Below, piece after piece: positions 1 through 64,000 of a stretch of DNA of 64,000 bases; position 1 is the first letter of the stretch; each line of letters starts with the position of its first letter. This DNA is from Bilabrum cf. latius. Its lineage: Eukaryota. A program made the position numbers and the translations under genes. The notes under the pieces were generated by a model that did no database searches, was not told the origin of the DNA, and saw only the letters and a program-made list of their open reading frames with translations. The DNA is taken from contig OZ237771.1 in assembly GCA_965178125.1 (NCBI GenBank), positions 310,001 to 374,000 of the forward strand. The letters are read 5' to 3'.

Positions 1-1288
1 CACCACGCAGATGCGACGAACCGGGCACAGCTTCCTCGGCGAACGCTCCCCAGCACCGCCACACGTCGGGAGCCAGTGGCCACAGGCATCGGAAGCACCA
101 CCTTCCGGCATGTGCTTCTTCGGGCAGTACCCCTGGCTGCCCACGTCCAGCATGGCATGCAGCGCCACCCAGCTGTAGGCCTCCATGGGCAGCATGGCGC
201 ACGTGCGGTCCAGCCTCTCGTCTGCATCCGTCGGTGGCTTGTCTCCGAACATGGCCTCGAAGCTGCTGCACACGGACTCGGAAGGAGGATCGAATCCCGT
301 CTCTCCTTTCTCCGCGCAGGCGAGACGAGTGGGAGCATCTCCTGGATCAGCTGGCGGTGCACCTGCAAGAGTCTGCCTGTGCTTTGGTCCCCCTGTGAGC
401 ACATAGTCGGCCACCACGTTCTGGCACACTCGACAGCGATCTGTGACGTGATGGTCGTCCCTGTTCTTCTCAACGGCATCGCTGTCAGCTGTGGCGGGAC
501 TCACCGTGGTTGCGTCCTCGTTGGCGATCTTGACCTCCTCGTGATCGATCAGCCGCTTTCGGTTGAAGGCTTCGTAGTCTGCATCGAGCTGCTCGCAGTC
601 TTGGATCGGCAGGGACCGCACGTCGTCCCATCCGTTGGCCGGGAGGCTGTTGTGCTTCTCGATGAACAGCTTCAGGGTCTCGCACGTGTCCTTCGGCAGA
701 CCAGCCCTCCCATTCTCCAGCATCGACAGCACGGTCTACGCCGCGTGAGACACAGCGACGATGTCGGAGGCCTTGCTGATCCGCTCTTCGGTCGCGGCCC
801 AGAGCAGGAACTTCCTGGCTTTGGCGGCCTGGAACACCTGAGACATCGTCATCTCTTCATCGACGGACTTGCCACTCGGGTCCACTAGGAACCCATTCCC
901 GCTGACGAAGCACCTCTTCGCGATCGCCTCCATGTCTTCAGGATCTTGATCAGTTTTGCCGGCGCTGATGGCCACCTGATGGCATGCCTTGCGATCCAGC
1001 ACGATGCTGTACGAATGGCGCGGCGACACCTGCATGGCGATGGGTGCCGGCAGCTCGCTCACCCTCCTTGCCCACTGGTCGATGAAGCTGCTCTGCGTGT
1101 CCTCGTCCTGCGTGGCGCTGACCAGCCCTGGCTCGCCCCCCTGCACCACGATCTTGACGTCTCTCACAAGAGAGGCAGTGCGGCTGGATTTGGAGTTGGA
1201 CCACGAGGCCGAGAGCTCCACGGCTTGCTTGCCACCGCTGGCAGCGAGGTTACCCAGCATGAGGGCCCGTCGGATGGAGGGGCCGTCT
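1..1288 (-). pseudogene. 5'-truncated near-identical duplicate of MACPF gene A (copy of 5160-6447); continues beyond the window start
   Basis: 1-1288 matches 5160-6447 (offset 5159) with scattered substitutions. Identity stops abruptly after ...GGCCGTCT at 1288, so the signal peptide and the YG-x9-GG half of the MACPF domain are absent. Confidence 0.75.
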
Positions 1289-1472
1289 TTGTGGTATTAT
1301 TACGTGTTGATCGTCCGATGCTCTCGATGATTCTGCATCGGTAAGTTTCGCGGAAGGCATGATGGCTCTCCCCAAAGTCTCGACGCTGGTTGCAACCGGT
1401 CGGTCCGGGACCAATTGTCAAGATGAAGATATCGGCTGATGGACTGGCGAAGCATTTCTATTGAATTTTCAA

Positions 1473-2864
1473 ATGGCAGGTGCGGCTGGCTCTGAGCCTT
1501 CCAATGATTTGGTTAAATATTCAGATCTCGAAGAGAAAACCGAAGGTCTCGAGCGTCACTTTGAAGCGCCCACCGAAATATCACTTAGTACTGCAGATCC
1601 TTCTTCTGTTGTACTCGGTGACGTAGTGTGGAGCACGATCAAAACTCAGGTTGTCGTATTCAGCACTTTGGATCATGTGGTCGGCATGCCTGCAGGATTT
1701 GCGCTTGCGCTAGTCTACCAGTTTCACATCAGCGAGCTGGAGATTATTTGCGTGGAGACTGGTGCCGTGGCAGCGTCCATTCTATATGATGAAGATCAAG
1801 GAATATTTTGGGACAAGTTCTTGATTCCACCTTCAGGCAAATTCTACCACATGAACGGAGACATTCTTAAGATCGATCTGCACGCCATGGCGGCTTCATG
1901 CGTGGTAAGTGGCCGCGAACTATCGAGAAGTGTTGGCATTCTCCACCATGATATCGGGCTCTTTGTTAGCCCTCTTACACCGTTTCAGATATACATGATA
2001 TCACCTGTGTCTGGGAAAGAGGTCTGCTTCGAAGCATCCGAGATTGAGGCAGTCGTCCCGGATGAGGATGAGCGCACAGCTGGCAAGCCGCTGGTTACCA
2101 AAGTGAAAAAGACGTACACTGAGTCGCTGCTACATGCATCCGTATTCAAGGAGCAGATTGTGGGGTGCGGGAGGTACAGCCAATTTACGGTGCTGCAAGA
2201 CGGAAGGGTGGCCGCGTGGGCTCCGCACGGGGAGTGCTTCGGGGGCTTCACAGTGTGGGACCCTTCCACCAACAAGACCAGGTTCGTCGCTGACAACTTC
2301 ATTCTGGAGGGAAATCCAAGAGTTGATGGCTGGTCAAAGACTGTCGAAGATGATATCACATCGAAAGGCACTGTTCAACAGGTGGGCCCGTCCCTCGTGG
2401 CTCTGTTCCTGCAGCGACACAAATTCGGTATCGTCATCATTGATGTGGACCGAATGGAGCAGGTGGGGCTGGCGGCGGAAGGGGAGCGCATCCAGCTTGC
2501 CGAGGCGGTGCAAGTGGAAGGTCAAGATCACTGTATGCTGATTGCTGGGACTGTTGCGCCTGGTACTGTGCAGGTGTGGAAGCCCGTGAGCGCGAAAGAG
2601 GGCTGGTACAAGAAGCAGCAGGAGGTGGAGATCGGTGAGAAGGTGAAGGGTATCACAGCTCTTGAGGTTGTCCCAGGGGGCAAGTTGCTGGCTGCAGGGC
2701 GAGTGCATGGCTTCGACGAGCGGCCGATCAAGGAGCATCCGATCGTGTGTTTGCAACTGGATGGGGTCGATGTTTAGCTCCCTGAAGGTACCGGCAAGGA
2801 GGATCGTTCCACTGGTGACAGTAAGCTGCTGGCCAAGCTGAAGGAGGGAGGGTATATGAAGTAA
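1473..2864 (+). CDS. Hypothetical beta-propeller/WD40-like protein (~463 aa, one internal TAG)
   Basis: ORF 1461..2777 reads through TAG 2775-2777 to TAA 2862-2864. Propeller-like strings: FTVLQDGRVAAW, FTVWDPST, GTVQVWK, ITALEVVPGGKLLAAG. Confidence 0.7.
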
Positions 2865-3188
2865 CTGTTAGCGGCTACCCGGAACATGAATCCGCATCAG
2901 ATCCGCATTCGTCTGTGTACCAGTGTCAAGGACCACATTGCTAAGGTTCGTGCCTTCTTATTAGCTAACTTAGACTATCACAAATCGGGACTAGTTTTTC
3001 AAATCGAAATTAAAGTGTCACACTTGTCTAGGTTCCTCAGGAGTAGAGGTTCTTGGGACGAGCAAAGCGTGTGAAAGCACATGGATATATACCTAACGCC
3101 GGATGGGGTTCGGGTTTGATGCGACGATGGGAGCGCAGGTAGCCAGGTCTCCCAGTTTGTTCCGGTATAGGGCCGGTCGCAACCGTGA

Positions 3189-3689
3189 TCGACGCGCATC
3201 GGATTTATGTGTTGCAGCTCTCTCTGTGTGAAGGAGAGGGACGGAGTTTGGGTTATCTCGTTCTGCGGCGTCCGGGCGTTCGTGGCGTGGGCAGCAGCAG
3301 CGGTCCTCCCAGCCCCAACAGCTGCAAGTGCATCGGCGCGGCAGCTGGCGCTCAGCTGCCCCAAGCAAGGGCCGGTTTTCGTGGTAGGGCAGCGGCCGCT
3401 GCTCAAGGCCACTGTCGTCCGCGTGCTCCGTGGCTACTGCCAGCTCGGCGAGGCCGAAGCGGTGCACGGCCACTCCATCCGCATCGCTGCAGTGATGTGC
3501 CTGGACCGAGCAGGCGTCGCCTTCGAGACTATCAGGCGATTTGGGCGATGGAAGTCAGCTTCTTCGTGTGAGGTATACCTACGTTCAGCCAGAGAGGGCC
3601 TTTCCCCTCTTGAGCTCCGTGAGTCAGATCTCTAGTTGAAGCAGCCAGCATGGGTGCTGGCGCGCGCCCTTCTGCTCGCGGTGACGTGA
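3189..3689 (+). mobile_element. Relic C-terminal tyrosine recombinase of a DIRS/Ngaro-type retrotransposon or Crypton-like element
   Basis: Translation shows HGHSIRIAA...IRRFGRWKSASSCEVYLR (H-x-x-R, GRW-x-S and catalytic Tyr region). TGA at 3186 lies just upstream. No RT/RNaseH or terminal repeats seen. Confidence 0.75.
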
Positions 3690-3941
3690 TTCACTCGGGC
3701 AGAGGCGTTCAAGACATGGCACTGAAAGAATTGGCGGAGTGGTGCAGTGGCTCAGCTCGGACCTGGATGAACAGGCCCAGAGCAGCGCCAGCCTGCACAG
3801 CTTTGTCAAGGACTTGCCATGTCTGATTGATTGGGAGACTAGTTTGCGATATCATCACGAGCATCAAGGTTATAAAGCAAAATCGATCATCCAAAACAAG
3901 CACACGTCCAGCTTGCTGTCCCCAGACCCAGAATCAACTAT

Positions 3942-6900
3942 TTAAAGTGTGCAAGTTCCCCCCGCCACAGTGGCACTAGCAAACTGTGACCTGATGAAGT
4001 ACTCCCAGTCGTGAGCTGGTACCCCGAGCATGAAGGACCGACGGGATGCGTCGTACCTGGCCTACTCGGCTGCATCCAGGTTCTTGTCGTATGACCACGT
4101 TGAAGTACCTGCCAATCCAGCGCCCGTGTCCTTGCCTTCATCAGCAGCTTTCACGAATGCACCTCGCTTCGCCTCAAATGCATCGTTTGCTTCCTTGAGA
4201 GCATCTTCCCTTGAAGGCAGGTAGGCGTCCAGCCAGTGTGTTTCGCCGGATTTTGCCATCACCTGCAGGCACATGCGCTGGGTGATATGGGTGTGCCTGC
4301 TGTGGAGAGCGTGCGGAATCGGGTAGGGCTCCCTGAGCGACTTCAGGTGGAACTCATATCCCAAGTCCACTCCCAGCACAGCTCGCATTGCGTGGCGAAT
4401 ACTGCTCCTGGTCTCGGTCATGGACTCGAGGTGCGGGTAGATGCTGCTGCCCTTGGAGCCGCTGTTGCAGGCAGATGGGAAATGCATGAGCAACGCAATG
4501 GGCTAGTACTTCTTAGGCTTAGCATACAGCGTCCAGGTGCCCGGCACAGTGGGTCGCTTCCAGACAGGATTGAGTTCAATAGGCGGCTCATCACCACCGG
4601 CACCGGTGCTCTCAGCTCGAAATACGCTCATTGGCGACATGCGGTCAACGGAGACCTCGAGCAGAACCGTGCCATCGATCTTACGTTGTGAGCTCGTCTG
4701 TATCACAAGTTCACGGCTTCCACCCATAATTGGCCACCATAGTGGAACTCCTGTCTGGTGCTCACTGCTTGGATCATGAAGCTGGCACCTGGATTCACCG
4801 CGCCGCACGCCCTCAAGACTGTAGGCATCCAGCTTGAAGGTATTGCCCAGGTCCCGGTGATCGATCCTGCGGTACTGCACTGGAATGCCGTTGTCCAAGT
4901 CGTGACGAGTATCAGCCTCTGCTTCAGGTACAGATGCACTGTCGGACTTGCCATCCGGCGTTGCTTCGGTTTGAGAGTACGCCTCTGCTTTCGAGTGCAG
5001 CACATCACCTACCACCTCCCGGTACAGCGACCGCTGCTTGCACTCGTCACTGCCCATCGCATGGACTTTGGACCAGTCCAACTTCATGCTCACCGCGTCA
5101 GGGATGGTGATTTCCTCAGGCTCCTAGAACCCTGCTTCCAGTTGCGAGCAGAACCCAGTCACCACGCAGATGCGACGAACCGGGCACAGCTTCCTCGGCG
5201 AACGCTCCCCAGCACCGCCACACGACGGGAGCCAGTGGCCACAGGCATCGGAGGCACCACCTTCCGGCATGTGCTTCTTCGGGCAGTACCCCTGGCTGCC
5301 CACGTCCAGCATGGCATGCAGCGCCACCCAGCTGTAGGCCTCCATGGGCAGCATGGCGCACGTGCGGTCCAGCCTCTCGTCTGCATCCGTCGGTGGCTTG
5401 TCTCCGAACATGGCCTCGAAGCTGCTGCACACGGACTCGGAAGGAGGATCGAATCCCGTCTCTCCTTTCTCCGCGCAGGCGAGACGAGTGGGAGCATCTC
5501 CTGGATCAGCTGGCGGTGCACCTGCAAGAGTCTGCCTGTGCTTTGGTCCCCCGGTGAGCACATAGTCGGCCACCACGTTCTGGCACACTCGACAGCGATC
5601 TGTGACGTGATGGTCGTCCCTGTTCTTCTCAACGGCATCGCTGTCATCTGTGGCGGGATGCACCGTGGTTGCGTCCTCGTTGGCGATCTTGACCTCCTCG
5701 TGATTGATCAGCCGCTTTCGGTTGAAGGCTTCGTAGTCTGCATCGAGCTGCTCGCAGTCTTGGATCGGCAGGGACCGCACGTCGTCCCATCCGTTGGTTT
5801 GGAGGCTGTTGTGCTTCTCGATGAACAGGTTCAGGGTCTCGCACGTGTCCTTCGGCAGACCAGCCCTCCCATTCTCCAGCATCGACAGCACGGTCTACGC
5901 CGCGTGAGACACAGCGACGATGTCGGAGGCCTTGCTGATCCGCTCTTCGGTCGCGGCCCAGAGCAGGAACTTCCTGGCTTTGGCGGCCTGGAACACCTGA
6001 GACATCGTCATCTCTTCATCGACAGAATTGCCACTCGCGTCCACCAGGAACCCATTCCCGCTGACGAAGCACCTCTTCGCGATCGCCTCCATGTCTTCAG
6101 GATTCTGCTCAGTCTTGCCGGCGCTGATGGCCACCTGATGGCATGCCTTGCGATCCAGCACGATGCTGTACGAATGGCGCGGCGACACCTGCATGGCGAT
6201 GGGTGCCGGCAGCTCGCTCACCCTCCTTGCCCACTGGTCGATGAAGCTGCCCTGCGTGTCCTCGTCCTGCGTGGCGCTGACGAGCCCTGGCTCGCCCCCC
6301 TGCACCACGATCTTGACGTCTCTCACAAGAGAGGCAGTGCGGCTGGATTTGGAGTTGGACCACGAGGCCGAGAGCTCCACGGCTTGCTTGCCACCGCTGG
6401 CAGCGAGGTTGCCCAGCATGAGGGCCCGTCGGATGGAGGGGCCGTCTGCCCGCAATGTCTTGGTAGTAAACGATGTCGTAGTTGTTTCCTGCTTACCGCC
6501 CACGTTGCGAACGTGCACAGTCTTGTGGGTGGTGGTGTGGTTCGATGCAGTCGCCTCAAGCAGGTCTCCCATCGTCATTGTGTCTGAGTGGTCGAAACCG
6601 CCCTGAAGGCTCAATGCAGCGTGCTGGTGTTCTTTTTGAGACAGCGATTCGTCACTGAGCTGCCGGATGATGGAAATTTTGCCTCCCATTGTGATGTTGC
6701 TGACAACAATCTCGCCGTACGACTGGTGCAGGCTTCGCAGCAACATCTTGACAGAGGCTGGCGACATGTTCAGCAGTTCGGCGCGCTTCTCCCGAGTGAT
6801 GCCGTTGGTAGAGCTGAACTGTTTGACAAAATCCAGTTGTGCTTTTGTCACTCCGATACTTAGGATGGCTTTGAGAAATCCAGTGTCGATAGCATTGGAG

Positions 6901-7932
6901 TCGAATCCGCGAATGCACTGTACAGTATCGAGGTTGTTCCAGTCGTACGCGGTCTCATCTTCTGGACCCGCTCTGTATTCGACAGGGAGAATCGGCTTCT
7001 GAGATCCATCCGCTCGACCTATATCATGACATGCCGCAAAGAAGTTCGTCTCCGGCACGACCCCACGGTAGTGCTCAACGGTTCGAACATTCGTCACGGT
7101 TGCGCCAGTTGAATAGCCGGCCTTGGCTTCGCTCGATCCCCAGGTAGCTCCAAATCCAGCATGGATGGTCCCAAAGGTCACGCCCAGACCAATTTCCTTT
7201 CCCTACTCGGTCACTTTGTCAACCTCGTCCTTCATGTTCGCGATCTTCAGCGCAGCTCTGGTTCGCTGTAGCATCTGGACGTCAATCTGCGAGCAAGCAG
7301 TAAATACCATTAGCATTGGGGTATACTCTCAATACGTTTCTTTAACTTTACTGTGGATCGTGGTGGTCATGTCTTGAATGCATAGCACCATACTTTTGTT
7401 ATTCAATTGCCAGCGAATCAGTTGCGAACCTTCGGAATTCCGTGACAAACTATTGAATGGTCGCAAAGTTTGCCGCGCAGGGGGGATTTGTCGACCTCAT
7501 GTCTTTCGATCATGTCACCGCGGAAAATACGATGTGCGCTGGCATTCACGTTACACGAATACATCCATGGATGCATGAATTGGCAATTGTGAGCCTCACG
7601 TGCTTTGGTTTTACCCGGTGGCCGAGTAATGGATGGTGAAAGAGTTCACATTGGCTTGTGTCCGAGCAAACGTCTCGATTTTTCACGATTTGACCGAGCA
7701 AATGATCCGGCTGCCCTGTTGGTCCGAGCATAAAAGTAGATGCAGATCTACCAAGGACCTCTATCCCCTCGATTGGAGCCGGCTGCGTGGATTCCAGGTC
7801 AGCAGCACTAGCCTCAGTATTACCGAGTTCAACAGCTCCTACCATTTGCAATACGCTCGCACACGTTGCGAAAAGGACAATTGTTACCACGACAACCATT
7901 TTACTGGCTGTTGTCCGACTAGATTGCCCCAT
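3942..7932 (-). CDS. Secreted MACPF/perforin-like protein A (~1,225 aa); exons 7932-7600 and 7286-3942
   Basis: Hydrophobic leader MVVVVTIVLFATCASVL; GIEVLGRS N-motif; signature-spaced YGEIVVSNITMGG; VQGGEPG...W...PAPI. Phase-0 intron GTGAGG(7599)...GCAG(7287). Same-frame ORFs are joined by TAG at 7203, 5895, 5124, 4503 and 4062. Ends TAA 3942-3944. Confidence 0.8.
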
Positions 7933-8083
7933 ATCTGCTCCCAAATTTGTGATTTAGTGCGAATTGGGTATTCAATCCGAAGGAACTTTCCGCGTTTTAT
8001 CTTCCAGATCACGAGCCATCACCGCAACCTAGTCTTCAGTTCTGTTCTACCAGGTGCTGGTTGACTATCTACCACAGCTCAAT

Positions 8084-11000
8084 ATGTCAATTGTTTCCCT
8101 TAAGTCACGCCACAATGCATATGTGGTAGCTTTGGGACTGTAGCAGATGCTGTCAATGGCTGCAATGGCTGCAATGCTCATGCGTGTAGGATACGCTCAT
8201 GGAGCTGCTACGAAGGTAAACACGCATCCACTCATAGTTGGTGTTAATGCGCTAGGCAGAGGCGAGTCTCTTTGGACCGGAGAGCCTCTCCCCTCGGTTT
8301 TATCGTAAGCCAGTGCAACAGTAAACTTTGCGCCTCGCTATGTATAGACTGGACAAGCAGAAAATCTTTCGCATTTGACCATCTGTGTATCAGTTCAATT
8401 CAATTTAAACTAGTTGTTGTCCGCAGGCTTGGATGTCACCAAGAGTTGACCACAAAACGTTCGTCTTACGCCCCAACCTCGAAAGATCTTCTAGAGTTCC
8501 TGGATATTTCGTCTACTGTTGACTAGCACGGGTATTCATCAAGCAGATGTGAAAAGCTACATCATCCAATGATGCAGGATGTATGGCTCCCCGGCGAAGT
8601 CAGTGAAACATCAGCAGCCCTTGCTGTGTCTGCTGTGACAAGCACCTCTGTGGACCGCGCTCTGGACTCGGCGTCAGCGTTTAGTGCAAAAGGGGGAATC
8701 TCTGGAATGGTACCGACCCCCGTTGTTACCATCGACCTGAGTATTTCAGTATTTCACCAGTCTTCGTCCCAACGCTCGAAGTCCACGCACGTCACCAGAG
8801 TTACAGCGCAGTAGAGCGTGGTAGCATACTCCCTCACGATTCAGACCAATCACCTCGTCCCTTCCTGCGAGCAAAATTCCCAAGGTAAAACTGTCTGTCT
8901 GATGGCCAATACCGCCCGCCATGATCCGGATTTTGTGCTAGAAGCAACCGGGCTGCCAAGCCCTCTTGCGAACTCTGAGGCGATCAAGACAGGGGTGCAG
9001 CTGGTCGCAACGTCTTTCCTGCAAAGCCGGGGCACGAGTATCGTCACGGGCGCAAGACTCGGAGGTCGGATCACGCTTGTGCAGCTTGTGGACGAGGAGA
9101 AGAGCGAGTCGTCTGCGAGCCAGTCGTTTTCGGCAAAGCTCAGCACGTCCATGGTGGAGCTTCTTGACGGCTCCACGGACGTGGCAGTATCTGATGCCTC
9201 TGAGGCGCGCAAGGCGAGTATCAACGACGGGGCAGGTGGAACTATCACGTAGGAGCACAGTACAGCTGTGGTTGCAAGCACTGGACACCACCCTGATGCC
9301 GCTTTGGCCAAGCGTGACGCGAGCCAATTCGCCGATGACACCAAGGGCAAGCACCTCGCGGCTGTGGCTGACGTCGCTAGTGCCACCATGGGTTCGGCGG
9401 GGGCTCCCCAAGTCCAGCTAAGCCTCGGGTGGAAGTCGAAGTCATCAAAGAAGGAGGCGTCGCAGCGCAGCCTGCTCAACACGAGGGCCGAAATCGAAGG
9501 TGGTATTCCTGGGCTTACTTCCTTGTCAGTGCGACCGTCATCTACTGCTGCCGGAGACAGCTCAATGTCAGCTTAGATCAGTGGATTACCCCAGTGGATT
9601 AACTCTGCCCGTGCAAACGGAATAGTGCAGGGCTCGACCAGGTCTGACCTGCTCTAGTACCTTCCGTTCGTCGAGCAGTGCAATTCAGACAATTCTAGGG
9701 CAGTCATGCAATAGCTTGTGAGGGGTGCATGGTGGAGCTCTGGTGATGCAGGGCAATCTGTCGATAGAGGCGCTGCGGCTACTGCTTCTGGGTCTACCAA
9801 CGGCCAGACGGGCGGGCAAAGCGACGCAGAATCCCTGCCTGCTCTCGTGCTCAAGTACATTAGTGATGGTGACCCCTTCAAGCACCTGCAGGTCATCGAT
9901 GCTCGCACTGACGAGGTTGAGAAGCTGCAAGCTGACCTCAAAAGGAACAGAGTGAGCTCGATCGATGCACACTCAGTCCGCTTCATGAACTTCGGGACTC
10001 TTCTCTAGTCGGCCGCCATGGTAGCTGCACGAAATGGGGGATCGAGCTGCTAGTCGATACATGGCATTGAGTCAGTCGCTCCTGGTATGGCGAGCCTTGA
10101 GGAGCAAGGTGTGCTGTGCTGCACCAACAGCTAGGCGTGCAATTCAAGATCTATGACAACGATGATGCGGACATCGATGCGTGCGGCAGATGCCACGCCA
10201 TCCGACTGGATCGAGGCGGCTGAAGAATCGCAAGGGACGAACGGCTCTTTTCACCGCCATGTGCTTGCAGCTGCGGCTGTTGAGCTCAACACGATGGTAG
10301 TGCCGGACACCGCTGTCATTTTGGTGTCGGCATCATGTTGGTAGCCCGTACCAGCTAGGTCAAGCGTGGGAATCGGAGACCGGAGCGCGGTTCTCTTTTT
10401 CAATAAGGCGATCAAGATGTGGGTTGTCGCTGACCCTGCCGCGACAAGGCTGCTCACCACTCAGGAGGCGTTCGGGTGTTTTCCGCCCGACCGGCTCGCA
10501 GATGACGCTGGAGCAGCGCTGTTCACGCCAAAAGCTGACAGTGCGAGCTTCGATGCAATGGCGTATCTTGCGACAATCATGTCGTTCCGCCTTATCACAG
10601 AGGGCAAGACCAGCTTGATATAGCTTGCGATGCGCAAGCATCCGCTCTATCTCGAGGAGCGGTCCTTCTCGACTGTTTCTAACGCCCAACTCGAATTCCA
10701 GATGATTGGAGTACTCTCAGGGGATTCCGCAGAGTCTGAATCATCAACAAAAGTTGAAGGCGACAAAGGCGGTAAAGGCAGTGATATCGGTAAAGGCGAC
10801 GAAGGCGCTCAAGGCGACGCAGGTGGTGACGGCGACAAAGGCGGTGACAGCTCGACTCTACTACAGAGTCAGGCGCACGCATCATCGAAAGACGCAGCCG
10901 TCCAGCGAGGGATGCGCCGTGTCAGGCGCAACAGGCGCCTTCACAGACCGCACCATAAAGTCAAGAAGGATCCTGTCGGCAAGGTGCATGTTGCCTTTTT

Positions 11001-11700
11001 TGATGTGGTGCGCGGCTCTCTTCATGGCTCCAGCTCGGGTGTGCAGCCGGGAGACGTCACGTTCGACCCCGCCCACATGGGAACCTTTGGCGCGGACATG
11101 CGCGACGAGCACGCAGATGCTGAAGCATGGAAGCGAGCCCAAGTGGCGATGCAGCAACCTGTGTGCGTGCATGGTGGTCCGCATCGCGTCATTGCACGCA
11201 AGGAATTCCTGCTGCTGGCCCTTGGTGAGCTGAACCGCTTGCACAAGAACCTCCGAGCATCTCATGAACAGTGCGATGCGAAATCGCTCAAGGCTCTAGA
11301 GATCGGCAATGATGCATGCACTGGAGATGGGGATCCCTGCAATACCATGGAGGAGGCCGTCGCTAAGCTTGGATATAGCGGGGCGATCATGGGAACGACC
11401 AAGCCAGCATGCCGTGACAGCGCCAGGGTGAAAGAGACCGCTGCAGTCAATCGAAAGCTTGCACTGGACACACGCGGAGATCGCAGCGCGGTCCATGCCG
11501 TGGGCATGCACCTCACCACAATGAGAAGGATCCTGGCCACGTCTTTTACTACTGGGGGTGTGGAGCCTGTCATTGTTCCCGAGAGTGGCGACGTAGGCAC
11601 CGGAGAGCGCGCTAGATCTAGTCAGGTGCAGCCCGCGGCACAGTCTGGGAATGGCGATGCCTCACCGGAGGGTGCCAGCATTGATGGAGAGGATTCTTAA
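8084..11700 (+). CDS. MACPF/perforin-like protein B (~1,164 aa); exons 8084-8304 and 8427-11700
   Basis: GVNALGRG N-motif; RGTSIVTGARLGG; IEGGIPG...QWINS. CEKLHHPMM aligns with CELFHHPLL of gene A. Intron GTAAGC(8305)...CGCAG(8426) restores the frame. 12 in-frame TAGs and no TAA/TGA until TAA 11698-11700. Confidence 0.8.
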
Positions 11701-11778
11701 GGTACCGTGGTAGGATTGTGAGGCCGCCGTTGAGGCGTTGCTGCCCAACTTGTAGTCAAAATTCACCCTAGACAAGTA

Positions 11779-12392
11779 GTTCACTTTGCTGTAGCTGTGG
11801 ATGGTTGGGATGGGCGGAGGCCAGGACTCGCCGAGAGTCGCGTGAGCAAGGGGTGTGTGGTTCGCTTTGCTGTTGCTGTGGATGGTTGGGATGGGCGGAG
11901 GCCAGGACTCGCCGAGAGTCGCGTGGGCAAGGGGTGTGTGGTTCGCTTTGCTGTTGCTGTGGATGGTTGGGATGGGCTGAGGCCAGGACTCGCCGAGAGT
12001 CGCGTGGGCAAGGGGTGTGTGGTTCGCTTTGCTGTTGCTGTGGATGGTTGGGATGGGCGGAGGCCAGGACTCGCCGAGAGTCGCGTGAGCAAGGGGTGTG
12101 TGGTTCGCTTTGCTGTTGCTGTGGATGGTTGGGATGAGCCGAGGCCAGGACTCGCCGAGAGTCGCGTGAGCAAGGGGTGTGTGGTTCGCTTTGCTGTAGC
12201 TGTGGATGGTTGGGATGGGCGGAGGCCAGGACTCGCCGAGAGTCGCGTGAGCAAGGGGTGTGTGGTTCGCTTTGCTGTTGCTGTGGATGGTTGGGATGGG
12301 CGGAGGCCAGGACTCGCCGAGAGTCGCGTGGGCAAGGGGTGTGTGGTTCGCTTTGCTGTTGCTGTGGATGGTTGGGATGAGCCGAGGCCAGG
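11779..12392. repeat. 81-bp minisatellite, ~7.5 near-identical copies
   Basis: Unit TCGCTTTGCTGTTGCTGTGGATGGTTGGGATGGGCGGAGGCCAGGACTCGCCGAGAGTCGCGTGAGCAAGGGGTGTGTGGT; 27-aa periodicity in the ORF track. Confidence 0.95.
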
Positions 12393-12529
12393 CCTAACCA
12401 CGATTTGCTGAATCCTACTCTCAAGCGTGCCACCGGCCTTTCACAATCGCACAATTGCTCTAGAGTGCATATCGCCTGCGCCAAACCACTCGTTTACCCT
12501 TATGTATCTGAACAATAGCTTAAGCTTGT

Positions 12530-12776
12530 AGCTCTCGGCCTCGTGGTCCAACTCCAAATTCAGCCGCACTGCCTCTCTTGTGAGAGACGTCAAGATCGTG
12601 GTGCAGGGGGGCGAGCCAGGGCTCGTCAGCGCCACGCAGGACGAGGACACGCAGGGCAGCTTCATCGACCAGTTGGCAAGGAGGGTGAGCGAGCTGCCGG
12701 CACCCATCGCCATGCAGGTGTCGCCGCGCCATTCGTACAGCATCGTGCTGGATCGCAAGGCATGCCATCAGGTGGC
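12530..12776 (+). pseudogene. Inverted 247-bp fragment of MACPF gene A (copy of 6130-6376)
   Basis: Encodes ...RDVKIVVQGGEPGLVSATQDEDTQGSFIDQLARRV..., almost identical to gene A but with W changed to L. The flanks are unrelated to gene A. Confidence 0.85.
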
Positions 12777-12811
12777 GACCAGCCATATATAAATTTCAAC
12801 CCAAACATTCC

Positions 12812-15800
12812 TCAACCATGGTCCCCAAGTCGAAAGCAGCCCCCCATTGCCTCCACCAGCGCTGCCACGACGCAAGGCCGATCTAGCCTGAGGCAAATGT
12901 CCTTGATGACTACCGGTTTGGCACCTCTTCGCCGTCGTACTGACCTGCCTATCGTACACCTGGCAGGACGTGACAGAGTTTCAGCAATGCTTAATCCACC
13001 ATCGCCAGAGCTAGATGCAACGGATGCCGCATGCAGCACTAGGTCAGAGATTGGCACCTGCACCACAGCCTTCCATCGACCAACCGTTTCTCTCGCACTG
13101 GTACGGTCCCCTCCGGAAGCACCACCGCCACCGCTGCTGACATACACCACAAAGCATACCCGGCTTGGCGCGATCCCACTCGTCACACGTGTCCCCGGCC
13201 CCACAACCACCTCGAGCCCCAGCTGGGCCGTCCTCCACGGTCGGCCCGCCCCAATCTGCACCGCCACCCCGGACACGAGGCGGCATGAGCCGGGGTCTTC
13301 CACTGCCCGCGTCACGGTCTTGTTCTCTTCGCCCGTGAGAAGATCCATGGCGGCAGCAGCGACGCTGCCGCTTGCTGCACTCGTCACAGATCCACGGATG
13401 GACCCGCCAGCCTAGATCTATGAATTGGCTTTAAGTCCGAGCTTCCACGCAAGACGGTCGACGTCGCTGTTCCCCGGAACCTGGTCAATTCCAGCCACTC
13501 GATTCTCGTGCGATGACTCCTAATCGATTGCTGCCCCCGGTACCATGCCAGTCGCTCGGCTCGCAGACAGACTGAACGTGCCAGCCGCCAGGTCACCTAG
13601 CCCGAGCACAGCACGCGAAATGGCGCTCCCACCGACCCCCAGATCCAGAATACTCGCCACACCTCCTCGATAGGCATCGACATCCACATTAGACGCCCGT
13701 TTCAGCGAGTGTCCCAGCTCACCGGCAGCGCGCAGCACCTGCTGCTGAGGGCTGGCGTGCTCATCAATGCTGCGCTGCTGTTCGATTCTCGTTGCAGCGG
13801 ACCGCGGGGACAAGACCGACTGGGTCGCATGCCTTGCCCCGATGGCATGCATCGTGCCATTGCTGGAGTGTCTCGTTCTAACCGGGGGACTGAAAGACCT
13901 AGCTTCATGACTAGCTTGGTGCTCCTGCCCCTGCCCCTGCTCCTGCTCCTGCTCCTGCAGGCTCGTTTGCTGGGCACCACCTCTAGGCGAGTTTCTGCCG
14001 TCCATCATCCCGTCAATATCAGCTGACTCGCCGTCCTTGGACTCCTGGAACGTGACCCGCCGCCTCAGGGATTCCGCTTGTCCACCGCCGCCATTGGGAG
14101 TAGCGAATTGGGAGCCGTTTCTTGCTGTGGGGCTTAAGCTGGCGCCCTCAGTCGCATTGGGCCCACCAGATGCGTACCATCCGACTCTGCTTCCGCTCCT
14201 GCCAACAGTCCGATCAAGCCACGCCTACATCTTGGGTGGCAACGGTACAATGATGCTGATCGCCGACCGGTCCATGTCCGTTGCAGTGTCGGTATCACTG
14301 GTGATATCGCTACTGCTACCACCAGCGCTTGCGCTGCCTTCATCGCAATCGATGACCTTGTCGCCAGCCTATGGATTAGACCGATTCAGGCGACCCACGG
14401 GCTGCTTTGATTCGGGTGGGGTAGGGTTACTGCTGCTGGCTGTGCCTCCCATCGCAACCAACCCAGTGTCCCCACCACGCTGCTAGTTCTCGTCAGCTCT
14501 GGCTCGCATCCTATCATCTTCTCCCCTGCCAGCGCTCTACTTCGAGTCAAGGCCCACCCGATCGCGAGTGTGGCGACGGAGAGGAGAAAAGGACCTGCCT
14601 GCTCCTGCGCCTGCGCCTGCGTTTAAACCAATACTTCTCTTGCTGGAATTCCGGGGGGATTTCCTACCAGCGGGTGATCCAAATGACACGGCAGACATGC
14701 CTCCCGGCGACATCATTCGATTTCCCGGGCTTACTCTCCCTCGCACTCCCGGGCTACTAGGTCTACCAATTTCCAGCTCGCCGAGCATAGGCCTAGAGGT
14801 AGACACCACTGACTTGGACCCAAAGGCAACTGAACCACTTGCGGCACGGGGCAAAGACTCGCCATATCCACCGATAGCCCCGTCGTGATCGGGCGCATCG
14901 AGCTCATCCAATCCAGTGCGATCCACCGGTGGATCGTGCCCGTCTGTTCCAGTCGCACCGCCGCGTGCAGACCGCCGCGGGCTAACGAGCCTCGGCGCCT
15001 GCCTCGTAAAATCAGGCGCAGCCTTCTCTCCACCGGTGGATTGCGCACGTCGCAGTTCTGCGCCCATCGTGTCGACGACCAGCAACTCTCGGGTGCCACT
15101 TTGCCTGCGAGATCCGAATCTGGGCATCGGCGTGCGATGTCCCGTGCGATACGACTAGGCCTAGTCTGGGTGCACGGCATTGGCATGGGATGATTCCGAG
15201 GGATAGCGGCGTTGATGCTGCCCCGCTGTTGCGTTCGCAGTCGGGTGATTCGGTCCAACCGGTTTGGACACCTTGGCAGGTTTCGTGCCCGTTTTTCTGC
15301 TGGTCTGCGGCCCGATCGTACCGAGCTTCTATTCGATGCGTTCCGTCGCTTCCATAGCCTGCCGCACCCCCCGCATCCCATATGATGATGATGATGCCGA
15401 CGGGCCACCACCCAATCGAGTCACGGCAGGTGGAGCCTTGGGCTGCGACCGAGAGCCCCGTGGCAGTGTGGATTGCTTCCCACCCGACTGTGAATCGCCT
15501 AGAGGAACATTGCGACCAGCAGCAGGGTCCATGCGGGGTCGGCGGCCGCCATATGTCCGTTGAGCGGCGGGCTGCTTGAGCCTATGGGGAGACTATGGCT
15601 GCAACCGAGCCGTAGAGACCCGCCCGCTCCACCCGATCGGGCGCACAGTGCCGGTATCGCGAAGGGACCGCTCCATGTCCGCGATGCTGGCACCCAGAGG
15701 GCCTGGCCTCCTTCTAATTCCCGTCCTACCCTGCATGACACGACTAGGGCTTGGGCTGGGACCCATGGAATGGCCAGACTTTGCCCGAGCAGCCAGGGAC

Positions 15801-18800
15801 TGTCCCTGCGACCTTCGACTCGATCGCGAGGGCTCATTCACTGGACGGCGGCTCGAACATGCGTCCTAATCTGGGTATGTGCCCTCATCTGGATCTGGTG
15901 CAAAGCCGTGCGCGCCTGAACCGGGAGACTCGTGTTCACCATCCTGCTACCAATGAACACGCGCCTGCACGTCACCGGAGGTGCCCTCCTGCGATGCCTC
16001 GCAGCTGCTCCGATCGGACCCATCCAGATCAACGGCACTGTCAGCACCTGATGCGACGGACGAAGACGAGCCAGACAAAGGGTCCGAACCGAACCCGTCC
16101 GATCCGCTTTCGCCGTCCTCCTTGCCACCCATGGTCCGGTTCTCGTTCAACGGGGCACGGTCTCCCGACCCGAGCCCAGCCTCACCTCGCGATTGTGCTA
16201 TCCTTAGGAGCTCCCCAAGGGTGGGAGTTCGATCAGTGTGACGAGTATGGTCAACCCTTTCCAGCCTGTTGCCCGTTCCTGACAGGTCGTGGGCATCTGT
16301 TGGACTGAATCTCGAGCTTCGGTGGCGATGGGCGCGATGTCGATCTGCCTGGGGCGCCTCTCTTTGTCCTGGTATGCGATTGGACACGGGTTCACTTGGT
16401 AGGAGAAGAACCTTCCTTCCGTGTTCACCAGCTAGGCCGGGACTAGATGCACCACGATCATGCTTGTGCTCCACGTGCAGCCCCTCGAGGAGCGCCGCGA
16501 GTGCACCGTCGCCTTGCCACGACTCTGGTGCATGTTGATCGATTGTCAGTGCCTTTGAGTTCCTGGCCGGGTCTGGCACGGGCAGAAGCCTACCTTGGAC
16601 CATATTGGCAGATGGCGCCTGTCCATGCGCAACCTGAGTCGTCTTAGGCGGATGGTCCTGCCCACTGCTTGTGCTATGCTTGGCATCGCCTGCTGCCCCA
16701 CGGTCGATTCCAGTGGGGCTAGAATCAGGATGCTGGGGAGCGCTGACACGTCTGCTATACCCCACAGGATGCCTTTGTCCGCGATGCGTCGCGGAATTGG
16801 TACTTGATGCAGGTGCGTTGTCGCGCACCGGCGTTGCCTGCCTAGAGACTGACACCAGCTCGGAAGCGGTAAGAGCCACGCTTGCGGGAGGAGGACTCGT
16901 CACATCCGATGGCCTGCCGATCCCATATTCACTAGAAACTCCTGCTGCTGGTGTCGTTGCCTTGACCTGCTACAGCGCCCCGGCTTCGTCACCCGGTGCG
17001 GGGCCAGTCTCCGTGTGACTTTGGTGGCCTGCTTCTGTCTCGGGGTGTTCTCGACCATGCGATTCAACCGTGCCATGCCGTTGCGTACCGTCCACCTTCC
17101 TCATATTGCTTCTCCTTCTCATCCAGTGCACTAGGTCTCGAGGAGGACCATCGCCACTGATCTTGCTAGCGTCGGGCCCCGCAGTACCACTGCCACAAGC
17201 AGCCTCAGCCGTACCCAAGTCCCCAGCGCCACCGCGTGTACCTGATGACCCCTGGGAACCGCCGGAGGGAATTCCAGGCGTGGCGTCACCCTGCAATAGC
17301 TCACGATCCTGGCTCCCACTGAAGAGATCCCTGACTTTGTCGTCCCCTCGCATACTCTGGGCGGCAGACTGCACTCTCCGGTGGCCTGATGCCTCACTGG
17401 GGGAGAGCTTTCGTGCACCTGTCATGTCATTGCCAGCACCCAAGGAGCCGGCCGCATGCCTAGTTGGATTCGAGAGACTGCTTGGGCTCTGTCCTGGTGC
17501 AAGGAACTCCTTTTGGGTCGACCGCTCTCTCCGCAGTGGCGAAGGCGGCCTCAGCGACGCCTCGGGAGCGGGGGGCGGGGCTTCAGGCGAGCGTGCTGGC
17601 GACAGCCGCAGAGTCTCCGCCCGCGCTGGACTGGCGCTGGGAGTCCTCAGCTCTTCCTCGCCGTTTGAGTCGTGGGCTCGTATTGACGGATGCTCCACAA
17701 CGGCTCCTCTGTCTCTGTCTCTGTCACTGCCACTGGCACTGGCACCGGCACCGGCACTGGCACTGGCACTGGCACTGGCACTGGCACTGAGTGCGTCGTT
17801 CGAAGGGGGCCTGTGCTGCACCGACCCATCCATTGTGTTGTCTGCTCGCATTGCTGCAGCCCCAGTAGCACTAGCTTCCGTTCTTCCATGTCGTGCGCGG
17901 GCGCCACTTTGACCACCGGCCTCTGCTGGTCGCACCTTCCCTAGCATAGCCCCTATCGTGTTTGGGCCACCCGAGTCATCCAAATCATCAGGAGTTTGAT
18001 CCGGATCCAGTTGATCAGCTTCGGCTTCGTCACGTTCATGTGCACCTCGGGCTGTCACTTCATGTTCAATGCTGGCCGGATTTGCACTATCAGGCAGCAC
18101 GCGCAGCACAGCCTACTCGGTGGCCCCAGCTGCGAAATCTGTTGGCATAGGCACAGGCATACTGGAGCTGCTATCAACCCCGGTCTTGCTCTCACACCCT
18201 CGGGCCCTGCTGCCCTCATCGTACCCGGTCTGACCAAGCCGGGCCTTGGCTAGGATGGCAGCTGTGGTGCCTCCCCACGGCGACGGTGGAGGGGGCTGAT
18301 CAAGCTATTGACCACTGCTGCCTGACAGTGGAGGGGGCTGATCAAGCTATTGACCACTGCTGCCTGACAGTGGAGGGGGCTGATCAAGCTATTGACCACT
18401 GCTGCCTGACAATGAATTGGCGACATCTGCGACAGGGCGCCCAGGGCGAGTTAAGGACTAAGCTGGTACGTGCAAACCGGCAGGAAAAGCCTTGCCGCTC
18501 ATATCATAGATATGTTGCTCCGGCGATGTCTGCCTGTCCGGCGATGTCTGCCTGTCCGCCGATGCCTGCCTGTCCGCCGATGCCTGCCTGTCCGCCGATG
18601 CCTGCCTGTCCGGCGATGCCTGCCTGTCCGCCGATGCCTGCCTGTCCGGCGATGCCTGCCTGTCCGCCGATGCCTGCCTGCCCGGCGATGCCTGCCTGTC
18701 CGCCGATGCCTGCCTGTCCGCCGATGCCTGCCTGTCCGGCGATGCCTGCCTGTCCGCCGATGCCTGCCTGCCCGGCGATGCCTGCCTGTCCGGCGATGCC

Positions 18801-21800
18801 TGCCTGTCCGCCGATGCCTGCCTGTCCGGCGATGCCTGCCTGTCCGGCGATGCCTGCCTGTCCGGCGATGCCTGCCTGCCCGGCGATGCCTGCCCGTTGC
18901 TTTCCGTGTTGATCGCCGCGATCATCCTGCCGCCGGAACCTGAGCCAACCGATTCCATTCGCACCGCTACATCCTACATATTTGCAGCATTCATAGTTGC
19001 CCTTGGCACCGCCTTCTTCGCTGCAGTGGATGGCGTCGACAGCTGCGGCCTTCGCGGCGGAGACTCAAGCAGGGGCATGCTGGGCTCGTACCCTGACGAT
19101 GATGCTGATGTCACACCTGACGCAGCTGACGTTGCGCTCATTCTAGAGACTCGAGCCAGCGCGGGGTCAGGGCCCTCACCCGACTCTTTGCCGGGGTCAC
19201 CGGATCCACACGCAGGCGATACAGCATCATGTGGCAACACTAGTCGGGGCGAATGGCCCGCGGCTTGCGTGCCCTGTACATCATGTCCTATGCTGCTCGA
19301 AGAGGTATTTGCGTTGCCTCTTCGCTTGGGCTCGGGTGCCGGCTCGATGGAGCCTTGGCCTGGCGTTGTGCTGCCAGCAGGCTGGCCCTGGGAGTGTGGG
19401 TTCGTGGACCGTGCGGGTGCAGCAGCATCACTTTGGCCACCCCTGGCATCGTCTACGATTGCTTGATGGCCATGATCCTAGAGCCCACGGCTCTGGCTCT
19501 GGCTCTGGCTCTGCCTGGGCTGGTGCTTTGCTCTAGCATACTCCAACAAGCCCTTGGTCGGCTTGTCTGCCTTGCCACTCTTCTTGGTACCGGACCTGTG
19601 GGGCTGATCGCGTCTACCTTGCCCGTCCTCTGCCTCGACTGCAGGTTGGCCTGAATGAAATGTGCTCGATACTGACGATGCCGACCCCGCCTCTACCAAG
19701 TCTACTTTGGACACGTCTACGTTAGTCGCGTCTGCATTGGGGCTACCACTACCAGTGTTTGCATTGGAGGACGTGATGCTGCCCAGTGCCACATCATCTG
19801 CCGCCTGCCTGGACTTGTCGCGGAACGAGGGAATGCTCCGAAGCCTGGGGAGGGAGGCGGCTGGCGAGCCTACAGAGCTGACGACAGAGCGATAGGACGG
19901 GCTGCGGGCACCATCGTGTGCTGCACCCTCCCCACCCCGCCCTTTCGAGTTCTGCTGCAGGCCAGCCAGCCTGGCTCGCGCTGCAGCAACCTGGGCCTTC
20001 CTTGCCTGCAGCATGCCCTGCCTGGAGGAGGCAATACCAGCCTGGTCTGCTTCCAGTCTCGCCTGCTCTCGAGGGGACAGGAGGCTGCGTCGGGGCGACG
20101 AGTGCAACCTGCTCACTTGTGATGACGAGTGCGGTGCAATCGATGATGACGAGTGCGCCTCGAGCGGCGGGCCCCTAGAAGCGGAAGCTGCCCGCCGAAG
20201 CTCGCTCCTCTGCTTCTGGATCGGACTCTCTGCAGGAGCACGATCGTGCGATGCATTCAGCACCGCCCCGTTGGCGGCTGTGGGTGACGAGTGCTGGTGA
20301 GCAGGCGTCCCAGATCGTGGCATTTCTAGCTTCCTGCTCCCCACCACCACCCCCAGAACCCCTGGGGGAATTCCCCCGACCCTCTCATGGGGGTCCAGGT
20401 TACACTGCCGCACAAGGTATGCGGCCAGCCGCGACAGCTGCTCCGTTCTTGATGCTTTGCCGTCTAGGTGAGCACCGCGGTCCTTGAGCCGAGCAAGTGC
20501 TTCGCCGAAACCGGCGGTGCTCCCATCCCTACCCCAGCCCTCCTGCTGTATGACGAGTGCGGCTTCGACGGCCTTGGCCATTGTGGTGCTAGCTCCACCG
20601 GTGGATGCTGCTCCACCAGTCGCAACCCCACCCCCTGATCCGATCCCATCTCTGGAGGCGTCGAACGGAACCTTGCAGTCCCTCAGATCCACTTTTACCA
20701 CCACTTTGCTCGGATCCGGAATCAGAAATAGCTCCGAGGCATCGGATGGCACCCGCGCGCCGGTCGCAGCAGAAGCAGCACCCCGCCTCGCCTACTACAG
20801 CCGCCAGGCGGGTGCTGGGGCCCTTCCCGACCCACTCGTCACACCCTCCCGATCAGCGTGCCCACACGCCGCCGCGATCATCGCCTTGCACCCTGCAGAC
20901 AGCCAGTTCCCGCAAAGCTGCACGGCAATGCGCTGGCCCCTCACGGCTCGATGCCTCACCATCTCGGCGATCGGAGCGGCATCCCTGTCCTGGATGCAGC
21001 ATCGCGAGAGGTCCAACCTGCAGAGTGACGAGTGTGACGTCACAGACCGCATCAGGACGGGCACCCCGCTGCCGCCGGCGCCGCGGCGGATCGCAGGAGA
21101 GCCTCCTGAGGCAGCATCAGAGGCGGCGGCGGAGGAGCCAGGGAAACGGGAGCTGCGGGCAGGGGCGCCTTCCGCCGACCCGATGGCCTTGTTCCCCGCC
21201 AGGCTCAGCTCGATGAGCTCCAGTGCGGCTGCACCGCCGTGCGATGCACCCATGCCGAGGGCCAGGGCCCGCAGCCCTGCCGTGCCCACCGAGCATCTGC
21301 TCAGGTCCAGCGTGCTCACTCTGAGCCCTGGAGCGGCGAGCGCAGCCGCAATGCGTTCCGTGCCCTCGTCTCCTATTTCCGGGTTTTGTCTCATGACGAG
21401 AGAGCGAAGCGCGAGTGGCGCGCCGGCAGCGAGCGAGCGCCTCAGCTTCGTGGACCCAGCAGCGGGCTTCGCAAGCGCAGCTGCGATGGCAGCTGCTCCT
21501 TCAGCGTCAATGCTGCACATGCTGATATCAAGGTGTCGGATAGGAGCTGAAATTCGGCGTATCGTCTGCGTGGTTGAGCTTAAATAGAAGCGTCCAAGCA
21601 ATTGCAGTTGACGTAGGCAGTCGACATGCTCTTCTTGCGTAGCATTAGGCCACGTATACACTCACTGATACCAGTGCAGCAATACATGGTCCACCCAATT
21701 CATTTTCATCTAGCCACAAAGACTGCAACTCGCTGCATATGCGAATGATGGAGCCCAGAGAGCTGGAGCACGTGCCGCCAAGCTCATTGCCACTGAGGCG

Positions 21801-22004
21801 GAGCTTCCGCAGCGATTCAAGCCCATGCTGGTGAATAAATTGGCGAATCCCAGCGACAGTTGTCGCTGATATCCCGCTACGTGCAACCGTGATCCCATGG
21901 ACACTGCGGTTCGGCCCCAGGCGTCGCCTTTCAGATTCTAATCTCGAAACAACGGTCGCTATCGACCGGCCGACATGAGGCTCGCCGGAAATTCTTAGGT
22001 CCAT
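12812..22004 (-). CDS. Giant protein (~3,030 aa) with N-terminal RI-like leucine-rich repeats and a long disordered body; exons 22004-21666 and 21565-12812
   Basis: LRR motifs LRKLRLSGNELG, LQSLWLDENELG, VSTLDLSRCSVG, LIELSLAGNKAIG. Phase-0 intron GTGAGT(21665)...CGCAG(21566). Eleven track ORFs share one frame and are separated only by TAG. Ends TGA 12812-12814. Confidence 0.8.
18286..18411 (-). repeat. 42-bp coding tandem repeat x3 (LSGSSGQ[TAG]LDQPPP)
   Basis: GTGGAGGGGGCTGATCAAGCTATTGACCACTGCTGCCTGACA repeated. Each copy puts CAA-TAG in the LRR gene frame (18305, 18347, 18389). Confidence 0.9.
18520..18895 (-). repeat. 18-bp coding tandem repeat, ~21 copies (RQASPD/RQASAD/RQASPG)
   Basis: CC(G/C)GCGATGCCTGCCTG(T/C)-type unit, in frame with the LRR gene. 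Confidence 0.95.
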
Positions 22005-22568
22005 AATTAATTGTTGTTTGCAAATAGCATCGATCCAAAAGGGAGTGAGTTTTGCGGCTGCAAATGGCAGAATTTACAACTTAACCAACGTCTCTCGCGA
22101 GCTTCATCTTCGAAATAATACACTCGTCACCCGCCGCGCGAATCCAACCCCAGATCCGTCCAACCCGCGGCACTTGGCAGGTAGACTACAACAACCAGAC
22201 CCGGAGACCTTCAGTGTTCGGCGCTACTAGGCGATTTACTCCTCCTTGCTGTACTTGTCCGATTCATTGCTGGTGTACTGCAGCATGGTGTGGGTCGACA
22301 GCAGCCACCGGCAGCACCCCGCCTGTCGGTCCGGTGAGATGTGGGTGTGGATCGGCCTTGCCTACCATACCTGAGGTGTGCGTAGACCTCTCTTAGGCGC
22401 TCCGAATTGTAAGTTGTCTCAATATCTAGAAACAATGTGCTGCCCCACTGCAGATCGTCCGCAACTCGTCCCTCGGGGGAGATTTATAATGTGCACATTC
22501 TGGTTTATTTACACAGTCGACCGCTGTGACCCCATATCCTTCCATATCTGCGTGCAAACAAGCAGCAA

Positions 22569-25500
22569 ATGTCATCGAAGGGACGTTTGTCCCAAGGGAA
22601 TGGGCCTAGTCGCTCCTTCGCCGATGCAACAAGCACGTCCGGCCGAAAATCGAACTCTAAATCTGAATCGATGCGAAAACGATTGGAGCGGCGAAGCAAT
22701 GGCAGGAACAAGAAGAAACTTCGTAATGAAAGAATTCGTGCCTAGAGACTTCAGCGACGTGAGGCGTAGCGGAAGCAAGAAGAGGCAGAGCTGCGTGAGG
22801 TAACAAGTGAAATCGAGCTGGAGCGATAGAAGCGTCGGCAGGCCAGGACAAAGAAGAGGTCGGATGACCTAGTTTCTCTCGTCGTGGCTAAGCAGCATGC
22901 GAAAGAGTCCCTGCAACGAAGAGTAGCAGTTGCAATCGAGGCAGCGGATGTGCGATTCGCCTGCTAGCCGGCAGTCGCCAAGCGAGCACGGGAGGCTTCC
23001 TCGGAGCTGCTGCGCTTTGACGTGAAGCGGGCTGGCGGAATCGCTCAAAAAATCGCAATGACCCGTTGCCCGGTGGCTCTATCTAGCGCAAAGACTCAGG
23101 ACGCAGGCGCTTCGGGCGGTCCCGGGGCTGGATTGGGATTCAGCCCCGCCTACGTCGCCTCCCTTCCCTCCAGCGACCCCTCCGCCGGCAACGTCACGGC
23201 CAAGCTGTCCCTGGTACTTGCATCCTCCGCGGTGCGAGGCCACCGGGCACTCCCCACTCCTTCCGCCTTCGCTCGTTCGCGGCTGGACGGATGGCAGGCA
23301 CTGGCGCACACCGGCCCGGACGCCGCCGGTGACCGCGCATCCGCCGTCCTGGCCCCGCTGATGAAGGACCTAAGGGGCATCAACGCATCCAGGCACATCG
23401 ATGAAGCCGTCAGAGCCGTCGTTGGCTCCATCGGTGACGGGGCAGCCGCTCTGCCGCCGCTGTCCGCAGCGCAGTCTCTCGACACCAGACTCAAGGAAAT
23501 AGGGGCGTGCATCAAGGCGCCGGGGAGCGGCGCAGGCAGGCGACTGGGCTCCAGGGCAGGAGGGGTCTCTTCGGGCGGCGGCGGGAGGGACGGGTCGGTT
23601 GCAACCACCCTGGCTGCATCGGTGCGGGCATGGCAGCCGACCGACGGCCCCGCGCTCAAGCCTCATGCCGCGCTGAGACTGGCACGCGTGTGCGTGGAGC
23701 TGTACCTTAGGTATAGGGGGTTCCTGCCTGCACTCATGGAAGCGGTGTGCGACGCGGCGGCTGATGCGGCGCGCGTGCTGGAGGCCGGTGGCGGCCCTGT
23801 GGGGCCAGGGGAGGTCGGTGCCTGGGAGACGGAGGAGGCAAGGAGGCGCCGCGCAGCTAGGATTATGTTCCGCATGCGGGGCCGAGGGGCGGGGCGCTCC
23901 GAGGCCGAGGCGGCCGCGATCCGTTTCGAGATGAAGGAGCAGGTGCAGCCTGCTGCGGTGCCGTGGAGCTGCGCCGGGCTGCTCGGCGTGCTGTCGAGGA
24001 TCAAGGCCGGGCTGGGGAACAAGAGAGAGTGCGCGGATCTAGACAAGAAGGCGGAGGGGGTGGGGCCTGTGACCGGAAATGGAGGCGGGGCGTGGCTCGG
24101 TCGGGATGCAATGTCGGCTGCCGGCAGCTCTGGCGGAAAGGCAAGAGGCAGCGCAGGGGTTGGGGTGGCTGCGGCTGCTGGCGCCTCGCTGGTCGCGGCA
24201 TCGGCTACAAATGGGGAGGATGGTACCAATGACAAGTCAGCGGGGTCATCAAAAGGCAAGGGTAAAGGGAAGGGAGCATCCTCTGGACGTGGTGGAGGCG
24301 GCGGCGGGGGTGGTGGAGGCGGTACCTAGGGCATGCTCGATGATTTCGACGACTTGTCATCCGACTCTGGAAGCGAGACGGACGAGGAGGGGAGCGGTGG
24401 CAGTGACAGCGACGCAGATGGTGAGGGTGCATCTCCTTGCAAGGCAGGGGAGGGAACAAGCAAGGAAGCTCACCCGGAAGGCTCGCCCGCCCTAGGTGCA
24501 GACAGGGGACTAAGGCCGAGCTGGTGCCCTGCCGCTCCCACGGGCGATGACGGGTGTCTGGCGGAGGCGGAGAGGCGTGCATCCACCGGTGGATTAGTTG
24601 CGGCGGTGTCTTCTGCGGATAAGGCAGGCGCAAGTGCAAAAGCCCAGGGCGTGACATCAGCTGCTGCTGCCTCTGCAATCCCCCCGCCACCCACGTCCGA
24701 CGACGCGAAAGTTAGCAAGCGGTCGACGTGGGCAGCCGCAGCCGGTGCTCCGGTGTCCGAGGCGGAATCTAGCGGGCCTACGCTCGGGGTGGGCAAAGTG
24801 GACCCCAGGCTGCTGCAGCTGCCTCCCAACGTGAGCTTGGAAGACGCAGCCAGGGCACTGCTGAACCTGCCCTTGCCGGACAAGCCAGGTGCCGGGAACG
24901 CCGGAGTCCAGCTGGCGCGGCTGCAGCAGCTGCAGAGGGACTGGATCGATGGCGGTTTGTGGGCGTGGTGCCAGCAGCCCGCTACGCGACGGTCTGCCAC
25001 GGACAGGCTGGTTGCCCTGATCGTGCTGCTGCTGGGGCTGCACGAAGCCGGTGCATGGCGAGATGAAGACTCCGCCGCTGCGCTGGTGGCCGCAGCTATC
25101 GGCGAGGAGCAGGTGGTGCGGCAGTGCTTGCAGCACGTGAGGCGGGTCACCAAGGACATTGAAGCGGCGGGATCTGCGGCCGATGAGGGCGAGGGTGCTG
25201 CTGTCGGCGATGCAGGTGGTCAGGCCGGAAGCTTGGCAACCCGCACCCAAGCACCCACGGGTAGCCACGCGGGTGTGACGAGTGATCCGGTTGCAACCGA
25301 TCCTGTTGCGGACGACGACGAGGGCGACGTGTCTGACCCCGAGATCGGGTCTGATGGGAAGCGGCTGCCTTCTCTGCCCGACAGGCCGCCCCTCGTGCTC
25401 CGGGAGCCATGCGGGCCCGGGAGCCGAGCGATCGAGGAGCGGATGCGGAGGGCAGACACGGCGTGGATCGCGCGGCAGCTGGAGCAGGAAGCTGCGAGCG

Positions 25501-28500
25501 AGAGCATGGTGCAGGGCTGGGACGAGGAGGAGAGGAAGAAGAAGCAGGAGCAGAAGCAGGCGGAAGAGAAAGAGAAAGAAAAGGCGAAGCAATCGGCACG
25601 CGGTACAGCCGACCCCAGGCCCGAGCTGCTCCCCCTCACAGAGTGCTCAAAGGCAGCGACGTGCCTGCCCCTCGCCCTGCCTCTTCTCTCCGTTGCCGCC
25701 CCACTCCTCGCCGGCGTGGCCCCGAGGAGGGTCAGGACCGGGGCGGAGAAATTGGCTCCGAATGATAGGTGGCTGCAGGCGCCGGCCGCGCACTGGTTCC
25801 TGGGGCTGCCCGGGTCGGGCTCCAAACCGGAACTAGAGGAGCCGAAGCACTCGTCACACCTCGCGTCCACGCTGTGGGTGGGCACGGGCCTGACGAGGGC
25901 GCGCCTGCTGGCAGTGGCCGACCGGAGCTACGACGCACTGTATTCGCTGCTCGCCCGTCGATTTGGGGAACTCTGCCGGCTAGAGCGGGAAGCAGAGGTG
26001 GAGGCCCTGACGAGGGGAGCCATTGAGAAGCAGCTGAGGGAGCGGATCGCCGGAGCCAGGGAGGCCGTGCGAGTGGCAGATGACGCTGTCCGGACGATGG
26101 GTGACATCATCGACAGGACATACTGCCCCCCGCCGCAGCCCACTCTGCAGGAGGACGAGGAGGCCGAGGGTGCTCTGGTGCTACAGCTATGGCAGGGGGC
26201 CGGCAATGATTCTGACGAGGCCTCGGGCGCGGAAGCCCTGCGGGAGCTGTACGGGGACGAGACGACGGCTGCCCTGTACCGTGACCTCATGGACCTTCAG
26301 GCGGAGTTTCCCACCACCGTGTTCCCCGGGTCCCATTCGACCCGTGTGACGAGTGAGGGGGGTAGTGAGAGCCCGTCAGGCTCTCAGGGCGCGGGGCCTC
26401 CCATCGACCTGTCGTGGGAGGACCAGGTCAGCGAGGCCGAGGATGGTGACCCGGGAGCTGCTGGTGACCCGGTTGCAACCTAGGGCGGCATGGACACGAC
26501 CGTTGCTCTGCTTCACTGCCTCTACAGGCCCTCCCAGATCGGCTCGAGGGAGCTCTCGGACACTTGGTGCAGGCAGTTCGTGGCTCTCGGCCATAACACG
26601 GCGAGGGGCAGGGGCATGCTGGCCTTTGCGCTGCTGGAACCGGCCGCGTTCCTCCGCAGGTTTCCGGTGCCCGTCACCAAGGAACCTTCCATGCAGGTGC
26701 AGCCATGGTCAAACTCGCTGCTGCCATTCCAGGCTCGCATCGTCGCCACTTTGGACAGGGTGATGCCTGGATTCGCTGCGGTTCCGCTGCGGCACGTGGC
26801 ACAGGCTCTGCCCAGACTGGCCCAGATCGCGAGGCGCCAGCCGTGGGCCAAGCGTGAAACGGCAGGAATGCGGGCAGCCTAGGCAGCACTGAGGAGCCAG
26901 CCAGACGCGGAGAGCCTCCGGAAACGGCTGGCTGGCATGGGCAACGAGTCGGCGTCAGAGAGGAAGCGGCGCCGCGCAATGCTTGACAGGAGGAGGAGGA
27001 TGGCTGGCTTGCTGGCGCAGCTGTGCTGGTTCCAGCTGGTGACGCCTGCAGACGCCCTTGGCGCGCTGGTAGAGAGGCCGCTGGGGCTGGGGCTCAGCCA
27101 GAGTGGTGGTCCGGACGGTGGTGCCACTACACCTGAGGCTGGTTCAGGTACTGGCGAGGGCGGGGCGGGGGCATCAGGTGCAGGTGATGGCACTGGGGCT
27201 GGTAGTGACGCTCATGCTTCGTCTTCGTCTTCGTCTTTTCCTTTGCTGGAAGACAGGATCCTCGCCTCTGTGGCGGCCGAGTCTCTAGGCCGGATGTGGG
27301 CGCAGGCGGCGGCCCGAGGGAGCAAGCAGCAGGAGAGCGATTCGGAATCGAAATCGAGCAAGCATGAACATAACGCGGGCGAACGTGACGGAGAGCAATC
27401 CCCTAAAGCGGCATCGGCGGTGCAGACTCCGAGCCTTGCGGCAAGAATCCGGGCGGTGCAGGCTCGTTTCGATGGGCTCTCCAGCCGTGCCGGTGGTACG
27501 GCAGGGGGGATGGCAGAAGCCGACCCAATGGGACCTGCACTGAGCATGATCCAGTACTGCCCGGTTGCAACCGCCATGCTAGCAGAGTCCATTGAGGCCT
27601 GCATTGCGGCATCGTCAGCGCTAAAGCCGGACACGTCTGGTGGAGCCGCGGCAGCGGCTCGTCTGGCCCGCAAGGCGGCGTGGGCACGACTACCGCCCCC
27701 CATCGCGTTCATCCGAGCGACCATAGAGAAGTCCCTCAAGGTCAAGACGGCCAGTTCCGTCGCCTCGCTGCTGAAGAGGGTCCCGTTATCCAGGGAGATG
27801 AGGTACAGCGTGAGGCTCACATTGCTGGATGGTAGTGAGGGGGCTGGGGCCTCGCACCCCCCCCCGGCTTCAGGCGCGGGGGCAGGTGGACCTGCAGACG
27901 TTGGTGCCAGTGCGAGTAGCGGCGATGTTGTGGAGGCTGTGGACGGTGCAGGGGCGTCTGTCCCCGTGAGACATGGTAGTGTCAGCGGAGCTCTGCTGCA
28001 AGCTCAGATCGTGACTTCCTTGCTTAGGCTAGGAAGGCAGAGGCAGGAGGACGCGCAGGCGGTCGCGCTCGTGTGCGACCGGCTGCGGCGGCAGTGCCCG
28101 CTTCTGGTGCAGGCTGTTGCGGATGCGGTCGCGACCAGCTTTCTGTCGGCCGCCTGGGAGGGCGCTTCTCAGGCCGGCGGGGGCCAGGACCAGGGCCAGG
28201 GGGGCGCGCAATCGAGCGGTGGCGCGGACCTGCTGTTCTCTGCCAAGTCAAACCGGAACCTCCGCATGGCGGACGCTCGTCTGCTGGGCCAGCTGGCACG
28301 GTGCGGCGTGATCTCTGAGCGGGCATTCTTCCGAGTGCTCTACGGTCTGCTGTCCCAGGGCCACGAGGCCGGGGGGATGCAGGCGGTGCAGAGGGCCATG
28401 GGGCTGCTGGCGATGCGGGACCGGGCGGGCGGTGTGACGAGTGAGAAGAGCCCGGGCCCGATTCCGGGTCACCTTGTGTCTGCCTCCGCAGTGACGTCAT

Positions 28501-30419
28501 CGCTCGGCGGGGCAGTTGGCCTGCCGACTGACCCCGCCGCAGCCGAGGCAGTGCTCCAGCGACTCACCTCAAGCAGGGCCGAGGAGCAAGAAGAACAAGC
28601 CGCGCTGCAGTGCGATGCAGCTTGCACCGCTGGAGGTGTGATGAGTGCGTCCTCCAGGCGGATGGCCAGGTTGCGGGTGAAGGACGCCGCGTGGGCCCTT
28701 CTCACGCTGGCTGTGGCGGGGCTGGGCCCGAGACCGGTGGTGGATGCCAGTGAGCAAGCTGTGAGTGACGCCGCTTAGGACGGAACGAAGCGAGAAGCTG
28801 TTCCTGGAGCGACCGCGCAGCAGTTCCGGCTCGGCGGCGGCTGGGCCTCCCATCCGCTCATTCCCTGCGCCGCCGATCCGCCCACCAGCTTCCTCCGGCC
28901 TGTTCTCGTGTGCACTGCACTGCAGTCCAGGTGGCCCAGGGCAGCGGGCGTGGGATCGGATCGGAGCGCTTTGGTGGAAGCGTCGGGAAAGAAAGTGACG
29001 TCAGCGTAGTCAAGGCGTCTGCTTCGGCTGCTGTGCTACCTGCAGCTGCACGCCCTAGCCAAGGCGGCCGTGGGAGTATCGGCGGAACAACTATATTCCG
29101 ACACCCTGGAGCGCTTTCGTGACGTGCTGGAAGTCCCCATTGCCGATGAAATGCCTCACTGGGCCGGCACAACTCGATCGGAGCTCAGAGAGGCCGTGAG
29201 ACAGTGGACGCAGCTTCCTTCGGACAAACGGCCGATCGTCCAGCCGAAGCTGCCAACGTTCCGGTTCCGCTCGTTTGACGCCGCACAAAAAGTCTGTATG
29301 GTGCTCGAGGCGGAAGAGGCGCTGGCATGGTGGGGCTGGTGCAGTGCCCATGAGCTTGGGTAGGATGCCATGCCGGGCAGCTCTCAGGGTGTCACTTCGG
29401 CAGGGTCAGAATCGGATGGTGCGGGTGTGCGGAAACCCACATCAGGTGATGCTGGCGGCGGCGTCGTGTACTCTGACGATGAAGGCGATGAAGATGAGGA
29501 TGATGATGATGACGAGGAGGAGTATGACGAGGAGGAGGAGGAGGAGGAGGAGTATGACGAGGAAGAGGACGACGACGATACGTCAGACGATGACGCGGAA
29601 GAGGAAGACAATGGCGATGCTGGTTCGGTGGACCACGCTGATAGTGAATCTGGCGATGAGTATGATGATGGACACGGCTGGAGCAACGCAAATGCGAGCC
29701 TATTTGAGCAGAACGGGGCTGCCAGAACTACCGACGGGCGTGCTGTCGATGCTGCGCCCGCGCAGAGTGCTCGCGGCAGTGGGGCGCGACGAGCTGTCTG
29801 GGAGGAAGAAGACGAGGATGAGGTCGAGTCAAGGCTGGCCAAACTCATGATGGAGGCTTCGGGGGGCGGATCCACGGGCCAAAGATCCGGTGGATCCAGG
29901 CAGATGCAGGAAGTGGGTAAAGTAGCCGGAGGGCGAGCCCACCGAGATTTTTCAGGGGCTCAAGAGGCATCTTCTGTGGGAGGCTGGTTGGAACGTGCCG
30001 CGATCGCAGATGCCGGTGGTGATGCCGCTGCTGGCCTGGCAGCCGCCAGATCTGCAGCAGGGGGAAGGGGCTCGGGCAACGCGACGGGTATTTCTGCCGT
30101 GCGAGTTCTCAGGCAGAATGCCCAAAGAGCGACCCCTGCCGCCCTGGGTGGGTCGATCGCCGGTCGCCAATCAGGAGCGCAGTCCGTGAAGGTGCTCCTG
30201 CGCAGGGCGGGACCAGGCACTAGCGGACAGGGCAGGGTGCGTTCATCGACTGACATGCGCGCTGTGGAGGCAACGGTTATCATGCGGCGCGATCCGGTGA
30301 AGGAGGCTGCTAGCTCGGCGCAGAGAGCAGGGTAGCCGGAGGATGGACACGCTTCGCTGGCGGGTCCGTTTGACTATGAGGCCGGCTAGGAGAGGGAGGT
30401 GGAGGACTGGGAGATGTGA
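22569..30419 (+). CDS. UPF2: UPF2 nonsense-mediated decay factor (three MIF4G domains, acidic tract, UPF1-binding tail), expanded to ~2,616 aa, no intron needed
   Basis: Ordered blocks resembling UPF2 (from recall): DLRGINASRHIDEAV, RVCVELYLRYRGF, YGDETTAALYRDLMDL, LLPFQARIVATL, ARLLGQLARCGVISERAFFRVLY, DPPTSFLRPVLVCT, YSDTLERFR, D/E tract, EDEDEVESRLAKLMME, VKVLLRR. 12 in-frame TAGs. Ends TGA 30417-30419. Confidence 0.85.
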
Positions 30420-30684
30420 AATGTCGAAACCTATTGACCCCCTGCATGGATTAGCTCTAGGATCTTGTTGCTGCGAGGGATCGGTCATCTTGCAAATTAG
30501 CTTCTACGCCAGGGAATATAAGTTATAGTTTTCACCTGTTTTGCACATGCGGGATATAGCCCTATCAACGATTTCAGTCCTAGTGCAATCCGGATTCGAT
30601 AAATCCCGGATGCCTTCAATTCTTTGCCCAAGGCATCTTCCGTCATGCCAATTTATCCAATCACGAACCGAGACCGGCACTCAC

Positions 30685-30860
30685 CACGGATCGACCGCGT
30701 CGCCTCCACGCCGTCCATCACTGGCATCGACTTGTCCATCGTGATCCAGCCCAGGCACTCCACCCCAGGCCCCGCCTCCATCCAGGATGGCCCGGGCTCA
30801 GCACGCCTCCAGTGCCTTCTGCCCGTCCTTGGCCTGATGCACGGTATCCCGTATATCCGG
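30685..30860 (-). pseudogene. Degenerate response-regulator receiver-domain exon (hybrid histidine kinase type)
   Basis: TVHQAKDGQKALEAC-TGA, then a 1-bp frameshift into ITMDKSMPVMDGVEATRSIR, followed by a GTGAGT donor. No other exons nearby. Confidence 0.65.
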
Positions 30861-31164
30861 ATCCGAGTCTGCGAGCTATAGCCCTTGTGTCTCACACCGG
30901 TCTACCCGTCGGGGGGGGCTTGTGCCTGGCAAAGTTAGCAACCCGTCAGACCCAATTGAAGGCAAAAAAAGCAGGAGCATGTGAAAAGGCAGCGTGTCTC
31001 TCTGTCAGATTGGATTTCTGGGTTTTGAATCGAACATTTCCCTATCGCCAGCGAGCCGGACTGGCTCCACGGAGTCTTCTACAGTAGATCCATCCCCAAC
31101 ATGGGATCCGGATGTTGCTGGAATAATTTGCGAGCATGCCAGCGTTCAGTTACTCGCCGGTTCG

Positions 31165-34100
31165 TCAAACCAAATCTCCATCGCCCGATCGATTTCCTGT
31201 CCCGCCCGGCCAAGCCACAGAGTACCCGCCAGCCGTTGCAACGGCGTACCGCTGCCGGAGTCTCCTGGCAGCTGCCTGAAGCGATCCCAGGTCTGGCGTG
31301 CCACTTCCCTGGCCATCGTAACTGCTACCGCTGGCAGTGGTGCTGCTCTCGCCTGCTATTCTGTCGACTTTCACTGCTCCGATCGATACAACGGGATGCC
31401 TCATGAAACGAGCCTAGTGCCTTCCCAGCTGCAACGACGCGCCACGGGTTGGCAGCGACACCACAGGCGGCATGTGGCCAGGCGACGACGCAGCGGCGCC
31501 AGCCCGGCTGTCGCCAACATCCCCACTGGTCACACTATCACTCGTCACACCATCGATGCGACCCTCGCTGGAGCTCCCCAGCCTCATTCCCATCCTCCAA
31601 GCCGCATCGTGCATGTCACCCAAGGTGCCCTGCACCCCGTCAGAATCCAGTGACGCAGGCCGCAGGATCCAGCCGACTGCAGCGGCCGCCCCCCACCACA
31701 CCCCAACCTCCTCTTCCTCATTCTAATATTCCTTCTCCTTCCCCTTTTGCTGCTACTGCTCCTGCTGTTGGTCTGCGATGTCCCTGGCGCTGCTTCCTCC
31801 TCCCCCCCTCCCGATCCCTGATTGCAGCCACAGCTGCAGCACTCGCTTAGCCAGCACACTCTGCAGCCGAATGTCAGGCGGTGAGACCCGTCCTCGGATC
31901 AGGAGATCGCCCGACCAGCCTCGTGTATCCCGCGATGCAGGATACTGTTCCCTCCCGTTGGTAGCACTCGGACGACTGATGGAATGGCTCCAATTGCTGG
32001 CGACAGACGAGGGCTTCTTACCAGTGGCCCACGCGGCCACCTCGCCAGCAAGCGGGTTGCAAACCCGCACGCCCCCTGTGAGCGGCTCTAGCCCGAGGAG
32101 CTGCCTTGCACGCCCGGCCAGCCTAGTGCCTGGAGATGCCAGCGATGCTTCAAAGGTATGCTGGGAAACCGGCGCGGTCTGGCGATGTAGTGGAGCTGCA
32201 GTACTGCGACCAACTCTATCCTCAGCATCTCCACCACCATTGTAACCATCGTAATCTTCTTCTTCTTCCTGTTGCATGCCATGCGATCCATCCATGGCTG
32301 CACCCGTGGGTTGCATCGGCTCCAGCCCACCCCTCTGACACTACTGCACATGCCTCTAATCACTGCCAGACTTCGCCTGCCAGTCCAAAGCTAGCGGACC
32401 AGGTCTCTTGTTGCCTGCAGCACCGTCATCAAATGCCTCGATGCACCCAGATTCAGCCGACAGCCGCATCCAGTACCGCACTTCTTGCCCGCACATGCCG
32501 AGGAGTTGCCTGCACGGCAGGTCCACACCAGCAGTATTCTCGAGCCCCTGACCATGACCTGCATCACTCATTCTCGCTCCAGTGATACTGCTGCAGTCAT
32601 CCGCCCCTTGGCCGTGCCATGCATCGGCAGGAGCGCCTGTACCTCCTGAGCACGCGTCATCCGAACCGTCAGCATGCACGTATCCTGCCCCTCCCCCGTC
32701 TGTCACCTCGAGCAGGGCGCCAAACCTCCATCGCACTGTGGCAATCGTGACTGTGACGTTGCTGGGCAGCCGTTCCAGCTCTTCACTGTAGCTTGACCCA
32801 TTCCGGCGTGGGTTGCGCTATGCCTGGCTGCGTTGCCTTTCTCCGTGGGCCGGGTCGGTGGAAGCATCCTTGTCTCTGGGCGGGACGAGGATTCCCCTTG
32901 ACTCGTCAAGGCAGATGTCGAAGCGGGTGCGGCGCAGTGGAAGGTGCACTGCACTCTCGTTCGCAGGGCCGGTATCATCATTTAGTGCATCGCGTTCGTT
33001 GTCGTCTAACGGCATGCGACTTGCCACTATGACGTCAGCAGCGTCGGCTTGCATGACTCGCCCGTCACACAGGCACACCGGTGGCTCGCCACGCAGAGGT
33101 GCAAATGCCCTCTGCTAGTGGGCGGTGGAGTGGGCATGATCAAGCCCTGGCTCGCTGTCACCTACGGCCGCAGTTGCAGCCGCTCGCGCCAGCCCATAGT
33201 CCTTGCACGGTCGCAGCCACACCCACGCGTGGGCATACCGAGACACATGCGACTCGCCGTGGGCACTTGACTTTGATGAAGAAACTTCCTTGCTTGCGCC
33301 CAGTCCGGACTATGGAGCCGTCTACCCATCGGGTTCGTCATCGGCTTCGCCTCCTTGTGCTGTGTCTCGAGGCGCGCTGGCTGTGCCGTCCACTCTCACT
33401 CGAAGCAGAGCCTGCCAGCCCGCCCGGATGCAGACCAGCCTCTTGGGCCGCACGAGAATCGACACGATCGGCCGCGGAGCATCGATTCCAGTAACCACGC
33501 CGTTATGCACCCACGGGGAGCGTGTGATGGTGGCAAGAGGCACTGGTACCGCTCGAGTCGAATCCAGCTCTCTTTCGCACAGTGCTGGAGCACCTGCGTG
33601 TGATAGCAGGCGGCGGGTGGGCGACCCTGCCACTGCAATCAGTCGATGCATCAATGGGCGCGGAACACTACCAGTAACAGCACCCTACGGATGGCCGTGC
33701 ATGCGGATAGCACGATCATGATCCTGAGTAAGCGAACTGTCACTTTGCTCAGTGGTCCCGGCATCATTGGGAATTGCGATGGGCTACTAGAATCTGCCGA
33801 TTCTGTGCTCTTGTCTTGTAGAGCCGCCGGGTGAACCCCCTCTTGATTGCGTTTGTGACCCACTCATCCAAGATCTTGCGGCTTGAGTGACCTTCAGGAA
33901 GGCCCGGTACGCCGCTGCCACGACTTGTCGAACATCGTCGGCATGCTGGGCCGATGGTGACTCCCCATAGCACGCTGCCATCAACAAGTGACATGCATAG
34001 GCATGTTGTACTGCACCTCGAGACATCATGATCGCGAAAGCCAAGAGCTGAATCATGCGACTGTCAGTCGACTCGTGGTCATCAACAGCATGTGCAAGAT

Positions 34101-37100
34101 CAGCCCTGCTCTTACAGAGTGACCTTGCAATTCGAATCAGGGTGCTGGTCCTCACAGGCAGCATGATCAACTCCTCTGGACTACCATCCGGGGTCAAGTT
34201 CCGGTCTTCAGGGCCTGCCACGCGGCCTGTGATCACTCGTCGGCTCGATGGATCTCCCGGTATTGGGTTGCAGCGCTTGGCCATCACTGCGCCCCTGATG
34301 CAGTCGCTTGGAAGAAGGCGCTACGCAGCCACCGGTATGCACAGCATCGGGAAGAGACCTCCAACTGATTGTGCAGTGGTCGGACACGCCTTGAATGTGG
34401 CTATCTGGCACGCAAGTCCCGAGATGCTGCTATTGCCTGTACGGTGGCCGCTGCCACTGGCTGCTTTGGGCCAAGCATCGTTCTATGTCTCCTTGAGAGA
34501 GCTGTCCGCTATGCGGACTAACAGGCCTTGCCACACGCCGATATGCGGGTGCAGGCCACCGGCAATGCCTGATCGCTGTCGGTCTCCATCCACGCTCTGA
34601 CCTTCCATCGACTGCTGATGCAGATGCTGCTGCTCGCACAGAACGAACAGCCCGAGCCCATCCAGCATATCAACCCACTGCGGCTCAGGGGCAGTCACTG
34701 GGGACTGGCCGTACCGGTCCACTGCTTGGGCGGGTTCCGTGGATACTTGGGGCCTTTGGCGCTTTCGGCTACGGTGCTCAGACACAGGCTAGGCTTGCCC
34801 AGCAGGTGCGGTCCCTAACCTAACCGGCAATGGAGACTTGGAAGGGACACACACAGCGCTGAATGGAAGCACCGTGCATTCCCTTAGCGACACAGACACC
34901 AGCCACACCGACCCATCCATAGCACGTACCGCGATCGGTCTTGCACTGCGGGCCAGCGCCTACATCGGTCCGCTTGCACTATCTCCGGGCGGCCAGCTGC
35001 CTGATCCGCGCCCCAGCTCTGTCTGTAGCAAGGCCCAAATCGACTGCCTACGCTTCTCAGACGCATGCACTGCTCTGGCGCAGCTTAAACCATCTTCGTC
35101 ACTTGCGAACGAGCCATAGCTGCCGAGATCGGCCTGATCCAAAATTACAACGGATGCCACACCAAGGGGCAGCGGCTGCCCCTCCAATGCAATGCACCTT
35201 GCGTTCACCTGCGCATGGCTGCATGCCACTGCGACCACAGTGCCGATAGCCTGTGTCTCATGCGACGCGTTTCGTATACTATGGGAGCCCCCGCTGCGGT
35301 GGAAATCTAGCCCAATACTAATAGTCAACTGCTTGTCGGCCCCGTCCTAGTCGCGGCTCTGCAGGCACCCGGGAGCCACAATCGATGCAGATGGCTCCTT
35401 GTTCCAGCTTGCCTGGTGCCATTCACCATTGCCAGATGTTGTATGCCCTGCTCCAATGACGCCGCATGCCACGAACCTGTTATTGCTCTTTTCCTCGCCG
35501 ATGCGATCTGGCAGCCCAGGCCATGCACCCGCCCAAAGGTCGAAGCGGGACTCGATACTGTCACCCACGCAGCACATTGATGATCTGGTTGCAGATGACA
35601 CAATTCCATCGGCTGTACAAAAGCCTTGGACATTCTGAGCACGGCAGGGACTCATTGAGAATCGACCCGTCTCAGAATCCGGAAGGGCACTACCAGTACC
35701 AGCGCGATCCCGCGAGCTAGCCGATGCCACCCACGGCCGGTCGCTCGCCACCACAGAATTCGGAGGTATGCGCGAATTGATCTGTCGCAAAACCTCCTGA
35801 CAGGCACCACGAAACACACTCAGCGCGGATGCGTGCTGCATCACTGTCGGCGGACTGCATGGCTCTGGGTAGAATCTGTGAGATGAAACGTGAAGTGGTA
35901 CGCCGACTGAGGCTGGGTCTAGCATCTGCTATTCAAGATCCCCGGCGGTACTGCGGGCATCTATCGCAGCGGGCTATGAGTTCGTCCGGCCGTCAACCCG
36001 TTGGAGAGCACCCAGAATACTCCTCATCGCGGTATCATGCTACGCGAGAGCAGCAGCAGCGAGCAACAGCCCGCGCTTGTTCCCTGCGACCAGACTCGGG
36101 CCAACGTCGACACCGTCCAGGAAACAGCACGCTGCGTCCAGTGCCGAGTGATGCGCGACGAAATCTCGTTTGAATGATAGAGGCAATGGAGCACTTGGCT
36201 GGCCCTGGGTAGCGCTAGTGCCTGGAATCCGAGAAGCAGTTTGCTTGGGGTCGGACTGCATCGGCCAAGAAGCTCCAGGCAGCTTTCCAATAGCATCGAG
36301 CTGAGAATGTTCAAGCGGATCGTGGGCTGACACTATCTAACCAAATCGCCCCTGTCTGCATGCTATTGCAGCTAGCGGCGTGTGCACGGCTGCAGTGGCA
36401 GACGTGCCAGGTCCCAAGTCGGCAGCTGAAGCTACGCTGGGTATAGCTCTACTTGAAGCGGGCCCTCCACTCGTGCGCGTGCAGTCTACCATGATGCGTC
36501 CATCGGCGTAATACTGCATGGTGCTCACATCGCGACCGCTGAGCCCTCGGGCGGGCTCTCGCTGCACGACCACTTGCAGGCCAGCGCCAGCAATCGCCCT
36601 GGCTACAGGCCCTCCCATGATGCGATCAAACTGTGGATCCGTCAATGAGAAACGAATTGGGCCAGCAATTACGAGCGAGCCGCTTGCAATGCCAAGGATC
36701 TAGGGCGACTAATTTGCGGGCTATGCTGGTGCGCCTGACACTTGCCCACGCGTTGCAGCCGCGGGTAGCGGTGGCAAATGCACGACGATAGCCCGCCACG
36801 ATTGCACCAGATCACCCAACGAACCAGCCCCATTGCTTGCAGCGCGAGGCGCTGTGCAAGGTCCAACTATAACGGCGAGCAAAGGGTCCAGCCAGTGCCA
36901 GACTCCCATCACGTGGACCCCAGCAACAGCAGGTGCATCTCTTGAGTCCAGAAGCGGCGCACTGACAACGGGCTGCGGACGCCGACGTCGTGCTTCCTTC
37001 GTGACTCGGGCCAGCGCGACCGAGTCGAGTGGGACCGACTCAATCGTCACACCTCCACCAGGCAGCTTGTCGTCTTGCTTAACGTGACCACCGCCGAGCC

Positions 37101-37156
37101 AATCAGATTCAAGTGCAACCTCGCTAGTTTTGCTGTTCCTGCCAGGGCCTGCTGCA

Positions 37157-37187
<31 letters not shown>

Positions 37188-38907
37188 TGCTGTTGCTGCT
37201 GCTGTTGGTGCTACCAACGTCCGTGCTAGTGCTAGCAGTGTCATGTCCTGCTCCTAGTTTCCTCAGCCCTCTGATCCGAACGGCCAGCCCACTGGCGGCG
37301 AATGGCAGCAGGAAAGGAGCCCAAGCACGGCACGCGGTGCCGGCCAGCTCCACGTGCACTGCATTGCCACGCGTTACCCCCCATGTAACCATGCTACCCG
37401 GTGGCATAAACGAGTGTTGGTCTTCGCACGGATCAGCGTGACCCCCATCACGGGGACAATCCCCTTCAGGCGGGCGTCCCCACAGAGGGGTCCGCTAGCC
37501 GCTACCCACACCTATGGTCCTAGAATCGGCACGCATTCCATCGAAATCTGCCAACTATTGCACCGTGATTCGCATGATTGGGATGTCTCGGTGGCGCTGC
37601 TTCCGAAACTGCCTTGCTGATGTACCAGACTTCCGGGCTGCTGCAGATACAGCTCCCGTGACGCGATGCATTCTCACCGGTCCAACTGCCTGGATGATAC
37701 CGAGTATGGATGCATCACCACCCCCACACCCTGCGCTAGTCCCGGGGACCTCATCCTGGTGAGTATCGAGTGGGGCGTGCATGGACCCGGCTGATGGATC
37801 CATCCCAGCCGGCCTCTATGCCAGCTTTGCCCCTGCCACTGCCACTGCCACTGCCTCTGCCCCTGTCCCTGTCCCTGCCCCTGCCACTGCCCCTGTCCCT
37901 GCCCCTGCCCGTACTCTTGATGCCAAAGGCACGGCTGCTGCACGAGGTGGTAACGCATGAAATGTTGGCAGTGACACTGCCACATCACTGATTCTAGCGG
38001 TTGCAACTAGTGCTACCGCGATGCTCTCCGCAGTCCCCGAAGTGCCGCTGCCTGGCCTCGTGGTCTTGCTCGGTCTGGACGATGCACCGGCCCCGGCAGC
38101 TGACATCCGCACCAGTGTGGTTGCAACCAGCTGCATTTTCCGCACGATGATCGAGCAGCCAGCCGCGATTGGTGGCAAGGGGGGCTCCACTCGCAGGAGG
38201 ATTCCAGTCGCTGCCATGCGGGGTATGCTGCGGCTGAGCGTGCGGGTGCGGCTGCTAGTGCGGCTGCTAGTGCGGCTGCTAGTGCGGCTGCTGTCCAAAT
38301 GCGCGGAGTTAGGTGTGCTTTTCATGTCCACTGGTCGCTACTTTGGACGAGCGGCCGTGTGCTGTGCGCCCCGCACTGCCTGCGGATCGCCAATGTGCTC
38401 GCCGGAAGCACCTGCTTGTGTTTGGTGCTCGCTTGCGGTGTCCACGCGCTTCACCACCGGCCAACTCTTTGCTGCTGCTTTGCAAGCTTCAGCGTGCTAA
38501 TTCGGATGCTACTCCGAATCTCCTTTGCTTGATACTTGCCAAGAGCTAATCACTGGTATGACCTTGCCATCTGAGATTGCACGCAGAGCTGTCATTGACA
38601 CGCCGCGTCTCGACGTTATACTGAAACGAGGCGGTAGGTGTCTTGCTGCGGAAAATGGCGTATTTGCCACCCATACAACTCCAGGTTGCAGTGCAGCTGA
38701 TCGCAGCATGGCTCTTGGGAGCGGTTGAACTCGACCGGCCACCCATGCCAACAGCTCTGGAAGTGGCGAGCGAGCACCTCTAGTTGGACCTCGACTCCTT
38801 GGATCAGTCAAATCGATGCACACTTGACTTCGATTCGAGCTTGAATCTACTGACAATAGAACTCTGGTGCATGCTGCCACTGCCACGGCAGGTGAAATTG
38901 ATTGCAT
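31165..38907 (-). CDS. Large protein (>=2,580 aa), possibly CTC1-like (telomeric CST complex, multiple OB folds); 5' end uncertain, may extend to ATG 39209 via an intron
   Basis: Sixteen track ORFs in one frame joined only by TAG. Ends TGA 31165-31167. Weak ordered resemblance to CTC1: VHVELAGTACRAWAPFL...VRIRGLR, MSRGAVQHAYAC, LVCIRAGW, LLEVTDGGGAGYV. The gene is well supported; the identity is tentative. Confidence 0.55.
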
Positions 38908-39431
38908 TCAAATCTGTTGGTGCATTTTATCGAGGGCTGACTGGCACCGGTGCTATCATATTTCCAAAAAAAACATGATGGAAACCAATAAGGCTGCACT
39001 GATTGCTGAGCGATCCTAAAGCACTTCTGGCCCTCAGTAATGGCATGCGGGTGACGAGTACAAATTGACGTGTTACAAATTATCGAGCTAAGGAATGGTA
39101 TGATTTTGATAATACTTTCTATTTGAATACAGAATATACCCACGCTGACCACTAATCCTTCCAGATGGAAGCGCTGAGTGGCTGAAAAGCTATCTCCGGC
39201 TGCATCCATCGGTTTTAAACGGGGAGTGAAGAGCGCGAATTGTTGCTACAAACCAATGTGCATAGGCAGCAGGCCCAACTTGTTACGCTATGCTGCCATG
39301 AAAGCCATCTGACCCCATGTTCATGCTTCAAAGCATGCCCGTGGGCTGTCCGGCGAATCATCCGAAGCTGGCCGTGCAGGAGAACACATGGCAAGCACCG
39401 ATATCAAGCGCATGAAGAAGAGGCAGGTAGT

Positions 39432-41699
39432 TCACTTCTAGCTGCCGCACCACGTCCGCACGGACACATACGCCAACGTGAGCCCGCTGCTCCCATACAC
39501 TTGCACAGCAATCCCACCGCTTGCACTGCTCGCCCACCAGCCACTGCTCGCCCACCAGCCACTGCTCCTCCGACCATCCGCCGCTATCTCAAGCGAAGCC
39601 TCGCCAAAGAAAGAACCGTCGTGCTTACCCACGTGTAGCTGGCCCCCCATGTCGATCGCTGGATTCACGGCGAGTTGGATCGGCTGGCCTCCATCCACAG
39701 ACACCTGCGCCCACACCGACAAAGTCCCCAACTCGAATTGCACAGCGTCTGGACCCCCGAGGCCGAGCCTCAGCTCGGCACGGCGCAATACACTGCAGTT
39801 AGTACTAAACACGAACTCAGCGCCGTCGGTGGGATATAGCGGCTGCAGGATCTTGGGCGAGTACGAGTCGCGCACCTGGAGCACCTGCTCCTGTGCGAGC
39901 ACCCCTGCTCCTTTCTTGGTGCGGGTTTGGCCGGTGCAGGCAGGCACGCCATCTGTGCCTTTTGTACCGCTTGACGCCATGGTAACCTTTAGAATGACCG
40001 TCTCGAACGGTTCCAGATGCATAGCTGCTGGGGGAGCCTCGAGCACTTGCTCGGCAAGAACAGGGGCCTGCTCGCTCTTCGAGTAAAATAGCGACTTGAT
40101 CGAAACGTTGGTTTCAGCGCTCAGTCCAGCCCACTGCATTTCCACATTTGTTGCATTGGGGAGGAGGTTGTGCACAGCCACGAATAACACAGGACCTGTC
40201 GTTAAGCCATGCCCCTCAGGGTCCCTATCGCTACCAGGAGGCAATGCATCCGAGTCGCGAGTGACGAAGGCATGCACCTGCACGTTGGCGTCGCTCGAGG
40301 AGGCGAAAACCGGAACTCCATCCACCTCGTTCCACAGCTCGTAGTGAAGATGAAGATAGGTCGGCACCCAGTACCCGTCCACCGGGGACTCGGATTCGGC
40401 ATCGGACTCGGAGCCGCTAGTAGTTGCTACCTTGCGCCAGTGCCACAGGACCCAAGGGTACGAATGCAACGGGTCCTGTTTCTCTTTCGGGTCCCAGCTA
40501 GCCCTCGCTACAATGAATGGCACGGATTTCGCGACCAGTGCCGGCCTGTCGAGGAACGTCATGAGCATCCCGTTCACCTCCCGCATGATGACCCAGTCGT
40601 TCTCCGGCTTGTACACCTGCATGCCAGAGCTGCCCGAATAGAAGCCCGCCCCGTACTCAGAGACTACGATGGGCAGAGGGTCCTGTCGCCCCGGCACAGC
40701 TGCGATGGAGGCAGCTGCCATAAGGCCCAGAACAGCAGCCGCGTTTGATCCTGTCCGGTGGCTGGTCTGGTTGGATCCGAGCGCCGTCGCGTTGAATGTG
40801 CTGTAGAGGTGAACCGACAAGCAGTCCATTGTGGAGCCCGCTTCAGCGATGAACACGCCCATACTGCTGTTCCAAATCGAGAAGTTGTTACCCTGAAACT
40901 CCGGGTAGGCAGCTGTGGGCCCGCACACCATTGGGGTCGGCAGGCTGCCGGTTGTTGATAGGTCCGATTTGGCCCCCTGCAAGGAATACGAAGCAGCACC
41001 GCGCATGATAGGGTCCTGCTTAGCTGCAGCTCTAGTGCGCTAAGTACCGTGCAAAGCCATTGCCACCGCGGTGTGTACATCAATCATCTGCTGCCATGTT
41101 GTATTGCATCGAGAGACCTTCACGTTGCACTCGTTCGCAACCTCTATGAAGTACCTCGATCGAGCACTTGGCATCATACAGTGCTAGTAAAATAGCGAGA
41201 AGAAATCTGCAGCAGCTTCGATCGATCCTGGTACAAAGCCGTTCGGCGTATTGGGAGGCTGCGCACACCCGTTCGAGTACAGTTGCGCCGTCTTGGACGA
41301 ATGGATCAGATCCACAGAGTCGAGCGGCCAATTGCCAAGATTAAGTGGGTTCTGTTGACACGAATTGATAAGAGATTGCTTGTCAACGAAGCCAGGGTGC
41401 GATGGGTCCTCCTTACAGGCAGACATCCGACCACTAAATACAAACGATCGGCCCAGACTGGCCCTCAATCTCCCCGAAAAGTCAGCAGCCGTAGAAACAT
41501 TCCAATTTGCAGATCCAGGGGAGGAATGCACATTGAAAAACTGCTACCTGTCAATCGGACTTGGTGCAGTTGCACCAGCCACGAAGGAGAGCTATATTGA
41601 CGCGTCGACCTCCACATTTGCAGCGCCCACTACACTTGCCGAGGCGCATGCAATATATAAAATTCCTTTTTGGAACATACTATATCTCGATACAAGCAT
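39432..41699 (-). CDS. Secreted glycoside hydrolase family 86 (beta-porphyranase/beta-agarase-like), ~755 aa, intronless
   Basis: Leader peptide; IDR[TAG]QFFNVH; FIEVANE (acid/base); GPTAAYPEFQGNNFSIWNSSMGVFIAEAGSTMDCLSVHLY; IVVSEYG (nucleophile); KSVPFIVARASW; YELWNEVDG...SSDANVQVHAF. Collinear with Bacteroides plebeius BpGH86A as recalled. TAG at 41592, 41544, 41184, 41040 and 39438; TGA 39432. Confidence 0.85.
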
Positions 41700-41814
41700 A
41701 ATGTTTGGTAGACGGTCTCGGCAAGCGGTGATGTGTGCACGCTACAAACTGAAAGACAGATTTCTCGATAATTCGCGACAAGAACCAAGCGAACCGCCAA
41801 TAAGAACGCAGGAA

Positions 41815-43281
41815 ATGTCTAGCCTATTGATTCTGAATAATTATAACTTTCGTCAAGCTGCTGCAGAAGGAAACGAAAGCAAATTGTTGAAGACTATTCA
41901 CGGTGGGGCCTTCATAGACCAATTGGATGATGTGAGTTGCATTGCAAGGGGGTAATAGTCAATTTAAGTGCACGCATAGCTACTCTATCATGTAATTCAG
42001 CAAACAAGAAGCAGTTTGTCTGTTGAGACCGTATCACCAGTATAGATACTATGACTTTCTCAACAGAGTGGTGAAAGGCACAGGTTGGCAAGGCCTTGTT
42101 TTCGTGGCACAGATAACTCCACCAGGGTATTCTAGGAGTAAATTAGTGTATCTAATTTTATTATCGTGCTGGTAGAATTTACTTAAATTCATTGTGCGCC
42201 GCAGGACAGACAAACAGCTGCTTGGAGTGTCGCGCACAGGGGGGACTACAAGTCCTTGGCTGTTCTGCTCGAGCGGGGTGCCGACGTGGGCGCGACGGAC
42301 ACTGTGAGCTCTTAGCATGGCTTACGCAGGGAAAGTGTGCGTATAATTAATATTCTGCGCGGTTTGATAAGGTCTGATTGTTCCTTTGCCACCTGGTATC
42401 ATCACTAGGGTTACGGGTAAAGGGGTAACCAAATAGGCCCTCGTTCACTGATACTATTAAAAATATTGGGATTGCACTTTTTAACCTTACACTTCGAGCA
42501 GGCTGCATGGACTCCCTTGCATATTGCTGCTGGGCAAGGGCATTTGCGTTGTCTTCATCTTTTGTTGAAGATGGGGGCCGATCCGGACCTGCAGACAGGC
42601 GTAAGGAGTCCCTTACTAATAACATGGTCCTAAAAATGTCGTTGATTCGGGTGCCGTACCATTAAACTATACATGTGTATTGCTTGCTTTTACCTTCCGC
42701 AGCAAATAGGCACACCGCTTCACATTGCAGCGCTTAATGGCCACCGCCAATGCGCCACAGCACTGATGGACGCAGGTGCTTCTCGGTATATATTAGCTGA
42801 ACGGAGCAACGGGGCAGTGAGGAATTGTCCGAACAAGCTTGCCTATGCGCTAACGCAGTGGCTGCTGGCGAGAGTCTCTGCCAATTGTTTCTACTCTCTC
42901 CATTCATCGTTCGCATTGCAGGCAAGGAAGCGCCCAGATGAAGCTGCAGAATACGAGGGACACTTGCGGACTGCATAGGCCATCAGGGCCTTTGTACCCG
43001 GTAGAAGTCGCATGCTACGGCAGTTGACGCACTGGAGGAGGGCAGTAGAGGCCAAGAGGGACGCATCGATGGTATTTCGGGCAGCCAGCGAGGGTAGGCC
43101 AATGGAGCTGGCAAAGAGGCTTAAACTGGGCAAGCTGGCAGGTGGCTTGAGAATACACGGCCCCGTAAAAACAGACAATGCAGGAAACTATCGCATGGTG
43201 TTGCCACTCGAGGCTGCCCGGATGCATGGACACGGTGATTGCGTGAGGTTGCTGAGGAGAGCGAGAGCGCTTGGCTTCTGA
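41815..43281 (+). CDS. Ankyrin-repeat protein 1; exons 41815-41931, 42205-42303, 42502-42600, 42703-42816, 42922-43281
   Basis: Canonical phase-0 GT..AG introns; WTPLHIAAGQGH, GTPLHIAALNGH, LLERGADV. TAG 42976 is in frame. Ends TGA. Confidence 0.85.
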
Positions 43282-43420
43282 CAGATGCCTTTCAGCGGCG
43301 AGGCATGAGCCAGATTGTCAAGCAAGCGGCAAAGTACATAATCTACGTCCGTGGTTATGCTCTGAAACGTCACGCGGTCCAATCTATCCGGCTAGATCAA
43401 GCAGGAAAAATATGGCAGAT

Positions 43421-44315
43421 TCATGTGCCGCCATCACTCCCCGACGAAGGCACGCTCGGCATTCCCAGCTGGGCCATCATGGAAGCAAGGTCCGCTTCTG
43501 ATGACGATGAGGCTGCGTTTCCAGCGCCACTGCCCCCGTTGGCACCAGCTGCAACGGCCCCGCCACCCGCACCGACCGCTGCAGCAGCTCGCCCAGCCGC
43601 CGTCCTGGTAGGCGCAGCGGCCGCTGGTGCCGCTACACCCGTGCCCAGGGGAACCGATCCAGCGCTATCCATCGCAGCAGACGCCTCAAGTCCCAGTTCA
43701 CCCATGACTTCGCCCAGCACGTCCTCTTCTTCCTCGGAATCGTCGTCAAAGGCCGAAGCGAGCGCGTCATTCATCATCTCCTCCGTCATCCCCATCTGCT
43801 CGCTCACTCGCGCATACTCTCTGGCCATGCCCGGTATGTTTGCTTTCCCTACGGCATCGGAACTTCGTTTCATGGCCGAGGCGGCGGAGCCCAGAGCGAT
43901 ACCCGTAGTTGCTTGCGCTGCCATCGCGGTTACTTGAGTGGAGATCGCACCAACGTGGGACTTGTTCACTTGTATTGTTTCCTTTTGTTTTCGTATCTAC
44001 ACCAATTGCTTTGCAAGCTGCCGCGCAATCTTCCTGTTACCTCCAACGCCAGCTTCCTTCCTGACCTAGGAAACAAGTTTGGCCTCCTCTCGCTCTAGTT
44101 CCCGGTACTGCCGGTCAAGATCACGAGTTGAGCCTCGTATTTCCCGTTTACTTCGTTTGCTTTCGGCTGGAGTACATGAAAAGGAGAGAAGCAGTAGATG
44201 CCCACGTGTGAATGCAATCGTGCTGCGTTTCCGTCGTGTGCATACCTAGTATTGTCTCACCCTTGATCTAGTCTCTAGCAGACATTTTAGGTTCACTAGA
44301 CCCAAATGAAAACAT
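43421..44315 (-). CDS. CHMP2: ESCRT-III subunit CHMP2/VPS2 (CHMP2B-like); exons 44315-44261 and 44166-43421
   Basis: Spliced translation MFSFG...REIRGSTRDLDRQYRELEREEAKLVS[TAG]VRKEA...LAKQLV[TAG]IRKQK...MGMTEEMMNDALASAFD...EEDVLGEVMGELGLE. Intron GTGAGA...CCAG. Ends TGA. Confidence 0.9.
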
Positions 44316-44900
44316 TATCGTGGTATAGTACCAGTTTTTTTGGGCAATTCTCGACAACCCTTGCTTAATTCCGGTTATATGATTCTGCGAAATTGCGAAG
44401 AAATGTCCCAAGTATATAGTCCAGCCTATCGCAACATGGTGAATCTGCGTATCCTCGACCTTATTTCATAGCCACATTACAGTTAAAAGCTCGTTGCTGT
44501 ATCTGATACCCGCGCATGACTATTTGTCAATGACGGCATACTTGCTTTTGTGTTACGCAGACAAGGCGTGCGCTTCGGCTTAGCAAAAGCTCGCGGCTCA
44601 TTACCGCTCGATTTGAACCACAAACTCACATGTTCCTCATCCGCATGTGGTCGGATGATCCAATCCCATCCGGAGCCACCCCAATCAGCCATTGCCATGC
44701 CCAATCCGGGCCACTCGTCCGTGCACCACCACCTGCCCAGCCTGTGTCTCCCCCTTTCTATCCACCGTATCAACCATATGACCCCAACAATCTTCTCCTC
44801 TTTTATTACGCCCCCGTCCGCTTGGTGAACCGTCACCCCTCCCTACTCCGCCCTCACCCCACCCTTCGCCCCCCCTAGCCGCCGCCGCTCCTGCTACCAC

Positions 44901-45079
44901 CTCACCAAACCGGCCTCCTGCTCGTACCTCACCAAACCGGCCTCCTGCTCGTACCTCACCAAACCGGCCTCCTGCTCGTACCTCACCAAACCGGCCTCCT
45001 GCTCGTACCTCACCAAACCGGCCTCCTGCTCGTACCTCACCAAACCGGCCTCCTGCTCGTACCTCACCAAACCGGCCTC
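44901..45079. repeat. 27-bp perfect tandem repeat, 6 full copies plus a 17-bp partial
   Basis: CTCACCAAACCGGCCTCCTGCTCGTAC repeated without spacers. Confidence 0.95.
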
Positions 45080-45813
45080 ATCAACCGCACTCTCTCCTCT
45101 GCGTTGCTACATCGCATCTGAGTCTGCACCTCGAGCGGGCCCTGCGCCCACCGCGCAACCTTAACCCCAGAGACCTGTCTGGGCAGAGACACTCTTGGCC
45201 AGAGACCTGCCTGGGCAGAATCGGCACAGGGGCTATGGCAACCACTGGCAATTCCTAGGGTGATGTTGGGCTATTTGTCAACGATATTACTCAATATCAG
45301 CGCCTCTACTGAACTCATAGAGGGTGCTCTTGGTATCGCAAGTAGGCCGTTATAACTGGTCGCGTTACCTGTTCCCGGGGTTGCGACCACCGGTGCCCTT
45401 TCATTCCGAGTTTCACTTAGTCCCGCGACCTTAGCGAATATGGCGAACGTGGGGCATGCAATAGTTAAGGTTTCCCAGTAGAGTGCTGACACCAGGCCTG
45501 CGAAACGTGCGCGAGGTTTCTGCAGAGGACGGGGGGTTTGCAAGAACGCCCGTGTTGATCCTTCAAGCAGAAGATTAAAACCACTAGTGCAACCTTGTTC
45601 CACTTTGATATACACAACGTATCTCCGGATTATCGTGATAATGTGAGCTCTTGTGATACATTCTCTATTCTGGCAATCAATGCCAGTTTTAATTGAATCT
45701 GATACCTGTGCATGGTAGATTGCGGCTGCATTCTGACAGACACTTCTTCTGCTAGATCCCGCCGAAGATTCAATCAGCATGAGCTTGTGTCGCCCAATAA
45801 ATCATGCAATTAC

Positions 45814-47672
45814 ATGTAGTATCTACTTCGCAGGGGAGACGTACTGCGCCAGGCTGTCATTAATGGCAGAATGGACGATATGATCGCAAGCCTTGACGCT
45901 GGAACGGACATTGATTCTAAAGATGAGGTTAGATCTAGTGATATTGTGCTGCATGATGGTCAGTAGGGCCACATATAAGTTTAAGTGGTGTCTTGTCATG
46001 TACCACATCATCCTCCCGCCGTACAACAAGGCCCCCATCGGAGGCACTGGCGGGGAATGGCTGATCGATCATCAAGGAGGACGGTAGGGGAGCCCGGGCC
46101 ACCCACCATAGGATGGCAGGGTATTGTATACCCGTTTATTGAATTGGTTGTACCTTGCTTTCAGCCTGATGGGCATGGCCAGTGACCACTCAGTCTCCCC
46201 CGGTAGCTGTGGGCCGCACATCATCGGCTGTCTGCATATGCTCTCACAGCCATTGGTACACCGCAGGATGGTTGGTCAGCTACGTACTATGCTGCGCAAC
46301 AATGCAGGACCCGGTGTCTGAAGCTACTCATTGAGAGGGGCGCTGACGTGAATGCCGCAAGTAACGTGAGATACATAGGCTTCCTGGCCATTCGAATTCA
46401 CGCGGGCATATAAAATAGATATGATCTTGGCCCATTCTGGCCAGCTTGCGCTATTCACCCATCGTTTTGCGCAACCTGCTTCCGGTGCAGCTGCCACTTC
46501 AACATGCGGGCCACTTTTCCATTCCTTACCGCAGAGTGGCTAGTCCCCAGCGCATTAGTCCAGTCAACAAGGCGAGACGGAGGCGCTGCAGGCTCTCTTG
46601 AATGCCGGGGCTAACCCGAATGCAGTAGATGGGGTAAGATAGATAACATTCGTAAATGTCCGATTCGTGGGACACTGCAGCGCGATAGCTGACATGGCGG
46701 TAGGCACTACCCATGTGAGCGCTCAACCGGGCGTTAATAAGAGACAAAACAACGGCATGAGCCGGAACGGCCACTGCCGCGCTGCCCCGCCTCCTTCCCT
46801 AAGGAAGAAGACTAGGGAATGCCTCGCAAGCTGCTGGTCGCACTGGCGGTTTTAATCTTCTTCTTGAAAGTCGCACTGGCGGTTGCAACTTCGCGTTGGT
46901 AGAGTATGTGTAGGTTCGCTTGCGGGCGGTGCAAATGCTCGTCCGTGGTTCGCCCTTTTCTAGGTCGAGTCCGCACGGGTGTGTGTGTCCTCCTGGTGTC
47001 CTCTGCGCTACTTGGCACGCTGCTGCCGCGACGGATCGCCTGGGAACCCTCCTGTCTACATTAAATCACGGCATCAATTGCGTAACGTGCGATTCCCCCG
47101 TATCCTCCGCAGAGTGGAAATACTCCTCTCCACAATGCAGCGAAGCGTGGCAGCATCGCGTGCGCCACCATGCTCATGGAAGCAGGGGCCCGCAGGGACA
47201 TCAAGAACAATGTGAGGATTCGAGGTGATTGGTTGGTACCAGTCTCGGCTCGGCCCATTCCGACTTGAATCGTAACCATATTGCTTGCCCCAAGCGCCTT
47301 TCCCCGCCGCTTTCTTCCAAATTGGCCCAACAGGACGGAAAGACTCCAGCAGATATGGCAGCGGCGTGGGCAATGGCCGAAATGACCGCCACCATCCAGT
47401 CTTTCATCCAACCGCGAGCCCGGGACCTTATTTACCATAGGAGGGCAGTGGAGGCCAAGAGGGACGCAGGCATGGTGTTCATGGCAGCTTCAGAAGGCAG
47501 GCCCATGGAGCTGGCCAGGAGGCTGAGGCTGGGCAAGTTGGCGGGGGGGCTGGAGATCAAGGGCTCTGTCACACTTGACGATGGGAGCTCTAGCCATGTG
47601 CTTCCAGTAGAGGCAGCCAGGATGGGAGGGCATGACGACTGTGTGAAGCTATTGGAAGACGCGACGGGGTGA
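45814..47672 (+). CDS. Ankyrin-repeat protein 2 (paralog of protein 1); exons 45814-45927, 46267-46365, 46535-46633, 47113-47211, 47334-47672
   Basis: Three internal exons of exactly 99 nt, each one ankyrin repeat (e.g. SGNTPLHNAAKRG). Shares C-terminus RRAVEAKRDA.MVF.AASEGRPMELA.RL.LGKLAGGL with protein 1. TAG at 45817, 46541 and 46556. Ends TGA. Confidence 0.85.
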
Positions 47673-47975
47673 TTTTGTGTGCCAATTGCCCGCAGCGGCC
47701 CTCCATGCGTACATGCGTGTTGTGCCGATGAGACCCTGGCGCTCTGCGCCCACCGTGCGTTATACATCTTCGAGATAATATTTGTCGCACTAGAGAGTAT
47801 ACATTTGTATCAGACCTGGCAAACCGCTGCATTTTGTACCACCGAAATGTGAATGGTGAAGATAATTAGTCGCAGAGTCGTTGCATGAGAACGTACTGCC
47901 CACCTGTACTGCGAGGAACACCGATTTTCCCCTGTATACACAACTGTATATTCCTAACAGGTAACAAAATCACCG

Positions 47976-50900
47976 ATGGAGTCGAAAGCAGACTCGAAGG
48001 GTTCCTTTCGTGCAGCAGACGCCGGCCGAAACGTACGCCATCCACCGATGGAGAGACGACCGACCGCATCGACCGAGTTGCGCAGCAAAAGCTCGTTCGC
48101 TGCCGATGATACGAGCAATGCAGGCTTACCTATCACCGATTCCCACACGCTTGCAAGGGCCATGCTTGCCAGGCATGAGGAGCGAAGCGTTTTCGAGGAT
48201 GAGCGAAAGCTGAGCGATTTGCAAAAGCAGCAACTCTCAACCCCCGGCGCAGGCGCAGACCCCTTTGCGATGATACAATCAGCTGTTAATAAATCCAATG
48301 CGAGGGCTTCGATGGTCCCGTACGAGCCGCTGGGCGCGTTCGGGTCTGCATCATCCGGAACCTCCGGCAATCGAGGCTTTATCATCGGCGGAAGAGGAGC
48401 AGGAGTAGCTGGCGCAGATGAGGACGACCAGCAGTCGTTCGATTCATCCGTTTCCTCCGTATCAAGCGGCTTTTCTCTCCCTGACTCGGGTCTGGAGGTC
48501 GCACGCCACCTCCGATTGGCAGCAGAGGCGGAGGCCGCGGCTGCTCGCCTTGGAGCGAGCATACAGGAGGTCGCAGAATTCCGGAGAGAGCTGCTCGACG
48601 CGGCGGGGGCTCCTCCCAACGTGGCCCGAAGACTAGCGGTTGTAACCTCGGCTCTCGTCCGGCGTGGCAGCGACGCCTCCGAGGCCAACCGCGCGCTGGC
48701 CCGGGCAGTGTCTCGACTGAGTCGAGGTGTGGCCGGGAGCGAGCAGGTGGCACGGCTGGTGGGCGAGTGCGACAGGCGAGGGGCCGAGAGAGATGCGGCC
48801 AGGCTTCGGTGCCTCGATGCAGAGAGGAGGGTGCGGGTGCTGGCAGCGGCTCTGCAACGGTGGAGGGGGGATCTGGCTTCGTTCCGGTGGTAGCGTGTCA
48901 TTACCAAGGCGCTCGCTCGTCACACACTGCGGGTGTGCAACGCGCGGCTGACGCGGCTGCAGGCCCGGGCGCAGCGGCACCAGAAATTCGCCGCGCACCT
49001 CCGGCAACGACTCAAGACGGCCCGCCGCGTGATCGAGGCCGCGGCTGAGGCAGACACCACCGGAGTGGTGAGTACCTCTGCGGCGGCCGTAATGGCATCG
49101 GGAGGTGTAGGCTTAACACCGGCCATGATCGACGCCATCGCCCGAGCAAGTGCCCGGGCGGCGTTTCACTCCGGGGGTGCCATGGGGTCGTCGTCTGGTA
49201 GGTCGGGTGGCCTCGCCGGCTTGGGTGGTGTGACGAGTGCAGGCGGTGTGACGAGGGCGGCCCTGGGTTTGGACGGCGGTCTCGGCAGCGGTGTGGGCAT
49301 AGTGGGGGGCACCATGGGCCGGGCCCGGAGGTCCTCCACTAGGTCAATGCGTGGAGGAGGAGGTGGGGGAGGAGGGGGAGGAGGGGCGGGGTCTCCTGCC
49401 CGGCATTCCTTCGCGGCGACTCGAAACGCGTCGGGCACAATTTCAGGTGCATTGCATGGTGGTGACCGTGCCGTGGCAGGTGGCAGCGTGGGTCGACCGC
49501 ATCGCCAATCCATGCACAGCACTGCCTCGCGCAGGTCCCGGGGCAGCCGTAGGAGCAGCACTCGGAATCGAAAAGGTCGCAAGATTGGTCGCAAACCCAG
49601 CGTGCGATGGGCCGGGGATGGTGTGACGAGTGATGACGGATCTGCGAGCGGCAGCGGTACAGGGTCAGAGGGCGGCAGGAGAGGGCAAGAAGATGACGAT
49701 GATGACGATGACGATGATAGCGTTGACGGTGACGACATCGCCCGCATGATCCGATCCATCGCCCGACAGCAAGAACAAAGGTAGGGCGGGGTCAGGAGAA
49801 GCAGCGGGCGCGCACGAGGAGGAGGAGGCGGGTCTCATAGCAGGAGCAAGAGCAAGAGTAACGGTGGATCCAGCGGCAAGCATGCCGGCAGCGGAGACAC
49901 TGGAGATGAAGATGAAGATGCAAACTCAGATGAAGATGAGGATGAAGATGCAGACAGCTTTGACGATGGTCCGACTCCCTTGAGGCCGATGGGTGGGGGC
50001 CGGAAGGCCCGGCAAGCCGCCATCGAGGGCGTGCTCCAGGCCCTTTCTAGTGCCATGCCCGGGCAGATGCAGGAAGCCATGGGACATGCCACTCCGAAGG
50101 GTTCGCGAGGGAACGTTCGTCAGGGATCAAGCAGCTCCTTTGGGTTATCACGGCGCGATCGTCAGCCGGGCGGGCCAGGAGGGGCAGGTACACCCCGTTC
50201 GATGAAGGGGAAAAAAGGCTCCGAATACCTCATGGTGCCGAAGGGGCACTCGTCACTCGGTGCCACGCCACGTGGCAGTGGTGGTGGGGGTGGGGGTGTG
50301 ACGAGGGGCATGGTAGGACAGGAGCCCTCCTTCCGCGATGATGGCAGCCCAGGGGCATCGCACGGTGGTGCAGCACCGCAAATCCCGATGGAGGCTCTTC
50401 GCGTGGCGGCGGAAGCCGCTGTCAAAGCGGCCATGGAATCTGTGGGGGTCGGCTAGGGCAAGGCCTTGCCCTTCGGCACGAAATAGAAAAGCCTCAGGAA
50501 GGGGAAGGGGAAGGGCCGCAGCAAGAGCAAGGGCGGAAGCCGCGTGAAGGGGTCTAGCGCGGCTCGCTCCATGGCTGGTACAGTCCCCGCCACATCATCC
50601 GTTGAACGGTTTCAGCGGGATGTCCTGCAGCGAGGCGGCTCCAAAGCCGCCATCAAGCACGTCATTCGCGCGGCCAAATCTAGACTAGACACTGTCGGCA
50701 GGAATGGCATGAGCAGGCGCCGAGGCTCGCTTCCAAGCAACCTCGCTGTCGCCATGCCTTTGGGACTGCCAGATGAGGACGACAGCATTCTAGCCGATAT
50801 CGTGGGCATCCGGACGGACGATGGTGACCCGGATGCGGAACTTGCGATGCGCGGCGACCAGGCGGCTGCGGCAAGGATAGCCAGTCGGCTCGGGGTGGGG

Positions 50901-53900
50901 CAGAAAGGCAGCATCGCCTACCAGATCGCTAGCGGGTCCCACGCCGCCACGGCCAGGAGGCAGGCGAGGCAGGCGCGAGCTGCGCTCCGAAGGGCGAGAT
51001 CGGGGGCGCACTCGTCATACGCAAGGAGGAGGAGCATTTCAGTGATGCCAACCGAGGACGTATTGCCTGGTCTGCGTGGGCCAGGCGGCAGCGGAGAATC
51101 AGCTGGTGCTGCTGCTGACGAAGATTCGAGCCGCGGAGCGATGGATGGAATGGGTTCGCCATCGGCCGATGGCAGGTCTTAGCGACCCGCTTCAGCCGCA
51201 TCTACCTCCTCTAACGCATCGCACTCGTCACACGCATCTAGAGCCTCAAGAGCATCATCACGTGCCTCGGCTGCGGGCGGGCGATCGAGGAGATCCGGGC
51301 GCCGTCATGGAGGCAACACGGTGGATGGAGGCAAGGGTACGGGCAAGGGCATAGGCAAAGGCAAAGGCAAGGGTGGTCCTGTCGACCGAGTGGCCCGCAG
51401 TGGACGCGCACTCGTCACAGGCACGCACGACAAGGGCCTGGTTGTGATGGGATCTGGCGTGTCCGGCGGGACAGATGGTGATGGTGGTGAGAGGAGACAT
51501 AGCGTTGTGTCCGTTGAGTCCATGCATCGGTCAGGAATCGCTGGTCGGAAGAGCAGCATCGATGCAGGGCGTCCCTCCTCCGGTACCGTGAGGCGTGTGG
51601 CGAGTGCATCCGCCGCCGTCAAGATGAACGATGCGGTCTCGGGCGACTCTGTAGGCGGCGACGTCACGGCCATGGAGGCGGGGTCGGGCGATATCGGGGG
51701 CCTGACTTCCTCCTCGAGCGCTGGCAGCCTCGCGGAGAAGCGTGTCTTGCGGCGAGAAGCAGAGCGGTACCACGCCTGGATGGGTCGGGAGGCATCATTG
51801 CTGCGAGCCCATGTGGGGCTGTCACGCGGTCTAGGCACAGACAGGTGGGGTGACGGTGACAGCGATGACGAGGCCGAGGCAGCTGATTTGGCGCTGGCAC
51901 TGGTGCAGCGGGACAGGCGCAGGGCACGGCATGGGGCCAGCAGCAGGCTGCTGCCGGAGCTGGATCGGGCGATCGGGGCGGTGGCGGTGGAGTCGGCTGC
52001 ACTCGGCCCGAGCAGCGGGAGCGGGGGCAGCGGCAACGATAGCCTTGCGGCGCATTCGGTGGGTGGCGGGGACGATGGCGGGCAATCCACCGGTGGATCT
52101 CTGCGTCTGGGCTCCAGCACGATGGGGGCCGGCAGCAGCGGCAGCAGCAGCGGCAGCCCGATCGGGCTCCACATCGGGGTAGGCACGGAGGGTGAGGATC
52201 ACACCGGGGAGGGCAATGCTGGGGGAGAGGAGGAGGAGTGGGCGAGGGTGGCTGAGCGGCTTGGCTTGCCACCGCCATTGCAGGTGGCGGATATCCTGCC
52301 TGCACGCTCGGTTGATGGAGGTGCTGGAGACGGGGGGGTCGGTCCCCACGGAAAACTGACACTTGAGGCAGCCCGTGACCTCGTGCAGAATGACCCCGCC
52401 AAAGCATGGAGGATGGGCAGGGGTGGTCCGCACGGTCTCTCTCCGCAGGAAACTGCTGCTGCACTGCAGCGAAGGTTGCTTTCGATGCAGGCACGGTCAG
52501 ACTGGTCCGGTGCACATGCAGGTAAGGGACAACACAGGGCCCTACCATCGAAGGGAGCGTCAGGGCCAGGGTCAGCGGCAGGAGCAGGAGCAGGAGCAGG
52601 AGCACTTGTCCCGAGCAAGATCGGATCGGGGTAGATCGCACCACGTCAGGGTCAGGACAGAGTCAGTCCTCGAGTCAGGCTCATGCATCCGTCTGACTCA
52701 TCGCAATCCATCGGTGGATTCTCTGCCGTCGTACCCAGCGTGGAAGGCAGCCCAATGGCGAGCGCCAGCAGTGGGGGCGGGTGGAGCTAGGCTGATGATG
52801 ACGAGGAGCAGGAGAGGGCCAGGATGTACGCTGTGGAGGGACTGTCAGCCATTGAGTCGCCAATAGGTATGGGGGGACGTCCAAGCGAGCACAGCAGTCC
52901 GAGCGAGGCGGGCAAATCGCCAGGTTCGCATGGCTCGGTCGACGGCAGCACTCGCGACCTGACGGACGGCACTACCTCCAAGCAGCAGGGCAGTACCGAA
53001 GCTGCAGGTGGTGCAGGGCATGGTGGTGCAGGGCATGAGGTCGTCGATGGTACCGCTGGTACCCCTGGCGCCAAGTCCGCGGTCGTCGAAGAAGCAGCAG
53101 CTGGAGCACAGGCTCAGACCACCGCCACCGCCACCGCCACCGCCACCAAGCCCACGGATGGCCGGAAACCTACCGGTGCATCCACGCAGCTCAGGGCAGA
53201 TCCAACGCTGAAGGAACTGCCGGTGCTAGGTGCACCGCACGATAGCGCGCAGTAGCACCAGTCGCCCGCAGTCCAACGCACCTAGGTGCAGACCAGGCAT
53301 CGCCACGTGTACGACCGCTATTACGCAAGTAGTGCGACTCGCGGGGTGCGCATAGCAAGGGGGGTGGTGCGAACCGGGGGCTCACAGGGTCGCGGAGCGA
53401 ACGTTCGTCAGGAAGGTTCGTCGAGGGCCTCGTAGTCCTCAATCGAAGTGAAGGGCAGGCTGCTGCCCCCTCCCCCACCCCCAACATTCTTCGCCAGGCA
53501 GTTCATGGCTGCAGCGGGAGCACCGGATGGAGAGCCCAATGCATAGGGAGGGGATGGGCAGCAGCCAGATGGGTCCACTCGTCACACAGCTGCGGCCCAT
53601 GGGTCCCTGGCACCCTCCCATGCCGATCCCATGACGAATGCATCGCTCGTCACACCGCGCCTGTAGGTAACGGGTGCTGCGCCGTCCAATTCCCCACAGC
53701 ACGCCCAGGCGGTAGCATCATCCAAGCCATCAGGTGGTAAAACCGGTCAGGAAGGCCGAGGCCGAGGCCAGCCAACGGTGCAACGGTCATCTGCGTCCAA
53801 GCCGGGCATGGGTGAAGGTCCAATCGACTACGGATCATTAGCGTAGGAAGACCGGCTGATCGAGGCAGCGGTTCTGGCCCTGCAAAGGCAGGAAGTTGCC

Positions 53901-56654
53901 ATCAACGTGTACTGGAGGCATGCAATGCAGCAGAGGGACGCGCAGTGGCAGGCGCACATGCAGACGGAGATAGCGCGATCCGTCGCAGAAGCGCTCCTGA
54001 GCCATGGGGTGCAGTTCACTGCAGCGTGGCACGAAGGGAGGGCGGCTGCATTCGGCGAGGAGGCGGCTGCTAGCATCGAGAGCGGCAGTGCGATGCACCT
54101 TGCGGCGGCCGGGTCCGGCATGGCACCGGGAGGCATTCCCCGTGATTTTGGTGCAGTGCACGGTGGCGCAGATCCCCCCAGTGGCTCCGGATCCACCCGC
54201 GGGTCTTACACCGGGCTTGACCCGCCCGTGCCGAGCTACCATCCACCGGACACCTCTGCTCAGCGTGACGCGAGCGCCTGGAGGCTCGGGGTGCAGGGGT
54301 CAGACAGCTACCAGTCGCTCCGTGGGGGCCATGCGCAGAGCCGCGGTGGGATGTAGCCGACGGGGGGACAACCCACCGGTGGAGTGGGACAGTCGTCTGG
54401 ATCCTTCGCGACTGCGCATTCGACTGGCGGGGTGGGGGGTGATATCCCCCCCCACCTACCCCCGGGGGTCATGCTTGACCCCACCCAGTACGGGGCCTAC
54501 CATGGTCGTCACACTCGTCACATAAGACAAGTTAGTGGATCAGGTTTGGTAGACGCGTCAATGCAGGTGCAGTCGCTTTCAACCCCCCGCGGCACCTCCA
54601 CCAGAGCCCCCCCCTATTGGGGACACGGGGTGCAAGGGCAAGGACAAGGGCATCGGCAGGATCATCTAGCCGCACAAGGTGCACAGCCAGGTCCTAGTGT
54701 TACACAGAGGTCTGGCCTGCTTTCTTCTAGAAGCGCACCAGATCTCCTGGATCTCGAGTCGTAGACACATGCCTAGAGACGGCAGGCCGCGGGTGCGAAT
54801 CCCGGTGACGTGGTGGCCGTACCGGGCGTGCTTTCCAGGACCAGCGGAGGATACAACGATGTGACAAGTAGAGACTCAGGGTCATTTGTGGGACGTGAAG
54901 TCCTCGCTGCATTCCAGGGTGGCCAAACCGGCATCGCAGGGGAACGTCAATCCACCGGTGGGTCCGGGGGAGCAGGCGACCAGAGGCAGACAAGGCGGGG
55001 CGGCCGCGGCCCGGCGGTGGTGTTCGGCATCGCCGGGCGGGAGCCGTTTTCCAGGCGGAGGCGGGTGGAGGGTGAAAGTAGCGTGCGGTTTGCGGAACAC
55101 TTGCAGCAGCCTCAGCAGCAACAACGGCAGCCTGGAATCAGCCAAGGAGGCAGGTGGCAGTCGGGCCAACCCTCTCCGTCGCTGGAGCAGCTGCACGCCA
55201 TGCAATTCCGGTTATCTGACGGCAGGTTCCGCATGACGGATAGGCGCCGCGCGCGGTCCAGCTCGCCACGACAGAGGGGTAGGGGTAGGGGTAGTGGAGG
55301 TTTAGCCGCGGCCGGCAGTGATCTATCAGGTTCCGCAGGGGCGCCGCGCAACTGGCCCTGGCACGTAACCGATGATCACCGGGGTGCTGCGTCCGACAGC
55401 CGTCGCCAGTCGTCTGCGGAACTTCGAGTGCGCGGCGCCCCGGCCGCCTCCCTCTCCCACGAAGAAGCCGCGCAGGTCCGGTGGCAGCAATCAGGTGGCG
55501 GACGACCCATCCAAGACCCCGGCCGCAGTTCCGGTTTCCTGAGGCAGCGGGGCCCCGGCCTAGCCCCCGAGGGAGTGCTGCCCAGGCAGGAGCGGGTGCA
55601 CGAGGTCACGTTGCCGAGGAGCGACAGTGGGCATGCACTGCCACCGCAACCGGGGAACAACTCGCGATCCCCAGCTAACGAAGGGGCCAGGGGTGGCAAG
55701 CGGCCTGCTGGAAGAGACGAGGGAACAAGGGCAGGACAGCATGGCGCTGGCAATGGCAGTGCATCCACCGGTGGATCAGCAGCTGTCGCCGCCGCCCCAA
55801 GGGGGCAGGGCAGCAGCCCAGTGGCAGTGCCCAGCGCGCTTCCTGCGGGCCCTGGGGAGACTGCCTGGCGCGAGGGCCTGCGTGGGGCTGTTACTAGTGT
55901 GACGAGTGCGTATGGTTCGCAGGTACAGTCCGCACAGGCGCAGGCAGCCCGTGCCATTGCGGCAGCGGCGGCCACTGGCGCCGGCTTTCAATCATTCGGA
56001 GTTCCTGTCAGGGATGGTCGCAATGACGGTGCTCATATGCACCAGTCCGTGTTTGCCCACCGCCGCGAAGTGCCCTCCTGGCACGCGCAGTACATGGCCG
56101 AGCAAGCGATGCAGCGCGATCAGCGGGTCCTCGGTAGATTATTCTCGGATGGAGGTGCAGACGGTCAGCGGCGCAGGCGACGATCGCGGGGGCAGGGGAG
56201 GCAAGCCCAGTAGGATGCTGCGGGAGGGGCCCGTGCCGTTGAGCAGGTGTCCGATGCGTACGACAGTTCGTCTGATGCGTACGCCGGTTGGTCTAGTGAC
56301 GACAGCGGAGCGATGCTACTGTCAGAGCAGTCCGCTGCCTCACGCTACTACAATGAAGGAGCCTATGGCAATGCATCGTCCGGGCAAAGTGGTAGTCGTA
56401 GTGCGGCTGTTAGCGGGGAGGAGAGTGACGATGGTGACCGGGGCGTGACTGGAGCGAATGCACCCGGGCCTCTAGGTGGGGCAATGGCAGGTAGGGCGAT
56501 CGGTGAGGGGGCGGCCATGCGCCGAGTTATGTACCAGGAAGCGGCAAGAGCCAGGCAGGTGTGGCTGGATGCTCAAAGGGCTGGGCTGGTCCAGTCGGGG
56601 GATGTGATCGGGAGGCAGGGCTCGAGGAGGAGGGGACAGGGGGGGCACTGGTGA
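47976..56654 (+). CDS. Giant hypothetical G/S/R/A-rich protein (~2,892 aa) with short coiled-coil segments
   Basis: Ten track ORFs in one frame; the gaps translated by hand contain only TAG. Ends TGA 56652-56654. No recognisable domain. Confidence 0.75.
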
Positions 56655-56856
56655 CCAGTGTCAGGTGATGTGATTGGGAGGTTTTCGTACAATCGTAGTA
56701 CCCGGATCCCCGGATTGCGCAGTAGCCACGATTGATTTCCAAACGGTATCCGATCTGTTTACCTTTGGAGAAGAATTAGTACGGGCACATATATCTGGAT
56801 CCGGATCAATCACCATCAGGCTGCCTTGCAAATCGGCAATCCAGGCAGATGTCGGA

Positions 56857-58512
56857 TCAAGTGCCCGGGCCTGTCGCCCCCACACCTTGACCGCCGGCCG
56901 AAGCCGAAGCCGAATCAACGCTCCGACCATCTGAACCACCCGAACAACGACTCTCAAAGCCTGAGGAATCGCAAGCCTTGCGCAAACAGCCCAGCATTTC
57001 GTCCACGGTTTCCTCGCCGGCCGGGGCCATTACACGCTCCAGAGGGCCATCATCCGCCACTCGCAATCGATCGGGAAGGCCCTCAAGCACGAGGCGCCGG
57101 TTCGACTCCGAGTAGACATCTCCTTTTCTTTCTTTGTGAAAAGCGAGACCCATCTGTGTAAGCAGGTCCTTTTCGTCCTCCACCAATGCCTCGATTGCGA
57201 CGAGTCCTTTGAAGCTGCTGTCGATCGTGTTGGAGGTCTTGAGCTTCTCCATGAGCGTGCTGGGGGTATCCATGCCAAATGAAGAGGTCCAGTTGCGGTA
57301 GGCTGCCCACATCACTCCGACCGTCTCGTGAGCACTCGTCACACCAGCCAGGGGCTTGGCGGAGGGGTCTTCGGCGATTGGGGCGGCGGCGCGGTCGTCG
57401 CGGGACCCCCCCTCCGCGATGCTCGCACTCGTCACGCCTCCCTACGGCACGCTGATTTCCACTCCGGATCCAACCGCCTTGATGTTTCTAATGTAGTTGG
57501 CGGCCTGGTCCAGCTCGAACGCGACGCACATGTCCGGAAACCAGGGGGGCAGGCGGTCCCGCAACCCCGGCCGGCGCAGCACCTGCCACATGATCGAGAG
57601 GCTGAGCCTGCTGGCGTCGTGCTCCGCGCTGTATGATTTCGTATCCGGATCCTTGGAGCCGAAGGCCTTGCCGTGGTGGTGCTGCACGAAGTGGACAATC
57701 TCGTGCGCGGGCACGGACACGCACGCGATCGCCTGCATGGCCGCGTACGTGGACGCGTGTGGCACGTCCCTCTCTCTCACCAAGAGGTCGCAATGGGCCT
57801 CTGTCCAATTTGCGGGGTTGGACAATCCCATGGTGGAGCGGGCTGGATTTGCCTCCCAGCTGATCTCATATGGGACCATGAATTGTTCGCCCGATATGGT
57901 AGTGTACGCCGCCCGAAACGAATCGATGGCGTCCTGCAGTGGAACGTGAGGCATGCTCGTCTGCACGTACCGCAGGATTTCCAAGCTGATTGTTCGCGTC
58001 AATCCCAAGTAGTCGAACGATTCCACTTCATCGTAGGTGCTGGATGAGTCTGACGTTTCATCCGCCGCCGCGCGATCTTTTTCTCCTCTATGATTCCTGC
58101 CGACGATTCTCGCGAACGGCTTGCTCACCGCGACCGTAGCTGCATCCATCTACTCAACGCTGTCAACTGGCTTGCCGTCGTACAAGAGTCGAACGTGTGT
58201 TTCTAATTCACCGAATTCTATGTGTATCTGAGCGTCACGCAAGCCCAACGCGATTGTGTCAGCTGCGCCACGCAAGAACCTGGCGTGGAAGCGAGTGGAC
58301 GACGCTTTCAGATCGATCCAACCACGTGCTGTGCTAGGCGCTGCATCTGGGTCCGATACATTGCTTCTATCTTTAGCATCAAGCACCGGACGTAAAATAC
58401 TTCTGAAGAATCGGACGGCCACAAACGCTGCGAGAACGCGCAGTGCTCGATCAGTAAGGATAGGATCAGTCGGGTGCTCGGAGGTGCTGTCAGATCCTGC
58501 CGCCCCAGCCAT
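56857..58512 (-). CDS. Putative zinc metallopeptidase (HExxH...E, gluzincin-like), ~551 aa
   Basis: Three same-frame ORFs joined by TAG 58150 and 57442. Motif AHEIVHFVQH...YSAEHDAS. Ends TGA 56857. Confidence 0.65.
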
Positions 58513-58687
58513 TTACGAGACCAGGTAAATGATTCGATTAGAACGGAAGGAACTGATTAATTTACTCTTTGGAATAATGAGCGCAATGGGCCGTCGGCTA
58601 CATCCCGGAAGTGCAACTCGAACAATGTTTGCTCCGCTTGCTGGCTATTCAATACCTTGAAGCGCATCAGTGCACTACAGAACAGGC

Positions 58688-59929
58688 ATGACTACATCAC
58701 GCATGTTTGGGCTGTTCGCCCTATCTGTGCCGATTGCATCAAGCTTTGTGTTTTTAAGTGCAAATGCGCGCCATACGGCCGGGTAGTGCTTGGGTTTTGT
58801 AGTCGACTGCGGCGGCACGCCAGATGATCATACCGACAACAGTGATGCCTTCGAAAGGTGCTTCCAGCTGGCAAGCAAGCAAAGCGGGTGCATCGTGATC
58901 GAGCCAGGCACCTACTAGTCGAGTGGGGCGATTCTGAACGTTTCGAACGTGTTTATCCTGGCGCATCGCGGCGTCGTCCTACGGCCATGGCATGGGATCA
59001 CGAAATCAGAAGGTTTCTTCCGAATCGGGTAGCCGTACCTATCAACTCAGGCGCAACTCGTCCAGAACGTGACGATTGCCGGCTTGCTCGGTGACGACTT
59101 GGACGAGCAACCAGAGGGGCGTATCAGGGATAGAGCGATCCATTCAGGGGACATTTTTACCATGGATTCCAGTGTAGCGCTAGTGGAGCCCTGGAAAATG
59201 CCCGCCGTGTCGGTCTGCGGCTGGGTGCGGAACTTCACCATCGCCAACATGAGGGTACTGCAGGCCAACCCCGACGTAAACCAAAGCGCACGCTACCCGA
59301 ATCAGCTCGCCGCCCTGAATTTCAACCAGGACCACGATGCAAGTGGCAATCGGCGCAATCCCACAGACGGTGCGATCGAGAACATAACGACCCTCGGTGG
59401 GACGTGGGGCTACGGCACCGTGCAGGTGCGCAGCGGGGAGCGCTTGCGGTTCCGGAACATCGATGGGACCGGTGGCATCACGCTGCGGCTGGAGAGCGGC
59501 GGCGGGGGTGACGAGTACATCGACCAGGTGCTGGCGGATAATATAACGTGCAGATACGGAGATTCCGCGCTGATGACGGAGCCGCATGTGCAGCAGAACG
59601 GGGTGTTTCATGCAACCGGCCTCCAGTCGGTCGGATGCAGCGCCACTGTTCTCCTAAACGGGGGGTACTCCCAGCGGGGACTGCCCCCGGGGCACTTCTC
59701 CAATGACAGCACCGTGAATGGTGTGACGAGTGCGTACGGGCACCCGGGATGGGCGCAGTGGAGCAAGACCCAGCACAACGCCAGCGCATGCGCCGCCTGC
59801 CTCCACGAGAATTCCAACATGAATTACAAAGTGACTGTCAGTGGTGTGACGAGTACTGGGTACCCCGCTCCCGCCAATCGGACCACTTGCATATTCGCAA
59901 ACCGCAACAACCCTTGCCCGCTTGGATGA
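58688..59929 (+). CDS. Secreted glycoside hydrolase family 82 (iota-carrageenase-like beta-helix), ~413 aa, intronless
   Basis: Signal peptide; DCGGTPDDHTDNSDAF...IVIEPGTY; WGYGTVQ...FRNIDGTGGITLRLE...ADNITC..GDSALMTEPHVQQNG...SVGC. Collinear with Alteromonas fortis CgiA as recalled (FGYGLIQ...FRNLHSEGGIALRME...ADNIRC...GPHFMKNG). TAG at 58784, 58916 and 59030. Ends TGA. Confidence 0.85.
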
Positions 59930-60184
59930 TGACAGAGCGGCGCACCAGTAGATGCTCGGATCGTGGGCAAACCATGCTATTGATGAAACTCGAGAAGCTG
60001 GGCAAAACTTATTAATAGATATCAATCAACTCCATTGATCAGACAAACAAAGTACACCTGTTCAGGCCCCGCCCGCCGGGCCAGACGATCCAATCCAATC
60101 TTCGCCTGCACTCGTCACGCTACATCAAGCCCCCATCCACGGATCTTCCGGGACGATTATCCAGCCAGGCCCATTCAGGGCACA

Positions 60185-63100
60185 TCAGTTCAGCCCGGCC
60201 CCGAGACTCTCCAACCCGGGCCACACCGCACCAGCAGACGTACCAGAGCCGGTCGCCCCCCCCGCCCCCGCCCCTGCAGCACCTGCACCTGCACCCGCTG
60301 CACCCATGCCGTACCCTGCACCTGCCATCGAATAAGTGGGATTGGCAGGGACGGCACTCAGCACATCCACACCGGTGCTTGGCACGCCCGCAGTGCCCGC
60401 ATCCCCACCACCACTTCCAAACACGTCGTACGCCCCGAGCGCGCCCCCATTGCCGAACAGGGACGAGGTGAACGCAGACATGTCTGAGGGGTCCCCCCCA
60501 CCCCCCAGACTCGGCAGGATCGGATCAGACACGCGAGGCAAGCCGCTTCCCCGGCTCAATGCGTTCCCCACACCTGCGCTTGAAGTGCCACCAGTGACCC
60601 GCCCCGCTGATGTACCCACCGCACCCGCACCCGCACCCACGGACGAGTCAAGCCCCCTGGCTCCAGCAAAGCTGATCGGGGCATCGAAGCCGCGACTGCC
60701 GGCACCCGGGGCGCCAAGGCCCGGGTCCGGCCTGGCTGCTTGGCGCAAGGCAGGCGCGGGTGCAGCGGCAGGTGCTGGCGCAGGCTCGCGAGGTGCAACG
60801 CGTGGTGCAGCCGAGGGAGCGGGTGCTGGGGCGGTTGCGGTGCCCCGTCCCGAGCTCCCATCGTGTCCTGCTGCCTGCTTCTGCCCCTAGCCCTGGCCTT
60901 GGCCCTGGGTCTGGCTCTCGGCTGCTTCGAGGCCAGCTCCCGGCCTGACCCTGAAGACCGGGCCCCTGGGGTGCTTGATCCGATCCATGATCTCCACTGG
61001 GATCTTGCCCCTCTTTGCCAGCTGGCAGCACACCCCCTTGATGGTCATGGGTGCGCTTCTGATCCTGCAAAGGTCGCAGAATCCCTGCGAGCAGGCCTCC
61101 AAGTCGTCCATGGCTCGCCTGTGGAACATGCGCGTGTACTGCGCGTCCCATTCGTCGGCGATGAACTCGGGCTCATTGGAACCCACCTGCCTGGCTGCCT
61201 GGAACATGCGGTCGGCGAACTGACGAGCGTTCGAGGTGGGCTGCCCGGGATCTGACGCCCCGCCTGTGCCAGCGGTCCCGGCTGCACCGGCAGCACCAGC
61301 CGAGACCCTAGGAGCCGGCACGTCTACAGCCGACTCCGAGTAAGGGCCCCTCATCCCCGAGTCGATCTCGAACACGGGGCCCAGGGACTGCGCGATCTGC
61401 ACGCCGAACCAGGTCTGCTTGCACAGCCTCACGCACACTCCCTTGACCGTCTGCGGCGGGCTCCTGATGGTGCACAGGGTGCAGAAATCCTCCCCGCAGC
61501 CCTCCAGATCCGTCATAGGCATGCGGTCGAACAGCCTCGCGTAGTTGGACTCCCAGTCCTGCGCCTTGAAGGACCCGTCCTCCCTGTTTGACCTGGAGGC
61601 AGCCAGAGCTGCCTGCATCATGCGCTTCGCGAATCGGCTGGCGGCGTTGTCTGGCTCCCCTGCTGGTGCCCGTGGCTTGGAGGAGGAGGAAGAGGAGGAC
61701 CCCCCGCTGGGGAGTACCCCCCTGGTGGGGGCGGCGGACGGGGGTGGCGGCCCGGGGGCGGACTTGATCACCGAGGCGAACGAAGAGCCCCCGCCCCATG
61801 CACCTGCCTTAGGTGCCGGTGCCGGAGCCGGGGCCGGTGCAGGGGCCGGGGCAGGTGCAAGTGCAAGTGCTGTGGCGACTGTGCCGAGACCCGGGGGCGC
61901 CGACGGTGCAAGCCCCGCTGCCAGTGCGTCTCGCATGCCCCCGGTTGCAACCGACGATGCACTGGCGTCCCGCCCTCCATCTCCGAAGATTCCACTGCTT
62001 TCTTTTCCTGGCGTCTCCCTGATGAAATACTCCACTGCGGGCGGGTGCCCCTCGCGTATGCGCTGCACGGGCGATTCTGGGGCCAAAAGGAATGATTTGA
62101 TGATTCGGTCCAGGGTGGAGGCGTCGCGGAATTGTTCCCTGGCCTCTGCACTGCCGGTTTCCTGGATGGCCGCAATCACGTCGCTCGGCTCGCACCCCCG
62201 CTCCCCGGCACCGATGGCCACTGTGACGAGTGTGCTCAGGGCCTCCCTGACGACGTCGTCCTCCTCGTCGCCCTAGCTCCGAATCCACCGCTGGATGGCG
62301 GCGGAGATGACTGTCCCTGCGCCGCCGCTGGCCCTCTGCCAGAGGCACTAGGTCGCGGCACGGTCGGCCAGCGCCTGGTGCCCAAGCTGGGAGTGTAGCT
62401 GGTCTCGCCTGGCGCGCTTGTCGACCATGTGACGAGTGTACTGCGCCTCCAGCCCGTCCAGGTGCCGCAGGAATGCGATGCCCCGGACCGAGTGCGCCGC
62501 TACCACTGTGACGAGTGCTCTGGCGGCACCGAAGCAGAGCCGCATGCGGTCTGGGACGTCCCAGCCGGACTGCTCTGCCTGCGCGCCTGCGCTTAGCACA
62601 AGCAGAGCAGACGCTGCCTGCTGCACGATGTGAGCTGCTCCCATGGAAGCAACCCCCGCCGAGTCTGTAGGGTCTGCGCCCAGGGATCGCATGAGCTGCT
62701 GCGCCCCCGCCGCCCGCCCGACAGAGCTCGCCGGCTGGGCAAGCAGCCGAAGCAGGCTGTAGACATCCATCGAACGAGGAGACATAAGAGAATCTCCAGT
62801 TGAAGATGCTTCGCGGCCGTCAATTTGAGACGGCATGATCGGTGCCACAGCTTGCCGCATCGTTTCCATGCTTCGTTGGAAATAATCGAATGGCGAAAGC
62901 TCTGCTGGAAGCCACTGCGTCTGCGCGACAATCTCGTCGCCGTGACAAGTCGGTACGGTTGCATAAAACAAATTAGTAGCAGTCGCATGCTCTGCAGGCA
63001 CAGACTTGGCGAGCCCGGAAGGACGTACGCGGGCATCAGCTGGCAGAGCGAACACTGCGGGGCGAGCACATGGCGACGCCTCCCCCGAAGCCTGATACGA

Positions 63101-63283
63101 TTGTACTGCCTACCTTGAGATCCTAGACGCATCATCTGCGGACACTCTCATGGTTCCGTGGAGCATTTTTGCTACATCAGAAGCTTTGAGGTCCGATTGG
63201 GATGCTTGCCCAAGTCCCGCATTGTATTTGTCAGCATACTGCCGTGCTTGCGCTAAAAGTGCGCGAACACGGTCTGATTCCAT
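60185..63283 (-). CDS. Hypothetical protein (~1,032 aa) with two copies of a ~75-aa Cys-containing domain
   Basis: Four same-frame ORFs joined only by TAG (including 63110, 62348, 60887). Ends TGA 60185. Internal duplication DLEGCGEDFCTLCTIRSPPQTVKGVC / DLEACSQGFCDLCRIRSAPMTIKGVC. Confidence 0.75.
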
Positions 63284-63525
63284 ACTTAGTATATAAATAC
63301 TAGTCACACGGGCGACCGGATTACTATATGATGCTGGAGCAGCGATGAATCAGTTGTGTTCTAGCACGACCGGCCACTGGCATCAAGGATTCATCGAACC
63401 TTCGAAATGAACGTTCCCCCAACATTGATTTTTTTTCCACGGCTTTCGGATTGATAGTCCTACGACTTGCCTGTAAAACTTCATGCGTCCGCAACTCATG
63501 CCAACAAACAATAAATCATGTGCAC

Positions 63526-63999
63526 TCAAGATACCACGCACCCTTTATCATCATCTCTGGACTCCGCGGACCCCGGAGCTCCTCCGCCCGAAGCGCCCCC
63601 CATCGGGGGCCCGCCGGCCCCACCCCCAACCCCATCCGGATTGGGAGGGCTCGCCCACCCACTCGTCACACCGTTACCCGTACCACTACTCCCAATCCCT
63701 CCTGGCGGCGGAGCGTACCAACCCTGACCCCCGGGCCCGCCATTGCCACTGCCACTACCACTGCCACTGCCACCATACGTCGCACCAGAACTCGCCCCAG
63801 ACGGACCGAGCCCGCCGCCCTGAGGTGCCCCCGGGTATGCTCTCAGATCGGGAGCCGAAGGTCCGGGATACGCGGGTGCCTACGGGGCGTACGGGTCGTG
63901 TGACGAGTATCCCGGGCCGCCTACCATCGGGGCAGATCCACCCCCCACGGCCCCGGGGTCATCGCCCCCCCATGAGGGGGTTCCCGTTCCGGCTCCGAA
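63526..63999 (-). CDS. 3' end of a gene entering from beyond the window; G/P/Y-rich tail ending in a CaaX box (DDDKGCVVS-stop)
   Basis: Open frame 63999 to TGA 63526-63528 with one TAG at 63880. Not in the ORF track. Confidence 0.6.
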
Positions 64000-64000
64000 T

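Follow-up and report, generated by a model that had tools for sequence, protein, structure and literature searches.

The long reading frames of the window (the whole stretch of DNA that was analysed, 64 kb) contain TAG as their sole 'stop' triplet: among the 16,618 codons of 12 gene-sized frames, counted from the first ATG, TAG occurs 114 times in-frame and TAA and TGA never, the absence of the latter two being true by construction of the frames. This confirms the observation of a reassignment and supports the conclusion that nuclear genes use UAG as a sense codon and keep UAA and UGA as stops, which bears out the proposal of a first-pass annotation. We hold it to be very probable that the window belongs to the nuclear genome of an intron-poor, GC-rich (~60%) eukaryote in which the cytoplasmic ribosomes take UAG as sense, most probably as glutamine, and terminate mainly at UGA and also at UAA. 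Our reading of the code is based on codon counts, on a transcript contig, on the continuity of a CHMP2B-type gene downstream of its TAGs and on a relative, the environmental locus L001.

TAG as the only stop triplet within long frames

When TAG is read as sense and only TAA and TGA as stops, the window contains stop-to-stop frames of 2949, 2898, 2629, 2580, 1150, 1128, 1054 and 802 codons. The longest frame has 717 codons under the standard code, 717 if TAA is made sense and 1121 if TGA is made sense; these lengths led us to discard a reassignment of TGA or of TAA. TAA and TGA together account for 1.69% of the triplets in the six frames, so that a 2580-codon frame devoid of both has a probability of ~1e-19. 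In the two off-frames of the same 12 frames, we counted 652 TGA, 261 TAG and 95 TAA. Given this mix, in which TAG has a share of 26%, the probability that all 114 of 114 in-frame stops are TAG is ~1e-67. In these frames TAG represents 0.69% of codons and 14% of the sum of TAG, CAG and CAA.

The runs of same-frame pieces split by TAG that had been annotated earlier are real, but their maximum is 31 pieces, above the 16 claimed. The TAG counts fit frame by frame (12 in 22569-30419, 30 in 31165-38907 and 17 in 47976-56654), and the further coordinates fit as well, with 23 TAG in 12812-21661 and 11 in 8248-11700. Fifteen gene ends had been claimed, all of them TGA or TAA; we modelled 12 ends (nine TGA and three TAA). 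In this sample of 12 genes, UAA and UGA end genes and are absent in-frame. Apart from the CHMP2B-type gene, the frames are the following (X6 and X7 being contig sets described in the next section):

1473 to 2864, plus strand: ORF of 463 codons with 1 TAG, ending in TAA; no Pfam family
3942 to 7316, minus strand: MACPF-domain ORF of 1124 codons with 5 TAG, ending in TAA; Pfam MACPF, E 6.2e-7
8569 to 11700, plus strand: ORF of 1043 codons from the first ATG with 10 TAG, ending in TAA
12812 to 21520, minus strand: ORF of 2902 codons with 23 TAG, ending in TGA; LRR_6 N-terminus and long low-complexity repeats
22569 to 30419, plus strand: ORF of 2616 codons with 12 TAG, ending in TGA; no Pfam family, no PDB match
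31165 to 38907, minus strand: ORF of 2580 codons with 30 TAG, ending in TGA
39432 to 41699, minus strand: GH86-type beta-agarase or porphyranase gene of 755 codons with 5 TAG, ending in TGA; PDB 8h97, E 5.2e-22
47976 to 56654, plus strand: ORF of 2892 codons with 17 TAG, ending in TGA; X6 pieces cover most of it without difference
56857 to 58512, minus strand: ORF of 551 codons with 2 TAG, ending in TGA
58688 to 59929, plus strand: GH82-type iota-carrageenase gene of 413 codons with 3 TAG, ending in TGA; PDB 1h80, E 3.7e-20
60185 to 63283, minus strand: ORF of 1032 codons with 4 TAG, ending in TGA

For most of the long frames, the Pfam and homologue searches gave no homologue. The PDB matches uphold the GH86 and GH82 labels given previously, while the ankyrin label has a match that is present but weak (E 1.1e-6), and the UPF2 label of the frame at 22569-30419 was not reproduced, with 0 Pfam families and 0 PDB matches. 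The GH86 gene belongs to Pfam Porphyrn_cat_1 and has 385 library homologues, one of which comes from EukProt Didymoeca costata. Two of the TAGs of the GH82 gene lie inside the N-terminal stretch aligned with 1h80, where they face H and V. Part of the MACPF ORF is duplicated at 1-1288 (98.3% identity). The full frame of the ORF at 8569 to 11700 starts at 8248, where the count of 11 TAG begins, and gives a weak MACPF match (E 0.0047). The same TAG is kept in each of three tandem copies within the ORF at 12812 to 21520, and one TAG of the ORF at 31165 to 38907 lies within a Gln-rich run; the N-terminus of the latter ORF matches the L001 frame 1-1215 (26% identity, E 7.8e-15). No tRNA gene, no eRF1 gene and no Rfam family was found in the 64-kb window. 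We also noted a 12-base word, GTGTGACGAGTG, which possibly marks something.

The CHMP2B-type gene, its transcript contigs and its relatives

The CHMP2B-type gene, with its predicted intron, is made up as follows:

44261 to 44285, minus strand: coding part of exon 1, with the ATG at 44285-44283 and an in-frame TAG at 44268-44270
44167 to 44260, minus strand: predicted intron of 94 nt, GT..AG, from the sequence and the edge of the X7 match
43421 to 44166, minus strand: exon 2 (Snf7), with TAGs at 44069-44071 and 44000-44002 and the TGA at 43421-43423; Pfam Snf7, E 4.3e-25
43339, minus strand: poly(A) addition site, 82 nt past the TGA; 25 T in the X6 contig before 43339

The spliced frame is open down to its TGA, and all three TAGs are located upstream of the conserved Snf7 core, whose Pfam score agrees with the CHMP2-type label assigned before. 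The first-pass annotation had asked whether RNA retains the TAGs, and this was checked on contigs whose run kinds are only guessed: X6 is given as 'RNA? (probably DNA)' and X7 as 'RNA?', none being listed as RNA on record. Record 18 of X6 (798 nt) aligns with 43339-44111 without a mismatch or a gap. It includes the TAGs at 44069-44071 and at 44000-44002, both unchanged, and carries the tail of 25 T, which is non-templated, the genome at 43339 being not A/T-rich. The X7 contig match ends exactly at 44166, the predicted 3' splice site, with 63 more letters unplaced. The CHMP2B transcript contig is apparently polyadenylated and spliced, to judge from these alignments. Over positions 39000-58999, 26 of the 29 in-frame TAGs fall within listed X6 pieces without difference and 11 of the 29 in X7, with run kinds guessed as above; the stretches that X6 and X7 do not cover were left out of the evidence. 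The GH86 gene is overlain without differences by the X6 piece 39175-41676, and the ORF at 56857 to 58512 is spanned, again without difference, by the X6 piece 56776-58565 and the X7 piece 56782-58555. Among the listed contig-comparison positions of 42919-47482, none is inside a modelled in-frame TAG codon, and the independent contig sets from four runs are identical to the window at the TAGs.

Close relatives are P0001 (93% protein identity) and P0177 (88%). The named CHMP2B matches are all from animals, at 32-36% identity, and are uninformative on lineage. Locus L001, with 52% GC, encodes a CHMP2B that is 58% identical to that of the window and ends in TAA. Over 1,343 codons it has TAG in-frame 20 times and neither TAA nor TGA internally, and its frames end in TAA and TGA. 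L001 keeps the habit of in-frame TAG together with one TAG position of the window CHMP2B. As a control, in-frame TAG was found in none of six other environmental CHMP2 loci (L002-L007). A scan for relatives in genome-contig and viral-contig collections found none.

The residue at UAG and the alternative readings

Glutamine is the most likely meaning of UAG, as judged from aligned columns. In four CHMP2B columns the codons of the window and L001 are TAG/TAG, CAG/TAG, CAA/TAG and TAG/CAG, so that three of the four swap TAG with CAG or CAA. In 19 other homologues, the TAG/TAG column has E in 12, D in 4, Q in 2 and M in 1; the CAG/TAG column has V in 10 and no Q; the CAA/TAG column has Q in 19 of 19; and the TAG/CAG column has Q in 12 of 19. 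On our reading, the L001 codon opposite the exon-1 TAG is CGA (Arg), and the homologues align poorly at this column. The profile log-odds, summed over the 10 columns from two protein families on which the amino-acid call is based, are +6.8 for Q, +1.5 for N, +1.2 for E, -0.2 for S and -8.1 for L, and this last value led us to reject leucine. With the seven columns of the window only, Q has +4.7, and its score per TAG column (0.67) is close to that of 28 true Gln columns (0.69), while TAG columns score unlike Ser, Glu or Lys columns. A comparison of paralogues inside the window was uninformative, its sole TAG/CAG pair being in an antisense frame.

That UAG is sense but specifies another polar residue (Glu, Asn, Lys or Ser) appears unlikely to us. 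In its favour are the acidic bias of the one TAG column common to the window and L001, the mixed K/Q/R/S/E of the GH86 TAG columns in homologues, the N, K and E scores that trail Q by 1.9 to 2.5 units in the window-only columns, and P0177, sole match in the homologue search with 1473-2861, which has Ser at the TAG position of the ORF at 1473 to 2864. These points are opposed by the three columns where TAG in one of the two sequences, window or L001, is CAG or CAA in the other, including the column that is Q throughout, by the lead of Q in both pooled and window-only log-odds, by the resemblance of TAG columns to true Gln columns, and by the ORF at 60185 to 63283, where one TAG takes the place of Q in a (Gly-Gln)n repeat. 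We consider it less probable still that UAG has a dual, context-dependent meaning, being sense within genes and stop at some gene ends. The 12 gene ends that we see are frames delimited by TAA and TGA, which would read through a terminal TAG by construction, and in the GH86 frame a TAG precedes the TGA by two codons. However, 12 of 12 frames reach TGA or TAA and none must end at TAG, the CHMP2B transcript ends 82 nt past its TGA, the base after TAG has no marked bias (C 39, G 37, A 21, T 17), and Iotanema, with the same code, has no UAG terminator in 730 transcripts (PMC5304391).

A last alternative is that the TAGs are not translated and stem from broken genes, from errors in sequencing or assembly, from RNA editing or from in-frame introns. 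It is close to refuted, and we give it very little weight. In its favour, most of the long frames lack homologues; the case for translation is one of DNA and probable RNA. Decay or error would, however, also yield TGA and TAA; zero of these were found against 114 TAG, and off-frame TGA is 2.5 times commoner than TAG, which disfavours both. In addition, the contig sets of the four runs agree at the TAGs, a contig with a poly(A)-type tail retains them, and L001, which is 58% identical, shares both the habit and one of the positions. The decoder of UAG would be a tRNA-Gln with a CUA anticodon, unable to pair with UAA, and the release factor eRF1 would have a weakened recognition of UAG. We take this proposed mechanism from UAG=Gln lineages, for which a tRNA-Gln(CUA) and an eRF1 weakened on UAG are described (PMC5304391); the eRF1 of Iotanema is substituted in its GTS region.

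Significance and comparison with known codes

Standard-code gene calling fragments the genes of such genomes, and their annotation needs a UAG=Gln table. The gene calls of P0001 and P0002 begin only downstream of the CHMP2B TAGs, and a search with the 1128 residues of the MACPF frame gave no match among proteins of similar length. In open PMC papers and bioRxiv, we came across no account of a GC-rich eukaryote outside the ciliates that reads UAG as Gln, nor of such a eukaryote with GH86 and GH82. Tentatively, and with somewhat less than even confidence, we suggest that the window organism, P0001, P0177 and L001 form an undescribed clade, GC-rich and with UGA as main terminator, in which UAG=Gln would have been fixed independently of ciliates and fornicates. 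If so, a rare stop codon would have been captured under GC pressure and not under AT pressure, the driver usually invoked for stop-codon capture. Only a handful of lineages are known in which the nuclear code has altered UAG and left UAA as it was (PMC11687900), and each new case informs how UAG and UAA decouple via tRNA(CUA) and eRF1. With public DNA runs, probable RNA runs and the environmental relative L001, direct tests of the tRNA, of the eRF1 and of how old the code change is become possible.

The code itself is one already described, namely UAG=Gln with UAA and UGA as stops, that of Iotanema spirale and some ciliates; the Iotanema type is NCBI table 15. Iotanema spirale (Metamonada: Fornicata) is a gecko-gut anaerobe known by its transcriptome, in which, as in the window, only UAG is reassigned, to Gln, with UAGs in conserved genes and no UAG terminators seen (PMC5304391). 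The two differ in their gene ends (104 UAA versus 15 UGA in Iotanema; TGA in 9 of 12 in the window, at 60% GC) and in the material, a transcriptome on one side and a 64-kb multi-gene contig with red-algal galactan hydrolases on the other. The list of UAG-only lineages drawn up in the first-pass annotation is broadly right, and PMC11687900 adds Scotinosphaera and Protocruzia. In Protocruzia tuzeti and phyllopharyngean ciliates, UAG alone is changed, in some to Gln as in the window, and UAA is kept as a stop (PMC11687900). The window, with 60% GC and no fewer than 12 genes on a single piece of 64 kb, is unlike typical ciliates, whose macronuclear genomes tend to be AT-rich and, in phyllopharyngeans, consist of gene-sized chromosomes; a ciliate origin of the window appears less likely. 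UAG is also decoupled from UAA in the nuclear codes of the rhizarian exLh (UAG=Leu) and of Scotinosphaera (UAG=Ser), according to PMC11687900 and PMC5304391. These differ from the window in the residue, for which the log-odds are -8.1 (Leu) and -0.2 (Ser) versus +6.8 (Gln). Condylostoma and Blastocrithidia have a context-dependent stop or sense meaning, for codons other than UAG. Finally, the codes with UAR=Gln (NCBI table 6) of many ciliates, hexamitin diplomonads, ulvophytes and Amoeboaphelidium, presumably due to a mutated tRNA-Gln, resemble that of the window in turning a stop codon into glutamine. We rejected table 6 for the window, where TAA is not sense: there is no in-frame TAA, and TAA ends 3 of the 12 frames as well as the CHMP2B of L001.

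Reading frames and in-frame TAG codons

We compared the open reading frames of the window, whose GC content is about 60% throughout, under different stop codon assignments. Stop-to-stop frames reach at most 717 codons with the standard code, and reading through TAG yields frames of 2949, 2898, 2629, 2580, 1150, 1128, 1054 and 802 codons. Neither of the other two stops qualifies as the reassigned codon, reading through TAA leaving the maximum at 717 codons and reading through TGA raising it only to 1121. In the 12 gene-sized frames, counted from the first ATG, we found 114 in-frame TAG in 16,618 codons, and the frames end with TGA (nine) or TAA (three). That these frames lack in-frame TAA and TGA holds by construction; the informative control is what the same DNA contains in its two off-frames: 652 TGA, 261 TAG and 95 TAA. 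From these off-frame counts, the arithmetic probability that 114 of 114 in-frame stops are all TAG is ∼1e-67, and at the six-frame rate of 1.69% in the window, a 2580-codon frame would lack both TAA and TGA with a probability of ∼1e-19. Damage or noise would produce mostly TGA, and every one of the 114 is TAG. The frame lengths, together with the in-frame and off-frame counts, bear out the in-frame TAG described in the first-pass annotation, and a code in which UAG is a sense codon is well supported as real in this organism. Within the window, TAG might serve for termination only at the C-terminal end of the GH86 frame (39432-39440, minus strand), which reads Gly-Ser-TAG-AAG-TGA, the TAG lying two codons ahead of TGA.

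TAG as sense is common to a clade and not to one strain. A metagenome scan gave L001, an environmental contig of 5379 nt (52% GC) from a relative, whose CHMP2B is 58% identical and carries three in-frame TAGs of its own. Across 1,343 codons of its frames, TAG occurs in frame 20 times and TAA or TGA never internally; these frames end with TAA and TGA, and the longest frame of L001 is 206 codons in the standard code versus 694 with TAG read through. Two database proteins of relatives, P0001 (93% identity) and P0002 (60-63%), start only past the sites of the TAGs, the outcome expected of gene calling with the standard code. The six further environmental CHMP2 loci used as controls (L002-L007) all lack an in-frame TAG, and scans of genome contigs and viral contigs gave no further relatives. 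In L001 (2150-2380), the predicted CHMP2B exon 1/exon 2 junction would yield a TAG whose T and AG lie on either side of the intron.

Genes, transcripts and repeats

The window is eukaryotic nuclear DNA, in which known domains are present in few of the frames:

3942-7316, minus strand: MACPF (domain match)
8569-11700, plus strand: MACPF, weak second copy (weak domain match)
12812-21520, minus strand: 2902-codon ORF, LRR_6 at its N-terminus (domain match)
39432-41699, minus strand: GH86 beta-agarase or porphyranase (PDB 8h97, E 5.2e-22; 385 library homologues)
43421-44166 and 44261-44285, minus strand: ESCRT-III protein of CHMP2B type (Snf7, E 4.3e-25; named matches are CHMP2B)
44260-44167, minus strand: predicted CHMP2B intron, 94 nt, GT..AG (from sequence)
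58688-59929, plus strand: GH82 iota-carrageenase (PDB 1h80, E 3.7e-20)
11776-12392: tandem array, 81-bp unit
18519-18894: tandem array, 18-bp unit encoding RQASPD-type repeats, inside the 2902-codon ORF

The earlier CHMP2, GH86 and GH82 labels stand with these E-values; the UPF2 label proposed for 22569-30419 does not, that frame matching no Pfam family and no PDB chain. Ankyrin repeats give a weak match, and no tRNA gene, Rfam family, rRNA or marker gene was found in the 64-kb window. GH86 and GH82 enzymes act on red-algal wall galactans and are otherwise typical of marine bacteria. Their presence in a eukaryote suggests gene transfer and life on red seaweed material; the sole GH86 relative to receive a taxon name in two cluster look-ups, from the choanoflagellate Didymoeca costata, probably reflects gene transfer as well.

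We matched contigs of four public runs to 39000-58999. Run X4, which is DNA-like, reproduces the window sequence exactly. A 798-nt contig of run X6 matches 43339-44111 with no other letters and no gaps and carries 25 T ahead of 43339, which we read as a poly(A) tail because the genome there is not A/T-rich; the site lies 82 nt past the TGA of the CHMP2B gene. Run kinds were only guessed, X6 being labelled 'RNA? (probably DNA)', and we treat this contig as RNA-derived because of its non-templated tail. It covers two CHMP2B TAGs (44069-44071 and 44000-44002), both unchanged, so that the proposal that TAGs stay unspliced and unedited in RNA holds for these two codons, given a run whose kind was guessed. 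The ATG of CHMP2B (44285) lies in a short exon 1, which the predicted intron separates from the main exon; the match of an 883-nt contig of run X7 ends at the very position of the predicted 3' splice site (44166), and its 63 unplaced letters agree in length with what exon 1 and a short leader would add across the predicted junction. Within the listed pieces, 26 of the 29 in-frame TAGs of 39000-58999 fall in X6 and 11 of 29 in X7, without difference, and the table of other letters holds none at a modelled TAG codon. TAG is present in DNA, in RNA and in frame upstream of conserved sequence.

Several repeats accompany these genes. A segmental duplication (1-1288/5160-6447, 98.3% identity) includes part of the MACPF gene, and the in-frame TAG persists in each copy; 257 bp of the duplication recur, inverted, at 12527-12783. 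Summed X4 contig depth at 43002-43120, 44336-47670 and 51006-51672 reaches up to 1542 and 3469 versus a baseline of ∼61, with many joints and loose ends; these stretches are multi-copy and lie near the ankyrin repeats and within the 47976-56654 ORF. The window's most over-represented 9-mer, GTGACGAGT (consensus GTGTGACGAGTG), has 35 sites on both strands versus 0.47 expected (examples: 13178-13186, 25275-25283, 49230-49238, 59723-59731). It is a DNA-level word: of the 35 sites, 30 fall within long ORFs, 17 of them in coding-strand orientation (15 giving Val-Thr-Ser) and 13 in antisense orientation, with all three frames represented. L001 has no copy of it.

The amino acid assigned to UAG

The cleanest TAG columns come from CHMP2B, compared between the window, L001 and 19 other homologues.

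CHMP2B columns with TAG (window; L001; 19 other homologues)
Column 1: TAG; TAG; E 12, D 4, Q 2, M 1
Column 2: CAG; TAG; V 10, no Q
Column 3: CAA; TAG; Q 19/19
Column 4: TAG; CAG; Q 12, N 5, A 1, G 1

We summed profile log-odds in a Codetta-like manner over 10 TAG columns, with CHMP2B and GH86 profiles built without recoded sequences, and obtained Q +6.8, N +1.5, E +1.2, S -0.2, Y -4.5, W -7.2 and L -8.1; Q also leads (+4.7) in the window's seven columns alone. Per window TAG column, Q scores 0.67, versus 0.69 for 28 true Gln columns, and these columns are unlike Ser, Glu, Lys and Leu control columns. One TAG takes the place of Q in a (Gly-Gln)n repeat and another lies inside a Gln run. Counting against Gln, the GH86 TAG columns are variable; in the top 30 homologues, Q is the commonest residue at one (10/30) and ranks within the first four at two others. 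Also counting against Gln are H and V opposite two GH82 TAGs in 1h80, a Ser at one window TAG in P0177 (the 88%-identical relative of the 1473-2864 ORF), and, by our reading, an Arg in L001 opposite the exon-1 TAG of CHMP2B. Gln is the best reading and most likely the amino acid encoded, with few columns behind it.

Decoding and comparison with known codes

Decoding would involve a tRNA-Gln with anticodon CUA, reading UAG and not UAA, as established knowledge of such codes implies (PMC5304391); duplication of a tRNA-Gln(CUG) was probably the source of such a tRNA. The code would further require an eRF1 that recognises UAG less well, and that of Iotanema carries T32G in its GTS motif (PMC5304391).

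Two related codes do not fit: the code is not UAR=Gln, because TAA terminates in the window, and it is not the rhizarian UAG=Leu code, Leu scoring -8.1 in the profile log-odds. The window looks unlike ciliate macronuclear DNA. No account of a GC-rich non-ciliate eukaryote with UAG=Gln, or of one carrying GH86 and GH82, came up in the limited literature searched; given that limit and runs from 2025, a published account may exist. The codon table is that described for Iotanema spirale, corresponding to former NCBI table 15 (PMC5304391), and the same as reported for Protocruzia and some phyllopharyngean ciliates (PMC11687900). The window differs from Iotanema in base composition and in stop usage, being TGA-dominant, whereas Iotanema has 104 UAA and 15 UGA (PMC5304391). 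The code itself is already known, and this organism adds a further case of it, most likely UAG=Gln.
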